DNA of 64,000 nucleotides from NCBI GenBank assembly GCA_021838715.1, contig JAKCCX010000006.1, forward strand, positions 7,948 through 71,947, written 5' to 3'. This document shows, in pieces, positions 1 through 64,000 of the stretch (position 1 is the stretch's first letter; each line of letters begins with the position of its first letter). The position numbers and the translations under genes are program-made. Below the pieces are notes generated by a model that made no database searches, was not told the DNA's origin, and saw only the letters and a program-made list of their open reading frames with translations. Origin of the DNA: Pseudomonadota bacterium. GTDB lineage: Bacteria; Pseudomonadota; Gammaproteobacteria; Burkholderiales; Burkholderiaceae_F.

Positions 1-2
1 AA

Positions 3-188
3 CTGCGCGCGGCGCTCACGCAGACCCTGGCGCCGCGCGGCGCCAGGGTGTTCTATCCGCCGACCGATCTCTGCACCGACAACGGCGCGATGATCGCCTA
101 CGCCGGATGGGTGCGGTTTTCGCTCGCCGGTCCCGGCGGCATCGAACCGCTGCGCGTCCACCCTCGGTGGGACCTCTGCAGCCAATAG
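3..188 (+). CDS. tsaD: tRNA threonylcarbamoyladenosine biosynthesis protein TsaD (Gcp/Kae1 family), C-terminal fragment; 5' end outside window
   Basis: Frame-3 translation reads ...VFYPPTDLCTDNGAMIAYAGW...RVHPRWDL with TAG at 186-188, the typical TsaD C-terminus. Absent from the ORF track because no start codon lies in the window. Confidence 0.8.
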   Translation: MRAALTQTLAPRGARVFYPPTDLCTDNGAMIAYAGWVRFSLAGPGGIEPLRVHPRWDLCSQ

Positions 189-193
189 GGCGC

Positions 194-841
194 TTATCGC
201 GCCTTCTTCCCGATCCGGCTTTCCGTCCCCGCACGCAACTTCGCGATATTGCCGCGATGGCGCCACACGAGGCACGCGGCCATGAATACGACAGCGAGCG
301 ACACCGGATCCGGACCGCGCAGCGCCAGCAGCCCGACCGCGGCTGCCACTGCGCTCGACATCGAGGCCAGCGAGGAATACCGGAACAGTGCGGCCATCAG
401 GAGCCAGACGCCGCAGGCGCCCAGCCCGACCGGGAAGTCGATCGCCAGCAGCGCTCCGAGGAACGTCGCCACGCCCTTTCCGCCCTGGAACCCCAGGAAC
501 ACCGGATAGAGATGGCCGAGAAACGCCGCCGCGCCGCACCACGGAACGACGGAATGCAGCGCCGCCCCCACCGGCAGGTTCACGCTGCCGGCATCCCGCG
601 CCGCCAGCCAGACCAGGCCGACCGCCAAAGCCCCCTTGCCGGAATCGCCCAACAAGGTGAGCAAGGCCGCGACCCTGCCGCCGCCGCGCAATACGTTGGT
701 CGCGCCGGGGTTGCGCGATCCATAGCTGCGCGGATCGGCCAACCCCATCGCCCGGCTGACGACGACCGCAAACGGCACCGATCCCAGCAGGTACGAAACG
801 ACGATCGCCAATCCGGCGGCGCCGGATGCCGCGACGCTCAT
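194..841 (-). CDS. plsY: Glycerol-3-phosphate acyltransferase PlsY
   Basis: ORF 194..1048 trimmed to the Met at 841 ([24 protein letters not shown]...). Motifs SRNPGATNV and FQGGKGVAT are present. ATGA start/stop overlap with ispH at 838-841. Confidence 0.85.
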
Positions 842-1815
842 GCGCCGCTCACCGGCGCCCCCCCTCCCGCGGACACCGTCCCGCCCAAACCCTTGGGCAA
901 GGGAAACACCATGTTTTCCACCACCCCGGCGACCGCGTGGACGGACGCCGCGCCAAGATTGCGCAAGCGCTCCGTCACCTGCTGCACCAGCACTTCGGGG
1001 GCGGAGGCACCGGCGGTGATCCCGACCCGCGCCACACCCTCCAGCCAAGCCGGGTCGATGTCCGCCGCACTGTCCACGAGATAGGCGCGAATGCCCATGC
1101 GCTCGGCAACCTCGCGCAAGCGGTTGGAATTCGAACTGGTACGGCTACCGACGACGATCATCATGTCCACCCGCGGCGCCAGCACCTTTACGGCATCCTG
1201 CCGGTTCTGGGTTGCGTAACAAATGTCGCCGCGCTTGGGTTCGGCGATATCGGGAAAACGCTGCTTGAGCGCGATGACGATCCGCGCCGCATCGTCGATC
1301 GACAGGGTGGTCTGGGTCACATACGCCAGCGCACGGGGATCGGCGACCTGAAGCCGCGCGACGTCATCCTCGGTTTCGACGAGATAGATTCCGCCGTCGG
1401 TCTGCCCCATGGTGCCGTCGACCTCGGGGTGCCCGCGGTGACCGATCATCACGACCTCGCGGCCCTGGGCGCGCATGCGCGCCACCTCGGTGTGCACCTT
1501 GGTCACCAACGGACAGGTCGCATCGAAAACCCGCAGGCTGCGTTCGAGGGCGCGCGCATACACCGCGCGCGATACGCCGTGGGCGGAAAACACCACGGTC
1601 GCCCCTTCCGGAATGTCCTCGATCTCCTCGACGAACACCGCCCCCTGGGCGCGGAGGTCGTCCACCACGTACGTGTTGTGGACGATTTCATGCCGGACGT
1701 AGATCGGCGCACCGTACAACTGCAGTGCCCGGCGCACGATCTCGATGGCGCGATCGACCCCGGCGCAAAACCCGCGGGGCTGGGCGAGCAACACTTCCAT
1801 TTGTTGGCCTTTCAT
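838..1815 (-). CDS. ispH: 4-hydroxy-3-methylbut-2-enyl diphosphate reductase IspH/LytB
   Basis: [22 protein letters not shown]..., CPLVTKVH and SSNSNRL motifs. Start set at ATG 1815, preceded by GGGAG; ATG 1800 is an alternative. Confidence 0.9.
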
Positions 1816-1909
1816 AACTCCCATTCCCGTGGGTGCCAAACCCGCGCAACCGTCGTTCAATCAGTCGATTTCGTCGAAGACCCCCATTGTAATTTGAAGG
1901 AGCCTCCCG

Positions 1910-2584
1910 TTGGCGATCAAGGACTGGCCGGCATCGGAACGCCCCCGCGAGCGCCTGCTCGCGCACGGTCCCGCGGCATTGACCGACGCCGAACTGCTCG
2001 CCCTGCTGCTGGGCAGCGGCAGCGCAGCCGGCTCCGTGCTCGACCGCGCCCGCGACGCCCTGCAACATTTCGGCGGTCTCGGATGCCTGCTGACCGCGCC
2101 GCTCGATGCCGTGAAAGGCGTCCCCGGCTGGGGCCTGGCAAGCTACGCCCGCCTGCAGGCGGTGACGGAACTCGCCAAGCGCATGCTGCGGGAAGAGGCG
2201 GCTCGCCCCCAACCCCTCGACTCGCCGCAGAAGGTGCGGGAATATCTGTGTCTGTCCCTCGCCAACAAGGGCCATGAGTTGTTCGTCGTCCTGTTTCTCG
2301 ATGCCCAGCATCGCCTGATCGCGGGCGAAGAAATGTTCCGGGGCACGCTCACCCAGACCAGCGTCTACCCGCGGGAAATCGTCAAGCACGCCCTGCACCA
2401 CAACTGCGCGGCGGTGATCCTGGCCCACAACCACCCATCGGGCGTCGCCGAACCCAGCCGCGCCGACGAATCGCTGACGCGGGCGCTGCAAAATGCGCTG
2501 GCGCTGATCGATGTCCGGGTGCTCGACCACATCGTCGTGGCGGGCACGCGCAGCGTGTCGTTCGCCGAACGCGGAATGCTCTGA
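1910..2584 (+). CDS. radC: RadC-family (UPF0758, JAMM-like) protein
   Basis: MAIKDWPASERPRERLLAHGPAALTDAELLALLLGSGS... plus the HNHPSG motif near the C-terminus. TTG start as in the ORF track. Confidence 0.85.
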   Translation: MAIKDWPASERPRERLLAHGPAALTDAELLALLLGSGSAAGSVLDRARDALQHFGGLGCLLTAPLDAVKGVPGWGLASYARLQAVTELAKRMLREEAARPQPLDSPQKVREYLCLSLANKGHELFVVLFLDAQHRLIAGEEMFRGTLTQTSVYPREIVKHALHHNCAAVILAHNHPSGVAEPSRADESLTRALQNALALIDVRVLDHIVVAGTRSVSFAERGML

Positions 2585-2910
2585 CACAACCTGGACAATG
2601 TGAATCGGGAGCGCCGGCCCCATTTTCCGGCCAAGATCCGTACGGAACCCACAACACCAGCGCGGGAATACACGCACCGGGCATCCGGTCTTTCCGCAAA
2701 ACCGAAGCGCGTTCCTCGGGAATTCGGCAAAATACGCCCGATCAACGCGCCCGATCGCCGCAGCCAGGCGATGCCCCGGGTCCTTCTTCGTAGTCCGCCG
2801 CGCGACGCGGCGTCCGTTTCTTGCGAGGTCTCACGTTGTCCGAAGCCACTCCCACCCCATCCACCGAACCGGGCAAAGCCGCGCGCGGCCGCCGGTCCAA
2901 GCCGGATACC

Positions 2911-4098
2911 ATGACGCCCCTCGAGCGCAAGGCCGCCCGGAGCCTGGCATCAATCTACGGGCTGCGGATGCTCGGACTTTTCCTGATCCTGCCGGTGTTC
3001 TCGGTCTATGCCGAGCACCTGCCGATGGGCCACAACAAGACCCTCGTCGGCCTGGCACTGGGGATCTACGGTCTTACGCAGGCGCTCCTGCAGATCCCCC
3101 TGGGGGCGGCGAGTGACCGGTTCGGACGCAAGCCGGTGATGATGCTCGGTCTTGCCGTGTTTGCCGCCGGCTCGTTCATCGCCGGCGCCAGTCACGATCT
3201 CTACATCATCATCGTCGGCCGTGCGATCCAGGGGTCCGGCGCGATCTCCGCGGCGATCTCGGCAATGGTTGCCGACGCGACCCAGGAACACAATCGCACC
3301 AAGGCGATGGCCATGGTCGGCATGACCATCGGCATGAGTTTCGTGCTCTCGCTCATCGCCGGCCCGGCGCTCTACGACGCCATCAGCATTCCCGGCATGT
3401 TCATCCTGACCGGCGTGCTCGCGCTGGCGGCGATCGCGGTGGTGCGCTGGGTGGTGCCGGACGTTCCCATGACCACCCATGCCGAAGAGACCCAGGGCCA
3501 CTGGGCGCACGCGGTCTTCACCCCCGCGCTGCTGAAGCTCGACTTCTCGATCTTCGTGGTCAACTTCCTGCAACTGAGCATGTTCGTCGTGCTGCCGGTC
3601 GCGCTCGTCAAGTACGCCGGCATTCCCCTGCTGCATCACTGGATGATCTATCTGCCGGTGACGATCATCTCGTTCGCGCTGGCCATCCCGGGGATCATCC
3701 AGGCGGAAAAGCACGGCCACATGAAAACCGTGTTCGTAGGCGCGGTGGCCCTGCTTCTCGTGACCATGATCCTGTTCGCCCTGGGCTATCGCAGCACGTT
3801 CGCACTGATTGCCGCCCTGTTCCTGTTCTTCGTCGCATTCAACCTGATGGAGGCGCTGCTGCCGTCGCTGGTGTCCCGCACCGCGCCGCCGTCCCGCAAG
3901 GGACTGGCGCTGGGGATCTACAACACGGGGCAGTCGCTTGGGCTCTTTGCCGGCGGCGCGGTAGGCGGCCTGCTCGCGCAGTATGCCGGCCCGCAGACGG
4001 TGTTCCTGGTCGCCGCGGCGATCGCCGCGGTCTGGCTGGCCGTCGCCTTCACGGTGAAGCCGCCGGTGCGCCGCAAGCCGCAGCCCGCCGCAGCCTGA
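2911..4098 (+). CDS. MFS transporter
   Basis: ORF 2821..4098 trimmed to ATG 2911 (MTPLERKAARSL...). It has about 12 hydrophobic segments and the MFS loop motif GAASDRFGRKP. Substrate unknown. Confidence 0.75.
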   Translation: MTPLERKAARSLASIYGLRMLGLFLILPVFSVYAEHLPMGHNKTLVGLALGIYGLTQALLQIPLGAASDRFGRKPVMMLGLAVFAAGSFIAGASHDLYIIIVGRAIQGSGAISAAISAMVADATQEHNRTKAMAMVGMTIGMSFVLSLIAGPALYDAISIPGMFILTGVLALAAIAVVRWVVPDVPMTTHAEETQGHWAHAVFTPALLKLDFSIFVVNFLQLSMFVVLPVALVKYAGIPLLHHWMIYLPVTIISFALAIPGIIQAEKHGHMKTVFVGAVALLLVTMILFALGYRSTFALIAALFLFFVAFNLMEALLPSLVSRTAPPSRKGLALGIYNTGQSLGLFAGGAVGGLLAQYAGPQTVFLVAAAIAAVWLAVAFTVKPPVRRKPQPAAA

Positions 4099-4252
4099 GC
4101 CGGGAATCGCTGCACAGCACCGCACGCGGGGGCCCGGACCGGGTTCCCGCGCCGTCGGCCCGGCGGCTTGGCGCGACCGCCGCCCCGGGAAGAATTTTCG
4201 GATATAATTTTCGGCTTTATTCGCCCAACCGGGGCACGGAAGGAACATCAAC

Positions 4253-4486
4253 ATGGCTCGCGTCTGCATCGTCACGAAAAAGCGGCCGATGGTCGGGAAC
4301 CGCGTTTCGCACGCGAACAACAAGACCAAACGCCGTTTCCTGCCGAACCTGCAATACCGCCGTTTCTGGCTCGAAGAGCAGAAGCGCTGGATCCGCCTGC
4401 GCATCAGCAACGCCGCACTGCGCACCATCGACAAGCTCGGCATCGACGCGGTCGTCGCCGATCTGCAAGCCAAGGGCGAGCTCTAA
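4253..4486 (+). CDS. rpmB: 50S ribosomal protein L28
   Basis: [34 protein letters not shown]... is a canonical L28 sequence. Confidence 0.95.
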
Positions 4487-4535
4487 GAGACTCGGCAGCC
4501 GGAAGGCGTCCGTCACCACATAACCGGAGATCACC

Positions 4536-4703
4536 ATGGCAAAAGGAGCGCGGGAAAAGATCAAGCTGGAATCCTCTGCGGGTACCGGCCACTTCTACAC
4601 CACGACCAAGAACAAGCGCACCAAACCGGAAAAGATGGAACTCATGAAGTTCGATCCGGTTGCGCGCAAGCACGTGAGCTACAAGGAAACCAAGCTCAAG
4701 TAG
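4536..4703 (+). CDS. rpmG: 50S ribosomal protein L33
   Basis: Below the ORF-track size cutoff. ATG 4536 to TAG 4701-4703 translates to [55 protein letters not shown], with GGAGA 7 nt upstream. Confidence 0.9.
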
Positions 4704-4724
4704 GCGGCGCGGCTGCAACGGTCG

Positions 4725-4755
4725 AAAAAAATCCCGGCAATGCCGGGATTTTTTT
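4725..4755. terminator. Bidirectional rho-independent terminator between rpmG and the convergent desaturase gene
   Basis: AAAAAAATCCCGGCAATGCCGGGATTTTTTT: an 8-bp stem (4731-4738/4742-4749) with a 3-nt loop, flanked by an A-run and a T-run. Confidence 0.8.
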
Positions 4756-4835
4756 CATCCGCCGCTGCCGCAACAGGCTGTTCCGGCAGCGGCGGCAGGG
4801 TCAAGACAAGCAAGACAAGATCGCAGCGCGAAACA

Positions 4836-6038
4836 TCAGACCGGCGCCGGCGCATACGCGCGGATGCGCGCGGCGATCTCTTGCAGCGCCCTGCTGCCGC
4901 TGGCCTCCGCCCGCGCGACCCAGTCCTGAAGGTTGTGCAGCATCTGCTCGCGCGACGCCGCCGCCTGCATCCAGATCTGCGCCAGTTCGGCCCGCATTTC
5001 CACCACCGTATGCAGCGCGCGGCTGTGGCGCAACAGGTCGCTCAACGACTCGCGCTGGGGCTCGGGAACGTCCGACATATCCTTGTGGATCCAGCGCTGC
5101 AGGCCGGAAAACCGGGCTCGCTCGGCGGACGTGAGTTTGGCGATTTCCTGCCGGAACTCGCGGCGGACCTCCCGCGTAAAGCGCGCGAGCAGTTCATAGC
5201 GATTGTTGATCAGGGTCTGCAAGGTGCCCAGGTCGATCGGCGTGTGCGCGGTCGCGCCGTCCAGCATCTGCGGCTTGGGAGCGACCCGCAGGACCTTCGC
5301 CAGGCCCAGCGACTGCAGGATGCGGATGTAGCCCCAACCGATGTCGAACTCGTACCACTTGTAGGAGAGTTTCGCCGAAGTCGGGAAGGTATGGTGATTG
5401 TTGTGCAGTTCCTCCCCGCCGATCAGCCACCCGAGCGGAGAGATATTGGTGCTGGCGTCGGGGCAGTCGAAATTGCGATACCCCCAGAAGTGCGCAACCC
5501 CGTTGATCACGCCCGCGGCGAAGAACGGAATCCACATCATCTGCACCGCCCAGACCGTGATCCCGACAACGCCGAAGAGCAGGAAATCGGCGATCAGCAT
5601 GGTCGCGCAGCCGTGCCAGATCCAGCGGGAATAGACGTTGCGCTCGACCCAGTCGTCGGGCGTGCCGCGGCTGAAGCGCGCGATCGTTTCGGAATTCTTC
5701 CGCTCCGCCATGTAGAGCTCCGCCCCGCCCAGCAGCACGGTACGCAGCCCGCGCGTCTGCGGGCTGTGGGGATCTTCCGGCGTTTCGCACTTGGCGTGGT
5801 GCTTGCGGTGCACGGAAACCCAGTCGCGGGTCTGCATGCCCGTCGTCAGCCAGAGCCACAACCGGAAGAAGTGGCTCACGATCGGGTGCAGATCCAGCGC
5901 GCGATGCGCCTGCGAACGGTGCAGGTAAATGGTCACCGCGGCGATCGTCACGTGGGTCATCGCCAGGGTGGCAAACACCGTCTGCCACGCCGTCAGGCCC
6001 AGCAGTCCGTTGTGCAGGAAATTCAGCACCGATTCCAT
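4836..6038 (-). CDS. Membrane fatty-acid (acyl-CoA/acyl-lipid delta-9 type) desaturase
   Basis: Three histidine boxes (HRSQAH, HRKHH, HNNHH) with hydrophobic N-terminal segments. About 400 aa, like Pseudomonas DesA-type enzymes. Confidence 0.8.
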   Translation of the reverse strand: MESVLNFLHNGLLGLTAWQTVFATLAMTHVTIAAVTIYLHRSQAHRALDLHPIVSHFFRLWLWLTTGMQTRDWVSVHRKHHAKCETPEDPHSPQTRGLRTVLLGGAELYMAERKNSETIARFSRGTPDDWVERNVYSRWIWHGCATMLIADFLLFGVVGITVWAVQMMWIPFFAAGVINGVAHFWGYRNFDCPDASTNISPLGWLIGGEELHNNHHTFPTSAKLSYKWYEFDIGWGYIRILQSLGLAKVLRVAPKPQMLDGATAHTPIDLGTLQTLINNRYELLARFTREVRREFRQEIAKLTSAERARFSGLQRWIHKDMSDVPEPQRESLSDLLRHSRALHTVVEMRAELAQIWMQAAASREQMLHNLQDWVARAEASGSRALQEIAARIRAYAPAPV

Positions 6039-6146
6039 CGCGTCTCCGCAAAGCTGTGGAAAAAGAAAATTGCTCCAATGTTACCGGAGTGACGGGAAAT
6101 CGGAAAGCCTGTACGGAAATCCCGTATCGGGACGGCGGGACGCGCT

Positions 6147-7448
6147 CTACAGCGTCTGCGGCGCCAGTTCGATCCCGCCCGCCCGCAGGCGCTCGTATGC
6201 CGCCTTGGCGACATCCGACAGGATCCGTCCGGTTCCGATTTCCGGATCGGCGATCCAGAACCGCAGTTCCCACAGCAGGTTGCCGCCGGGGAACTCGATG
6301 AGGCGCGCCTCCGGCGCCGGATCCGCCAGTACCCGTGCGACCGACGCCGCGGCGGCTTCCAGTTCCGCCTGCAGATACCCCGCGTCCCGTCCCTGCCGCA
6401 CCGCGAGCCGGATGTGCAGGTTGACGCGGCGATCGCTCAAGGTCGTGTTGACGACGGGCTGCGAGATCAGGATTTCATTGGGTACGGTGGCCTCCGTGCC
6501 GTCGCTGGCGCGCAGCAGGGTGTAGCGGGCGGTGATCCGCGTGACTTCGCCCTGGTACTTGTCCGCGGCGACGATGTCGCCGATCCGCAGGCTGCGATCC
6601 AGCAGCAGGATGAACCCGCTAACGTAGTTGCTGACGATCCGCTGCAGGCCGAGCCCCAGGCCGACGCCCAAGGCGCCGCCGAACACCGACAGAATCGTCA
6701 GATCGATACCCGAAACCGCAAGCGCGAACAGCATTCCCACCACCAGGAATGCGGCGCGCGCGACCCGCCCGAGCACCAGGCGCAGGTTCGGGTCCAACTC
6801 CGGCTCGACGCTCAGCCGCTCTTCGACCAGCGAACCCGCCCACATTGCCGCGAGCAGCGCGCTCAGGGTGGTGACCGAGCCCACCAGCAGCGCCCAGATC
6901 GACACGGCGGTATTGCCCAGCGGAATGCGCGTCGCGGCGAGCCATGCCACCACGTCGCCCCACGCGCCGGTCGCATACAGGGCCGTGCCGACGAGGGCGA
7001 CCGCCGCGATGGCGCGCTCGAACCGCACGATGAGCGTCGCAGAGTGGAGCCCGTGCCGCAGCAGGTAGAACAACAGGCGGACCACCGCCAGCGTGCCGAC
7101 GAGCACGGCGGCGAACCGGATCAGGCGCGCATCGGCGCTACCCGCGATCACATGGGTGACCCGCAGAACGCCTTCGCCGACCCACAGCAGCAGGAACGAA
7201 AAAAGCGGATACGCGATGTAGAGCAGTCCGTCGATCGTCGCCGGCAGGGTCTTGTGGCGCGCGTCGCCATTCGCCATCGCCGAGGCGCGACCGCCGCCCC
7301 ACTGCGCCAGGGCACGCTCGGCAAACCACGCTGCGACCAGAGCCGCCACGATCACCACCGCCTGCCACGCATGCTGGGGGCGGGACAGGCCGTTGGCGAT
7401 CGCGTGGAAGAGTTCCTGGATCGGTGACGGGTCGCCGTTCTGCATCAT
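6147..7448 (-). CDS. Mechanosensitive ion channel, MscS family
   Basis: ORF trimmed to ATG 7448 (MMQNGDPSP...). Several TM segments, then ...NYVSGFILLLDRSLRIGDIV... and a beta-rich C-terminal domain. ATGA overlap with the rsmB-like stop. Confidence 0.75.
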   Translation of the reverse strand: MMQNGDPSPIQELFHAIANGLSRPQHAWQAVVIVAALVAAWFAERALAQWGGGRASAMANGDARHKTLPATIDGLLYIAYPLFSFLLLWVGEGVLRVTHVIAGSADARLIRFAAVLVGTLAVVRLLFYLLRHGLHSATLIVRFERAIAAVALVGTALYATGAWGDVVAWLAATRIPLGNTAVSIWALLVGSVTTLSALLAAMWAGSLVEERLSVEPELDPNLRLVLGRVARAAFLVVGMLFALAVSGIDLTILSVFGGALGVGLGLGLQRIVSNYVSGFILLLDRSLRIGDIVAADKYQGEVTRITARYTLLRASDGTEATVPNEILISQPVVNTTLSDRRVNLHIRLAVRQGRDAGYLQAELEAAAASVARVLADPAPEARLIEFPGGNLLWELRFWIADPEIGTGRILSDVAKAAYERLRAGGIELAPQTL

Positions 7449-8959
7449 CCGCGCACGCGTTCCAGAACCGCCGCAAAAAAGCCGTCGCAGCCGTGCAGAT
7501 GCGGCAGCATGACGAACCACGGCGCAAAACGCGCGGCATGGTCGACGTCGATCCCCTGTGCGGCCAGGATCGCGGGCGCGTCGACCACCGCGAACTGCGG
7601 GTGGTCGGCGACAAAACGCTCGATCATCTCCTGGTTTTCCTCGGCCAGTACCGAGCAGGTCGAATACACCAGCCGCCCGCCGGGTTTGACGAGGCGCGCC
7701 GCGCCCGCGAGCACGGCCGCCTGCACCCCTTTGAGACGCGCCACTTCGCGTTCGTCAAACCGCCACTTGAGGTCGGGGTTGCGCCGCAGCGTCCCGGTTC
7801 CCGAACAGGGCGCATCGACGAGCACCCGGTCGATCTTGCCGGCGAGGCGCTTGACGCGCGCGTCCGCCTCGCTCGCGATCGCCGCCGGATAGACGTTCGA
7901 CAGGCCGCTGCGGGCGAGGCGCGGCCCCAGGCCGGCAAGTCGCTTGGCATGCACGTCGAAGGCATAGAGCCGCCCGGTGGAGCGCATGAGCGCGCCCAGG
8001 GCCAGGGTCTTGCCCCCCGCGCCGGCGCAGAAATCCACCACCATCTCGCCGCGCCGCGGCGCCATCAGCCGCGCGATGAGCTGGCTGCCTTCATCCTGCA
8101 CCTCGATCAGCCCGTCCTGGTACAACGGCCAGCGCGTGAGCGCCGGTTTGTCCATCAGCCGGATCCCGTCGGGGCTGTATGGGGTCGGCTCGGCCCCCAG
8201 CGGCCCGTGAATGCGGGTTGCGCTGCGCAGTTCGGCGAGCACCGCCTCGCGCTCGGCCTTCAGCGTATTGACCCGCAAATCGAGCGGCGCGGGCTGCGCC
8301 AGGGCTTCGAACAAGGCGCGCCAGTCGTCCGGATATTGCGCCTGCACCCGCGCAAACAACCACGAGGGCACTTCGGCCTGCACCGCCGGGGGTGCATGCC
8401 GCAGATCGATCCCCAGTGCGCTGCGCACCGCACGCTCGTCGCCGCGCAGGCTGCGGGAGCCCAGCGCCGCGATGCCGTGCTGACGCGCCAGCACTGTCAT
8501 CGCGGCCAGGCGCGGCGCACGCAGCGGATCGGCGGTCTGGAGAATCCAGCGCAGGCTCGCCAGACGACGCAACGCATCGAATGCCGCTTCCGCAACCAGA
8601 CTGCGGTCGCGCGGCCCCAACTGGCGATCCATCTTGAAATGCCGGGACATGAGGGCGTCGGCCGGGCCGTCGAACCGCAAGAGCACCGCCAGCAGTTTCG
8701 CCAGGCTGTCGACGACCTGTGAAGTGATGCGTACCGGACGCGCGCCGGCCGCCGCCGGGACCGCCACCTCGTCGAACCCGACGTCACGCTCCGCCGCCCC
8801 CTGCGGCGCTCCGCGCGCCGGATTCCGGGCCGGCGTCCGTGCCGGGCTTCGTGCCGCCGGGCTCCGTGCCGATTTTCCGGGCTTTGCGGTCCGGTCGCTC
8901 TTCGCCGCCTTGGCCGCCTTGGCCGGCCTGGCCGTCTTCGCGGTCTTCATGGTTCGCAT
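7445..8959 (-). CDS. rsmB: SAM-dependent RNA m5C methyltransferase, RsmB/Sun (NOL1/NOP2) family, with a Lys/Ala/Pro-rich N-terminal tail
   Basis: C-terminal part of the 1133-aa track ORF: DFCAGAGGKT, DRVLVDAPCSGTGTLRRNPD and GGRLVYSTCS motifs. Start at ATG 8959 (MRTMKTAK...) or ATG 8950, which makes an ATGA overlap with purN. Confidence 0.75.
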   Translation of the reverse strand: MRTMKTAKTARPAKAAKAAKSDRTAKPGKSARSPAARSPARTPARNPARGAPQGAAERDVGFDEVAVPAAAGARPVRITSQVVDSLAKLLAVLLRFDGPADALMSRHFKMDRQLGPRDRSLVAEAAFDALRRLASLRWILQTADPLRAPRLAAMTVLARQHGIAALGSRSLRGDERAVRSALGIDLRHAPPAVQAEVPSWLFARVQAQYPDDWRALFEALAQPAPLDLRVNTLKAEREAVLAELRSATRIHGPLGAEPTPYSPDGIRLMDKPALTRWPLYQDGLIEVQDEGSQLIARLMAPRRGEMVVDFCAGAGGKTLALGALMRSTGRLYAFDVHAKRLAGLGPRLARSGLSNVYPAAIASEADARVKRLAGKIDRVLVDAPCSGTGTLRRNPDLKWRFDEREVARLKGVQAAVLAGAARLVKPGGRLVYSTCSVLAEENQEMIERFVADHPQFAVVDAPAILAAQGIDVDHAARFAPWFVMLPHLHGCDGFFAAVLERVRG

Positions 8960-9627
8960 TGCAGCAACTCCTGCCGGCTCAGGCCGCGCACCGCGACCCG
9001 CCCTTGTTCGAGCCGCGCCGCGCCGGCGAGCAGCCAGCGGACGCAGCGCGGTAACAGCCCATGCTCCATCGCCAGCACCCGCGCCGCGAGCGACTCCTCG
9101 GTATCGGCGGGATCGACCGCCAGGGCCGCCTGGCCGATGATCGGTCCCGCGTCGAGTTCTCCGGTGACGAAATGCACCGTCGTGCCATGCACGCGTACGC
9201 CGGCCTCGAGCGCCCGGCGGTGGGTCGCCAACCCCGGAAACGCCGGCAGCAGCGAGGGATGAATGTTGATCAGGCGGCCGGCGTAGTGGGCGACGAAGGC
9301 GGGCGTGAGCACCCGCATGAATCCGGCCAGGATCACCAGGGCCGGATCGAACGCATCGATGGCCGTGCGCAAGTCGGCATCGAAGGCCTCGCGGGACGGG
9401 TACCCGGCGTGATCCAGAACGCGGGTCGGCACGCCGTACTCCTGGGCGATCGCCAGACCGCGGACGCCGGGACGATTGGAAACGACGGCGGCGACCCGGG
9501 CATTCGGGCTGTCCGCCTGACTGTCGGCCCAGTTTTCCTCGCGCGCCGTGCGCAGGATGGCCTCGAGGTTGCTGCCGCGACCGGAGATCAGGCAGACGAT
9601 GTTTTTCGGGGAAGAAGGTTCGATCAT
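8947..9627 (-). CDS. purN: Phosphoribosylglycinamide formyltransferase PurN
   Basis: ISGRGSNLEAIL, NIHPSLLP and GTTVHFVTGELDAGPII motifs. Confidence 0.9.
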   Translation of the reverse strand: MIEPSSPKNIVCLISGRGSNLEAILRTAREENWADSQADSPNARVAAVVSNRPGVRGLAIAQEYGVPTRVLDHAGYPSREAFDADLRTAIDAFDPALVILAGFMRVLTPAFVAHYAGRLINIHPSLLPAFPGLATHRRALEAGVRVHGTTVHFVTGELDAGPIIGQAALAVDPADTEESLAARVLAMEHGLLPRCVRWLLAGAARLEQGRVAVRGLSRQELLQCEP

Positions 9628-9703
9628 TGTCTGCAGGATTGTACCGGTCGGCCCGGAAACGATGAAAAATCAAGGCATTCGAGGAGATAACCGTATACTT
9701 TGG

Positions 9704-9741
9704 CCCCCACCCCCGCCCTCTCCCGCAAGCGGGAGAGGAGG
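9704..9741 (+). repeat. REP-like GC-rich palindromic unit, intergenic copy (purN / ribF spacer)
   Basis: CCCCCACCCCCGCCCTCTCCCGC-AA-GCGGGAGAGG. The stem is 10 bp (9717-9726/9729-9738). Same core as the copies at 52748, 63221 and 63335. Confidence 0.8.
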
Positions 9742-9757
9742 AACCGACGCGCTTACC

Positions 9758-10723
9758 GTGACTTCGCCCTGCAGTCCCTCGATCCGGATTTTCCGCGGCC
9801 CGCCGCCGGCGGCCGCGCGCGCGCCCTGCGCCCTGGCGATCGGCAATTTCGACGGGGTGCATCGCGGCCACCGGGCACTGCTCGCGCGCGTGGCGCAAGC
9901 CGCCAGGGAACTGGGGCTCGTTCCGGCGGCCATGACCTTCGAGCCCCATCCGCGCGAATTCTTCCAGCCCGACGCCGCGCCGGCGCGGGTCGCCAACCTG
10001 CGCGACAAGATCGTCGGGCTGCGCAGCGCCGGGATCGAACGCGTGTTCGTGCTGCATTTCAACGCCCGCCTGGCGCAACTGCCGGCGGAGCGCTTCCTCG
10101 ACGAGGTCCTCATCGACGGCTGCGCGATGCGCTGGCTGATCGTCGGCGACGATTTCCGCTTCGGCGCGCGGCGCGCGGGCGACATCGCGCTGCTGCGCGC
10201 GCGGGCGCCGCAACGGGGGGTTGCCGTCCATGCGCTCGACACCATCCTGCAGGACGGCGAGCGGATCTCCAGTTCCGCGGTGCGCGCAGCGCTGATCGCC
10301 GGCGACCTGAAGCGCGCGCAAGACCTGCTGGGCCACCGCTACCACATCAGCGGCCGCGTGCTGCACGGCGCCAAACTCGGCCGCCGGATCGGCTACCCGA
10401 CCCTCAACCTGCGCATTCCGCACAAGCGGCCGGCGGCCAGCGGCATCTACGCCGTGCTGGTGCACGGACTGGGCGCACCGCGGCCGGGCGTGGCCAGCAT
10501 CGGCCTGCGGCCCACGATCGAGGCCGGCGGCCGCTGGCTGCTCGAAGTGCACCTGTTCGACTTCGCGCAGGAGATCTACGGCCACCTCGTGCGCGTCGAG
10601 TTCCTGCAGAAACTGCGCGACGAGGCGAAGTTCGACACGGTTGCGGAACTGACGGCCGCCATCGAGGACGACGCGACGCGCGCCCGTGCGATCATCGGCG
10701 AGTGGATGATGACTTCGGCGTGA
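9758..10723 (+). CDS. ribF: Bifunctional riboflavin kinase / FMN adenylyltransferase RibF
   Basis: LAIGNFDGVHRGH, then the riboflavin-kinase half (GRRIGYPTLNL...). Start assigned to in-frame GTG 9758; the track start at 9548 would read through the REP unit. The start is uncertain. Confidence 0.85.
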   Translation: MTSPCSPSIRIFRGPPPAAARAPCALAIGNFDGVHRGHRALLARVAQAARELGLVPAAMTFEPHPREFFQPDAAPARVANLRDKIVGLRSAGIERVFVLHFNARLAQLPAERFLDEVLIDGCAMRWLIVGDDFRFGARRAGDIALLRARAPQRGVAVHALDTILQDGERISSSAVRAALIAGDLKRAQDLLGHRYHISGRVLHGAKLGRRIGYPTLNLRIPHKRPAASGIYAVLVHGLGAPRPGVASIGLRPTIEAGGRWLLEVHLFDFAQEIYGHLVRVEFLQKLRDEAKFDTVAELTAAIEDDATRARAIIGEWMMTSA

Positions 10724-10781
10724 TTCCCCCGCACGGTGCGGCGCGCGGGCTCCCTTCCCCCAAGCAATGAACTGACAACGC

Positions 10782-13658
10782 ATGTCCGAACAAACCAAAG
10801 CGGCGTCGAAAGGCGCCTCCAAGTACCCCATGAACCTGCCGGACACCCCGTTTCCGATGCGGGGAGACCTGCCCCGGCGCGAACCCGGCTGGGTCGACGC
10901 GTGGGAACGCGAAGACGTCTACGGCCAGATTCGCGCGGCGCGGCGCGGCGCCCCCCGCTTCATCCTGCATGACGGCCCGCCCTACGCCAACGCGGCGATC
11001 CACCTCGGCCACGTCGTCAACAAGGTGCTCAAGGACATCATCGTCAAGTCCAAGTCGCTCGCGGGCTTCGACGCCGTGTACATCCCCGGATGGGATTGCC
11101 ACGGCATGCCGATCGAGATCCACATCGAACGCAAATTCGGCAAGCACCTGCCGCGCACCGAAGTGCAGGAAAAGGCGCGCGCCCATGCCGCCGAGCAGAT
11201 CGCCCTGCAAATGCAGGGCTTCCAGCGGCTCGGTGTCCTGGGGGACTGGGCCGACCCGTACCGCACGATGAATTTCCAGGCCGAGGCCGACGAGATCCGC
11301 ACCCTCAAGCGCATGATCGAACGCGGCTTCGTCTATCGCGGCCTGAAGCCGGTCAACTGGTGCTTCGACTGCAGCTCGGCGCTCGCCGAGGCGGAAGTGG
11401 AGTATGCGGACAAGGTTTCCCCGACCGTCGACGTGGCCTTCCCGGTCGCCGAAGACGACGCGGTGCGGGCCGCCGCGCTGTTCGGCCGCGCCGGATTCGA
11501 CAAGCCTTGTTCGACGGTGATCTGGACCACCACCCCGTGGACGCTGCCTGCGAACCAGGCGCTCAACGTGCATCCCGATCTCGTCTACGCCCTCGTCGAC
11601 TGCGGCGACCGCTATCTGATCCTGGCCGAGACGCTGGTCGAACGCTGCCTGGAACGGTTCGGACTGCAGGGGAGCGTCGTGGCCGGCGTGCGCGGCGCGC
11701 AACTCGAAGGGATCCACTTCCGGCACCCCTTGGCGACGATGCATCCGGGATACGCGCGCACGGCTCCCGTCTATGCCGCGGAATACGTCGGAGCCGACGA
11801 CGGCACCGGCATCGTCCACGCCGCCCCCGCCTACGGCGTCGAGGACTACCTCTCCTGCCGCCGCCATGGCATGGCCAACGACCAGATCCGCAATCCGGTC
11901 CAGGGCGACGGCATCTACGCACCCGACCTGCCGCTCTTCGGCGGCATGGGCATCTGGGACGCCAACGACAAGATCATCGACGCACTGCGGCTGGCGGGAG
12001 CGCTATTGCACGCCGCGCGCGTGCGCCACAGCTACATGCACTGCTGGCGCCACAAGACGCCGCTCATCTACCGCGCAGCACCGCAGTGGTTCGTGCGCAT
12101 GGATGGCGCAACGGCCGACACCCGCGGCGTGTTCCAGACCGAAACGGTGGGCGAAACCCTGCGCCAGACCGCGCTGCGCGCCGTCGAGGCGACGGAGTTC
12201 TATCCCGCCTGGGGCAAGGCGCGGCTGCACGCGATGATCGCCAACCGCCCGGACTGGTGCATCTCGCGCCAGCGCCACTGGGGCGTGCCGCTGCCGTTCT
12301 TCCTGCACCGGGCGACGGGCGAACTGCATCCCCGGACGCTCGAACTACTCGACGAAGCCGCGCGGCGGGTCGAACAGGGCGGCATCGAAGCCTGGTCGCG
12401 CACCGGTATCGAGGAGGTCCTGCCCGCCCAGGAAGCGCAGGAATACGTCAAGGTCGACGACATCCTCGACGTGTGGTTCGATTCCGGATCGACCCACCGC
12501 ACCGTGATGCGGGGCTCGCACGCCGAACAGCTCGGCTATCCGGCGGACATGTACCTCGAAGGGTCGGACCAGCACCGCGGCTGGTTCCATTCCTCGCTGC
12601 TCATCGGCTCCGCGATCGACGGCCGCGCGCCCTACAAGGCGCTGCTCACGCACGGTTTCACCGTCGACGCGCAGGGCCGCAAGATGAGCAAGAGCCTGGG
12701 CAACGGCATCGACCCCATCGAGTTGTCGGCGAAGCTGGGCGCGGAGATCATCCGCCTCTGGGTCGCCTCCACCGACTATTCGGGAGAGCTGTCGATCGGC
12801 GACGAAATCCTCAAGCGCGTCGTCGAGGCGTATCGGCGGATCCGCAACACGCTGCGCTTCCTGCTCGCCAACACGAGCGACTTCGACATCGCGACCCAGG
12901 CCGTGGCGGTGGACGATCTCTGCGAAATCGACCGCTACGCCCTCGCGCGCGCCGCGCAGCTCCAGAACGAACTGCGCGGCCACTACGACCGCTATGAGTT
13001 CCATCCGGTGGTGGCGAAGCTGCAGACCTACTGCTCGGAAGACCTCGGCGCCTTCTATCTCGACATCCTCAAGGACCGCCTCTACACCACCGGCGCCGCC
13101 GGGCAGCCGCGGCGCTCGGCGCAGACCGCGCTGTGGCACATCACGGCAACCCTGCTGCGGCTGATGGCGCCCATCCTGTCCTTCACCGCCGACGAGGCCT
13201 ACCGGATCTTCGCCCGCGACCCGGGCGCGCCGGTGTTCACGCAGCTCTTCCACGAACCGCCGCCGGTGGCGGGCCACGAAGCGCTGCTGGCCCGCTGGGA
13301 GGCGATCCGCGCGACCCGCGCCGAAGCCTTGAAACGGATCGAGGAGATGCGCGCCCAGGGGCACATCGGCTCATCGCTGCAGGCGGAACTCGCGATCCAC
13401 GCCCACGGCGAACGCCATGCGCTGCTCGCATCGCTCGGCGACGAATTGCGCTTCGTCACGATCACGAGCCGCGCCGAGCTGTTCGAGGCGCCCTCGCCCG
13501 CCGAGGAACGCATCGACGTGCACGCCAGCGGCGCCGTCAAATGCGAACGCTGCTGGCACTACCGCGATGACGTCGGCGTGGTCGCGGAACACCCCGGCCT
13601 CTGCGTGCGCTGCACGGACAATCTGTTCGGTACCGGCGAAACGAGGCGGTTCGCATGA
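10782..13658 (+). CDS. ileS: Isoleucine--tRNA ligase
   Basis: HIGH-type motif ([11 protein letters not shown]), KMSKS, and a C-terminal Zn finger (CERCWHY...CVRC). 957 aa. Confidence 0.97.
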
Positions 13659-14194
13659 CCGAGGAACGGCTGCCGGCGCCCCCGATCGACGCTTCGCGCT
13701 GGCGCTGCATCCTGCCCTGGCTCGCCGTCGCCGCCGTCATCGTCGCCGTCGATCAGGTCACCAAGGCGCGCATCCTGGCGTCCCTCACGCTCGGGCAGGT
13801 CGTCCCGGTGACGTCCTACTTCGACCTCGTGCTGGCCTACAACCGGGGGGCCGCCTTCTCGCTGCTCGCCGACGCGGGCGGATGGCAGGGTTTCCTGTTC
13901 CTCGCGATCGGCGTGGCCGCGTGCACGGCCATCGTCTGGATGCTGATGACCCACCCCGGTCGGACCCGGTTCTCGGCGGCGCTTTCGCTGATCCTGGGCG
14001 GCGCGCTGGGGAACATCGTCGACCGGGTTCACTACGGCCATGTCATCGACTTCCTCGAATTCCACTGGGACTGGCTCCGTCCGGTCTTTCCCGGCGGCTA
14101 CTATCCGGCGTTCAACGTCGCAGACAGCGCCATTTCGGTCGGCGCCGTGCTGCTGGTCGTGGACGAATTGCTGCGGATGCGGCATCGAGGCTGA
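13655..14194 (+). CDS. lspA: Lipoprotein signal peptidase II
   Basis: Four TM segments, NRGAAFS and GNIVDR motifs. ATGA overlap with ileS; conserved ribF-ileS-lspA order. Confidence 0.9.
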
Positions 14195-14209
14195 TTGCGG
14201 GACGGACGC

Positions 14210-15511
14210 ATGACGGAATCACACACCCCCTCACCACCGGCCCCGCTTGCGCAAGCGGGCGCGGCGCGTCCCGGCGTCGATGCCGGCGCGGCAGCGACGG
14301 AGCCGGGGTTGCTCGCGGGGCGCAGGATCCTGCTCGGCGTGACCGGCGGCATCGCCGCGTACAAGTCCTGTGAACTCATCCGCCTGCTGCGCGCAGAAGG
14401 TGCCCGCGTCCAGGCCGTGATGACCCGTGCCGCGCGCGAATTCATCGGCCCCGCGACCCTGCAGGCGCTCACCGGTTCGCCGGTGTTCGACGATCTCTGG
14501 GACCCGCGGGTGGCGGATGGCATGGCCCACATCGCGCTGTCGCGCGACGCCGACGCGATCGTCGTCGCGCCGGCGACCGCCGACTTCCTCGGCAAGATCG
14601 CCAACGGCCTGTGCGACGACCTGCTGTCGACCCTCGTCCTGGCACGGCGGAATGCGCAGTGCCCGCTGCTGCTCGCCCCGGCGATGAACGTCGAAATGTG
14701 GGCGCAACCCGCGGTGCAGCGCAACGTCGCGCAACTGCGCGCCGACGGCGCGCTGCTGCTCGGTCCGGCCTGCGGCGAACAGGCCTGCGGCGAAAGCGGC
14801 GCCGGCCGGATGCTCGAGCCCGCCGCCATCCTCGAGGAAATCATTGCGGCCTTCCAGCCCAAGCTGCTGCAAGGGCGCCGCGTCCTCGTCACCGCCGGCC
14901 CCACGTACGAAGCGATCGATCCGGTGCGCGGCATCACCAACCGGTCCTCGGGCAAGATGGGCTATGCGGTGGCGCGCGCGGCGCGCGAGGCCGGCGCGGC
15001 GGTCACGCTGGTGAGCGGCCCCACGGGACTCGCCGCCCCCCACGGCGTGCGCCGCATCGACGTGCTGAGCGCGGAAGAAATGCGCGCCGCCGTGCTCGAC
15101 GCCGCGGGCGATGCCGACGTCTTCGTCGCCGTCGCCGCGGTCGCCGACTGGCGTCCCGAGTCGGCGGCGCCACGCAAGCTTAAGAAGGCCGCGGGAGCGC
15201 CGCCCGCGCTGGCGCTCGTCGCCAATCCCGACATCCTCGCCGGAGTCGCCCGGCTTGCCGAACCGCCGCTCTGCGTCGGATTCGCGGCCGAAACCGAAGA
15301 CATGATCGACCATGCCCGCGCCAAGCTGCAGGCCAAGCGCCTGGCGATGGTCATCGCCAATGCCGCGCAGGACGCCATCGGCGCCGACGACAGCGCGCTC
15401 ACGATCGTCGACGAGGCCGGGATCCGCGCCCTGCCCCGCGCGCCCAAGCTGGAGCAGGCCCGGCGCATCGTCGCCGCGATCGCCGAACGACTCGCCCAGA
15501 CCGCCGCATGA
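14210..15511 (+). CDS. coaBC: Phosphopantothenoylcysteine decarboxylase / phosphopantothenate--cysteine ligase CoaBC (Dfp)
   Basis: [33 protein letters not shown] and the C-terminal ligase half. Start set at ATG 14210 rather than the track TTG 14195. Confidence 0.9.
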
Positions 15512-15524
15512 GACCAGAACCGCC

Positions 15525-15974
15525 ATGAGCACCCTTGCGCTTCGCATCCTCGACGACCGGCTCCACGCCACTCCGCCCGCCTACGCGACACCCGGCTCGG
15601 CCGGCATCGACCTGCGCGCCTGCATCGCCGACGCGCTCTCCCTCGCGCCTGGCGAAAGCCGGCTGGTACCGGCCGGAATCGCGATCCACCTTGCGGACCC
15701 CGGGCTCGCGGCGGTGATCCTGCCGCGTTCAGGCCTCGGCCACCGCCACGGCATCGTGCTGGGCAATCTCGTCGGCCTGATCGATTCGGACTACCAGGGG
15801 CAGATCATGGTATCGCTCTGGAACCGCAGCGCGGAACCGTACCGGATCGAACCGATGGAGCGCATCGCGCAGCTCGTCGTCATCCCCGTGCAGCAGGTGC
15901 GGCTCGAGGTGGTCGACGGGTTTGAGGAAAGCACCCGCGGCGAAGGCGGGTTCGGCAGCACCGGCAAGGGATAG
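15525..15974 (+). CDS. dut: dUTP diphosphatase
   Basis: ORF 15312..15974 trimmed to ATG 15525. Motifs [24 protein letters not shown] and [10 protein letters not shown] are present. Confidence 0.95.
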
Positions 15975-16012
15975 CACCCCCGGGTTTCCGGAGGCTCCCG
16001 CGCCTGCCGCGG

Positions 16013-16489
16013 TCAGTGCGTCGCGCCGCGGTCGGCCGCGCGCGTGAAGAATCCGACGATCGCCGCGACCCCCATCCGACGCGCATCGGCCAGTTCCCCG
16101 GCCTGCGTCGCATAGACCAGCCGGTCGTTGCCGCTCAACAGCGCCGCGGCCGGGATCCCCCGCCGCAGGTCGATCCCGTACTGCTGTGCGAACCCGACGT
16201 TGCGGTCGAACGCGCCGACGTCGACCTGGACGACGACGAAGCGCTTCTGCAGGCCCGCCGCGGCCGGCGCGCGCAGCGCCCGATCCAGCACCCGGCAATC
16301 CGCGCACCAGTCCGCCCCGAAGACCACGAGGACATCCTTGTGCTCGGAATGGGCTTCCACCAGCGCCTGCCGGATCTCGGCCTGCGCATCGGCGTGGGGG
16401 TTGTACGGCGACGCCCCCGCCGGGATGGCGCCCAAGAGCGCCAGGAGGCCCACGGCGATCCCGGCGCGAAAAACCGACAGGCGTTTCAT
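16013..16489 (-). CDS. Exported thioredoxin-fold protein (CxxC)
   Basis: Trimmed to ATG 16489 (MKRLSVFRAGIAVGLLALLGAIPAGA signal peptide; GGAGG upstream). WCADC redox motif. Confidence 0.7.
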   Translation of the reverse strand: MKRLSVFRAGIAVGLLALLGAIPAGASPYNPHADAQAEIRQALVEAHSEHKDVLVVFGADWCADCRVLDRALRAPAAAGLQKRFVVVQVDVGAFDRNVGFAQQYGIDLRRGIPAAALLSGNDRLVYATQAGELADARRMGVAAIVGFFTRAADRGATH

Positions 16490-16558
16490 GGCGACGTCCT
16501 CCGCTCGATACGAACCACTCCGAGCGGACACTATGCCACCGCCACAGGCGCCCGGCAC

Positions 16559-16575
16559 TGCGACAAATTGTCGCA
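16559..16575. promoter_or_regulatory. Perfect 17-nt palindrome in a divergent promoter region (candidate operator)
   Basis: TGCGACAA-A-TTGTCGCA has 8-bp perfect arms. It lies 55 nt upstream of the symporter ATG and 70 nt upstream of the thioredoxin-fold gene. Confidence 0.45.
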
Positions 16576-16630
16576 CCCGTCCCCGTCCCGGCTAGAATTC
16601 CCCCGCCCCTCGCCACGGAAATGCCGCGCA

Positions 16631-18127
16631 ATGCTCCTCTGGTTCGTCATCGCCTATTGGATCGTATCGGTCGGGATCGGCCTCTATGCCGCCACCCGCG
16701 TACGCAACACGAAGGACTTCGTCGTCGCCGGCCGCCACCTGCCGTTCCACATCGTGACCGCCACGGTGTTCGCGACCTGGTTCGGTTCCGAAACCGTGCT
16801 GGGAATCCCCGCGACCTTCCTGAAGCAGAACCTGAACGGCGTCGTCGCCGATCCGTTCGGATCGTCGCTGTGCCTCATCCTCGTCGGGCTGTTCTTCGCC
16901 GCACCGCTATACCGCATGAACCTGCTGACGATCGGCGACTTCTACAAGAAACGCTTCGGGCGCACCGTCGAGGTGATGACCACCCTGGCGATCGTGCTCT
17001 CCTATCTCGGCTGGGTCGGCGCCCAGATCAACGCCCTGGGGCTGGTCTTCAACGTGGTGTCCCACGGCACGATCACCAAGCTCGCGGGCATGTGGATCGG
17101 CTCGGCGACGATCCTCGTCTACACCCTGTTCGGCGGCATGTGGGCGGTGGCGATCACCGACTTCCTGCAGATGATCATCATCGTGCTGGGCATGCTCTAC
17201 ATCGGCGGATCGGTGAGCAGTCTGGTGGGCGGGGTCGGAACGGTCGTGGCGCATGCCGCCGCGGCCGGCAAATTCTCGTTCTGGCCGCCGCTCGACATCA
17301 AGGACGTCATCGGCTTCTTCGCGGCATGGATCACCATGATGCTGGGGTCGATCCCGCAGCAGGACGTGTTCCAGCGCGTCCAGTCGTCGAAGACCGAGCC
17401 GATCGCCGTCTGGGCCTCGGTGACGGGCGGCACGCTGTACTTCCTGTTCGCCTTCGTGCCGATGTTTCTCGCCTATTCCGCGACGCTGATCGAGCCCAGG
17501 ATGGTCTCCGGCCTGATCGACACCGACCCGCAGATGATCCTGCCGCGCCTCGTGCTCGACAAGGCGCCGCTCATCGCGCAGGTGATGTTCTTCGGCGCCC
17601 TGCTCTCCGCGATCAAGAGCTGCGCCTCCGCGACGCTGCTCGCGCCGTCGGTCACCTTCACCGAAAACGTGCTCAAGCCCTGGTTTCCGGAGTGGTCCGA
17701 CCGCAAGCTGCTCTTCGCGATGCGCGCCGTCACCTTGAGTTTCACCGTTCTGGTGACGCTCTACGCGGTGTTCTCGCACCTCACCATCTTCAAGATGGTC
17801 GAGGACGCCTACCAGGTGACGCTGGTATGCGCCTTCGTTCCGCTCTTCTGCGGGGTGTACTGGAAGCACGCCACCAACCAGGGTTCGCTGCTGTCGATCT
17901 TCCTCGGCCTGTCGGTGTGGCTGGCGATGGAGTTTTTCGGCCCGGACGATCCGCTGATTCCTGGACAGCTCGCCGGCCTGCTTGCCAGTGCGTTCGGCAT
18001 GGTCGTCGGCTCGCTCGGGCCGCAACGCATCCCGCACCAGGCGATGACCCACGAGGAAATCCTCCGCGCCCACGGCAAACTGAGCGGCCACGCCGCGCAG
18101 CTCACCCACCACGTCGCGGCGGAATAG
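16631..18127 (+). CDS. Sodium:solute symporter (SSS) family transporter
   Basis: Trimmed to ATG 16631 (MLLWFVIAYWIVSVGIGLYA...). About 13 TM segments and an N-terminal ...FVVAGRHLP...ATWFGSETVLG pattern typical of SSS permeases. Substrate unknown. Confidence 0.8.
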   Translation: MLLWFVIAYWIVSVGIGLYAATRVRNTKDFVVAGRHLPFHIVTATVFATWFGSETVLGIPATFLKQNLNGVVADPFGSSLCLILVGLFFAAPLYRMNLLTIGDFYKKRFGRTVEVMTTLAIVLSYLGWVGAQINALGLVFNVVSHGTITKLAGMWIGSATILVYTLFGGMWAVAITDFLQMIIIVLGMLYIGGSVSSLVGGVGTVVAHAAAAGKFSFWPPLDIKDVIGFFAAWITMMLGSIPQQDVFQRVQSSKTEPIAVWASVTGGTLYFLFAFVPMFLAYSATLIEPRMVSGLIDTDPQMILPRLVLDKAPLIAQVMFFGALLSAIKSCASATLLAPSVTFTENVLKPWFPEWSDRKLLFAMRAVTLSFTVLVTLYAVFSHLTIFKMVEDAYQVTLVCAFVPLFCGVYWKHATNQGSLLSIFLGLSVWLAMEFFGPDDPLIPGQLAGLLASAFGMVVGSLGPQRIPHQAMTHEEILRAHGKLSGHAAQLTHHVAAE

Positions 18128-18155
18128 AAGTTCGTCGATCGCAGTCGCGATCATT

Positions 18156-18183
18156 TTGACATCCGGCTTCTTATCGATATAAT
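18156..18183 (+). promoter_or_regulatory. Near-consensus sigma70 promoter for the tRNA genes
   Basis: TTGACA (18156-18161), 16-nt spacer, TATAAT (18178-18183), then a GC-rich discriminator. tRNA-Gly begins 13 nt downstream. Confidence 0.7.
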
Positions 18184-18195
18184 TGCGCTCCTTTC

Positions 18196-18271
18196 GCGGG
18201 AATAGCTCAGTTGGTAGAGCGCAACCTTGCCAAGGTTGAGGTCGCGAGTTCGAGACTCGTTTCCCGCTCCA
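18196..18271 (+). tRNA. tRNA-Gly (anticodon GCC)
   Basis: GCGGGAATAGCTCAGTTGGTAGAGC...CTTGCCAAG...GGTCGCGAGTTCGAGACTCGTTTCCCGCTCCA folds as a cloverleaf with an encoded CCA. Confidence 0.95.
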
Positions 18272-18282
18272 GATTCTTTCCC

Positions 18283-18308
18283 AAAAGCCGCGTTGCGGCT
18301 TTTGTTTC
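18283..18308 (+). terminator. Hairpin plus T-tract between tRNA-Gly and tRNA-Cys
   Basis: AAAAGCCGC-GTT-GCGGCTTTT followed by GTTTC: a 9-bp stem with a 3-nt loop. Confidence 0.6.
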
Positions 18309-18395
18309 GCGGTTCGCATCGCCTCTCCGGCATGCGGATTGCAGGCGGAGTTTCCCGGACGTCCTTTGGTTCCGGGGTCGACGATGCCCGTGCAT

Positions 18396-18469
18396 GGCGG
18401 GGTGGCAGAGTGGTCATGCAGCGGACTGCAAATCCGTGTACGCCGGTTCGATTCCGACCCCCGCCTCCA
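18396..18469 (+). tRNA. tRNA-Cys (anticodon GCA)
   Basis: GGCGGGGTGGCAGAG...GGACTGCAAATCC...GGTTCGATTCCGACCCCCGCCTCCA. Acceptor and anticodon stems pair; there is one C-A mismatch in the T stem. Confidence 0.88.
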
Positions 18470-18560
18470 ACGACGTTTCGCCCCCGCACCTCCGATCGTC
18501 CCCTCCCCTGGCTTTGATATCCTCCCACGGAAGACCTTACGCGCAACGGCGAAAATTCTC

Positions 18561-19283
18561 ATGAGCAGGCGGGCACTCGTTACAGGGGGAAGTGGGGGCA
18601 TTGGCAGCGCGATTTGCAAACGGCTTGCCGCCGATGGATGCCACATCTTCGTGCATGCGAACGCAAACCCGGATGCCGCCGAAGAAATTGCGGGCGAGAT
18701 CATCGCGGCTGGCGGATCGGCCGAGGCGGTGTGCTTTGACATTACGAACGCCGGGCAAACGCGCGATGCCCTGGAATCCCTCCTCGAAGGGGGAGCCATC
18801 CAGATACTCGTCAACAATGCCGGGATCCATGATGACGCCGTATTCCCCGGGATGCGGACCGAACAATGGCATCGCGTGATCGATGTCTCGCTTCACGGAT
18901 TTTTCCATGCCACCCAACCGCTTGTCCTTCCAATGGTCCGGCAGCGATGGGGACGGATCGTCACCATCTCCTCGATAAGCGCGCTCGTCGGCAACCGGGG
19001 GCAGGTGAATTACGCGGCAGCGAAGGGGGCCGTCAACGCCGCCACCAAATCGCTTGCCGTGGAACTCGCAAGTCGAGGCATCACCGTGAACGCCGTCGCT
19101 CCCGGCATCATCGCGACGCCGGCGACGGCAGACGTATTCGACCGCGCCGCCATCGAATCGATGGTGCCCATGAAGCGCGCGGGAACTGTTGATGACGTGT
19201 CGAACCTTGTGGGATTCCTGTGTTCCGACCAAGCGTCCTACATCACCGGGCAAATCATCGCGATCAATGGGGGGATGTTCTAG
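18561..19283 (+). CDS. 3-oxoacyl-ACP reductase (SDR, FabG/ApeQ-like) of the aryl-polyene cluster
   Basis: ALVTGGSGGIGSAI, NNAG and YAAAKGAV (Y-x3-K) motifs. ORF trimmed to ATG 18561. Confidence 0.85.
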   Translation: MSRRALVTGGSGGIGSAICKRLAADGCHIFVHANANPDAAEEIAGEIIAAGGSAEAVCFDITNAGQTRDALESLLEGGAIQILVNNAGIHDDAVFPGMRTEQWHRVIDVSLHGFFHATQPLVLPMVRQRWGRIVTISSISALVGNRGQVNYAAAKGAVNAATKSLAVELASRGITVNAVAPGIIATPATADVFDRAAIESMVPMKRAGTVDDVSNLVGFLCSDQASYITGQIIAINGGMF

Positions 19284-19388
19284 ACGCAGCGCACCTTGCA
19301 CCCGCCCCCGTCCGTTCCGATTAAAATTTTTCCAGGCAGTAGGGAATTTCCCCGCATATGCGAAGGAGATCCCCCAAAGCGATTCCCG

Positions 19389-19682
19389 ATGACGACATTC
19401 GATTCCTCACCCGCCTCCGGCCAGGCACCCGATCTCCAGGAAGAGATTCGAGACCTCATTGTCTCCTCGTTGAACCTTACCGAACTCCCGGCCGATATCT
19501 CCGGTGATACGCCGCTGTATGGAGAAGGATTGGGGCTGGACTCGATCGACATTCTCGAAGTCGCGCTATTGGTGTCGAAACGCTATGGCCTGCAGCTTCG
19601 TGCCGACGACGGCAACAACGTCCAGATCTTCAAGACATTGGGATCGTTGGCGAAACACATTGCCGCCAACCGCACGAAGTAG
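19389..19682 (+). CDS. Acyl carrier protein (cluster ACP 1)
   Basis: 97 aa with the GLDSIDILE phosphopantetheine-attachment motif. Trimmed to ATG 19389. Confidence 0.8.
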   Translation: MTTFDSSPASGQAPDLQEEIRDLIVSSLNLTELPADISGDTPLYGEGLGLDSIDILEVALLVSKRYGLQLRADDGNNVQIFKTLGSLAKHIAANRTK

Positions 19683-19981
19683 TGGTGGCATCATTTCCAG
19701 CCCGGCTTGAAGTCCCGGCCTCCCACCCGATGTTCGCGGGCCATTTCCCGGACCATCCGATCGTTCCGGGGGCATGGATGATCGCGGAAGCCATGAAGAT
19801 CCTCAACGCATCGACGGAAATGCCATTCGCCTTGCGACACATCGAATCGATCAAGTTCCAGCGCCCGGTTCCCCCGGGGACGACCCTGGATCTCGCGCTG
19901 ACGCACAAAGGTCCCGACCGGATCGATCTACAGATCTTCCAGGGTGGAGAGGTTGTGGCAGAGATCCGTTTTCGTCCATAA
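19682..19981 (+). CDS. Small hotdog-fold 3-hydroxyacyl-ACP dehydratase (FabZ/ApeI-like)
   Basis: GHFPDHPIVPGAW active-site-type motif. 99 aa. The GTG start overlaps the ACP stop by 1 nt (TAGTG). Confidence 0.7.
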   Translation: MVASFPARLEVPASHPMFAGHFPDHPIVPGAWMIAEAMKILNASTEMPFALRHIESIKFQRPVPPGTTLDLALTHKGPDRIDLQIFQGGEVVAEIRFRP

Positions 19982-20076
19982 CCGCGTTCGATGCCGCACA
20001 AGCGAAGTCGATTTGAAGCGGGTATCGTCATCCGCATGCAGAACTTTTCCGGAATCTCGCCAAGGCAGCCATCGCC

Positions 20077-21270
20077 GTGTATCCATTGACGCTGTCGAGA
20101 TTCACGTTGACCACCTGCCTGGGGGTTGGACTGGAACCCAACCGGCAAGCCATCGTTGCCGGAAGGTCCGGGTTGACCCGTCTCCGGATCGACGACGCAG
20201 ACTTCGAAACCCATATCGGTGAAGTTTCCTCGCTTCTCGAAGTCAGGATTCCGCCCTCATTTTCCGGATGGGACTGCCGCAACAACCGCCTGGCATACAC
20301 GGCTTTGCAGCAAGACGCTTTCCTGGATTCGGTATTTCAGGCAGCTGCGCTGTACGGTCGCGGCAGAATCGGCGTATTCATCGGAACAAGCACGTCGGGA
20401 ATCCGCGAGACGGAAGAGGCATTCGCCCATCTCGACGCCAGCGGATCTCTGCCGCCCAGCTTTGATTATCGAAAAACCCACGCTTGCTTTTCCGTCGCGG
20501 ATTTTGTACGTCGGTTATTGAAGCTCGAGGGCCCCGCCTTCACGGTCTCGACGGCGTGCTCGTCCAGCGCCAAGGTTTTCCCCGCGGCGGCGCGCATGAT
20601 TTCGTCGGGGCTGATCGATGCCGCCGTGGTGGGGGGCGTCGACACACTGTGCCGGACGACGCTCTTCGGATTCCGTTCCTTGGAGTTGACGGCGTTGTCG
20701 GCTTGCAAACCCTTCGATGTCGCCAGGTCCGGCATCTCGATCGGCGAGGCGGGTGCCTTTGTACTTCTGGAACGCCCGGACCGGTCGCATACCGGGAGCG
20801 ATCTGGCGCTGTTCGGCGCGGGGGAATCAAGCGACGCCTACCACATGTCATCGCCGCATCCGGAGGGATTGGGCGCGCGCATTGCCATTGCCGCGGCGCT
20901 GGAATCGGCACGGTTGTCGCCGGAAGATATCGATTATGTCAACCTGCACGGCACGGGAACCCGCACCAACGATTCGGCGGAAGATATCGCGGTGGTCAAA
21001 ACCATCGGTGGGAAGACACCGTGCAGTTCGACCAAGGGCTCCACCGGCCATACCCTTGGCGCGGCGGGCGCGGTGGAAATCATCCTGTCCGCGCTGGCGA
21101 TTCAGGAACAGATCATTCCGGGCGGCGTTACCACCGAGGTAACGGATCCGGGCTTGCATTGCAACTTCGTTCGCACTCCTCGCCCGGCTGGCATACGGCG
21201 GGTTCTGAGCAATTCGTTTGGATTTGGAGGCTCGAATTGCGCGCTGATCATCGGCACGGCGACGAATTGA
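20077..21270 (+). CDS. Beta-ketoacyl-ACP synthase (elongating KS, ApeO-like)
   Basis: Catalytic Cys in VSTACSSS, plus NLHGTGT and GHTLGAAG His motifs. GTG start. Confidence 0.85.
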   Translation: MYPLTLSRFTLTTCLGVGLEPNRQAIVAGRSGLTRLRIDDADFETHIGEVSSLLEVRIPPSFSGWDCRNNRLAYTALQQDAFLDSVFQAAALYGRGRIGVFIGTSTSGIRETEEAFAHLDASGSLPPSFDYRKTHACFSVADFVRRLLKLEGPAFTVSTACSSSAKVFPAAARMISSGLIDAAVVGGVDTLCRTTLFGFRSLELTALSACKPFDVARSGISIGEAGAFVLLERPDRSHTGSDLALFGAGESSDAYHMSSPHPEGLGARIAIAAALESARLSPEDIDYVNLHGTGTRTNDSAEDIAVVKTIGGKTPCSSTKGSTGHTLGAAGAVEIILSALAIQEQIIPGGVTTEVTDPGLHCNFVRTPRPAGIRRVLSNSFGFGGSNCALIIGTATN

Positions 21271-21278
21271 GGCCCGGC

Positions 21279-22076
21279 ATGGATGCATGGGTAACGGGCA
21301 TTGGAATATTCGGCCACGGTTTCAACAACTGGCCAATCGCCCGGGCAATCCTGCGCGGCGAGGCGCATCCGTCTGGATCGGCCCTCCCGATCCCGCTGTG
21401 CTCCAAGCTCCCGGCAGCGGAAAGGCGCCGGGCCGGGAAGGTGGTCAACCTTGCATTGGGCGTAGGGTTCGAAGCAGTCGCCGCCGCCGGAGCGAACGCG
21501 CAAACCATTCCTACGGTTTTCGCCACCTCAAGCGCCGATGGCGAAAACTGCAGCGCGATCTGCACCGCGCTGGCGTCGCCGGACCCCGCCGACCATTCGA
21601 TATCTCCCACCCGATTTCATAACTCGGTCCATAACGCCGCCGCCGGGTATTGGGCGATCGCGTCCGGGGCGATGGCACCCTCGACGACCCTGAGCGCGTT
21701 CGATGGGAGTTTTTCGGCAGCCATCCTTGAAGCGTTATCCATCTTCGGCACCGGCGCCGATCACGTTCTCGCAACCGTGTTCGACGCGCCATATCCCGGC
21801 CCGCTTGACCGTGCCCGTCCGATTCAGGCGCCGCTTGCAGTCGCCCTTGTCTTATCCAGGGAACACGATTCCCGAAGCCTTGCGCACCTCCACGTCAGTC
21901 TTGCCGAGCGACCGGCGGACCCGATGCGCAACCCATCCCTGGAGCCCTTTCGCCGCGGTTCGCCGCCGGCAAGAGGATTCCCCATGCTCGAGCGAATTGC
22001 CATCGGCGAACGATCTCGAGTGTGCCTGGATTACCTGGATGATCTGAGACTCCAGGTTGAAATCGACCCGATATGA
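21279..22076 (+). CDS. KS-like chain-length-factor-type partner lacking the catalytic Cys (ApeC-like)
   Basis: 265 aa thiolase-fold-like protein. TTLSAFDGSFSAA sits where a KS has TACSSS, and no HGTGT or GHxxGAAG motifs are present. Lies directly after the KS gene. Confidence 0.65.
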   Translation: MDAWVTGIGIFGHGFNNWPIARAILRGEAHPSGSALPIPLCSKLPAAERRRAGKVVNLALGVGFEAVAAAGANAQTIPTVFATSSADGENCSAICTALASPDPADHSISPTRFHNSVHNAAAGYWAIASGAMAPSTTLSAFDGSFSAAILEALSIFGTGADHVLATVFDAPYPGPLDRARPIQAPLAVALVLSREHDSRSLAHLHVSLAERPADPMRNPSLEPFRRGSPPARGFPMLERIAIGERSRVCLDYLDDLRLQVEIDPI

Positions 22077-22579
22077 CCGGTATCGACAAGCACGCGATTT
22101 CGGAAATGATTCCGCACGCAGGCTCGATGATCCTGCTGGACGGGGTCGAACGATACGATGACGAGCGGCTCGTTGCCATCACGACAAGCCACGTCATGCC
22201 GGATAACCCGCTCAGGGATATGCAAGGTCGTCTTCATATCGCGTGCGGGATCGAATATGCCGCGCAGGCGATGGCGATTCACGGCGGACTCCTACGAGCG
22301 ACGGCCAGCGGCGCTCCGCCTTCCAAGCCCCGCGTCGGGCTTCTTGCCGGACTGCGCGGAATCGTTCTTTGCGCTGATTATCTCGACGAGATGCCAGGAC
22401 CGCTTCGGATCGAAGTCGCGTCCCTTTCGGCGGATGATCGGGCATCGCTCTACACGTTTGAAATCCGCGCCGGCGACCGCCTGATGTTGTCAGGACGCGC
22501 GACCGTCGTACACGACGCGATCAATCCCGGTCTCTCCCCCGTGCGCGCCGCCAAAGAAGTTGCGGCAGGCGCAGGGTGA
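22073..22579 (+). CDS. Hotdog-fold dehydratase (ApeP-like)
   Basis: IPHAGSMILLDGV N-terminal motif; 168 aa. ATGA overlap with the upstream gene. Its last 59 nt overlap the convergent GT2 gene. Confidence 0.65.
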   Translation: MTGIDKHAISEMIPHAGSMILLDGVERYDDERLVAITTSHVMPDNPLRDMQGRLHIACGIEYAAQAMAIHGGLLRATASGAPPSKPRVGLLAGLRGIVLCADYLDEMPGPLRIEVASLSADDRASLYTFEIRAGDRLMLSGRATVVHDAINPGLSPVRAAKEVAAGAG

Positions 22580-23321
22580 ATCCCACCATCAACCGGACAT
22601 GCATCCAGGTCAGCACCAGGTTGTCGCGAACGTAGCGGAAATGCGAAACCCCGCCGGCTTCGCGACTCATATAGCGTACGGGGGCTCGCACATTGACCGG
22701 CCTGACCCCCTCCCAACATAGTCGAACCGCCGCTTCCGGATCGAAATCGAATCGGCGCATCCAACGATTCTGCTCCATGACACGGAGCAGAGGCGTGATG
22801 GGATATACGCGAAACCCAAACAGGGAATCGCCTATGCCCACCCCCAACGTTTCCAGGTTGGCCCACCAATTCGAAATGCGCCGCCCGCGCACGCGCAATT
22901 GCGGAGCATCGGCGCCGAATTCCGGAACACCCAGGATCATGCGGGACGGATTTTCCCGCGAAAAATTCATGAACTGCCCGATCGATTGCGCCGGGTGCTG
23001 ATCGTCCGAGTCCATGGTCAGCACATGGGTGAAGCCCTCCTGCGCGGCATGACGGATGCCGTGGAGGACCGCCCCGCCCTTCCCGCCATTTTTTTCCAAC
23101 ACCAGCACGCGTACGCCCGGATCGCCCCGCGCGACCGCCTCGAACTGCGCTCGGGACCCGTCCGTGCTCCCATCGACGATCACCCATACCGGACACCACA
23201 GGGCACGAGCCGAACGAAGGGTTTCGACGCCCCGCGGCCCCGGGTTATAGCTCGGGATCATCACCAGATGCGTTTTCGAACACGGCTCATCCGGGCGATC
23301 GACAGCACTCACAGCAGACAC
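22521..23321 (-). CDS. Family 2 glycosyltransferase (polyprenyl-phosphate/lipid sugar transferase type, ArnC/DPM1-like)
   Basis: MIPSYNPG..., VDGSTDGS, KNGGKGGAV and MDSDDQHP motifs. GTG start at 23321. Confidence 0.8.
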   Translation of the reverse strand: MSAVSAVDRPDEPCSKTHLVMIPSYNPGPRGVETLRSARALWCPVWVIVDGSTDGSRAQFEAVARGDPGVRVLVLEKNGGKGGAVLHGIRHAAQEGFTHVLTMDSDDQHPAQSIGQFMNFSRENPSRMILGVPEFGADAPQLRVRGRRISNWWANLETLGVGIGDSLFGFRVYPITPLLRVMEQNRWMRRFDFDPEAAVRLCWEGVRPVNVRAPVRYMSREAGGVSHFRYVRDNLVLTWMHVRLMVGFTLRLPQLLWRRARGRDRD

Positions 23322-23444
23322 CCCTCACCGCCCCTTTCCATTGCGCCGGACACCATTTTTCGAATTCCGCCCTCGACTCCGGCGTCAAAATCCACCCCAA
23401 CGCCCCTACAAACGCCACCACCGCAGCGAACGCGAGCCTGGCCG

Positions 23445-24167
23445 CTACGGGAACTCGCCGGGCCGCCGGCGACCGCCGATTCGATCCGGCGGAATCCATT
23501 TGGAAAGGAACGCGAACCCGCATGCAAGTGCAGTTCCGCCCGCGACATCGACCGCGACATGCTGCTTCGTCGCGATGGTCGAGAAGACGATCGCAAGCGC
23601 CCATATCGCGCTGATTCCGCGCACCCACGCGGAAAAGCCGATCCTGGACAGAAGGGCGTGCAAGCGAATCGATGCAAAAACCGCCGTCGCGACATGCAAG
23701 GACGGAAACGCATTCCCCGCCGCATCCACCCCTTTCAGGAATGCCATCCCCGGATACCTTTCCCAATGGGTTCCTGCCGGCGGGATGGCCGTAGGCCAAA
23801 CATAAAAAATGGTGAGTCCGAAAATGCAAATGGCCGCCATCGCCATGCCATAGCGGACGATCTCTCGCCGCGTCTCAACCAACATGGCAGGCAACGATAT
23901 GTACGCCCAAAGGGACAAATACACCGGCAAGGCCATCGGGGAAAAGTGGATCCACCGATCGATCCCCGTCACCGGCATGATGTGCACCGGGTAAGCCGGA
24001 TTTCGCAGCAGAAACACGTAGACGGCAAAAAAGACGGCAATAAAAACAACCGATCCAAAGAACTTGAACCAGAAGTGCTTCAAAACCGCTGCGAGCAACC
24101 GCCGCCACCCGGGCCTGGCCGTCGAACCCGAAAACGCCAACGAAATTTCCATCGATATGCCATTCAT
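23445..24167 (-). CDS. PAP2-superfamily integral membrane protein (phosphatase/phosphotransferase-like)
   Basis: About 6 TM segments. PSLH and KQHVAVD (H-x3-D) resemble PAP2 motifs C2 and C3; no clear KxxxxxxRP C1 motif. Confidence 0.55.
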   Translation of the reverse strand: MNGISMEISLAFSGSTARPGWRRLLAAVLKHFWFKFFGSVVFIAVFFAVYVFLLRNPAYPVHIMPVTGIDRWIHFSPMALPVYLSLWAYISLPAMLVETRREIVRYGMAMAAICIFGLTIFYVWPTAIPPAGTHWERYPGMAFLKGVDAAGNAFPSLHVATAVFASIRLHALLSRIGFSAWVRGISAIWALAIVFSTIATKQHVAVDVAGGTALACGFAFLSKWIPPDRIGGRRRPGEFP

Positions 24168-24536
24168 GCACGGGTATCACTGTCGCAACCGGGGGTTCCC
24201 CCTCCGCCGAGGCTACGGGGATTGTCGCAAGCTTGGCGCCGCAACGGCAACCTCCGGTCCGCGCTCCGGCGAAGAGAGGCGAATCCCGCCTTTGCGGGTC
24301 CTTCAACCGGGATTATTCCCGTTCCGATGGCCGGCACCACCGCGATGCGTGTGAAATGATCTCCGTCGCCGCCGCAAGCGCGGTGCCGGATTACGACCGC
24401 AGAAATGGCGATCACAAGGAATAAGGCCCTCGAGCGAATCGGCACAATTAAAATCGGGGTCTGGAACAAACCATCGCAGCGCTCTTGCAGAGCCATCCAC
24501 CAACAACCCTGCCCGGCTCATCGCAACTGCACTTAT

Positions 24537-24556
24537 TTTCATGAAATTTCACGAAA
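24537..24556. promoter_or_regulatory. AT-rich 20-bp near-perfect palindrome in the only divergent promoter region of the island (candidate operator)
   Basis: TTTCATGAAATTTCACGAAA pairs at 9 of 10 positions. It lies 109 nt upstream of ATG 24665. Confidence 0.45.
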
Positions 24557-24664
24557 CGCCGCCGAAATCCATAAACCAATCCAGCCCAGGCGGGGCAAGC
24601 CGAGCGCCACGGATGCCGGATGGTTCCTGCTCGCGCGTGCGCGCTCGAATGCCGTAGGCCCGCC

Positions 24665-25306
24665 ATGCGAAGGCTTCACCTCGCACTTCTCGCCGTCGCC
24701 GCCTCGGCGTATTTCCTGCTCAACTATCTCGCCGCCGCGAAAAGGCTTCCCTCCGTCGACGCCACCCTGCTATCCCTCCTCCCGATCGGCGGATCGGCTG
24801 CCGTCGCCGCCTGGAATTCCCGCGCGCGAATTCCCGCACTATCCATGCTGGCCGCCGCGCTGGTGGCAACGGGCATCTGGTTTGATCGCTTGCGCACCAG
24901 CACCCAGTGGATCTATTTCGTCCAGGATGCGGGGGCCATGATCTCGCTGGCGATATTGTTCGGCACGACCGTCGGCAGGGACCACAAAACGGCCCTCTGT
25001 TCGCGCATCGCCATCGCCGTCAACAAAAACGCCGCCGATGACGATCTCCTCCGTTATACATGGAAGGTGACGATCGCCTGGACGGCATTTTTTGCCCTGT
25101 CGGCGCTGACATCGATCTACCTGTTCGCGTTCGATTCGATTACCGTTTGGTCGGCGTTCGCCAACATCGTCAATCCGATCCTCCTCATCGCGATGTTCGC
25201 CGGCGAGTACGCGATTCGATTGATCGCCATGCCGGGACATACCGACGTCGGAATCGGAAGCATCATTCGCGCCTACCGAACCACAAGCCGCCGCGAATCC
25301 CGGTAA
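24665..25306 (+). CDS. Integral membrane protein of unknown function (first gene of the ligase/export operon)
   Basis: Trimmed to ATG 24665 (MRRLHLALLAVAASAYFLL...). About 6 hydrophobic segments and no recognisable catalytic motif. Confidence 0.5.
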   Translation: MRRLHLALLAVAASAYFLLNYLAAAKRLPSVDATLLSLLPIGGSAAVAAWNSRARIPALSMLAAALVATGIWFDRLRTSTQWIYFVQDAGAMISLAILFGTTVGRDHKTALCSRIAIAVNKNAADDDLLRYTWKVTIAWTAFFALSALTSIYLFAFDSITVWSAFANIVNPILLIAMFAGEYAIRLIAMPGHTDVGIGSIIRAYRTTSRRESR

Positions 25307-25312
25307 CCCGCC

Positions 25313-26653
25313 ATGAGTACTTTGCCACTCCTACCGGAAGCGAATGGCGACCATGTCGTCGCCTACCGCAACGGGCTGCCCGTCACGCGCGCCGACCTCC
25401 TGCGCGACGTGAGGTCGATTGCCGCGACCCTGCCCGCCACCGAACATGTACTCAACCTCTGCAAGGACCGATACTGGTTCGCCGCAAGCCTTCTCGCCAC
25501 GATTTCCCGGAACATCAAGACATACCTACCCAATACGACGGCGCGGGAATACGTAGCCAGCCTGCAGAAATCACTTCCATTGGCGTGGCGCATCGGCGAC
25601 CACGACGACGGAAACGAGGACGACCTTCCCTACCGGAACATTGCCTCTGCGACGCACGGCGCGAACCATGGCGTGTTTCATGCACCCTCCATCCCCGGGA
25701 ATCGACCCGTCCTGACGATATACACCTCGGGATCGACGGGGAAACCCCAACCCCACCAGAAGACATTTCAGCGCCTCCACCAAAATGCGGCCGCCGAAGC
25801 GGATGTCATGTGGAAACTCGCGGGTGGGGAATGTTCCGTCGTGGGCACCGTTCCTTCGCAACACATGTACGGATTGGAGTCGACGATCCTTTTGCCGATG
25901 CTCTGCGGCGGGCGCCTCTCTTCCCGGATCCCGTTTTTCCCGAAAGATATCGCCGAGGCACTGGCCGAAACGCCGCCTCCGCGTCTTCTCGTGACGACGC
26001 CGTTCCATCTGCGAAACCTGCTGGACGCGGATATCGAGATACCGCCGGTCGCAGGCGTACTGAGCGCGACGGCGATGTTGCCATCCAGCCTGGCGATTGA
26101 GGCGGAACGTCGCTTGAACGCCCCGCTCGCAGAAATATACGGTTCGACCGAAACCGGGCAGATCGCATTTCGCAGACCAGTCCGTCATTCCGACTGGATC
26201 CCATATCCGGGAATCCATCTCGACCAAGCACATGGCAAGACGGCGGCAAAAGGCGGACACCTCGAACGGGAATACGACCTGAACGATGCCGTCGAAATCA
26301 CCGACTCGGGGACGTTTCACCTCCTCGGCCGAAACTCCGATATCGTGAATATCGCCGGCAAGCGAAGCTCGCTCGGGTACCTCAGTCATATCCTGACCGG
26401 CCTGCCGGGAGTGCACGACGGGGTGTATTTTCTTCCGGAATGCGATGAACCCGTCCGCGTCACGCGGCTTGCGGCGTTTGTCGTCGCGCCGCAACTGACC
26501 TCCTCCGAGATTTTGTCGGCACTGCGGAAGCACGTCGACCCGCTGTTCCTTCCCCGCCCGATCATCTTCGTGCCATCCCTGCCCCGCAACGGGACCGGCA
26601 AGATCCCGGCGGAGGACCTTGACAAATTCATCGCTGCGCACCATCCCCGATGA
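25313..26653 (+). CDS. AMP-dependent synthetase/ligase, probable aryl (hydroxybenzoate):ACP ligase (XanA2/ApeH-like)
   Basis: Adenylation motifs YTSGSTGKPQ, YGSTETG, GRNSDIVNIAGKR and NGTGKI. Confidence 0.8.
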   Translation: MSTLPLLPEANGDHVVAYRNGLPVTRADLLRDVRSIAATLPATEHVLNLCKDRYWFAASLLATISRNIKTYLPNTTAREYVASLQKSLPLAWRIGDHDDGNEDDLPYRNIASATHGANHGVFHAPSIPGNRPVLTIYTSGSTGKPQPHQKTFQRLHQNAAAEADVMWKLAGGECSVVGTVPSQHMYGLESTILLPMLCGGRLSSRIPFFPKDIAEALAETPPPRLLVTTPFHLRNLLDADIEIPPVAGVLSATAMLPSSLAIEAERRLNAPLAEIYGSTETGQIAFRRPVRHSDWIPYPGIHLDQAHGKTAAKGGHLEREYDLNDAVEITDSGTFHLLGRNSDIVNIAGKRSSLGYLSHILTGLPGVHDGVYFLPECDEPVRVTRLAAFVVAPQLTSSEILSALRKHVDPLFLPRPIIFVPSLPRNGTGKIPAEDLDKFIAAHHPR

Positions 26654-27606
26654 ATGGACCGCCATCGCAACCAATGCTCCATCCCCCTAAAAATCCGCGG
26701 GAACCGGACACCGGGTGGACTCGCCAAGAAGAGCGTGGAACGAACTTCGGGCTGGTCGTCATGCGATGGCTTTCGCTTTCCTTCGGCCGATCCGTTTCCC
26801 GTGCAGTCCTGCCTTTTGTAGTCGGCTACTTCATCCTGGCGATCCCATCCGCACGGCACGCGTCGAGGGCATACCTGCGACGATGCCTCAACAGGGATCC
26901 CGACCTCGTCGATGTGTACCGCCACATTTACGCCTTCGCGACGACTATTCACGACCGCGTATATATATTGAACGGACGCCAGGACCTATTCGACATCACC
27001 ATCACGGGGGCGGAAGCCTTACGGGCCGACATCGCCAACCAAGGCGGTGTCCTGCTCCTCGGCGCGCACTTCGGCAGCTTTGAAATGACCAGGGCCGTCT
27101 CGCGGCACATCCCGGAACTCAGGGTATATATGGCGATGTACTCCGACAACGCCCAAAAAATACGCAGCGCACTCGCCGCCATCAACCCCTCCGCGATGCA
27201 GAACATCATCGACCTCGCCGGAATCGACTCGCTTCTTGCGGCACATCTACACCTGTCGGAAGGCGCCGTCGTCGGCATGCTTGCCGACCGCACCATCCGG
27301 TCCGACGACTGCGTTCCGATCGGCTTCCTGGGAGAACCGGCGCCCTTCCCGACTGGGCCTTTTCGGTTTGCCGCGCTGCTGCGCCGGCCCATCTACTTCA
27401 TGGTCGGAAGTTACCGCGGGAAAAACCGGTATACCATCCATTTCGAGCGCCTGACCGATCCCTCGCTGGCGCCGCAAGACCGCGAGGCCCGCGTCGCTCA
27501 AATTCGGCGGGACTATGTTGCCGCCCTGGAGCGGCACTGCCGCTCGGCCCCGTACAACTGGTTCAATTTCTATGATTTCTGGAAGATCCCCGCTCGGAAC
27601 TCTTGA
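26650..27606 (+). CDS. LpxL/HtrB-type lysophospholipid/lipid A-like acyltransferase (LPLAT)
   Basis: N-terminal TM segment, HFGSFE (H-x4-D/E) motif and LADR...FLGEPAPFPTGP. ATGA overlap with the ligase gene. Confidence 0.7.
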   Translation: MNGPPSQPMLHPPKNPREPDTGWTRQEERGTNFGLVVMRWLSLSFGRSVSRAVLPFVVGYFILAIPSARHASRAYLRRCLNRDPDLVDVYRHIYAFATTIHDRVYILNGRQDLFDITITGAEALRADIANQGGVLLLGAHFGSFEMTRAVSRHIPELRVYMAMYSDNAQKIRSALAAINPSAMQNIIDLAGIDSLLAAHLHLSEGAVVGMLADRTIRSDDCVPIGFLGEPAPFPTGPFRFAALLRRPIYFMVGSYRGKNRYTIHFERLTDPSLAPQDREARVAQIRRDYVAALERHCRSAPYNWFNFYDFWKIPARNS

Positions 27607-28186
27607 GTTTTCGCGAATTGCCGCGGGCTTGGCCGCGGCCCTCCTGCTGCAAAGCGGATCTGCCGCTCCCGCCGCCTGGGGATTGCCGCAGCTGATGACG
27701 ATGCTTGCCGCCAATACGCAGCACCGGGTTGGGTTCGTAGAGCGGCGCTATCTGCACTTTCTCACCCGGCCGCTGGAGTCATCGGGCTGGCTCTCCTTCA
27801 CGCCGCCGCAGCGGGTCGAAGAGGCCACCCTGACTCCAAGGAAGGAGACCATCATCGCCGATGGCCATACGCTTCTGATTTATCGTGCCGGCCGCGCCAC
27901 CCGCCTGGACCTCCGGGATCGGCCGGAGGTCCACACCCTGGTTGAGGGCATTCAGGGAACGCTTTCTGGCAACCTCTCGATGCTGCAGCAGGACTATTCG
28001 GTTTCCTTGCGCGGCGACGCGCAACATTGGCGCCTGTCGCTCGTCCCAATCCAAAGGGATGCGGCGCGTGTCGTTTCGGAGATCCGGATTTCGGGAGTCG
28101 AAGGCGACGTTTCCGCAATCGATTTCCGATTTCCCAACGGGGATCGGTCCGAAATGACGATAACCAGGATGCAGAATCCGCAATGA
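27572..28186 (+). CDS. LolA-like periplasmic lipid carrier protein
   Basis: Signal-peptide-like N-terminus (…AAGLAAALLLQSGSAAPAAWG) on a beta-rich body of about 200 aa, positioned before the MMPL gene as in aryl-polyene clusters. Start uncertain (ATG 27572 or 27515). Confidence 0.55.
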   Translation: MISGRSPLGTLEFSRIAAGLAAALLLQSGSAAPAAWGLPQLMTMLAANTQHRVGFVERRYLHFLTRPLESSGWLSFTPPQRVEEATLTPRKETIIADGHTLLIYRAGRATRLDLRDRPEVHTLVEGIQGTLSGNLSMLQQDYSVSLRGDAQHWRLSLVPIQRDAARVVSEIRISGVEGDVSAIDFRFPNGDRSEMTITRMQNPQ

Positions 28187-30522
28187 AGAGCAGGCGTCCG
28201 CTGGCAGCCGGCATCCTCGTCGTCATTCTGGTCGTCTGCGGATGGGTGATTCGCGACACGACCTTCGTATCGGATCTGTCGGCATTCATGCCACGCGATC
28301 CGACAAAAAACCAGAAGCTCCTGCTCGAACAGATCCGATACGGCTCCGTCGGCCGGCTCATCATGGTCGGGATCGAGGGCGGGACACCGGCGGAGCGGGC
28401 TCGCGCCGCGCAATCGCTTTCCTCGTCGCTGCGCCGCAACACCGCGCTGTTTTCCGATGTTCAGGATGGCGACAAGATCACCGAGGCGCGGGATCGCGCC
28501 TACTTGTTCGACAATCGCTATCTGCTCTCGCCAGGCGTGCGTACGGGGTCCTTCAGCGTATCGGGCATGCGCCATTCGATCCGCGAGTCGATCGACGCCC
28601 TCGATGGCAGCGCCGGCCTGCTCCTCGCGCGCATCTTCCCGCGCGATCCGACCGGAGAAACTGCGCAGGTGCTATCGCGTTTCGCGGGTACCGCGAGGCC
28701 GCGGTCCGAGGAAGGCGCCTGGACATCCCGGAATGGCAAGATCGCGCTGCTGCTGGTGCAAACCGACGCACGGGGGTCGGACATCGAATCCCAGGCGAAC
28801 GCCGTGCACCGCATTCGCAAGGTTTTCGCGGAACAGAACCCGGGATCCGGATTGAATCTGCTCATGAGCGGCACGCCGGTATTCGCGGTGGCGGCCCGCG
28901 CGACGATCGAGGGCGAAATCACTCGGTTGGCGCTGGCCGGCACGGGGCTGGTCACGTTGCTGCTGCTTTCTGTCTATCGCTCTCCGACCCTGCTTCTATT
29001 GAGCATCGTGCCGGTTGCCGTCGGAGCCGTGGTGGCAATCGCGACGGTTTCAATCGGGTTCGGAAATGTTCATAGCCTCACGCTCGCATTCGGCACGACC
29101 CTGATCGGAGAGGCGGTGGACTATTCCATCTATTTCCTCGTCCAACGCTTCGACAACCTCGGCGGGCCGGTGGAACCGGACTTCTGGAGGACCATACGCT
29201 TGGGGGTGCTCACGTCCGCGGCCGGATATTCGGTTCTGCTGTTTTCCGGATTTTCGAGCCTGGCGCAACTTGGACTGTATTCGATATCCGGGCTGGTCGT
29301 TGCCGCGCTGGTCGCCCGCTTTGCGCTTCCGCGCTTGGCGCCGACGGCCGTCGCGCTCCCCGACATCGACGATGTCGGCGCGCGGATCGACCACGTCTTT
29401 TCCACCCTAGGACGACATCGATGGATCATCGTGGTCGTCGGCGCCGCGGCAATCGCCAGCATTTCATCGCACGCCGGGACTATCTGGAATCGCAAACTGA
29501 TGGCCTTGAGTCCGATTGCGAAGAAGGATCAGAAAATCGACGAACTGCTTCGGACCTCGTTGGGCGTCTCGGATATGCGATATGTTGCGGCATCGACGGC
29601 GACCACCGAGGACGATGCGATACGCGAGGCCGAGATGGCCGGCGGCGCACTGCAGCGCGCCGTTGAACGAAGGGAGATTGCCGGCTTCCTGTCGCCGGCC
29701 TTTGTGCTGCCGAGCGTTGAAGAGCAACACCGAAGGCAATCCGCGATACCGAGGCGGGAAATCGTACTACCCGACCTTCGTCAGGCAGTCGCAAATCTGC
29801 CGGTTCGTGCCCGCGACCTGGCACCGTTCATCCACGATCTGCAGGTCTCGCGCTCGCGGAGTCCGATTCGACGCCCCGAACTTCGCGGTACGTCATTTCA
29901 GCTTCTGGTCGACTCCCTTCTCATCAAGCGGCCGCGAGATTACTTGGTACTGCTGCCGCTCCGCGCCGTGTCGGGCGACCGCGTCGACATCCGGAAGATA
30001 AACCGCGACCTTCGGGCGAGCGGTCTGCAGAATGTCCGGGTCATCGACATTCTGGATGAGACGACAAGACTGTTCGAGGGGTACCTCCATGAGTCGCTGT
30101 CTCTCGTTGCGGTCGGAGCCGTGCTGATCATCGGGATACTGCTTGCCACGCTCCGATCAGCGACCAGAACCTTGCGGATTGTCACCCCACTCGCATGCGC
30201 CGTCCTTTCGGTGGCGGCAACCCTGGTCGCCCTGGGTGTCGGACTGACCATCTTCCACCTGATCGGCCTGCTCCTCGTCGTCGCGATCGGCTCCAACTAT
30301 GCGCTTTTTTTTGACGCCACGAACCGGCACGGCGACAATCCCGGGCGCTACCGCACGAATGTGTCCATCGTCGTGGCGAACCTCACCGCGGTGGCGAGTT
30401 TTGGAATTCTGGGATTTTCCCGGGTTCCCGTCCTGACGGCGATCGGTACCACGGTTGGTCTTGGCGCTTTTCTCGCGTTGGTCTACTCTGCGATGCTTAC
30501 TCGAAGCAGCCATTCCACCTGA
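28183..30522 (+). CDS. MMPL/RND-superfamily exporter
   Basis: 779 aa with two blocks of about 6 TM segments separated by large soluble loops. ATGA overlap with the LolA-like gene. Confidence 0.75.
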   Translation: MKSRRPLAAGILVVILVVCGWVIRDTTFVSDLSAFMPRDPTKNQKLLLEQIRYGSVGRLIMVGIEGGTPAERARAAQSLSSSLRRNTALFSDVQDGDKITEARDRAYLFDNRYLLSPGVRTGSFSVSGMRHSIRESIDALDGSAGLLLARIFPRDPTGETAQVLSRFAGTARPRSEEGAWTSRNGKIALLLVQTDARGSDIESQANAVHRIRKVFAEQNPGSGLNLLMSGTPVFAVAARATIEGEITRLALAGTGLVTLLLLSVYRSPTLLLLSIVPVAVGAVVAIATVSIGFGNVHSLTLAFGTTLIGEAVDYSIYFLVQRFDNLGGPVEPDFWRTIRLGVLTSAAGYSVLLFSGFSSLAQLGLYSISGLVVAALVARFALPRLAPTAVALPDIDDVGARIDHVFSTLGRHRWIIVVVGAAAIASISSHAGTIWNRKLMALSPIAKKDQKIDELLRTSLGVSDMRYVAASTATTEDDAIREAEMAGGALQRAVERREIAGFLSPAFVLPSVEEQHRRQSAIPRREIVLPDLRQAVANLPVRARDLAPFIHDLQVSRSRSPIRRPELRGTSFQLLVDSLLIKRPRDYLVLLPLRAVSGDRVDIRKINRDLRASGLQNVRVIDILDETTRLFEGYLHESLSLVAVGAVLIIGILLATLRSATRTLRIVTPLACAVLSVAATLVALGVGLTIFHLIGLLLVVAIGSNYALFFDATNRHGDNPGRYRTNVSIVVANLTAVASFGILGFSRVPVLTAIGTTVGLGAFLALVYSAMLTRSSHST

Positions 30523-30584
30523 TTACCAAGATGGGCTGCCAGGGCAGACAGCGACCATTCACCGAAAGCGGGAGGTTTTGTCTT

Positions 30585-31055
30585 ATGAAGGCCGTGATCG
30601 CTATCATGTCCGCCAGCATCCTGTTGCTGGGGTGCGCCACCACCTCGAGCGTGACCACCGGCGCGCAAGGCACAATCGACCAGCTTCATACGGTCGCCTT
30701 TGTGCCCCAGGGAGGAAGTTCAGTGGATGTCGACAACGACATCCAACGCGCCTTGTTGGCCCAGGGGGCGGACATTCGTGCCACGGCTCCGTCGGGGACG
30801 AGAAAAATGGCCGGGGTCGATGCGGTCGTATCCTACGAAGACGTATGGAGATGGGATATGGTGATGTACATGAAATCGATCGACATCGACGTCTTTGACG
30901 CGAATACCGGCAGCCTTTTGGTTGCCGGTCATTGGGAAAACTCCCCGCTGCACGGATATCAGGACCCGGCAAAGGTGATTGGTCACGTGGTGACCGACAT
31001 GTTTCATAAAATGGGATGGGGTCATCCCGCGAAATACGGGGTTGTCACCCACTAA
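30585..31055 (+). CDS. Lipoprotein of unknown function
   Basis: MKAVIAIMSASILLLGC lipobox. GGGAGG lies 9 nt upstream of ATG 30585. Confidence 0.7.
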   Translation: MKAVIAIMSASILLLGCATTSSVTTGAQGTIDQLHTVAFVPQGGSSVDVDNDIQRALLAQGADIRATAPSGTRKMAGVDAVVSYEDVWRWDMVMYMKSIDIDVFDANTGSLLVAGHWENSPLHGYQDPAKVIGHVVTDMFHKMGWGHPAKYGVVTH

Positions 31056-31085
31056 CCCCGATCTGGGACTCGATGCGGGTTCGGG

Positions 31086-31907
31086 ATGCACATGCAGTAC
31101 GCTTGGCGGCCATCTCCCTTTGTCGTTGTCAGTGCCGGAATTCATGGGGCCGCGCTTGCCGCCTGCGTTTCGAGTCCGGAATTCTGGCCGTACGCGGCCG
31201 GTGCGATCGCGTGCAACCAGTTCGCGATCGTTCTCGGCGGGCTTTTGCCGAGAAGCGCTCTACTCGGCCCCAATATCGTGCGATTGCCCGCGGCGGCAAT
31301 CCGCCGGCAGGAGGTCGCCATCACGATCGATGACGGCCCAAGTCCCGAAGTGACCCCGCTCGTCCTGGAGATTCTCGATCGCTTCGGCGTCAAGGCGACA
31401 TTTTTCTGTATCGGCGATCGCGTTCAGACCTATCCGGACCTGTGCAGAAGCATCATTGCTTGCGGCCATTTGATCGAAAACCATGGCCAGACGCACCGAA
31501 CGCGGTACGCCTTCCTCGGCTATCGGGGTTGGCTACAGGAAGTTGGCAGGGCTCAGGAAACCATTACTGCCGTGACCGGCCGCGCGCCACGCTGCTTTCG
31601 CGCACTTGCCGGCATTCGCAATCCGTTTCTGGATCCCGTTCTCGCGGGCCTCGGCGTCCGCCTCGCTTCCTGGACCCACCGCGGCTTCGACACCCGGGAA
31701 ACCAACGCCGACCGGGTGTTCCTGCGGCTGACACGCCATCTTTCGTCGGGCGACATCCTGCTGCTGCATGACGGAAATTGCGCCAGGTCCAAGTCGGGAG
31801 AACCGATCATCCTGGAAGTGCTGCCACGCCTGCTGCGGGAAATCGAGAGTCGGAAGCTGAAGACCGTGACCCTCGAGGCGGCGTTCGATCGCGCCGACCC
31901 CGGGTAG
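31086..31907 (+). CDS. Membrane-anchored polysaccharide deacetylase (NodB homology domain)
   Basis: Hydrophobic N-terminus, then ITIDDGP, NHGQTH and LLLHDGN motifs. Confidence 0.8.
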   Translation: MHMQYAWRPSPFVVVSAGIHGAALAACVSSPEFWPYAAGAIACNQFAIVLGGLLPRSALLGPNIVRLPAAAIRRQEVAITIDDGPSPEVTPLVLEILDRFGVKATFFCIGDRVQTYPDLCRSIIACGHLIENHGQTHRTRYAFLGYRGWLQEVGRAQETITAVTGRAPRCFRALAGIRNPFLDPVLAGLGVRLASWTHRGFDTRETNADRVFLRLTRHLSSGDILLLHDGNCARSKSGEPIILEVLPRLLREIESRKLKTVTLEAAFDRADPG

Positions 31908-31943
31908 TCGGGCTGGACGGCGGTTCCCGGACCGCGGCGCCGA

Positions 31944-32819
31944 TCACATTCTGGATGGAAGTTCGCAGCCGCCGGCGAGCAGCCATCGCGACAGCGCCTG
32001 AAATTTGCGTCGCTGTCCCGGCGACAGCTTTTCATATCGCGATTGAACGCGGGACGCGATCTGCGGCGACCATTCGCGGCGCCAGCCGGTCTTGAAGACG
32101 ACGAGGAACGGCGCGAGCGGTGTCGTGAACCGCTCCATCGCGTGCCCCATGCCTGCCACTGCCCCCGTCAGTTCGGAAACGGTGAATGCCGCCTGGAGCG
32201 ACTGGAGAAAATCCCGGGTGAATGCCGGAGATTGCTCGCGCTTCCATTCGCTTGAAAAGTGCCGCATGGTCGCGAGCCGATTCATGCGGCCGAAATCCGC
32301 GAGATACGCCCCTCCGCGGGGCCGTAGGATTCGGCCCATTTCAGAAAAAGCCGACCCGAGTTCCCCTACATCCGCGAGGTGATGCAGCGACATCGTGCAT
32401 GTCAGGCTGTCGACCGAGGCAGCGGCGAACCCGGTCAGATCGGTCATGTCGCCAAGACAAACCTCTACGTTCTTCACGCCTTGGCGCGCGACCAAGGCCT
32501 TTGCCTTGTCGACCATTCGCGGCGACGCATCGATTCCGACGAAGTCGGAATCGGGATTGAGCGTTGCCGTCAGCACCAACTGATTGCCAGGACCGCACGC
32601 CAGATCCAGTACGGCATCCCCCGGCCTGATCACCGTCGTCGCCTGCAAGGCGTGGTACAGATACAGGAATTCGAGAATCCCGCCATCGGATCCGGCGGCA
32701 TCGAACGCATCGGCCTGGCACGGATCATCCATGACCAGTTCCCGCTCCGGAACACGCGCCGTGCCGGTGAAGGCAAGGCGGTCCAGGAGCAGGTTGATCA
32801 TCATCCGCGGACCCGACAT
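31944..32819 (-). CDS. Class I SAM-dependent methyltransferase
   Basis: VLDLACGPG motif I, with downstream GGAYLADF. Confidence 0.75.
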   Translation of the reverse strand: MSGPRMMINLLLDRLAFTGTARVPERELVMDDPCQADAFDAAGSDGGILEFLYLYHALQATTVIRPGDAVLDLACGPGNQLVLTATLNPDSDFVGIDASPRMVDKAKALVARQGVKNVEVCLGDMTDLTGFAAASVDSLTCTMSLHHLADVGELGSAFSEMGRILRPRGGAYLADFGRMNRLATMRHFSSEWKREQSPAFTRDFLQSLQAAFTVSELTGAVAGMGHAMERFTTPLAPFLVVFKTGWRREWSPQIASRVQSRYEKLSPGQRRKFQALSRWLLAGGCELPSRM

Positions 32820-32843
32820 TCCTTTCCCGCCTTCAAGAAGGAC

Positions 32844-33617
32844 TCAAATCGGCTTGATTCCCTGGTATTCCGAAAAGAATTGCATGGCCTTGAGATCGCT
32901 GTATACCCGGACCTCCGAAAATCCGGCGCCCTGAAGGGTTTCGGCAACGCGCCCCGGCGGAACACAGGCCTCGATGGTGTCCCAGTAATACTGCCAAAGG
33001 CGCCTGGTATTGCGCTGGCGTCCGACGACGGCCGCGATCGTCGGAACGACCAGTTTCATGTACCCACGCAGACAAAACCGACCCCAAGCGCTTGTCGGTG
33101 CGGATATTTCGAGCAGGCAAATCCGGCCACCCGGCTTGAGAACGCGATAAAACTCGCGAAACGCCACCGACAGGTCGCTGATGTGCCGCAGGGCGTATCC
33201 CATGCTCAGAAAGTCGAACGAAGCGTCGCCATACGGAATCTCCTCCGCGCGGCCCAAGGACAGATACACGCCGTGCGGAACATTGGCCTGCTTCATCATT
33301 CCCGGACAAGGATCGATTCCGGCGACCAGACTCGCGTCGCCAACGATCTGCGCCGCCTCCCGCGCCACCAGCCCGGTTCCCACCCCAACGTCGAGTACGC
33401 GCATACCCGGCGCCAGACCAGCCCGCTTCAATGCCTGTCCCCGATACCACCGTCCGGTTCCCAATGCGAGAATCGTCTCGATCCGGTCGTAATCCGAGGC
33501 CGTACTGTTGAACATCTCCTGAACGAACTGATCCTTCTCGTCCGCCCCGGCGTAATAGGCCGTCAACGGGGAATGGGGAGCGGTTGCCGTCGGGGGTGCG
33601 TAACTATTGTTTTCCAT
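32844..33617 (-). CDS. UbiE/MenG-like SAM-dependent methyltransferase
   Basis: VLDVGVGTG motif I, FDFLSMGYALRH and LKPGGRICLLE. Confidence 0.75.
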   Translation of the reverse strand: MENNSYAPPTATAPHSPLTAYYAGADEKDQFVQEMFNSTASDYDRIETILALGTGRWYRGQALKRAGLAPGMRVLDVGVGTGLVAREAAQIVGDASLVAGIDPCPGMMKQANVPHGVYLSLGRAEEIPYGDASFDFLSMGYALRHISDLSVAFREFYRVLKPGGRICLLEISAPTSAWGRFCLRGYMKLVVPTIAAVVGRQRNTRRLWQYYWDTIEACVPPGRVAETLQGAGFSEVRVYSDLKAMQFFSEYQGIKPI

Positions 33618-33629
33618 GTCTTTGCCACG

Positions 33630-34493
33630 CTATCGTTTCGCAGGAACCTCATTCGAACTGCGCGCAAGCTCTCCGATAAAATAGTCGCGCAAGGTATCCG
33701 TGAATTCCCTCGGATCATCCGGGGGGTCGAACCGCACGCCCAACCGTACACGAAAATGCATCGGCATTCCCGGCCTCCGGAAAAACGGGTAGCCCTTGCC
33801 GAGGAAATTCGTATCCTGCTCGACGATGACGGTTTGTATCGGCACCCGGGACCGGTAGGAAATATATGCGGCGCCGGTCCGAAACGGATTCAGAGGGGCG
33901 ATCTCGGTTCGCGTCCCCTCGGGAAACAGCAATATCTGGCTGCCGCGCCGCAACTCTTCCACTGCCAGATTCACGGATCCGAGAAACCAGTCGTTTGAAA
34001 TATATCCCGCCAGCCGCGCTCCCGCGCCCCAGAAAATACTGCGCAGCAAGGATGACTTCAGTAGACACACGACATCCGGCAAGCGCGAAACGATCATCGG
34101 CGCATCGAGCAACCCGGGGTGATTCGCCGCGATGATCAACGGCCCTCGATCGCCGAGCGCATCCAATGCCTCAAGATCAAAGCGCGCGGCCCTAATCCGC
34201 TCCAGGCCGAACAGATATGCCCGGAACCCATACGTTGCCATGCGCCTGCCGAACCGATTGCGCAAGCGGCCGCGCAAAAGCAGATTCAACAGGAGCGCCG
34301 CCAAGGAAAAAACAACGCACCCGATGCCAAGCACCGCGTATCCGATCAGCAGCGTCGCATATTCGCGTCCTGGTTGCGCGAGGGATGGGGTTCCGCTTCC
34401 GTTCAGCACGGCCTGGTTCGATGCGTATCCGAGAGCCCAAACCCTTCGATTTCCACCAGCAAATCGGCGCGACATATATCGGCCTGAAGCCAC
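33630..34493 (-). CDS. 1-acyl-sn-glycerol-3-phosphate acyltransferase family (PlsC-type)
   Basis: N-terminal TM segment, NHPGLLD (H-x4-D) and FPEGTR motifs. The start is uncertain: the track start lies inside the 3' end of the upstream chorismatase gene, and GTG 34409 is an alternative. Confidence 0.75.
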   Translation of the reverse strand: MASGRYMSRRFAGGNRRVWALGYASNQAVLNGSGTPSLAQPGREYATLLIGYAVLGIGCVVFSLAALLLNLLLRGRLRNRFGRRMATYGFRAYLFGLERIRAARFDLEALDALGDRGPLIIAANHPGLLDAPMIVSRLPDVVCLLKSSLLRSIFWGAGARLAGYISNDWFLGSVNLAVEELRRGSQILLFPEGTRTEIAPLNPFRTGAAYISYRSRVPIQTVIVEQDTNFLGKGYPFFRRPGMPMHFRVRLGVRFDPPDDPREFTDTLRDYFIGELARSSNEVPAKR

Positions 34494-35437
34494 GTCACGT
34501 CGACGTCGGGCCGCAATTTTTCGAAAAGAGCGCCTTGCACCTCGGGAAGGTCGGATGGGTGACGCAAATAGGCCCGGAGCCGGAGGTCGGCTACAGAAAA
34601 CGTTCCCGTGGCTGCACGGAGATTGGCCTGATCGACCACCGCCTCGAGGTTTTGCAACGTCTCAACCGTCTGCGCCGCGGCATCCCCGACGTGAACGCTT
34701 TGGTGACCAACAATGCTCGCCGTACCCGAAACAAAGATTGCCTGGGATTCCGGCGACAGCGACAGCACGGTGGCACGCGAAAACAGCGGACTCACCGGAC
34801 CGTACTGCGACGGGTAGTGATATGCGCTTACCTGGCGTGGATTTTCAATTGCGTCCGGAACGTACTTGGACGCGAGAAAGTAGATTACGACCTGTCCTGG
34901 GGACGTCGCCGATGCGGACGTTCCCAGCGCGCTCGCCGCGGGAGCGGCGTCGGCCCGCAACCGGCCCGACCGGTCGAATGCCCTGGCCCTGCCGATATTG
35001 AAATGGCGGTACCGTTCCAGTCCGTGCTCGGATTCATTGATCCGCGAAAAATAGTTCCAGCACCGGATCAGGTGGGGGTACCCCATTTCTCGGGTTGCCT
35101 TGAGGATCAATCCGTAGGAAAAATCCGCCACGAGCTGCACCGAAGCGACCGGGCTTGCAGACCGAAAATCTCCTTCATCCAGGGCGATGCAGCCGGCACA
35201 AAAGTGCTCCGTCGACCGATATCGCAACGGACCTTCGGCCCCCCGATGGATTGCACCGTCGCCGACAAAAATGGCGTGCGCCGACCCCGAATTTCCGAGC
35301 GGTCGCATGGGGACCACGCCCAGCGAGTCCACGTCGCCGGCCGCTCCGGAGGCATCGTACAAAACCGTGGCAAGAACGCGCTCGGAGTCCACCTCCTCGC
35401 CGCTTGCGAGCATTCGCAGAGAGATCCTCGCTTGCAT
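34403..35437 (-). CDS. FkbO/Hyg5/XanB2-type chorismatase (hydroxybenzoate synthase) with a RidA/YjgF-like C-terminal domain
   Basis: ORF trimmed to ATG 35437, 2 nt after the KS stop. IRCWNYFSRIN...RYRHFNIGR and IFVSGTASIVGHQSVHVGDAAAQTVETLQNL are characteristic of this family. Confidence 0.7.
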   Translation of the reverse strand: MQARISLRMLASGEEVDSERVLATVLYDASGAAGDVDSLGVVPMRPLGNSGSAHAIFVGDGAIHRGAEGPLRYRSTEHFCAGCIALDEGDFRSASPVASVQLVADFSYGLILKATREMGYPHLIRCWNYFSRINESEHGLERYRHFNIGRARAFDRSGRLRADAAPAASALGTSASATSPGQVVIYFLASKYVPDAIENPRQVSAYHYPSQYGPVSPLFSRATVLSLSPESQAIFVSGTASIVGHQSVHVGDAAAQTVETLQNLEAVVDQANLRAATGTFSVADLRLRAYLRHPSDLPEVQGALFEKLRPDVDVTWLQADICRADLLVEIEGFGLSDTHRTRPC

Positions 35438-35439
35438 TT

Positions 35440-36693
35440 TCAATCCACGGCCCGGAACGCCAGCACCGCGTTGCTTCCGCCAAATGCGAATGAATTGCTT
35501 ATCGCGGCACGAATTCCCGGGTTCGCCACGCCCTCGCGCACCACATGGCGGACACCCTGGCATTCTTCTCCGACTTCATCCAGATTCGCCGTTGGCGGAA
35601 CCTTGTCTTCGTGAACGGCGAGTGCCGCAACCAAGGCCTCGACCGCGCCGGCGGCACCCAAGGAGTGTCCGTGCATGGATTTCGTCGAACTCACCAGCAG
35701 ATCGGCTGCGTGGCTGCCGAACACCGACTTGAGGGACGCGATTTCTATCGCATCGCCCTCTCGGGTGCCGGCCGCGTGGGCATTGACATACCCGACATCC
35801 GCCGCCTGCAAATCCGCCTCCGCCATCGCGGCGCGCAGAGCCCGGGACTGCCCCTCCGCGCTCGGGCGCACGAGGTGCGTGTGATCGCAGCTTTGGCCGA
35901 AGCCCGCAAGCTCGCAATAAATCCGCGCGCCGCGCTCGCTCGCATGCTCAAAGTCTTCCAGGATGAGTGCCGCGGCACCTTCGGCCAGCACCAGTCCCGA
36001 TCTTCTCGCATGGAAGGGGCGACAGGCCTGACTCGCCGTCGGCTCGGTACATTCGGCCACAACGCGCATCCCCTCCCAGGCGCGCATCACCGAAAAAGAC
36101 AAGGGCGCCTCGGAGCCGCCGGCCAGCGCAATCGGGGTTTCCCCCGCCTTGATGCGCCGGAACGCCTCGCCGATCGCCACCGTGGAGGACGCGCATGCGA
36201 CGGAATAGGTCAGGCACGCCCCTCCCAGCCCAAGAGCGATCGCGATCTGGGACGCTGCCGCGCTATTCATGGCCATCGGAACGGATAGCGGCGACGCGCG
36301 AGTCCTTCCGAGCTTGTAATAGTCGACGTATCCTGATTCGATGGTCAGCGTCCCGCCGATTCCGGTTCCCCAGGAAACGCAGAAGGGATTATCGATGGTC
36401 GCTGCCGGCGCAAGTTCGGCGTCCCGCCATGCGGAAAACGCCGCCGCGATACCCAGTTGGGCGAAGCGATCGGTCAGGGACGAAAGCTGACGCCCCAACA
36501 CGCGTTCCGAATCGAAACCTCGACACACCGCGGCCGGCTGTGCGAGATCCGGACTCGCATCAGGCTGGCGATACCAGCCTATGGACGACTCCCCGGCCAC
36601 CGTTCTCGCGAAAAAATCATGGACATCACCGCCATACGGACTGACGATGCCGACGCCGGTGACCGCAACACGACGCGTTCTGTTCCGAGTCAT
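35440..36693 (-). CDS. Beta-ketoacyl-ACP synthase (FabF-like; probable priming KS, ApeR-like)
   Basis: RRVAVTGVGIVSP, catalytic Cys in SVACASS, and NAHAAGT and GHSLGAAG His motifs. Confidence 0.85.
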   Translation of the reverse strand: MTRNRTRRVAVTGVGIVSPYGGDVHDFFARTVAGESSIGWYRQPDASPDLAQPAAVCRGFDSERVLGRQLSSLTDRFAQLGIAAAFSAWRDAELAPAATIDNPFCVSWGTGIGGTLTIESGYVDYYKLGRTRASPLSVPMAMNSAAASQIAIALGLGGACLTYSVACASSTVAIGEAFRRIKAGETPIALAGGSEAPLSFSVMRAWEGMRVVAECTEPTASQACRPFHARRSGLVLAEGAAALILEDFEHASERGARIYCELAGFGQSCDHTHLVRPSAEGQSRALRAAMAEADLQAADVGYVNAHAAGTREGDAIEIASLKSVFGSHAADLLVSSTKSMHGHSLGAAGAVEALVAALAVHEDKVPPTANLDEVGEECQGVRHVVREGVANPGIRAAISNSFAFGGSNAVLAFRAVD

Positions 36694-36929
36694 TTGGATT
36701 TTTTGGATATCGCCTTCTCAAACGTATCGACCAATTCCCCGACCGTCTCGGGACGCGGCATGTCGTTTGAAAATCGCACCCCAAACTTTTCCTCAACCTC
36801 GAAAAGCAGTTCCAGCAAACTCAATGAATCAATTCCAATTTCCGCCAATTTGCTGTCAACATGGATCTGTTCTGGCGGATTGTCGACGTGTTTTTTTACA
36901 AACTCTTTCAACAGCGCAATCGTGTCCAT
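36690..36929 (-). CDS. Acyl carrier protein (cluster ACP 2, XanC-like)
   Basis: 79 aa with a GIDSLSLLE motif. ATGA overlap with the KS start. Confidence 0.8.
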   Translation of the reverse strand: MDTIALLKEFVKKHVDNPPEQIHVDSKLAEIGIDSLSLLELLFEVEEKFGVRFSNDMPRPETVGELVDTFEKAISKKSK

Positions 36930-36947
36930 AGGTGCCGCAAAACCTGC

Positions 36948-37343
36948 TCATTTCGCATTCAAATTTTGACTGGGGTCGACATGGGATTGGTATTCCCCCT
37001 GCATCTTTTTCCCGGCACGCTCGAATTCCCTGCCGACAAAGGCAACGCCCTTTTTTATTCCCTTTTCCGTCTTGGACACGCCGGTGTCGATTGCAGGACC
37101 CACCGCTTGCGCTCCGCGCTTGAGGGCGGCGCCGGTCTTGTCCGCGGCCTTCGTCAAAGCGGATGTAACGCGATTCGAGTCGTTTCCTTGCGCGCCGCGG
37201 CATGCCGGAGACAACATTGCCAGCGGTACCAGGACACAGGCGACGCCGGCGCGGACAAGGTCGCTCCGGCGTCTTCTGCTTGCGCTGGCGCACGCCATGT
37301 CCGCCCGCCCACCGCATGCATCAATGCTTGCTTGTTTCCGCAT
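36948..37343 (-). CDS. Small exported Lys/Gly/Ala-rich protein of unknown function
   Basis: Signal-peptide-like MACASASRRRRSDLVRAGVACVLVPLAMLSPA if the start is the Met at 37298. The mature part is rich in K, G and A. Only 18 nt from the ACP gene. Confidence 0.45.
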   Translation of the reverse strand: MRKQASIDACGGRADMACASASRRRRSDLVRAGVACVLVPLAMLSPACRGAQGNDSNRVTSALTKAADKTGAALKRGAQAVGPAIDTGVSKTEKGIKKGVAFVGREFERAGKKMQGEYQSHVDPSQNLNAK

Positions 37344-37630
37344 GGTGCGTCATCCTGTTTCCCAATGTGCCATTCCGCAGGATCCGGGGGGAAATTGGCG
37401 TCGCTCGAGTCCCCCGGAGGGTAATCGGCCCCGCCTCCAGGGCTGTCCGAAACGAGCGTCCCGGCACGGATCCGCATACGAAATCTTCCCGCTCAAGCCC
37501 CCCGGCTCCTACGCGATTCTTTTACGCGGTTCCCTCTCCGCGGAGTATACATTTTGAAACACGCCCCCAATACGGTGCCGCGCGCGGCACCGAGGAGCGG
37601 CGCCGTGATTGCCGGCGGCCGGGCTGACGA

Positions 37631-37662
37631 GAGCCCGGGCAGGGAGTCGCCCGCCCGGGCTC
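37631..37662 (-). terminator. GC-rich hairpin just downstream of the aldehyde dehydrogenase stop
   Basis: GAGCCCGGG ... CCCGGGCTC gives a 9-bp stem 5 nt from the stop codon. An 18-nt perfect palindrome, GGTGCCGCGCGCGGCACC, follows at 37574-37591. There is no clear U-tract. Confidence 0.4.
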
Positions 37663-37666
37663 GGCC

Positions 37667-39187
37667 TCAGAAGAATCCGACCTTCTTTTCGGAATACGAG
37701 ACCAGCAGATTCTTCGTCTGCTGATAGTGATCGAGCATCATCTTGTGGGTCTCGCGACCGATGCCCGACTGCTTGTAGCCGCCGAAGGCCGCGTGCGCGG
37801 GATAGGCGTGATAGCAGTTGGTCCATACCCGCCCGGCCTGGATGCCGCGCCCGAGCCGAAAGGCGGCATTGATGTTGCGGGTCCAGACGCCCGCCCCCAG
37901 GCCGTAGCGCGTGTCGTTGGCGATCGCCAGCGCTTCCTCCTCGTCGCGGAAGGTGGTCACCGACACCACCGGGCCGAAGATCTCCTCCTGGAAGATGCGC
38001 ATCTTGTTGTGGCCGAAGAAGACCGTCGGCTGGATGTAGTAGCCCTCCGCGAGATCGCCCTCGAGCCGCGAGCGGCTGCCGCCGGTGAGCACCGTCGCGC
38101 CCTCCTGCCGCCCGATGGCGATGTAGGAGAGGATCTTCTCCATCTGCTCGCTGCTGGCCTGGGCGCCGATCATCGTTTCGGGGTTGAGGGGATTGCCCTG
38201 GCGGATCGCTTCGACGCGACGCAGCACGCGCTCCATGAAACGCTGGTGGATCGACTCGTGGACGAGCGCGCGCGATGGACAGGTGCAGACCTCGCCCTGG
38301 TTGAGCGCGAACATCACGAATCCTTCGATCGCCTTGTCGAGGAACGCGTCATCGCGATCCATCACGTCGGCAAGGAAGATGTTGGGCGACTTGCCGCCCA
38401 GTTCCAGGGTCACCGGGATCAGGTTCTCGCTGGCGTACTGCATGATCAGGCGCCCGGTGCCGGTCTCGCCGGTGAAGGCGATCTTGGCGATGCGCTTGCT
38501 CGATGCGAGCGGCTTGCCGGCCTCGATGCCGAAGCCGTTGACGATGTTGAGTACGCCCGGCGGCAGCAGATCGGCGATCACCTCCATCCACACGAGGATG
38601 CTGGCGGGGGTCTGCTCGGCGGGCTTGAGCACCACGCAATTTCCCGCTGCCAGCGCCGGCGCCAGCTTCCATGCCGCCATGAGCAGCGGGAAGTTCCAGG
38701 GAATGATCTGCCCGACGACGCCGAGCGGTTCATGGAAGTGATACGCGTAGGTTTCCTCATCGATCTCGGCCACCGTCCCCTCCTGCGCCCGCACACAACC
38801 GGCGAAATAGCGGAAGTGGTCGATGGCCAGCGGCAGATCGGCGTTCATCGTTTCGCGGATCGGCTTGCCGTTGTCCCAGGTTTCGGCGGTCGCCAGCATG
38901 GCCAGGTTCGCTTCCATGCGATCGGCGATGCGGTTCAGGATCGTGGCGCGCTGAGCGGGCGAGGTCTTTCCCCAGGCCGCCTTCGCCGCATGCGCCGCAT
39001 CGAGCGCAAGTTCCACGTCTTCGGCCTGCGAGCGGGGGATCTCGCAAAACGGCTTGCCGGTCACCGGCGTGATGTTTTCGAAATACCGGCCCGCCACGGG
39101 CTCCACCCACTTCCCCCCGATGAAATTGCCATAGCGCTTCTTGAACGGCACCGCGGTGCCGAATTTTCCGGGCTCGAGCATGTCCAT
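37667..39187 (-). CDS. NAD-dependent (acet)aldehyde dehydrogenase, AcoD/ExaC/AldB-like
   Basis: 506 aa with [21 protein letters not shown] (catalytic Cys) and PWNFP motifs. ATG 39187 is preceded by GGGAGG. Confidence 0.9.
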
Positions 39188-39256
39188 GAAAAACCTCCCT
39201 GAGTGTTTGTTGGCTCGCCATTCCGCGCTCCTCCGAACGCGGCATCGGCATTTCAC

Positions 39257-39271
39257 TCAGGATTCGTGCCA
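39257..39271 (-). promoter_or_regulatory. Candidate sigma54 (-24/-12) promoter of the aldehyde dehydrogenase gene
   Basis: The minus strand reads TGGCACGAATCCTGA, 70 nt upstream of the ATG. The -24 element is good; -12 is weak (CTGA rather than TTGC). Confidence 0.45.
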
Positions 39272-39311
39272 GACCGGGAGCCGATCGCGCGACAGGCCGG
39301 AAACCATTGCA

Positions 39312-39324
39312 GATCAATCGCTTG
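39312..39324. promoter_or_regulatory. IHF-like site between the sigma54 promoter and upstream repeats
   Basis: GATCAATCGCTTG matches WATCAANNNNTTR except at the first base. Confidence 0.3.
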
Positions 39325-39390
39325 AATCTCTTCACGCCACGCGCTTGGGAGCGGCGTACCCGCCACGCCGCCGCGAAACGCGACGGCCGG

Positions 39391-39427
39391 TGTCGCATTT
39401 CGCGACAGATGACAGCCCGGTGCGACA
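39391..39427. promoter_or_regulatory. Candidate enhancer (UAS) repeats for the AcoR-like activator
   Basis: TGTCGCA-TTTC-GCGACA inverted repeat (39391-39407) plus a third TGCGACA at 39421-39427, 120-170 nt upstream of the -24/-12 element. Confidence 0.35.
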
Positions 39428-39477
39428 GTGCCATACTGGCCGCGGACTGACAGGCAGCATGAGTACGAGGACAAGGG

Positions 39478-41472
<1,995 letters not shown>

Positions 41473-41478
41473 CGCCGG

Positions 41479-42450
41479 TCAGTGGGCCGGCCGGCGTCGC
41501 GCCCCGTCTTCGATCGTCCAGGGGACGCAGGGATCCATGGCAAGGATCCACTGCGCCGCGCGCCGACGCGCCCGATCTTCCGGATACCGTCCGGCCGCCC
41601 GATCGACGACGCCCTCGGTCGCCAACAGGCAACGCTCGAGCATCCCGCCCGGATGAAAATTCCACTCGGTGGGGGCGACCACGACGTATCGTTCGACGAC
41701 GTCGCCCACCAGTTCGACTTCGTGCATCAGCAGGCCGCGCGCCGTTTCCACCGTCGATCTGCCGATCCCCGGCGCCAGCGTCGCACCGCTGGCCAATCCC
41801 AGCAGCGTCGGGCGCCCATCGAGGTGGCGCTGCAGTTCTTCCGCACGCGCGAGCACCCGTGCCCGCACCCCGTCGCCGGTGGCGCCGCCGGCCCGCGCGA
41901 AGGCACCGGTTTCGGCCGCCGCGCCGCGCCATAGCGGATATCGCGCGAACGCCGCATCCAGCCGCGGCCAGATCCGGGCCGATTCTTCGGCGTTGCAGAC
42001 CGGCAGCAGCCGGCGGCCCGGCACATGCTCGTCTCGCCCCAGGCCGTCGATCCACGGCGGAATCGGCCACGCGCAGGGATGGGATGCCTGGATCGCACGG
42101 ACCACGCTCGCAAATTGCGCGAGGTCGCGCCGCTCGCCGAGGCGCTCGGGCCAATCCAGGATCAGACGCCACGCATGCTCCCGCGCCGCCTCCGCGGCCA
42201 CTTCGCGATCGACGGCAACGGGCGTGCCGACGCCGCGCGCTGCTGCGATCGCCAGGTCGGCAGCGAGCCCCTGCGCCTTGCCGCACACCGCGAACATCGC
42301 CGGAATCAGGCTGCGGACGGTCTCGACGTCGCGATGCCGCAGAATCGTCGCCACCTCGGGACGGGCACAGGTCACGGCGAGACGGAATTCGCCGCGCCCC
42401 TCGTCGCGCTGCAAGGTGGCGACCACGCGCCCGGAATCAATGACGGTCAT
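41479..42450 (-). CDS. hupK: Hydrogenase maturation scaffold HupK/HoxV (large-subunit-like)
   Basis: Trimmed to ATG 42450. It has FAVCGKAQG in place of RxCGxC, a large-subunit-like ARGLLMHEV...VVAPTEWNFHPGG block, and a C-terminal DPCVPW. Confidence 0.7.
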   Translation of the reverse strand: MTVIDSGRVVATLQRDEGRGEFRLAVTCARPEVATILRHRDVETVRSLIPAMFAVCGKAQGLAADLAIAAARGVGTPVAVDREVAAEAAREHAWRLILDWPERLGERRDLAQFASVVRAIQASHPCAWPIPPWIDGLGRDEHVPGRRLLPVCNAEESARIWPRLDAAFARYPLWRGAAAETGAFARAGGATGDGVRARVLARAEELQRHLDGRPTLLGLASGATLAPGIGRSTVETARGLLMHEVELVGDVVERYVVVAPTEWNFHPGGMLERCLLATEGVVDRAAGRYPEDRARRRAAQWILAMDPCVPWTIEDGARRRPAH

Positions 42451-42484
42451 CGGCAATGCATCCAGCGGGATCGATGCATGCGGA

Positions 42485-43339
42485 TCATCGCGGTTCGCGC
42501 CCCCCGGCGACCACGGCGATGCCCGCCGGAGCCGGGGGCGCAAAGCGCCGCACGAGCAGGAAGCTGCCCGCGACGATGGCGATGACGAGGGCCCCGAACA
42601 TTGTTTCCGCTTCCCCGTTCCGCTGCGCCCACGCCGCAACGCCGGGCGCGGTCAGGCACGCCACGCCATAGGCCGCGACGGCCAGACTCAGGCTCGCGAC
42701 GGTCAGGCCCATCGCCCGCGAAAGGACCCGGGCCGTTTGATCGGCGCGCCGCAGCAAGGTCGAGATCCAGATCCCGTTCAAGCCGTCGGTTGCCAGCATG
42801 CCGACGACAAAGCATCCCGCCAGGGCGGCGGCCCGCCCCAGGCCGCCGAAGCGCCCCGCGGCGGCGGTGAACAGCAGCGCCTGGCTCACGGTATCGAACG
42901 ACAGCGCAAACAGCGCGCCAGTCAGGACGATCCCCCATCCGCCCGCGAATCGCCCCAACGGCCCCAGCAGCCGCGCGCGCAGGCCCACCGGCGCCACCAC
43001 CTCGTGGGCCGGCGCGGAGAAGACGGCGTGCAGATTGGCGAGTCCGAGCGCGACCAGGAAGCCGATCGAAATCCAGGCGCCGAAGGCATCGAGCCAGCGC
43101 GGTGTCCCGGCGCCGGCCGCCAGGGCGCTGGAACCAAGCGCGATGGCCAGCACCACGAGCCCGTGTCCGAGGGAAAAGAGCGCGCCGCACAGCCGTGCGA
43201 GAACCGGAGACTTGCGGCTGTGGAAGCGCGTGAAGCCGTCGATGGTTGCGAGATGGTCGGCATCGAAACCGTGGCGCAGGCCGAGAACGAACACCAGCGC
43301 ACACAAGCCATCCCATTGTTGTGGAAGCGGAAATTGCAT
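42485..43339 (-). CDS. hoxN: Nickel/cobalt permease, NiCoT family (HoxN/HupN)
   Basis: Trimmed to ATG 43339 (GGAGG upstream). NiCoT signature LRHGFDADHLATIDG, LGHG motif and about 8 TM segments. Confidence 0.85.
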   Translation of the reverse strand: MQFPLPQQWDGLCALVFVLGLRHGFDADHLATIDGFTRFHSRKSPVLARLCGALFSLGHGLVVLAIALGSSALAAGAGTPRWLDAFGAWISIGFLVALGLANLHAVFSAPAHEVVAPVGLRARLLGPLGRFAGGWGIVLTGALFALSFDTVSQALLFTAAAGRFGGLGRAAALAGCFVVGMLATDGLNGIWISTLLRRADQTARVLSRAMGLTVASLSLAVAAYGVACLTAPGVAAWAQRNGEAETMFGALVIAIVAGSFLLVRRFAPPAPAGIAVVAGGREPR

Positions 43340-43503
43340 GGCCCTCCCCTCGGCACGATTCGCGTCGGCCCGACGGCCGGGGGCGCAATGCCGCCCGCGG
43401 GTCACGCCGGTCATCGAGAAAAAAAGCAAAAAGCGCGCCATCGAACCGCGTTCGATAAGCCCTTGAATTCCGGATGCGCCCGCACGCGAGGGCGGCAGGT
43501 TCC

Positions 43504-44916
43504 TTATCGCTTTCCGTCGCCCGCCGTCACCGCGCTTTGCACCGCGCCTTGCACCGCATCGGTGCCGGCCGGCCGCGGCATGCGCACGGTGAACACCGCG
43601 CCGCCCTCCGGCCGATTGGCCGCCGACAGCCGTCCGCCATGTCGTTCGACGATCCCGTAACTGATCGCCAGACCCAGGCCGGTTCCCTTCCCCACCGGTT
43701 TGGTGGTGAAGAACGGATCGAAGATCCGATGAAGGTCCGCTGCCGCGATGCCGGGCCCGCGATCGCGAAATTCGATCGTGACCGCGTCCGCCGAAGACCG
43801 GCCCGCGATTTCCAGGACCGCGTCCTCCCGGGGGGTCGTGGTCATCGCATCCACCGCGTTCTGCACCAGGTTCATGAACACCTGCTGCATCTGTCCGCCG
43901 GAACCCAGGATGACGAGTTCCTCCGGCAGATCGATCGTCACGCGGAACGATTCGGGGGCCGACTTGCGCACCCAGTGCACGGCACGCTCGATCACCGGAA
44001 CGAGGTTGCACGGGGTTCGCTCGTCGGGATCGACGGAGGAGAACCGCTTGAGGGCATCGACGATGTCGCGCGTGCGCTCCGCGCCCTCCACCGTTCCCTC
44101 GATCAGGCTGGGAAGATCCTCGAGGATCCGGTCGATGCGCAACTCCCCGCGCAGGCGTTCGCGCTCCGCCGGATCGGCGTCGCCATGGATGGCGGCACAG
44201 TAGCGCTGCAGCCGCTCGGTGTAGCGCTTCAATGCGACGACGTTGCCGAGCACGAAGCTGATGGGATTGTTCAATTCGTGGGCAACCCCGGCCACCAACC
44301 GGCCCAGCGAGGCGATCTTCTCCGAATGCAGCAATTGCTGCTGGGTGCGCTTGAGGTCGTCGTGGGCCTCGCGCAACGAGGTATACGCGCGGCGCAACTC
44401 GCCCACCGGCCTGCCGGTGATCACCGAACCGAGCAGTCTGCCCGCCGCGTTGTAGCGCGGCGTGCAGTTCAGGGAAACGGGAATCGCAGTGCCGTCGGCC
44501 CCGCGCAGGTTCATCTCGCAGTCGTGCAGCGGCTCCGCCGCCTCCCCCGTGAAATGCTGCTGGGCGCGGCGGCGCGACGCGTCGTCGGCGAACAGATCGA
44601 ACACCGGGCTTCCCCGCAGCGTCCGCTCATCCTTTCCGGTCAGCGCGACCAGGGATGCGTTGACATCCTCGATGCCCCCCGCGCGATCGCAAACGATCAG
44701 CACGTCGGAGATCGACGCCAGCACCGAAACGATGAACTGCTGGGACTCCTCCAGCGCGGCGTTCTTCTCCTCGAGTTCGGTTTCGTGGCCGAGCAGTTCC
44801 TGATACACCTCGTCCATCTTGCGGATGACGTCCAGCCAGATGCGGTCGCCGGCCTCCTCCTGGATCCGGGCAAGCGCGGCGGCGGGGCGGGAAGCGGGGC
44901 GATCCTCGTCGGTCAT
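43504..44916 (-). CDS. hoxJ: H2-signalling histidine kinase HoxJ/HupT
   Basis: PAS-like N-terminal half, H-box SLGRLVAGVAHELNNP, and N and G boxes (FDPFFTTKPVGKGTGLGL). Adjacent to hupUV. Confidence 0.85.
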   Translation of the reverse strand: MTDEDRPASRPAAALARIQEEAGDRIWLDVIRKMDEVYQELLGHETELEEKNAALEESQQFIVSVLASISDVLIVCDRAGGIEDVNASLVALTGKDERTLRGSPVFDLFADDASRRRAQQHFTGEAAEPLHDCEMNLRGADGTAIPVSLNCTPRYNAAGRLLGSVITGRPVGELRRAYTSLREAHDDLKRTQQQLLHSEKIASLGRLVAGVAHELNNPISFVLGNVVALKRYTERLQRYCAAIHGDADPAERERLRGELRIDRILEDLPSLIEGTVEGAERTRDIVDALKRFSSVDPDERTPCNLVPVIERAVHWVRKSAPESFRVTIDLPEELVILGSGGQMQQVFMNLVQNAVDAMTTTPREDAVLEIAGRSSADAVTIEFRDRGPGIAAADLHRIFDPFFTTKPVGKGTGLGLAISYGIVERHGGRLSAANRPEGGAVFTVRMPRPAGTDAVQGAVQSAVTAGDGKR

Positions 44917-44928
44917 TGCATGCCTCGC

Positions 44929-46392
44929 TCAGTGGACCGTGCATACCATGCACGGATCGAACGACCGCACGACGTGCTGGACCGCGACCTGCACCCCGTC
45001 CGACCCGGCGTCGCCCTCCGCGACGGGGGTTCCGACCAATGCCCGCTCCACCGGCCCCGGGAGCCCGGCCTCGTCGATGGGCGAAAAATTCCAGGTCGTA
45101 GGCGCGACGATCTGGTAGTTGTGGATCCGTCCGCGCCGCAGGCCGAGCCAATGCCCGAGGCTGCCGCGGGCCGCTTCGACCAGGCCGACCCCCTCGGCAT
45201 CGCCGGGCAGTTCGCCGAATGCGCAAAACGGCTCGTCCGGCACGAACGCCCGGACCCACGCTTCCATTTCCGGAACGACGCGCGCCACCTCGAGCAGCCG
45301 CGCCACCACGCGGCTGCGGACATTGCCCCCCGCGCGTGCGACCAGATCGCGCGCCAGCGGGTGGCCGGCCATCAACTGCCGTGCCAGCGCCCCGGTCTCC
45401 GCCGGCGCGCCGCCGATCCGCGGCGCCTTGCACCAGGTGTACGCACCCGGCTTGTCCGGCAACGGCACCGCGGCGCCGCGCGCCGGCGGCTGCGGCGCCG
45501 CGCTCTCCGCATACCAGGCGTGGCGCACGTCTTCCGCGATCGCGCCGACGTCGAGCGGCATCGCCGCCCCCGATTCCCAAAGACCGGCGGCGAAGAGCGG
45601 CGCACCGCCCCCGGCCGATTCGTAGGCGCCGAAGCTCAGGAAGCGGTCGTACGACCGCCCGAGTTCTTCCAGACGCAGATCCTCCGCGATCGCCAGAAAG
45701 CGGGCAAAGTCGGCCGTGCGGCCCTGCGCCCAGGCGCTCAGGGCGCCATCGTCGGGCAGCGCGGCCACCGCTTCGAGCGCATCGCCGAACACGGTGCCCT
45801 CGAGAAATCCACGAAATTCCCGCACCATCCGGTAGAGGCGGCGCGCCTCCGTGGCGGACACCGGCCGGGTCGTCCCGCCGGGTTGAAACGCGTGGCTGTG
45901 CGGCCACTTCCCGGCAAGCAGGCCCATCGTGTGGAGCAGGCCGGCGCGCGCCGGCAGGAAATCGCGCGCCGCGCTTCCCTCGATCGCGCGGAAGCGCTCG
46001 ACGGCCATCGCATGCCACGGTCTGCCGGCATAGGCGGTGCGCGCGAAATCCGGCATGAAGAACAGATAGAAGTGGCTCAGGTGGTCGGCCACGTTCTCGG
46101 CCGCCTGCATGCAATGCATCGCCAGACGGCCATTGCGCGGCGCGCGCAGGCCCATCGCATCGGCCAGCGCCGCGGCGGCGGCCGCCGACTGGGAGATCGA
46201 ACAGATGCCGCAGATCCGCGGCGCGAACACCAGGGCGTCGAGCGGCTCCCGGCCTTGCAGGATCTGCTCGAAGCCGCGATAGAGTCCGGCGATCACCCGC
46301 GCCGATCGGACGCGGCCGGCGTCGACATCGAGCTGGACTTCCAGGTCGCCCTCGACGCGATTGAACGGACCGATGACGAGGCGCCGGGTCAT
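44929..46392 (-). CDS. hupV: Regulatory (H2-sensing) [NiFe] hydrogenase large subunit HupV/HoxC
   Basis: PRICGICSISQ and the C-terminal DPCMVCTVH are followed directly by the stop, so there is no protease-cleaved extension. Trimmed to ATG 46392. Confidence 0.88.
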   Translation of the reverse strand: MTRRLVIGPFNRVEGDLEVQLDVDAGRVRSARVIAGLYRGFEQILQGREPLDALVFAPRICGICSISQSAAAAAALADAMGLRAPRNGRLAMHCMQAAENVADHLSHFYLFFMPDFARTAYAGRPWHAMAVERFRAIEGSAARDFLPARAGLLHTMGLLAGKWPHSHAFQPGGTTRPVSATEARRLYRMVREFRGFLEGTVFGDALEAVAALPDDGALSAWAQGRTADFARFLAIAEDLRLEELGRSYDRFLSFGAYESAGGGAPLFAAGLWESGAAMPLDVGAIAEDVRHAWYAESAAPQPPARGAAVPLPDKPGAYTWCKAPRIGGAPAETGALARQLMAGHPLARDLVARAGGNVRSRVVARLLEVARVVPEMEAWVRAFVPDEPFCAFGELPGDAEGVGLVEAARGSLGHWLGLRRGRIHNYQIVAPTTWNFSPIDEAGLPGPVERALVGTPVAEGDAGSDGVQVAVQHVVRSFDPCMVCTVH

Positions 46393-46405
46393 TTCCGGGG
46401 GCTGC

Positions 46406-47404
46406 TCATTTCCGTCCGGGCGGCCGCCCGGAACCGGGAACCGCGACGATGTGGTCGGAATGCGCGTTCTCGCGCACCCGCGCCGGCGTTGCCGACTTCG
46501 ACAACGCGGCCAAGGCCACGAACCAGGCTTTGGGCATGTCCACGGGGAGCCCGATGGGAATGCCGGCGACCTTCGGCGTCTGCGCGAAGGGATGTCCGGG
46601 ATCCTCGAAACCCGGCTCGGTGCAGCGGATGCAGGCATAGCCGCCGCGCAGACAGGAGCCGCCGCCGTTCCATGCCCGCAGATTGCAATCCGCATGGGCC
46701 TGCGTTCCCTTGCACCCGAGGTTTTCCATCAGGCAGCCCTGGTCCGTCGGCCGCTCCGCGCTCGCCTTGAATTCGTAGAACTCGTTGCGCGGGCAGCCAT
46801 GATGGACCAGGTGATCGGCATAAAAACGCGGCCGTCCGCAATCGTCGAGATCCGATGCCCGCAAGGTTCCGCGCGCCAGCGCGATCAAGGTTTCGCTGAC
46901 CCAGTCGGGATGCGTCGGGCAGCCCGCAACGTTGATGACCGGCAGACCGGCGGCGCCGCGGTATTGCGCGCCGAGCAGCCCGCCGCGCGCCACGCCGTCG
47001 TACTGGAGGCCGCAGGCATCGGTCGGGTTGGCGCCGGCCGAGGTCACGCCGCCGAAGGCCGCGCAGGATCCGACCGCAACGACGTGCCGCGCCCGCCCGG
47101 CAAGCCGGCGCACCCACTCGATCGCCGGGATGCCGGTTCCCGCGACGACGTGGAACCGGCCGCTGCCGCGCGGCCCGCGCAGCATCGCCCCTTCGACGCA
47201 CAGCACATCGAAGTCTTGCGCACCGCGGGCGCAGGCCTCGAGCACGTCGCGCGCCTCCGAACCGGTCTGTTCGGACAGGCTGGGATGCCAGAGCAGACGC
47301 ACGCCTTCATCGGCCAGCACCGCGGGCAGCGAACCCGGTTCGCTTCCAAGCCAGGACAGCGTGCATCCCCCGCAACCGCCGCTTTGAAACCAGAGAACGT
47401 TCAT
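46406..47404 (-). CDS. hupU: Regulatory [NiFe] hydrogenase small subunit HupU/HoxB
   Basis: Starts MNVLWFQSGGCGGCTLS with no Tat signal peptide. Small-subunit FeS cysteine patterns are present. ATGA overlap with the hoxA stop. Confidence 0.88.
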   Translation of the reverse strand: MNVLWFQSGGCGGCTLSWLGSEPGSLPAVLADEGVRLLWHPSLSEQTGSEARDVLEACARGAQDFDVLCVEGAMLRGPRGSGRFHVVAGTGIPAIEWVRRLAGRARHVVAVGSCAAFGGVTSAGANPTDACGLQYDGVARGGLLGAQYRGAAGLPVINVAGCPTHPDWVSETLIALARGTLRASDLDDCGRPRFYADHLVHHGCPRNEFYEFKASAERPTDQGCLMENLGCKGTQAHADCNLRAWNGGGSCLRGGYACIRCTEPGFEDPGHPFAQTPKVAGIPIGLPVDMPKAWFVALAALSKSATPARVRENAHSDHIVAVPGSGRPPGRK

Positions 47405-48849
47405 GGCTCTTTCAATCCGTATCGGGACAGCTTCGACCGCAAGCCCACGCGGGACAGGCCGAGTTCGTCGGCCGCGCGCGTCTTGTTCCAGCGATGGCGC
47501 ACCAGCGCCTCCTTGATGACGCGCGCCTCCAACTGCTCCATGCGCTCCTTGAGTCCGCCGTCGAGCCCCGCCAGCAGCGACAGTTCGCGCTCCTCGGCCG
47601 CCTCGCCGGCGGCCAGCACCACGCGCGGGCTGAACAGGTCGGCACCCAGGCACTCGCCGTCGGCGAGGACCACCATCCGCTTCACTTCATTGCGCATTTC
47701 GCGCACGTTGCCGGGCCAGCGATACGCCCGCATGCATTGCAGCGCTTCCGGCGAAAACCCCCGCACCGGCATACCGAACTCCGACTGCGCCTGCGCGCGC
47801 AGGCTTTCGGCGATCGGCACGATGTCCGCCGGGCGCTCGCGCAGCGGCGGAACGCGCAGGGAGATTCCGGCCAGGCGCCAGTAGAGGTCCTCGCGAAACC
47901 GGCCCTGCCGAACCTCCTCCTCCATGTCCCGGTTGGTCGTGGCGATCACCCGCACGTCGACCGCGATCGGCCGGGGGCTGCCGACGGGCCGCACCTCGCC
48001 TTCCTGCAGGACGCGCAGCAGCTTGACCTGAAAAGCCGGCGACGTCTCGCCGATCTCGTCGAGAAAGATCGTTCCCCCATCGGCCTGCTGGAACAGGCCG
48101 ATCCGGTCCTCGACGGCGCCGGTGAAGGCGCCGCGCTTGTGACCGAACAGCTCGGCTTCGAGCAGGGAATCGGGCAACGCCGCGCAGTTCTCGACCACGA
48201 AGGCGCGATCGGCGCGCGGGCTGGCGTAATGCACCGCGCGCGCGAGCAATTCCTTGCCGGTGCCGGACTCGCCGGTGATCAGGATCGGCAGATCGAACGC
48301 CGCGACCCGTTCGGCCAGGGAACACACGGCATCGAGCGGCCCCCCGGGGTCGCGCACGATGCGCTCGAACGCGGCGCCTGCCTTGGCCTGCGCGCGGCGT
48401 TCGCGCACCGCGGCCTTCAGCGCATGCGGGCTGGTGCGCAGCTCCAGCGCCAGGCGCTGATTGTCCTGCTGCAACCGCCACAATTCCGCCGCCGAACGCA
48501 GCGTATGCAGGAGGTGATCCGGTTGCCACGGCTTGAGGAGGTACTGCCAGATCCCGGCTTCGTTGATCCCCGCGATGATGTCCTGCGCATCGGTATAGCC
48601 GGAGATCACGATGCGGACGGTGTCGGGCCAGTGCATCCGCACGAGTTTCAGGAACTCGACGCCCGAGGCTCCCGGCATGCGCTGATCGCAAAGCACGATC
48701 TGGACGAACTCGCGCTCCATGATCGCCTGCGCGTCGGCGGCGGACCCGGCGGTGAACACCGTGAAGTCCTCTTCCAGGGTGCGCCGCAGCGCCTCCTGCG
48801 AACGCACCTCGTCATCGACCACCAGTACCGCGGGAAGATCGGCCGGCAT
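47401..48849 (-). CDS. hoxA: NtrC-family response regulator HoxA/HupR (sigma54 activator of hydrogenase genes)
   Basis: Receiver domain (VLVVDDE...LCDQRMPG), AAA+ GESGTGKELLARAVH, GAFTGA and a C-terminal HTH. Trimmed to ATG 48849. Confidence 0.88.
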   Translation of the reverse strand: MPADLPAVLVVDDEVRSQEALRRTLEEDFTVFTAGSAADAQAIMEREFVQIVLCDQRMPGASGVEFLKLVRMHWPDTVRIVISGYTDAQDIIAGINEAGIWQYLLKPWQPDHLLHTLRSAAELWRLQQDNQRLALELRTSPHALKAAVRERRAQAKAGAAFERIVRDPGGPLDAVCSLAERVAAFDLPILITGESGTGKELLARAVHYASPRADRAFVVENCAALPDSLLEAELFGHKRGAFTGAVEDRIGLFQQADGGTIFLDEIGETSPAFQVKLLRVLQEGEVRPVGSPRPIAVDVRVIATTNRDMEEEVRQGRFREDLYWRLAGISLRVPPLRERPADIVPIAESLRAQAQSEFGMPVRGFSPEALQCMRAYRWPGNVREMRNEVKRMVVLADGECLGADLFSPRVVLAAGEAAEERELSLLAGLDGGLKERMEQLEARVIKEALVRHRWNKTRAADELGLSRVGLRSKLSRYGLKEP

Positions 48850-48866
48850 CCGCGTACACCACCCTC

Positions 48867-49940
48867 TCAACAAATTCTGGGCAATTGTTCGCCCGTCAGC
48901 CAGTCGACGATGCGCCGGCCACCGAAGCGCGTCGTCATCTGCACGAAACGGCGGTCGTCGGCGACCGCGACGCCGATGCGCGCGGCATCCCGACCCAGCG
49001 GATGCGTGCGCATCGCCGCCAGCGCGGCCTCGGCCCTGGCGGGCGGACACACGGCGAGGAGCTTACCTTCGTTGGCGACGTAGAGGGGATCGAAGCCGAG
49101 AAACTCGCACGCGGCGGCGACCGCCGGCTGCACCGGAATCGCCGCTTCATCGAGATGAAAACCGACCCCCGACTGGGCGGCGATTTCGTTGAGCGTCGTT
49201 GCCACGCCGCCGCGCGTGGCGTCGCGCAGGACGCGGACGTCCGGCACGGCGGCGAGGAGATCCGCCACCAGGCCGTGCAGCGCCGCGGTATCGGAGACGA
49301 TCGGCGAATCGAAGGCGAGGTTTTCGCGCTGCGACAGGATCGCCATGCCGTGCTCGCCGATCGACCCCGAGAGCAGCACCACATCGCCGGCGCGTGCATT
49401 GGCCCCGGCGCAATCGATTCCCTCGGCAAGATCGCCGACGCCGGTCGTCGTGATGAACACGCCGTCGGCCTTGCCCGCCTCGACGACCTTGGTGTCACCC
49501 GTCACCACCGGCACGCCGGCATCGCACGCGGCGCGGGCCATGGACGCGACGATGCGCACCAGATCCGCCAGCGGGAACCCCTCTTCCAGGATGAACCCGG
49601 CGGCGAGATAGCGCGGCTGCGCGCCCATCATCGCGACATCGTTGATCGTGCCGTGCACCGCCAGGCAGCCGATGTCGCCGCCCGGAAAGAACAGCGGCGA
49701 CACGACGTGGGAATCGGTCGACATCACCAGGCGCGCGCCCGCGCGCGGCGCCGGCCAGGGCAGCCGCGCGCCGTCGTTGCCGTCGAGGAATTCATTGTCG
49801 AGCCCGCGCGCGAACACCTCGCGGATGAGCTGCGCCATCGCCCTGCCGCCGGCCCCGTGCGCCATGTCGACGCGGCCGCCGCGAAGGTCCAGCGGACGCA
49901 CGTAGTCGGGTTTCCCTTTTGGGCTTGCGTTGGCGTTCAT
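48867..49940 (-). CDS. hypE: Hydrogenase maturation protein HypE
   Basis: AIR-synthase-like fold motifs (MAHGAGG, DTKVV) and the terminal PRIC. ATGA overlap with hypD. Confidence 0.93.
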   Translation of the reverse strand: MNANASPKGKPDYVRPLDLRGGRVDMAHGAGGRAMAQLIREVFARGLDNEFLDGNDGARLPWPAPRAGARLVMSTDSHVVSPLFFPGGDIGCLAVHGTINDVAMMGAQPRYLAAGFILEEGFPLADLVRIVASMARAACDAGVPVVTGDTKVVEAGKADGVFITTTGVGDLAEGIDCAGANARAGDVVLLSGSIGEHGMAILSQRENLAFDSPIVSDTAALHGLVADLLAAVPDVRVLRDATRGGVATTLNEIAAQSGVGFHLDEAAIPVQPAVAAACEFLGFDPLYVANEGKLLAVCPPARAEAALAAMRTHPLGRDAARIGVAVADDRRFVQMTTRFGGRRIVDWLTGEQLPRIC

Positions 49941-51049
49941 GCCGCCTCCCGGAACCGGCCATAGGTGAAATGCGCGGCGCAGGCGCCCTCGGACGAGACC
50001 ATGCACGAACCCACCGGATTCTCCGGCGTGCACACCGAGCCGAAGATCCGGCAGTCCTGGGGGCGCTTTTCACCCCGCAGGATCGCCGCGCATTCGCACG
50101 CCTTATGGTCCGCGACGGCCGCGTAGGGGACGTCGAAGCGCAGTTCGGCATCGAACTCCGCATAGGCGGGGCGAAGGCGCAGCGCGCTGCGCGGCACGGT
50201 CCCGAGGCCGCGCCATTCGAAGTCGGGACGCAAGGCAAACACCTCGGCCACCACCTCCTGCGCCTTGCGGTTGCCTTCGGGCGTGACGGCGCGCGTGAAC
50301 TCGTTTTCCACCTCGGCCCGGCCGTCGTTGATCTGCCCCACCAGCATGTGGATCGCGCGCAGCACGTCGAGCGGCTCGAACCCCGCGATCACGACCGGCT
50401 TGCCATGGTCGCGCGGGAAGGGTTCGTACGGCGCCGACCCGATGACGGTGGAAACGTGCGCCGGGCCGACGAAGCCGTCGAGGCGGACGCCCTCGGGCGC
50501 GGCGAGGATCGCGTGCATCGCCGCCGGCGTCAGCACGTGATTGCACAGGACGCTGAAATTCGACAGGCCCTGCGCCCGCGCGGCCCGCACCGCCACCGCG
50601 GTCGGCGGCGTCGTGGTCTCGAAGCCGATGCCGAAGAACACCACCTGGCGATCGGGGTTGTCGCGCGCGATGGCCACCGCGTCGGTCGTCGAGTAGACCA
50701 TGCGGATGTCCGCACCCCGGGCCTTCGCCTTGAGCAGCGACAGTCCATCGGATGCCGGTACGCGCAACGCGTCGCCATAGCTGCAGAGGATCACGCGGTG
50801 CGTCAGGGCGAGGCGGATCGCCTGATCGATGCGGCCGATCGGCAGCACGCATACCGGACATCCCGGGCCGTGGACCATGCGCACGCCCGGCGGCAGCAGA
50901 TCCAGGAGGCCGTAGCGCGAGATGGCATGCGTATGACCGCCGCAGAACTCCATCAGGCGATATTCGCGTCCGGCCTGCACGTCGCGCGCGATCGCGGCCG
51001 CCACCGTCCGCGCGAGCGCGCCGTCGCGGAATTCGTCGATGAACCTCAC
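49937..51049 (-). CDS. hypD: Hydrogenase maturation protein HypD
   Basis: FRD..., CGGHTH, GPGCPVCV and GFETT motifs. The GTG start forms a GTGA overlap with the hypC stop. Confidence 0.93.
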   Translation of the reverse strand: MRFIDEFRDGALARTVAAAIARDVQAGREYRLMEFCGGHTHAISRYGLLDLLPPGVRMVHGPGCPVCVLPIGRIDQAIRLALTHRVILCSYGDALRVPASDGLSLLKAKARGADIRMVYSTTDAVAIARDNPDRQVVFFGIGFETTTPPTAVAVRAARAQGLSNFSVLCNHVLTPAAMHAILAAPEGVRLDGFVGPAHVSTVIGSAPYEPFPRDHGKPVVIAGFEPLDVLRAIHMLVGQINDGRAEVENEFTRAVTPEGNRKAQEVVAEVFALRPDFEWRGLGTVPRSALRLRPAYAEFDAELRFDVPYAAVADHKACECAAILRGEKRPQDCRIFGSVCTPENPVGSCMVSSEGACAAHFTYGRFREAA

Positions 51050-51297
51050 CGCGGATCCTCCGCGACCGCGGCGTCGCCCGGCGCAGGAATCAGCGCGCGA
51101 AAGAGTTCGAGCGTACGCAGCGCCTCGTCGGTATCGAGTTTCTGCAGCGCGTAGCCGACGTGGACGATGACGTAATCGCCCACCGCGACCCCCTCCACCA
51201 ATGCCAACGAAATCTCCTTGCGCACCCCGCCAAGATCGACCGTCGCCATGTCCGGCGACGGAAGGTCCACCACGCGCACCGGTATTGCCAGGCACAT
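51046..51297 (-). CDS. hypC: Hydrogenase maturation chaperone HypC
   Basis: MCLAIPVRVV N-terminus with Cys2; 83 aa. Confidence 0.93.
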   Translation of the reverse strand: MCLAIPVRVVDLPSPDMATVDLGGVRKEISLALVEGVAVGDYVIVHVGYALQKLDTDEALRTLELFRALIPAPGDAAVAEDPR

Positions 51298-51300
51298 CGA

Positions 51301-53745
51301 TCATCTCCCCACGGTTTGCATCGCAACCCACGCCTGCCCCAGGCTCAGCCCGCCATCGTTGGGAGGCAGTTGCCGGGCTTCCAGAAACAACAATCCGCCT
51401 TCCCGCAGATGCGCGCGCAACGCCGCGCCGAGCAGGGAATTGAGCAGGCAGCCTCCGCCCCCGGCGACGAGCGTGACGCCGGTGCGCTCCGCGGCCCGGA
51501 TGACCCAGTCCGCCAGGGCCCGTGCCAGCATCGCATGGAACACCGCGGCGCCGCGCGCCGGGTCGCGGCAATCCGCCAGGAAGGCCAGCAGCGGCAACAG
51601 ATCGAGCGTGCCGTCGGGATGGATGCGCCAGAAGTCTCCGGCTCCCGCCTGCGGCAGCGGCGCGGCGGGGACGGTGCACGCCAGCCCCTCCAGCCGCATC
51701 GCCCCCTCCCCTTCATACGCGGCGTTCCCGCACACGCCCAGCAAAGCCGCGGCGGCATCGAACACGCGGCCCAGGCTGCTCGTCGGCGGGCTGCGCAGTC
51801 CGCGCGCGAGCATGTCGGCGATCGTCTGCGCACCGGGTTGCGCGGCAAAGCGACGGCCGATCTCGCCGCCTCGCCCCATGCGGTGCAGCGCGGCGGCCGC
51901 CATCCGCCACGGCTCGCGCGCGGCCCGATCGCCGCCGGGCAGCCCGAGCGGCGCAAGGTGACCGATCCGCTCGCAGCGCGCGCCGCACAGCCGCAGCAGC
52001 TCGCCTCCCCAGGCGCCGCCGTCCGTCCCCAGGCCGACGCCGTCGACGGCAAGGCCCAGCGCGTCGTCCTCCTCCCGGCCGTGCTCGGCGAGCACCGCGG
52101 CGATGTGTGCATGGTGATGCTGCACCGGAATCCGGGCGATCCCGTTCCGCTCGGCGAAGTCCGCGGCCAGGCGACTCGACGCGAAGTCGGGGTGCAGGTC
52201 GCAGGCGGCGGCCGTGGGTGCGACCGCGAGGATGCCCAGCAGGTGTTCCGCGGTGCGCTCGAGAAAACGCACCGTCGCGGCGCTGTCGAGATCGCCGACG
52301 TGCTGCGAGACGTAGGCTTCGTCCGCGCGCGTGACGCACACCGTGTTCTTGTACCCGGCGCCGAAGGCGATCACCGGCGGGCCTGCGCGCGGCAGCCGGA
52401 TCGGCTGCGGAACGAAGCCGCGGGCGCGCCGGATGAACCCCTGGACCGATCGCACGCTGTCGTCGCACCGCACGACGATCCCGCGGTCGTGATCGAGGAT
52501 CGCATCGGCGATCCGCGGGTTTCCCGCCAGACGTTCCGCGGCCTCGTCGTTGTCCGCAACCAAGGGTTCTCCGCCCAGGTTGGCGCTGGTCATGACGAGC
52601 AACAGATCCTGCGGCATGCGCAACCAGCCCGTGCCCGCGGGCCGCCCCGCCGCCTCGTGGAACAAGAGCCATTGGATCGGCGTCGCCGGCAGCATCAGGC
52701 CGAGGGTCTGCAGGCCCGGAGCGATGTCGGCGGCAATGTTTTGCTCCGCACCCTCACCCCCGCCCTCTCCCGCCTCCGCGGGAGAGGGGGCACCCGTGCC
52801 GCCGGGACATTCGAGCGGGCGGATATCCGCCCGCGGCGTGGCCTTGGCGCACAGCACGACCGGGCGTTCGTCGGACTCCAGCAGCGCGCGTTCGCCGTCA
52901 TCGATCTGCGCGATGCCGCGAAACGACACCGCGCTCGCCCCCATCACGGCAAAGGGCTTGCGTTCGCGCTCCTTGCGCGCGCGCAGACGCGCCACGGCCT
53001 GCGGGTTGCGCGCATCGCACGCCAGATGGAATCCTCCCAGCCCCTTGATCGCGACGATGGCGCCGCGGCGCAGCAAGGTCAGGGTCTGCGCGATCGGGTC
53101 GCCGACCTGCACGTTGCCGTTGCCGCCGTGCAGACGCAGGCGCGGCCCGCAATCCGGGCAGCACACCGGTTCGGCATGGAAGCGCCGGTCGCGCGGATCC
53201 GCGTATTCCCGCGCGCACGCCGCGCACATCGGAAACCGCGCCATGCTGGTCCGGGCACGGTCATAGGGCAGACCGTGCGTCAAAGTGAAACGCGGGCCGC
53301 AATGGGTGCAGGTGATGAACGGGTGGCGCCAGCGCCGCGACGCCGGGTCGAACAGCTCTTCGAGGCACTGCGCGCATACCCCCATATCCGGTCCGATGGC
53401 CGGCGCGCTCCCGGTATGCGCCCCGGCCGGCACGCCCTCGATATGCGCCGCCTTCCGCGCGTCGGCGGCCGCACTCGCCACGATCGCGAAGCCGCGTTCG
53501 CCCCGCGCCGGAACCGCATCGACGCGGATTGCGTCGATGCGCGCGTGCGGCGGGGCGTCGCGGTGCAGCCGCGCCACCAGTTCCCCAATCCGCGCCGGAT
53601 CCCCCTCCGCCGCGATCTCAACCCCGGATGCGTCGTTGCGCACCCAGCCCGACAGTTCCAGTTCCGTGGCGACGTGCCAGACGAAGGGACGAAACCCGAC
53701 CCCCTGGACCAGGCCACGGACGTGGATGCGGCGCCCTTCGATCAC
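51301..53745 (-). CDS. hypF: Carbamoyltransferase HypF
   Basis: Acylphosphatase start (IHVRGLVQGVGFRPFV), four CxxC zinc-finger pairs, and YrdC-like and Kae1-like domains. Start assigned to GTG 53745 (no ATG available). Carries an in-frame REP-like insert at 52748-52795. Confidence 0.9.
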   Translation of the reverse strand: MIEGRRIHVRGLVQGVGFRPFVWHVATELELSGWVRNDASGVEIAAEGDPARIGELVARLHRDAPPHARIDAIRVDAVPARGERGFAIVASAAADARKAAHIEGVPAGAHTGSAPAIGPDMGVCAQCLEELFDPASRRWRHPFITCTHCGPRFTLTHGLPYDRARTSMARFPMCAACAREYADPRDRRFHAEPVCCPDCGPRLRLHGGNGNVQVGDPIAQTLTLLRRGAIVAIKGLGGFHLACDARNPQAVARLRARKERERKPFAVMGASAVSFRGIAQIDDGERALLESDERPVVLCAKATPRADIRPLECPGGTGAPSPAEAGEGGGEGAEQNIAADIAPGLQTLGLMLPATPIQWLLFHEAAGRPAGTGWLRMPQDLLLVMTSANLGGEPLVADNDEAAERLAGNPRIADAILDHDRGIVVRCDDSVRSVQGFIRRARGFVPQPIRLPRAGPPVIAFGAGYKNTVCVTRADEAYVSQHVGDLDSAATVRFLERTAEHLLGILAVAPTAAACDLHPDFASSRLAADFAERNGIARIPVQHHHAHIAAVLAEHGREEDDALGLAVDGVGLGTDGGAWGGELLRLCGARCERIGHLAPLGLPGGDRAAREPWRMAAAALHRMGRGGEIGRRFAAQPGAQTIADMLARGLRSPPTSSLGRVFDAAAALLGVCGNAAYEGEGAMRLEGLACTVPAAPLPQAGAGDFWRIHPDGTLDLLPLLAFLADCRDPARGAAVFHAMLARALADWVIRAAERTGVTLVAGGGGCLLNSLLGAALRAHLREGGLLFLEARQLPPNDGGLSLGQAWVAMQTVGR
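52748..52795 (+). repeat. REP-like GC-rich palindromic unit inside the hypF coding sequence
   Basis: GCACCCTCACCCCCGCCCTCTCCCGC-CTCC-GCGGGAGAGGGGGCACC has an 11-bp stem. It is read in frame on the minus strand as [16 protein letters not shown]. Confidence 0.8.
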
Positions 53746-53764
53746 CTTGAAAGCCCCGAATACG

Positions 53765-54748
53765 CTACGGCCTGCCCTGCTCGCTGCGCGTGTGCCGGGG
53801 CTCCTGGTCCTCCGATTCCCGGATCCGCCGTTCGAGGTCGGCAATGCGCTGGCGCAAGCCGGCCATCGTTTCCGCCTGCGCCGCGCGGGCCGCGGCAACC
53901 CCGGCCTCCACCCAGGCACACCACGATGCCATCCCTTCCCCCGACTCCGCCGACACGCGGATGACCTCGATCGCCGGATTCACGCGCCGCGCATAGCCGA
54001 TTGCCGCCTCGACGTCGAAGCGCAGATGGGGAAGCAGATCGCATTTGTTCAGCAGCATCAGGCTCGCGGCCCGAAACATGTCGGGATACTTGATCGGCTT
54101 GTCCTCGCCTTCGGTCACCGACAGGACCGCGACCTTGTGGGCCTCGCCGAGATCGAAGGCCGCCGGACACACCAGGTTGCCGACATTCTCGATCATCAGG
54201 ATGCCGCCTTCGGGCAGGGCCGATTCCCCGGCGAGCCGGTCCATCGCGTGGCCGACCATATGCGCGTCGAGGTGACATCCCTTGCCGGTGTTGATCTGCA
54301 CCGCCGGAGCGCCGGTCGCGCGGATGCGCGCGGCATCGCGGTGGGTCTGCTGATCGCCTTCGATGACGGCGATCGGAAGCCGGGGCCGCAGCGCCTCGAT
54401 CGTCCGCACGAGGAGCGTGGTCTTGCCGGATCCGGGACTCGAGACGAGGTTGACCGCAAAGATCCCCCGGTCCGCGAGGCGCGACCGGTTCGCCCCCGCG
54501 AACCGGTCGTTCTTGGCGAGAAGGTCCTGCTCCAGCCGCACCAGGCGGGAGCGGCCGTCGTCGCCCGGACCTCCGGGGGCGTGCAAATGATCGTGACCGT
54601 GGCCAGGGTCATGGCCATGTTCGTGATCGTGGCCGTGGTCATGGTCATGGTGATCGCGGGCATGACCGGAGTCATGGGAATGATCGTGCCGGTGCGAAGA
54701 TCCTTCGATCCGGGCATCCTCGCCGCCGCAACCGCAGGTAGTGCACAT
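53765..54748 (-). CDS. hypB: Hydrogenase nickel-incorporation GTPase HypB with a His-rich N-terminal region
   Basis: MCTTCGCGG, a run of H/D residues ([38 protein letters not shown]), the GSGKTTLL P-loop and [12 protein letters not shown] 54748 is preceded by GGAG. Confidence 0.93.
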
Positions 54749-54759
54749 CGCCGCTCCTT

Positions 54760-55101
54760 TCACTCCACCTCGAGTTCGCGCACCCGCATTTCCGTGCCCC
54801 CGGTCACCTGCACCTGGTAACTCCCACAAAGGGGGCAGGCGCCCGCGCTGTCCGCCAGCGCCACGCTTCGGCCGCAGGGCATGCACCACGCCGTCCCGGG
54901 CGTGCGCAGCATTTCGAGCCGGGCACCTTCGGCAAGGCTGCCGCGCGTGACGACATCGAAGCAGAAGGAAAGCGAATCGGGTTCGACCGCCGCCAGCGCA
55001 CCGATCTCCAGCCAGACGGTCTTGACTCGACCGAATCCCTCCCGCGCGGCTGCCTCTTCGAGGATCTGCAGCACGCCATGCGCCAGCGACATTTCATGCA
55101 T
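54760..55101 (-). CDS. hypA: Hydrogenase nickel-insertion protein HypA
   Basis: MHEMSL start and the CMPCG...CPLCG zinc site; 113 aa. Confidence 0.93.
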
Positions 55102-55131
55102 GGTCCATGCCTCACCCGCGCCGGTCCTCGC

Positions 55132-55341
55132 CTATATGGAGCGCAGGAACCGCTCCCGCGGCGCATCGCAGCAGGGGCACGCCCAATGCTCGGGCAGATC
55201 CGCGAACGCGGTGCCGGGCGCGACGCCGCCGTCGGCGTCACCCCGATCGGGATCGTAGATGTACCAGCAGATGCCGCACTCCATCCGGGTGTCGGCCGGA
55301 GGCGGCTGGTCGACCGCATTTCGTTCGAATCCTGCGCTCAC
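55132..55341 (-). CDS. hupI: Rubredoxin-type hydrogenase maturation protein HupI/HoxR
   Basis: ECGICWYIYDP...WACPCCDAPRERF (two CxxC pairs). Start set at GTG 55341, with GGAGG 6 nt upstream and 1 nt after the hupH stop. The track start at 55374 is a TTG inside hupH. Confidence 0.85.
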   Translation of the reverse strand: MSAGFERNAVDQPPPADTRMECGICWYIYDPDRGDADGGVAPGTAFADLPEHWACPCCDAPRERFLRSI

Positions 55342-55342
55342 G

Positions 55343-56218
55343 TCAATCCTCCACGGCGGCGAGCCACTCTCCAAGCCGCTCGCAACTGTCTTCGTAATCC
55401 TGCACCGCGGCCTGCGCGGCGATGGGCAAATCGACGATCTCGATGGTATTCAGAATCATCTGTCCCATGTTGTGGAAGTGTTGCACCCACCACACGTTTC
55501 CCAGACCGGTCGATCCGATCCGGCAACTGCCGTACCCGCGCGACAGGATGCCGATCGGCCCCCTTCCCAAGGTATCGCCAAGATACTGCAAGTCCTGGGG
55601 CGTGACCGGAAGCAGGGTCAAATTGATGACATGGGCGGGATCGCCCGGCCGCCAATGCGCGGCGCGATGCCGGATTTCCCGGATCAGGGCCGGGGAATTC
55701 ATCAGGCCGTCGGGCTCGGCGTCGGGCTCAGGATCAGGCTCGACCGTCCCCGGGGACGGCAAGGCCCGGATGCGGGCGGCGGCGGGGAATGCCCCCGTCT
55801 CGATCCGGTCCTCGGTCACCGAGCCGTCCGGCGCCAGAAGCTGGACGCGCCACACCGAGGGGAAGGCGGTCTCCTGGATGTGCACCGGCCGCGGGCCGTC
55901 GATCCGGCAGGACACCTCTCCCTGCCCCAGCAGATCGTTGACCTCGTCGACCACCGCGCGCGGCGCGTGCGTGAGCGAAAGAAACGGCGGTGCCGGCCGG
56001 CGGTCGCCTTCGTCCCACGGCGCGAACGGCACCGCCCGCATCCGCTCGAGCAGGGACGACACCAGCCGAACCGCTTCCCGCTGCGCGGCCTTCGATGTCG
56101 GGGCGTGCCGCGCCGGACGCTCGAAGGTCTCCATCCGGCCGGGCACGAATGAAACCTGCGGGCCTTCGGCCGATGCGAGGGATGCATCGGCCAGGACGGG
56201 AACGGGAAACGGCTTCAT
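55343..56218 (-). CDS. hupH: Hydrogenase maturation protein HupH/HoxQ (HyaF family)
   Basis: C-terminal block GNVWWVQHFHNMGQMILNTIEIVDLPIAAQAA. Trimmed to ATG 56218; ATGA overlap with the hupF stop. Confidence 0.8.
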   Translation of the reverse strand: MKPFPVPVLADASLASAEGPQVSFVPGRMETFERPARHAPTSKAAQREAVRLVSSLLERMRAVPFAPWDEGDRRPAPPFLSLTHAPRAVVDEVNDLLGQGEVSCRIDGPRPVHIQETAFPSVWRVQLLAPDGSVTEDRIETGAFPAAARIRALPSPGTVEPDPEPDAEPDGLMNSPALIREIRHRAAHWRPGDPAHVINLTLLPVTPQDLQYLGDTLGRGPIGILSRGYGSCRIGSTGLGNVWWVQHFHNMGQMILNTIEIVDLPIAAQAAVQDYEDSCERLGEWLAAVED

Positions 56219-56529
56219 GTCGTCCTCCGGAGCACGGCGGGCCACTGCGGTTCCCGCCCGATCAGATCGGCAAATGCATCATCGATCGCCGCGCGCGCCG
56301 CCGGACCGCCGGATTGCACCGCCGCCAACGCGTCCAGGGCCCGATCGACGGCGAGGGCGCGCTCCGCGTCGACGATCTCGCGCGCCGACCCGAGAAACCC
56401 CAGCACCCACCCGCCCACCGGGACCGGCCCGGTCAAGAGCGTATCGACCCGTTCGATGCCATTGCGGCTGCGGCACACCGCGACGGATCCTTCCATGCGC
56501 AGCACCTGCATCGGAATCGCCATGCACAT
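56215..56529 (-). CDS. hupF: HypC-like chaperone specific for the uptake hydrogenase, HupF/HoxL
   Basis: MCMAIPMQVL N-terminus; 104 aa. The start overlaps the hupD stop by 1 nt (TGATG). Confidence 0.8.
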   Translation of the reverse strand: MCMAIPMQVLRMEGSVAVCRSRNGIERVDTLLTGPVPVGGWVLGFLGSAREIVDAERALAVDRALDALAAVQSGGPAARAAIDDAFADLIGREPQWPAVLRRTT

Positions 56530-57155
56530 CAGCAGGACACTCCCCATGCCCGCAGAACCCGGGCATCGCCGACCCGGCATGCCGCCTCCGCCGACGGGCG
56601 CCCCGATTCGTACGCGTGGAGCGACAGCGGCGACCCGTCTTCCTGCGGTGCATCCCGCGGCGTCGGCGCATGGCCCCATTCGATCAGGAGGTCGACCACC
56701 CATGCGACGGCCTCGGCGACGCGCGCCCGCACGCAGGGGCGCAAGCTGCCGCCGAAGTCCTCGAGTTCCTCCGGCTGCACCCCGAACAACATCAGCCGTT
56801 CGGGCATCGCACCGATGAGCGCCGCGGACGCCAGCACCTCCTGGAATCCGGTCTGATGCAGGCTCATCTTCTTGGCGCCGAGGAAGCGCGGCACGTCATC
56901 GTCGGCGACCACGCGGACGCTGCCCGGCTCCAGCCCGTAATCGACGGCGTCGAAGACGATCAGACGCTTCGCGCACTGGACGTGGGGAAGCAGATAGAGG
57001 CCCTGGGTGCCGCCGTCGAGCGCCCGAACCGCCCGCGGCAGCTGCCAGCGCGCCGACAAGTCCTCGACGCAGCGGACCCCGAAGCCTTCATCCGCCCAGA
57101 GAAGGTTGCCGATTCCCAGAATCAACACCTCGGCCTGCGGATCGCCCGTGTCCAT
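56529..57155 (-). CDS. hupD: Hydrogenase large-subunit C-terminal endopeptidase HupD/HoxM (HyaD family)
   Basis: VLILGIGNLLWADEGFG, DGGTQG and HQTGF motifs. Confidence 0.9.
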   Translation of the reverse strand: MDTGDPQAEVLILGIGNLLWADEGFGVRCVEDLSARWQLPRAVRALDGGTQGLYLLPHVQCAKRLIVFDAVDYGLEPGSVRVVADDDVPRFLGAKKMSLHQTGFQEVLASAALIGAMPERLMLFGVQPEELEDFGGSLRPCVRARVAEAVAWVVDLLIEWGHAPTPRDAPQEDGSPLSLHAYESGRPSAEAACRVGDARVLRAWGVSC

Positions 57156-57159
57156 GGCA

Positions 57160-57861
57160 TCAATCCCGGAACGTGCGCAGGCCGCTGAACATCGATCCGA
57201 TCAGCGATTGCCGGCTCATGATGTCCTCGCGCACCCCGGCATAGACGTGCAGCATGACGAAGCAGACGATCCCCCACATGCCCAGATGGTGCCAGCTGTG
57301 CACCGCCTGACTGCCGCCGAACAGCGGGATGACCCACCCGAACAGGTGGGACTGCCAGCTCGTCGCCCCCTCGCCCTCGCCATACAGCGCCAATCCGGTG
57401 AAGATCATGAAGGTCGATCCGATCGTCACGAACAGGAACATGAAGAAGTGCGCGAGCGGATTGTGGCCGATGAACTTCTTCGGCGTCTTTTCCAGGAACA
57501 GGTACCAGCGCAGTTCGCCGATCATGTCGCGCCACCAGCCCGCCCGCCATACCGGGAGCACGAAAAGCTGCCGGGCATGCTCGTTGCCGACGAGCGCCCA
57601 ATAGACCCGGAAGAGAAACCCGACGACGAAGATCTGCGCCGCCGCGAAATGGGCGAACCGGATGTAGCCCATCTCGAAGTGCGCCGAAGCCTCGCCGTGT
57701 AGGCTGGGCAAGGGGCTGGCGATGAGATACCCGGTCACCGCCAGCACCGTGATGCACAGGGCGTTCACCCAGTGCCACAACCGCACCGGCGCCTCGTAGA
57801 CCAGGATGGTGCGTCCCGATGCCGTGCGCGGATCGTCGTCCGCCGAAATTGCCGTCGCCAT
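57160..57861 (-). CDS. hupC: Ni/Fe-hydrogenase b-type cytochrome subunit HupC/HoxZ
   Basis: Four TM helices with conserved His residues (RLWHWVNA, RFAHF, GHNPLA, HHLGMW). Confidence 0.9.
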   Translation of the reverse strand: MATAISADDDPRTASGRTILVYEAPVRLWHWVNALCITVLAVTGYLIASPLPSLHGEASAHFEMGYIRFAHFAAAQIFVVGFLFRVYWALVGNEHARQLFVLPVWRAGWWRDMIGELRWYLFLEKTPKKFIGHNPLAHFFMFLFVTIGSTFMIFTGLALYGEGEGATSWQSHLFGWVIPLFGGSQAVHSWHHLGMWGIVCFVMLHVYAGVREDIMSRQSLIGSMFSGLRTFRD

Positions 57862-57907
57862 GACGTCTCCCCCCTTCCTGGCCGTTGTCGCCGTGCTGCG
57901 CCCGGTC

Positions 57908-59707
57908 TCACCGCACCCGGATTTCGGACATCGACTGCCCGTCCGGACTCATGACGTGGGTCGAGCACGCAAGGCACGGATCGAAGCTGTGCAGGGTGCG
58001 CAGGATCTCCAGCGGCTGGTCCGCCTTCGCCAGCGGCGTATTCAACAGCGCCGCCTCGAACGCACCGATCTGTCCCTTGGGATCGCGCGGCCCTCCGTTC
58101 CAGGTCGTCGGCACGACGCACTGGTAGTTTTCGATCCGCTCATCGCGGATGTGCACCCAGTGCCCCAGGGCACCGCGCGGCGCTTCGGTGAAGCCGGCGC
58201 CCTTGCACACTTTCGGCCAGGTTGCCGGATCCCACTTCTCGTCGTTGGCCGTCGCCGTATTGCCGTTCTTCAGGCTGGTCATCAGCTTGTCGAATTCCTG
58301 GATCAGCAGGTTGGAGCAATACAGGCTCTCGATCCCCCGCGCGGCGGTGCGGCCCAGCGTCGAGAACAGCGCCGAAACCGGCAGTTCGAGTTTCGAGAGT
58401 ACCGAGTCGACCGTATCCTTGACGAACGGGTAGCGCTTCGGTTGCAGGTAGGCGAGCACCATGCGCGACAGCGGACCGACCTCCATCGCATGCCCGCGCC
58501 AGCGCGGCGCCTTGATCCACGAGTACTTCGCGCCTTCGTCGACTTGTTCGATGCGCGTGCGCGTGCCCCGGAAGTTGGGCCCCTCCGGCGCGTAGTGCGG
58601 TTCGGTGATGCCGTCGAAGGGGTGCAGGCCCATGGTCTCGTCGGGATAGGTGTACCAGGAGTGGACGACGTATTCCTGGATCTGCTGCGGATCCTTGAGG
58701 TCGACCTCATGGATTTCGTCCAGCTTCCCGCCGACCACCGCCCCGCGCGGCAGCAGCAGATTTCCGGTCGAATAGTCGTTGGCCCGATCGGGGATGTCGC
58801 CATAGGACAGGAAGCTGTTGCCGGCAAGACCGCCGCCGTAACGCCAGTCCTTGTAGTACGACGCGATCGCGATCAGGTCCGGGATGTAGACCTTGGCGGT
58901 GAATTCGTGCGCACGGTGGATGATGTCGTGAACGAGGTTCAGGCGCTCCATGTTGACGGCCCCGACCGCGCCCGACTCGTCGAGGTTGATCGCACAGGGC
59001 ACACCGCCGACCAGCCAGTTCGGATGCGGATTCTTGCCGCCGAATACCGTATGGATCTTGACGATCTCGCGCTGGAAGTCGAGCGCCTCCAGGTAGTGCG
59101 TCACCGCCATGAGGTTCGCTTCCGGCGGCAGCTTGTAGGCCGGGCTCCCCCAGTACGCGTTGGAGAACGGACCCAGCTGACCGCTTTCGACGAATTTCTT
59201 CAAGCGGTTCTGCACGTCGCGAAAATATCCGGGCGACGACATCGGCCAGTCGGAGATGCTCTGCGCCAGTTCCGAGGTCCGCTTGGGGTCGGCCGACAGC
59301 GCGGACACCACGTCGACCCAATCGAGCGCGTGCAGATGATAGAAGTGCACCAGATGATCATGCACGTAGAGCGTGAGCTGCATGATGTTGCGGATCGTGT
59401 TGGCGTTCTCCGGAATCCGGATCGCCAGCGCGTCCTCGACCGCCCGCACCGAGGTCAGGGCATGGGTGCCGGTGCACACGCCGCAGATCCGCTCGGTGAA
59501 CGCCCACGCGTCGCGCGGGTCCCGCCCCTTCAGGATGACCTCGATGCCGCGCCACATCGTGCCGGTCGACACGGCATTGCGGATGACGTTGTCCTGATCG
59601 AGATTCACCTCGACGCGCAGGTGGCCCTCGATCCGGCATACGGGATCGACGACCACGCGCTTGCCGGAGTTGTCGAGACGGAAGCCCTGCGTTTCATAAG
59701 CACCCAT
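57908..59707 (-). CDS. hupL: Membrane-bound uptake [NiFe] hydrogenase large subunit HupL/HoxG
   Basis: [20 protein letters not shown] and C-terminal DPCLACSTH, followed by a 15-aa extension ([15 protein letters not shown]). Start set at ATG 59707 ([14 protein letters not shown] upstream) rather than the track TTG 59713. Confidence 0.95.
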
Positions 59708-59709
59708 GG

Positions 59710-60813
59710 TCAATTTCCTCCCCGCTGCCCGTCATCCCGACCGGCGGCATCGCCGGACTTGCCCCCGATCCGCCGCGCCGCGGAAGCCGCCGCATGCACG
59801 GCGACGACCGCCCCGGTCACCGCGGCCGCCGTTTCACCGACCTTGTCGGCATTGGCCTCGATGCCGAACTGATTGATGTTGGTGACCCGGTTGTAGAAAC
59901 CGCCCTTGTCCCAGAAATCCTCCTCGGAGCAGCCGAGGCAGGGGTGGCCGGACTGGATCGGAAACGAGACTCCGCCGTTCCAGCGGACCGTCGAACACGC
60001 GTTGTACGTCGTCGGCCCCTTGCAGCCCATCTTGTACAGGCAGTATCCCTGGCGGGCTCCTTCGTCATCCCACGCCTCGACGAACTCGCCGGCGTCGAAA
60101 TGGCCCCGCCGATAGCATTTGTCGTGGATGCGCTGGCCGTAGAACATCTTGGGGCGTCCCTGACGATCGAGTTCCGGGAAGCGGTCGAACGTCAGCAGAT
60201 ACGAAACGACCCCGGTCATGACCTCGGCGATCGGCGGGCAGCCGGGCACCTTGATGATCGGCTTGTCGAAGATGACCTTGTCGACCGGCGTCGCGCGGGT
60301 CGGATTGGGTTTGGCCGCCTGCACGCAGCCCCAGGACGCGCAGGTTCCCCAGGTGATGACCGCCTTGGCGTCGGCGCAGGTTTCGCGCAGCACCTCGACG
60401 AAGGGGCGCCCGCCGACGATGCAGTACATGCCGTCCTCGTTGAGCGGCGGGTTGCCCTCCACCGCCACGATGTAATTGCCTTTGTACTTCTGCTTGATGT
60501 CGGTGATGATCGCTTCGGCCTGGTGGCCCGCCGCCGCCATCAGCGTGTCGTCGTAATCGAGCGAGAGCATCGAGAGCACGACGTCCTTGACCAGCGGGTG
60601 GGCGGACCGGATGAACGACTCCGAGCAGCAAGTGCATTCCAGACCGTGGAGCCACAGCACCGGGGTGCGCGGTTTGGTCTCCATCGCATGGGCGAGGAGG
60701 GGCACGAATTCCGCCCCGAGGCCCATCGATGCCGCCGTCAGCGAACAGAATTTCAGAAAGCTGCGGCGGCTGATTCCTTGCCGCCGCAGCACCTCGTAAA
60801 AGGTTTCGGCCAT
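59710..60813 (-). CDS. hupS: Membrane-bound uptake [NiFe] hydrogenase small subunit HupS/HoxK, with Tat signal and six-Cys proximal-cluster signature
   Basis: Twin-arginine signal [18 protein letters not shown] and [10 protein letters not shown] motifs, plus a C-terminal membrane anchor. Trimmed to ATG 60813. Confidence 0.95.
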
Positions 60814-60869
60814 CGCTGATCTCCCCCGTCGATGCCATCCGGCGATGCCGGTGGCTTGGGGAAGAGGTA

Positions 60870-60884
60870 TCAAGACCCGTGCCA
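60870..60884 (-). promoter_or_regulatory. Candidate sigma54 (-24/-12) promoter of the hupS operon
   Basis: The minus strand reads TGGCACGGGTCTTGA, 57 nt upstream of the hupS ATG. The same TGGCACG-N4-YTGA pattern occurs upstream of the aldehyde dehydrogenase. Confidence 0.55.
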
Positions 60885-60914
60885 ACCCCTTCGCGGATTG
60901 CCGGATTTGCCGGA

Positions 60915-60927
60915 AATCAATAGCTTG
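60915..60927. promoter_or_regulatory. IHF consensus match upstream of the hupS promoter
   Basis: AATCAATAGCTTG fits WATCAANNNNTTR exactly. It lies between the -24/-12 element and the inverted repeat at 60995-61009. Confidence 0.4.
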
Positions 60928-60994
60928 GACGCTCCGCCGTGGTGCGTCGGAGCCGATGAACTGCAATTCGGTCAACCGGAGATTTCACGGGATT

Positions 60995-61009
60995 GGAAAG
61001 GAGCTTTCC
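60995..61009. promoter_or_regulatory. Inverted repeat, candidate HoxA enhancer site
   Basis: GGAAAG-GAG-CTTTCC, about 115 nt upstream of the -24/-12 element. Confidence 0.3.
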
Positions 61010-61077
61010 AGATGCGCATCCGCTGTCCGGAGCCGTCTCGACGATCGGCCCCACCGCAAACGTCTTATGGATGCGTC

Positions 61078-62364
61078 CTACGCCAGCGTCGATTCCCGGA
61101 TCATCGCGATCCATTCGCCGATGGGGCTCGAGGGCGGCTGCGGCCAGCACTCCGAGACTTCGTAGGCGATCTGGCGCAGATGCCATCCCGCCTCGCGCGC
61201 AAGCGCGGCAATCTCCCACTGCAGGGCCGGCTCTTCCTGAGCGGCGAGGACCGCCGCCCGCGGGTCGTCGACCCCGGCATCGGCGAGCCACCGGCCCAAG
61301 CGGTCGATCCGCGCGTCGATGAATGCCGTGGCGGCATCCTGGTCGTCTTCCTGCATCGAGTCGGAAATCCGCTTCCAGGAATCGATTCGGGCGACCGCGG
61401 CATCGAACGCCGCATGGCCGGCCGCCGCAACGGCCTCCCCGGGCGCCGTCCTCGGCAAGGCCGCCAGCAGCGCATCGCACAAGCCGCCATCGAAACTGCG
61501 GCGGTTGAACCGCAGCAACGGCGCGAGCAGGCCGCAGGCTTCGTCGGGATGGCGGTCGACAACGCCGGTCACGACCTCGGCCAATGCCAAGGCGCGCCCG
61601 TGCTTGCCGATCGCGTCGCCGTGCAAGCCCCGCGGGTAGCCGCTGCCGTCGACCCGTTCGTGATGCTCGGCGAGCGCCGACGCCACGGCCGGGCTGAGCA
61701 GCGGTTCGCGCTGGGCGATCAGCTGCGCCGTCAGCGGGTGGGCGAGCAGCGCGCGCCGCGCCATCGGATCGAGCGCCTTTCCGCCTTCGTACTGCGCGGG
61801 GTCGGCGTGCATCATGCCCATGTCATGGAGCAGCCCGGCGGTGACGAGCAGCTGCAGATCCCGATCGGAAAACCGTCCTCCCAGTCCGATGAACGCGGCC
61901 ACGAACGTGCAGCGCAGCGAATGCTCGTACAGGTCGGTCGCGGTGTCGCGGGCCACGGTGAGCCGGATCGCGATCGCCGGCGGCAGCGGGCAACGCTCCC
62001 AGGCGGACCACAGCCTCGCCGAACCGGCCCCCAGACCGGCCTCGAGGTATGCCAGCAGCGGAACCTCGGCCACCAGTTCACGCGCGCGGGCGGCAATGTC
62101 CCGGGGGCGGATCGCATCCTCGCTCGCCACGCAGCGGTCGAGCGGCTCGGCGAGCTTGTGTCCGAACAGCCGGCCAAGGATCCGGGTGTCGATCCGGGCG
62201 CCGGTGTCGAGCAGTTTGATGCCGTGGGTGGAATAGATCGGCTGCGCCGCGACCAGGGATCGCTTGTCGCCAAACGATGCCGCCGCCTCGAGATATCGAT
62301 CGTTGTCGAGCAAATCGGCGGAAACCGATTCCGGGGAATCCAGCATCGACTCTTGTTCTTGCAA
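61078..62364 (-). CDS. HD-GYP domain protein (probable cyclic-di-GMP phosphodiesterase/signalling protein)
   Basis: LLHDMGM and HHERVDGSGYPRGL motifs, flanked by N- and C-terminal regions of unknown function. Confidence 0.8.
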   Translation of the reverse strand: MQEQESMLDSPESVSADLLDNDRYLEAAASFGDKRSLVAAQPIYSTHGIKLLDTGARIDTRILGRLFGHKLAEPLDRCVASEDAIRPRDIAARARELVAEVPLLAYLEAGLGAGSARLWSAWERCPLPPAIAIRLTVARDTATDLYEHSLRCTFVAAFIGLGGRFSDRDLQLLVTAGLLHDMGMMHADPAQYEGGKALDPMARRALLAHPLTAQLIAQREPLLSPAVASALAEHHERVDGSGYPRGLHGDAIGKHGRALALAEVVTGVVDRHPDEACGLLAPLLRFNRRSFDGGLCDALLAALPRTAPGEAVAAAGHAAFDAAVARIDSWKRISDSMQEDDQDAATAFIDARIDRLGRWLADAGVDDPRAAVLAAQEEPALQWEIAALAREAGWHLRQIAYEVSECWPQPPSSPIGEWIAMIRESTLA

Positions 62365-62394
62365 CGAAAGTACGTTGGGCGATGATCCGCCGGA

Positions 62395-64000
62395 TCAATA
62401 CGGCTTTCGAACCCGCGGCACGGAAGCCAGTAGACGCCGAGTGTACGGATCCTGCGGGTGTTCGATCAACTCCTGCGCCGGACCGGTTTCGACGATCCGT
62501 CCGGCGGTCATCACCGCCACCTCGTCCGCCAGGTACTCCACGACGCCGAAATTGTGGGTGATGAACAGATAGGCGATGCCCCGCTCCTGCTGCAAACGGC
62601 GCAGCAGGTTGAGGATCTGCGCCTGCACCGAGACGTCGAGCGCGGATGTCGGCTCGTCGCAGATGATGAGCCGGGGATCCACCGCCAGCGCCCGCGCGAT
62701 CGCGATGCGCTGGCGCTGGCCGCCGGAGAATTCGTGCGGGTACCGAAAGCGCGCGTCGGGCCGCAGGCCGACCGTTTCCATCAGCGCCTCGGTACGCGCA
62801 CGACGCTCCGCCGCGTCGATTTCGGGCCGCAGCGCCAGCAGGCCTTCCTCGAGAATCTCCGCGACGCGCATCCGGGGGTTGAGCGATGCGTGCGGGTCCT
62901 GGAACACGATCTGCATGTCGCGCCGGGCGCGGCGCAAGGCATCGGCGGCCATCGCTCCGAGGTCTTCGCCATCGAGCAGCGCCTGGCCGCCGATCCGCGC
63001 CTTGCCCCGCAGCAGTTGCAGGATCGCTTTGCCGGTGGTGGTCTTGCCGCAGCCGGACTCGCCGACCAGGGCCAGCGTGCGACCGGCTTCGAGACGGAAC
63101 GAAACCCCGTCCACCGCCTTCGCGATGCCGTGGGTGGTTCCCCAGCGGCCGGTCGTGCGGATGGGGAAGTGGACGCGATAGTCCGAGACTTCCAGAAGGG
63201 GAGCGGTGTTGCGACCGCCCGCACCCTCACCCCCGCCCTCTCCCGCAACGCGGGAGAGGGGGCCTGGAAGTGCCACACCGGGCGTCTCCCTCCGGCCGCC
63301 GGAAAGGGGAACCCGAAATGCCGCATCGGACATCTCCCTCTCCCGCTCGCGGGAGAGGGAGCCTGGAAGCGCCACACCGGGCACCGGCATGTCCCCCGGC
63401 GCTGCGCCGGGGCGATACAGCACGCAGCGCACTTCATGGCCGTCTTCGATGCGGATCAGTTCCGGCTCGCCCATCCGGCACTCGGGTCGGACGGCGAAAC
63501 ACCGGTCGGCGAAACGGCAGGTGGTGAACGGGCGGTCGAGCGCGGGGACCGTTCCGGGAATCGCCTCCAGCGCATGACCGCGCTTGGCCATGTCGGGCAA
63601 GGCACCGAACAGTCCGCGCGCATAGGGGTGCAACGGGCGGGAAAAGAACGTCGACGCGGCCGCCGTTTCCACCACCTGCCCGGCGTACATCAGCGCAATG
63701 CGGTGCGCCATCTGCGAGACGATCGCGAGGTCGTGGGTGATGAGCAGCAGCGCCATGCCGTTCTCGGCCTGCAGTTCGCGCAGGAGGTCGAGAATCTGTG
63801 CCTGGATGGTGACGTCGAGCGCGGTCGTCGGCTCGTCGGCGATCAGCAGTTCCGGCTCCGCCGCAAGCGCGACGGCGATCATCACGCGCTGCTTCTGCCC
63901 CCCGGAAAGCTCGAACGGATAGTTATGGAAGCGCCGTTCCGGTTCGGGAACGCCGACGCGCCGCAGCCAGTCCACCGCGCGTTCGCGCGCCGCCGCGCCG
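62395..64000 (-). CDS. ABC transporter ATP-binding protein with duplicated ATPase domains (Dpp/Opp-type, GsiA/YejF-like); 5' end outside window
   Basis: First domain signature/Walker B ([15 protein letters not shown]...[12 protein letters not shown]); second domain [24 protein letters not shown] and [12 protein letters not shown]. The reading frame stays open to position 64000. The inter-domain linker carries two REP-like units. Confidence 0.88.
63221..63283 (+). repeat. REP-like palindromic unit plus shared 22-nt tail, copy 1 inside the ABC ATPase linker
   Basis: GCACCCTCACCCCCGCCCTCTCCCGC-AAC-GCGGGAGAGGG, then GGCCTGGAAGTGCCACACCGGGC. Translated on the minus strand as [21 protein letters not shown]. 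Confidence 0.8.
63335..63382 (+). repeat. REP-like palindromic unit plus shared tail, copy 2 inside the ABC ATPase linker
   Basis: TCCCTCTCCCGC-TC-GCGGGAGAGGGA, then GCCTGGAAGCGCCACACCGGGC, exactly 99 nt from copy 1. Translated as [16 protein letters not shown]. Confidence 0.8.

Follow-up and report, generated by a model that had tools for sequence, protein, structure and literature searches.

A contiguous 19-kb gene cluster beside tRNA-Cys in a Rhodocyclaceae-like betaproteobacterium, probably for an arc-type aryl-polyene pigment lipid

The 64,000-nt stretch of DNA analysed here (the window) comes from an uncultured Rhodocyclaceae-like, H2-sensing betaproteobacterium and contains a 19-kb block between a tRNA-Cys gene and an aldehyde dehydrogenase gene (aldH, 37667-39187), which raises the questions of what this block makes and whether it was acquired. 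Our reading, to which we give a probability of about 0.85, is that a self-contained cluster, stretching from about 18.5 to 37.56 kb, specifies an aryl-polyene (APE) pigment lipid bound to the cell, that this cluster belongs to the 'arc'-type betaproteobacterial sub-family and that it was most likely transferred. An earlier note had correctly placed the block directly downstream of tRNA-Cys, yet with 23 genes it counted one too many: 22 protein genes lie from the tRNA to aldH, and the gene caller on identical contigs agrees. The four operons that it had described are found exactly where proposed, at 18561-22579 (+), 24167-22521 (-), 24665-31907 (+) and 37343-31944 (-), the first two sharing 59 nt where their 3' ends overlap. 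Searches of Pfam and NCBIfam reproduced each of its domain assignments and, as it had also held, the Pfam search found no regulator, integrase or transposase domain among the island proteins. The landmarks of the locus are as follows.

18156-18183, promoter of tRNA-Gly, a perfect sigma-70 consensus (promoter scan)
18196-18271, tRNA-Gly(GCC), upstream of tRNA-Cys (ARAGORN, Rfam)
18396-18469, + strand, tRNA-Cys (GCA), left landmark of the block (ARAGORN, Rfam)
37509-37558, - strand, conserved leader/promoter-region element, TGTATACTCCGCGGAGAGGGA...CGCGTAGGAG, upstream of operon 4; homology with relatives extends no further to the right (blastn, alignment)

With regard to function, 13 of the 22 island proteins match the expected Ape protein of E. 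coli CFT073 by BLASTP, with identities of 27-49%. The polyketide core and the starter unit are represented by ten genes.

18561-19283, + strand, FabG-type ketoreductase (ApeQ-like): NF004200, 354 bits; 47% identity to CFT073 ApeQ, E=7e-71
19389-19682, + strand, acyl carrier protein 1 (ApeE-like), DSI motif: PF00550, NF006617; 49% identity to ApeE
19682-19981, + strand, small hotdog dehydratase (ApeI-like), HPxxxGHFP motif: PF07977, PF22818 sub-threshold; 29% identity to ApeI
20077-21270, + strand, elongating ketosynthase KS1 (ApeO-like), Cys-His-His triad: NF006618, 502 bits; 43% identity to ApeO
21267-22076, + strand, chain-length-factor-like (CLF) partner (ApeC-like), 269 aa: PF13723; 28% identity to ApeC
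22073-22579, + strand, hotdog dehydratase (ApeP-like): PF22817 sub-threshold; 27% identity to ApeP, E=3e-5
25313-26653, + strand, adenylating ligase (ApeH/ArcT/XanA2-like): PF00501/PF13193; 29% identity to ApeH, E=1e-28
34403-35413, - strand, FkbO/Hyg5/XanB2-family chorismatase: PF21168, 99 bits; structures of Hyg5 (PDB 5AG3, 2e-45) and FkbO (PDB 4BPS, 6e-41)
35440-36693, - strand, second ketosynthase, FabF-like, Cys-His-His triad: TIGR03150, 393 bits, sub-cut-off; 31% identity to ApeR
36690-36929, - strand, acyl carrier protein 2 (ACP2), DSL motif: PF00550; lowest-GC gene of the block, GC3 0.55

The top PDB matches of KS1 are 6QSP_A (3e-77) and 7F28_B, and the sole matches of its partner, a Cys-less KS N-domain alone that is devoid of the catalytic apparatus, are 6QSP_B and 7F28_A; these entries are the ApeO-ApeC complexes of X. 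doucetiae and A. baumannii (PMC8358021). The two dehydratases match more loosely, under the Pfam gathering scores for the window proteins: the ApeI-like protein finds 3ESI and 6QSR_A and the ApeP-like one, weakly, 6QSR_B, and the orthologues of the latter in the relatives L019 and L020 do carry PF22817. The top PDB matches of the second ketosynthase are FabF structures. The chorismatase retains the Hyg5-type Gly (SGTAS) and Cys (CR) and the catalytic Glu (LLVEIEG), signature residues as given in PMC7170507; its nearest named relative is from Oryzomicrobium sp. (48% identity), and just two distant relatives of it were found among 185,579 species representatives. In the arc system, ArcB produces 3-HBA and ArcT activates it (PMC3949708), and the adenylating ligase of the window would, judging from its sequence, load hydroxybenzoate onto an ACP. 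The Ape matches, the ApeO:ApeC and ApeI:ApeP pairs, the Hyg5 structures and the betaproteobacterial gene tables considered below thus bear out the earlier proposal of an APE/xanthomonadin-type type II PKS primed by hydroxybenzoate.

All but the last of the other twelve genes appear to be devoted to lipid assembly, tailoring and export.

22521-23321, - strand, GT2 glycosyltransferase: PF00535; 36% identity to ApeJ, E=8e-50, matching the N-terminal half of ApeJ, which is a fusion in E. coli
23445-24167, - strand, PAP2-family membrane phosphatase, multiple TM segments: PF14378/PF01569; D. aromatica counterpart daro_4168
24665-25306, + strand, polytopic membrane protein (ApeG-like), TM segments, without Pfam match: 28% identity to ApeG, E=4e-6; start backed by alignment
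26650-27606, + strand, LpxL-type acyltransferase: PF03279; 31% identity to ApeJ, E=1e-39, corresponding to its C-terminal half
27572-28186, + strand, LolA-like periplasmic carrier (ApeL-like): PF19574, NF053544 LolA2_flexi sub-threshold; start uncertain, 27572 or 27695 (204 or 163 aa as called)
28183-30522, + strand, MMPL/RND exporter (ApeM-like): PF03176; 28% identity to ApeM
30585-31055, + strand, lipoprotein, lipobox LLLGC: NF040519 sub-threshold; in the ApeN/ArcO position, placed as azo0255 and daro_4178 are
31092-31907, + strand, NodB-family polysaccharide deacetylase, N-terminal TM segment, DD / HxxxH / LLHD motifs: PF01522, 82.8 bits; counterparts arcN, daro_4179 and vapar_2675
31944-32819, - strand, class I SAM methyltransferase: PF13847/PF13649
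32844-33617, - strand, UbiE/COQ5-type methyltransferase: PF01209, 110.6 bits; a UbiE-like methyltransferase adjoins the chorismatase in V. paradoxus as well
33630-34409, - strand, PlsC-type (lyso)phospholipid acyltransferase (ApeD-like): PF01553; 32% identity to ApeD, E=2e-19
36948-37343, - strand, 131-aa protein, signal-like N-terminus, Lys-rich tail, neither Pfam nor PDB match: 65% identity in L007, kept in near relatives only

Compared through published gene tables rather than protein sequences, the cluster matches gene for gene those of Azoarcus BH72 (arcA-X), D. aromatica RCB (daro_4168-4199) and V. paradoxus S110 (Schoner et al. 2014, PMC3949708). Common to these arc-type systems and the window are the XanB2-type chorismatase, the AMP-ligase, two ACPs, two KS with an N-domain-only partner, the KR and the hotdog dehydratases, as well as the GT2, the PlsC- and LpxL-type acyltransferases, the LolA-like protein, the exporter, a small hypothetical protein or lipoprotein, the deacetylase, the methyltransferase(s) and the PA-phosphatase. 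The arc-type order of methyltransferase, deacetylase, hypothetical protein, exporter, LolA, acyltransferase, ligase and membrane protein is that of operon 3 in the window, and the host order is Rhodocyclales-like, as for Azoarcus and Dechloromonas. The window cluster is nevertheless a single contiguous block of four operons, whereas Azoarcus has two unlinked loci and the Dechloromonas block is interrupted by unrelated genes; the window also lacks the FAD halogenase, MipA (present in the relative L020), the radical-SAM methyltransferase, the adjacent two-component regulator and DarAB.

The likeness to the ape clusters (apeA-R) of E. coli CFT073 and Xenorhabdus doucetiae, which make APELs, extends to equivalents of ApeQ, E, I, O, C, P, J, G, H, M, D and R, with the ApeO:ApeC-type KS:CLF and the MMPL, LolA-like and lipoprotein export genes on both sides. 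By contrast, ape is one operon; in the window ApeJ of E. coli is split into separate GT2 and LpxL-type genes, and the ApeK thioesterase, ApeA and an ApeB-type methyltransferase have no counterpart in the cluster. The second KS is closer to FabF than to the FabB-like ApeR, which counts against a plain Ape equivalence. The window adds the chorismatase, the NodB deacetylase, the PAP2 phosphatase, two different methyltransferases and the 131-aa secreted protein. The xanthomonadin (pig/xan) clusters of X. campestris and X. oryzae and the Lysobacter enzymogenes pigment cluster were compared by description. As in the proposed window pathway, 3-HBA comes from XanB2 and is loaded onto the ACP by an ATP-dependent ligase, and the unusual type II PKS includes a CLF-like protein; both sides have genes for an acyltransferase, a GT, a LolA-like protein and an exporter, and the xan pigment is bound to the outer membrane. 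Xanthomonadins, however, carry bromine and a halogenase is encoded in the Xcc cluster but not in the window, the published Xcc table has no deacetylase, phosphatase or methyltransferase entries, and Xanthomonas belongs to the Gammaproteobacteria rather than the Betaproteobacteria. The head-group and tailoring genes that the earlier note had regarded as extra, here taken to be those for the NodB deacetylase, PAP2, the methyltransferases and the PlsC/LpxL acyltransferases, are so with respect to E. coli and Xanthomonas, but they do not make the locus a new variant, since they are standard in the Azoarcus, Dechloromonas and Variovorax tables of 2014.

From this homology and gene content we infer each chemical step and the product, with its ring substitution, chain length and head group. 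The chorismatase would convert chorismate to 3-hydroxybenzoate, and possibly to 4-HBA too, which the AMP-ligase would adenylate and transfer onto an ACP. The FabF-like KS and the ApeO:ApeC-type heterodimer would then extend the chain with malonyl units, each turned into a conjugated double bond by the FabG-type KR acting with the dehydratase pair of ApeI/ApeP type, and one methyltransferase or both may decorate the ring; since no halogenase is encoded, a product free of bromine is expected. The PlsC-type acyltransferase would, together with the GT2 and the LpxL-type acyltransferase, assemble a glycerophospho-(amino)sugar lipid, to which they would join the polyene as an ester, and the NodB deacetylase and PAP2 phosphatase would trim the head group. 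Transport of the lipid to the outer membrane would fall to the MMPL pump, working with the membrane protein, the LolA-like carrier and the lipoprotein; the roles of ApeD, ApeJ, ApeG, ApeL, ApeM and ApeN are taken from the APEL structure study.

As for origin, positions 18470-37440 have a GC content of 0.612 and the remainder of the window one of 0.684, and the means of 60-nt lines are the same (0.612 inside, 0.684 outside). The lower GC noted earlier is thereby confirmed, including a particularly low line in an ACP region (0.38 at position 36781, within the ACP2 gene), although the hand-counted 70-73% for the flanks was too high, the computed value being 68%. Per-gene GC3 ranges from 0.55 to 0.77 in the island (n=22) and from 0.81 to 0.92 in the flanks (n=23), with zero overlap (Mann-Whitney U=0, p=1e-8) and averages of 0.70 and 0.86. 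Flank regulators, presumably of low expression, likewise reach a GC3 of 0.85. The same four-operon block occurs in the relatives L019, L007 and L020, at 64-90% amino-acid identity, and relatives have it in three different genomic contexts. In L019 and L007 its neighbours are a TacA/GNAT toxin-antitoxin pair and an SLT gene, in L020 an amino-acid kinase and RcnB, with no tRNA nearby in either case. Nucleotide homology with the relatives begins 41 nt past tRNA-Cys and ends about 110 nt short of the aldH stop codon. GC3 of the L019 cluster is 0.62-0.78, against 0.82-0.85 for its own flanks, and low GC3 could thus be inherent in such clusters instead of pointing to a recent transfer. An 11-nt repeat of the tRNA-Cys end was considered as an att site and rejected: it falls within DNA that is homologous between the clusters, and L007 has not kept it (alignment).

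Horizontal acquisition beside tRNA-Cys is likely because the composition is foreign and the relatives carry the block in differing contexts; it now appears fixed in the population, since more than 20 conspecific contigs all hold it at the same site with 99.7-99.99% identity. A native, vertically inherited cluster, whose low GC3 would reflect weak codon selection or intrinsic bias and whose differing flanks would result from ordinary rearrangement, seems unlikely. It would accord with the fixation at a single site, with the xanthomonadin-like clusters common in Rhodocyclales such as Azoarcus and Dechloromonas, with a synteny of flank genes that decays fast in the group regardless, and with the low GC3 of the L019 cluster, as intrinsic bias predicts. 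It would also fit the lack of further island features, as neither mobility genes (integrase, transposase, plasmid) within the block, nor a credible att site or flanking direct repeats, nor an empty tRNA-Cys/aldH junction among the relatives was found. Nevertheless, the GC3 gap of about 0.15 is large and holds over 45 genes, GC1 is shifted too (0.63 against 0.70), flank genes of presumably low expression (sigma-54 activator, histidine kinase, hyp genes) keep a GC3 of 0.83-0.89, and the compositional break falls at the tRNA-Cys boundary and the homology limits. Moreover, GC3 of the L020 cluster nearly equals that of its flanks, so that the bias is not intrinsic everywhere. The E. coli ape cluster likewise lies within a horizontally acquired tRNA-associated island, PAI-serX, which resembles the window block in abutting a tRNA 3' end, in atypical composition and in accessory secondary-metabolite cargo; unlike the CFT073 island, which has an integrase at 1,127,702, the block lacks an integrase, mobility genes, convincing direct repeats and a demonstrated empty site.

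With regard to the product, a dialkylresorcinol ester, an arcuflavin- or flexirubin-like pigment made with DarAB encoded elsewhere in the genome, is a possible but doubtful substitute for the Xenorhabdus APEL-type glycolipid. Azoarcus and Dechloromonas, the closest systems described within the same order, have unlinked DarAB, Azoarcus makes a DAR-polyene ester, and the window covers just 64 kb of a genome that could hold DarAB at another place. On the other hand, DarA and DarB homologues are absent from the window, and a simple DAR ester leaves the full ApeD/ApeJ-equivalent lipid set, with the GT2, NodB and PAP2 proteins, unexplained; the two products could also coexist. Far less probable is a locus that modifies lipid A, envelope lipids or polyunsaturated fatty acids and uses no aryl starter, the chorismatase serving ubiquinone or diffusible-factor signalling only. 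Even though LpxL-, PlsC-, PAP2- and NodB-type enzymes are typical of envelope-lipid work, XanB2 of Xanthomonas supplies ubiquinone synthesis as well and in Xenorhabdus the same PKS yields a non-aryl conjugated fatty acid too, here a KS and an ACP are encoded in the operon of the chorismatase, the ligase resembles the benzoate loaders ApeH and ArcT, the KS:CLF pair belongs specifically to the ApeO:ApeC type and the gene combination is that of the antiSMASH-style APE cluster definition.

The preferred reading, an arc-type APE pigment lipid, places the locus in a cluster type already described in Betaproteobacteria as xanthomonadin- or arcuflavin-like. Its pigment would be expected to be yellow and located in the membrane; outer-membrane pigments of the APE kind provide protection against oxidative and photo-damage.

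The region between tRNA-Cys and the aldehyde dehydrogenase gene aldH holds 22 protein genes, one fewer than the earlier note had counted; open reading frames were chosen via their codon-position GC and then compared to the gene calls of identical public contigs. The coordinates previously assigned to four operons are right, and these do form two convergent pairs, with operons 1 and 2 overlapping by 59 nt and operons 3 and 4 separated by a 36-nt gap.

18196-18271: tRNA-Gly(GCC), found by ARAGORN and Rfam
18396-18469: tRNA-Cys(GCA), found by ARAGORN and Rfam
18561-22579, + strand: operon 1, with ACP1 (19389-19682), KS1 (20077-21270) and the CLF (21267-22076)
24167-22521, - strand: operon 2
24665-31907, + strand: operon 3
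37343-31944, - strand: operon 4, with KS2 (35440-36693) and ACP2 (36690-36929)
37667-39187: aldehyde dehydrogenase gene (aldH)

All the domains named for these genes in the earlier note were reproduced with Pfam and NCBIfam. The Cys-His-His triad is intact in both full ketosynthases, the 269-aa CLF consists of an N-terminal KS-like domain alone (PF13723), and each of the two PF00550 ACPs carries a DS motif. The 156-aa protein contains the lipobox LLLGC, and the LolA-like protein falls in PF19574 (LolA_3). The genes that meet at the end of the first pair of operons, encoding the ApeP-like protein and GT2, overlap convergently by their 3' ends at 22521-22579, an arrangement that is kept in relatives, with an overlap of 59 nt at locus L019 (7405-7463) and 38 nt at locus L020 (12370-12407).

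The central reading of the block as an aryl-polyene (APE) or xanthomonadin-type cluster is real and had been interpreted correctly. When compared by BLASTP to the ape cluster of E. coli CFT073 (NC_004431.1, 1143727-1158748), 13 of the 22 proteins match the expected partner. The matches of the two hotdog dehydratases are weak, and their Pfam ApeI and ApeP matches lie under the gathering score. GT2 matches the N-terminal half of ApeJ and the LpxL-type acyltransferase its C-terminal half, and thus the fused ApeJ of E. coli corresponds to two genes here.

Window proteins, their E. coli CFT073 partners and identity by BLASTP
FabG: ApeQ, 47%
ACP1: ApeE, 49%
KS1: ApeO, 43%
CLF: ApeC, 28%
Hotdog 1: ApeI, 29% (weak)
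Hotdog 2: ApeP, 27% (weak)
Membrane protein: ApeG, 28%
Ligase: ApeH, 29%
MMPL: ApeM, 28%
PlsC-type acyltransferase: ApeD, 32%
KS2: ApeR, 31%
GT2: ApeJ, N-terminal half, 36%
LpxL-type acyltransferase: ApeJ, C-terminal half, 31%

The solved structure nearest to KS1 is 6QSP_A (3e-77), followed by 7F28_B, while the CLF matches only 6QSP_B and 7F28_A in the PDB. These entries are the ApeO-ApeC of X. doucetiae and A. baumannii (PMC8358021), and the KS:CLF pair is of the ApeO:ApeC type. KS2, in contrast to the FabB-like ApeR of E. coli, is FabF-like: FabF tops its PDB matches, and the ApeR entries 7F27 and 4EWG are absent among the matches at E<=1e-60. Homology also points to other features of the APE family, namely two ACPs, a KR with a pair of hotdog dehydratases, an ApeH-type adenylating enzyme, and an MMPL exporter with LolA-like and lipoprotein partners. 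The block thus adds one more member to a family of clusters that is well described and very widespread, and is no new class of system.

The chorismatase scores 99 bits against PF21168 and 215.6 bits against TIGR04444, the latter under the cut-off of 325, and its PDB matches include Hyg5 (5AG3, 2e-45) and FkbO (4BPS, 6e-41). Aligned to the Hyg5 and FkbO structures, it retains the Gly of SGTAS, the Cys of CR and the Glu of LLVEIEG, which correspond to the Hyg5-type signature of Gly and Cys and to the catalytic Glu-334 (PMC7170507). As the first two of these positions read SAT and AR in FkbO, the residues favour formation of 3-HBA as the predicted activity, possibly along with 4-HBA. The presence of a putative XanB2-type chorismatase inside the cluster is a mark of the sub-family typified by the xanthomonadin-like arc genes of Azoarcus. 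Relatives of the window chorismatase at 97, 84, 73 and 71% identity are found on metagenome contigs only and the next are at most 55% identical, while more than 5,000 homologues are detected at E<=1e-10; a scan of GTDB species representatives returned only two Opitutaceae MAGs, at 40-43% identity. Elsewhere, a stand-alone FkbO/Hyg5-like chorismatase gene and a PrpF-family gene adjoin the symporter at two loci that have no APE cluster (L015, 8781-9806; L016, 1145-2170); the symporter of this relative shares 80% identity with that of the window. They may represent a separate hydroxybenzoate pathway.

Xanthomonadin-like clusters in Betaproteobacteria have been described by Schoner et al. 2014 (PMC3949708). 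In Azoarcus BH72, azo0253-0262 run in the order methyltransferase, polysaccharide deacetylase, hypothetical, exporter, LolA, acyltransferase, dehydratase, AMP-ligase, hypothetical and ACP (PMC3949708), which is the order of operon 3 reversed. The genes tabulated for D. aromatica RCB (daro_4168-4199) are PA-phosphatase, ACP, KS, ACP, transmembrane protein, AMP-ligase, dehydratase, LpxL-type acyltransferase, hypothetical, exporter, hypothetical, polysaccharide deacetylase, methyltransferase, KS, N-domain KS, FabA-like DH, KR, GT, PlsC acyltransferase, MipA, chorismatase and halogenase genes (PMC3949708). V. paradoxus S110 has a UbiE-like methyltransferase gene adjoining the chorismatase gene, as well as a polysaccharide deacetylase (PMC3949708). 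Compared by annotation and domain rather than by sequence, the window and the Azoarcus, Dechloromonas and Variovorax clusters have in common an accessory set of polysaccharide deacetylase, methyltransferase, PlsC and LpxL acyltransferases, GT2 and PA-phosphatase. The extra head-group and tailoring genes to which the earlier note drew attention are thus present but not new, since every gene class of the window except the 131-aa protein has a published counterpart when matched by annotation and domain. By term counts in the Xanthomonas cluster table, there is a halogenase entry and no deacetylase, phosphatase or methyltransferase entry (PMC3949708). By annotation, it is in the betaproteobacterial sub-type that the window cluster belongs.

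Where it departs from the published clusters of this sub-type is in being a single uninterrupted block, in having no halogenase, MipA or radical-SAM methyltransferase, and in having no adjoining two-component regulator. Domain searches found no halogenase or FAD-monooxygenase domain in the 22 proteins or the rest of the window, and the FAD-dependent halogenase expected within a cluster for brominated xanthomonadin in the strict sense is absent. A further difference is that the same searches found no DarA or DarB, the dialkylresorcinol genes of arcuflavin/flexirubin-type DAR-polyene hybrids, in the 64-kb window; in Azoarcus such genes are unlinked to the cluster.

Four sets of related loci keep the four-operon layout. 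L011 also has the third methyltransferase, its WYL-domain regulator gene lies between those for the deacetylase and the exporter, and the position of MipA, an outer-membrane protein, in L020 echoes that of arcC of Azoarcus. More distantly, two Opitutaceae (Verrucomicrobiota) MAGs (L005 and L006) have clusters with PAP2, NodB, GT2, PlsC, LpxL-type, ligase, MMPL and chorismatase homologues at 23-53% identity, together with KS homologues. The accessory set is shared by these clusters, and the sub-type therefore crosses phyla. In L005, a tRNA-Phe gene (9601-9676) lies directly upstream of the chorismatase gene.

Related loci with the four-operon layout (locus, protein identity to the window, difference in content)
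L019/L007: 64-87%, third methyltransferase (L007, 7399-8118)
L010: 80-90%, without the second methyltransferase and the lipoprotein
L011: 47-69%, WYL regulator inserted (7399-8436)
L020: 43-70%, MipA (13139-14032) between GT2 and PAP2

Horizontal acquisition of the block seems probable, and we would put it at roughly two chances in three. The block adjoins the 3' end of tRNA-Cys, starting 41-92 nt after it, and the break in composition is sharp, so that both adjacency to a tRNA 3' end and atypical composition, the marks of a tRNA-associated island, are found here. The GC content is 0.612 in 18470-37440 and 0.684 in the rest of the window. Averages over 60-nt lines give the same two values, close to the earlier hand counts for the island, but the flanks are at 68% and not at the 70-73% then estimated; the lowest line (0.38 GC) falls within the second ACP gene. 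GC1 is 0.63 in the block and 0.70 outside, GC2 is equal, and GC3 is 0.70 inside and 0.86 outside. The cleanest measure is GC3 per gene, which is 0.55-0.77 for all 22 island genes and 0.81-0.92 for all 23 flank genes, ranges that do not overlap (Mann-Whitney U=0, p=1e-8). The computed GC and GC3 thus agree with the description of a lower-GC block immediately 3' of tRNA-Cys. Expression level does not explain the GC3 gap, because flank genes unlikely to be highly expressed (sigma-54 activator, histidine kinase, hyp) keep a GC3 of 0.83-0.89. The L019 cluster also has a GC3 below that of its own flanks, as would be expected either if lower-GC donors had passed it on repeatedly or if the bias were intrinsic to the cluster, and the difference between cluster and flanks is small in L020.

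The block also occupies three genomic settings that are unrelated to one another: in the window it lies between tRNA-Cys and aldH, in L019/L007 it is flanked by a TacA/GNAT toxin-antitoxin pair and an SLT gene, and in L020 it follows amino-acid kinase and RcnB genes, with no tRNA close by in either relative. Nucleotide homology with these relatives extends from 18511, 41 nt past the tRNA, to about 37558, some 110 nt short of the aldH stop codon, which gives a shared unit of about 19.05 kb. Other observations weigh against acquisition. As the earlier note had stated, none of the 22 proteins has a regulator, integrase or transposase domain, and domain searches found no other mobility gene among them; the nearest transposase trace, an ISL3 fragment at 4836-6038, is 12 kb from the block. 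The E. coli CFT073 ape cluster, in contrast, is situated some 15 kb into a bona fide integrase-bearing island, which opens with a tyrosine integrase gene (27703-28905 of L101, equal to 1,127,702-1,128,904) and holds IS fragments. The last 11 nt of tRNA-Cys (CCCCGCCTCCA, 18459-18469) recur on the same strand at 37429-37439, in the spacer between operon 4 and aldH, with only these two copies in 64 kb and a chance of about 0.6-1%. This second copy was considered as an attR or att site and not accepted, because it lies about 115 nt inside DNA homologous to the cluster leader of the independently located relative L007/L009, with homology continuing through it to about 37558, and neither L007 nor L009 preserves the 11-mer; it is probably coincidental and not an att scar. 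A generic repeat search returned no longer flanking repeats.

The tRNA-Cys/aldH junction was compared in related genomes, a check that had been proposed. The block is fixed at this site in all conspecific contigs examined, with no presence/absence polymorphism among contigs that carry an identical aldH or a sigma-54 activator at least 90% identical, and L019/L007 and L020 carry it elsewhere; no empty junction was found among more distant relatives, in which synteny is lost. Symporter orthologues 78-83% identical (L014, L015 and L017) have wholly different neighbours, and CoaBC relatives in a metagenome collection, at most 68% identical, keep coaBC-dut with no symporter/tRNA-Gly/tRNA-Cys/aldH array after it. 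Acquisition thus remains our preferred reading on foreign composition, tRNA-Cys adjacency and differing contexts, but finds no mobility gene, att site or empty site on its side, and the block is fixed in conspecifics.

The left flank is made up of housekeeping genes (ispH, radC, MFS transporter, desaturase, mscS, purN, ribF, ileS, lspA, coaBC, dut and SSF symporter) and the right flank of aldH, a GAF/sigma-54 activator and a hox/hyp regulatory-hydrogenase regulon. In the latter, 41479-64000 encodes a hoxJ-like kinase, the small and large subunits of a sensor NiFe hydrogenase, a hoxA-like sigma-54 regulator, hypC/D/E/F, NicO and more NiFe subunits. By homology this is a complete regulatory-hydrogenase and maturation region, which means that the host probably oxidises H2. 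The nearest named orthologues of the symporter, at 75-79%, are from Rhodocyclaceae MAGs, Denitratisoma, Zoogloea and Rugosibacter, which points to an uncultured Rhodocyclaceae-like betaproteobacterium, represented by metagenome sequences only. At 99.7-99.99% identity, the window sequence is present on more than 20 metagenome contigs and in three MAG assemblies (GCA_027444325.1, GCA_027444365.1 and GCA_027444205.1). No transposase trace occurs in the window other than one in a 400-aa ORF (4836-6038, - strand) that joins a fatty-acid desaturase domain (residues 17-230) to an ISL3-family DDE transposase fragment (residues 289-395, E=6e-8), and which could be what is left of an IS, either fused to the desaturase gene or reached from it by read-through.

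Promoter and terminator scans within the block gave background levels. Just 5' of tRNA-Gly, a promoter at 18156-18183 matches the sigma-70 consensus at 12/12 positions (TTGACA, 16 nt, TATAAT), and a terminator-like hairpin (GCCGCGTTGCGGC then TTTTGTTT) lies between tRNA-Gly and tRNA-Cys at 18284-18306, so tRNA-Cys may have separate transcription. A leader of about 50 nt 5' of operon 4 (37509-37558, - strand, TGTATACTCCGCGGAGAGGGA..CGCGTAAAAGAATCGCGTAGGAG) holds short inverted repeats and is near-identical in L007 (about 1685-1735) and L009, although the coding regions of this relative share only about 75% of their nucleotides with those of the window. It could serve as a promoter/operator or 5'-UTR element. 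A regulatory motif shared across the cluster was rejected, as the conserved TGTATACT leader is absent from the other promoter regions.

From homology and the cited studies, a pathway can be proposed in which the chorismatase would convert chorismate to 3-HBA, possibly with 4-HBA, and the ligase would adenylate the hydroxybenzoate and load it on ACP, steps performed by ArcT in Azoarcus (PMC3949708). Iterative elongation would be carried out by the FabF-like KS and the ApeO:ApeC-type heterodimer, with the KR and the ApeI/ApeP-type dehydratases yielding a conjugated polyene whose ring the methyltransferases would decorate, with no bromination. Lipid assembly would follow the APE lipid (APEL) model, in which a lysophospholipid is acylated by ApeD and hexosamine, then the polyene, are added by ApeJ (APEL structure study). 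Additional trimming of the head group would fall to the NodB deacetylase and the PAP2 phosphatase, and the ApeG-like membrane protein, MMPL pump, LolA-like carrier and lipoprotein would export the product to the outer membrane. For a product of the APE family, a chromophore with an absorbance of about 400-450 nm would be expected. The split ApeJ (GT2 and LpxL-type acyltransferase), the putatively membrane-anchored NodB deacetylase and the PAP2 phosphatase may be marks of a differing head group. One possibility, by analogy with ArnC/ArnD or LpxC/LpxD, is a de-N-acetylated hexosamine, either with a free amine or N-acylated. That this compact single-locus form encodes an APE lipid with a head group unlike that of the only solved APEL, and that the 19-kb unit also moves as a block among high-GC Betaproteobacteria, reaching Opitutaceae, without mobility genes of its own, is as a joint proposal rather unlikely.

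APE pigments guard cells against reactive oxygen and light. The practical value of the locus is modest: with its compact 19 kb it could be expressed in a heterologous host, possibly to address how the lipid head group is affected by the NodB deacetylase and PAP2 phosphatase, a pair which is conserved in the betaproteobacterial sub-type and, compared by annotation, shared with the published relatives. For the family, it provides a tidy, contiguous and halogenase-free APE example from an uncultured, H2-sensing Rhodocyclaceae-like bacterium, with the same four-operon block seen at different chromosomal sites in related lineages.
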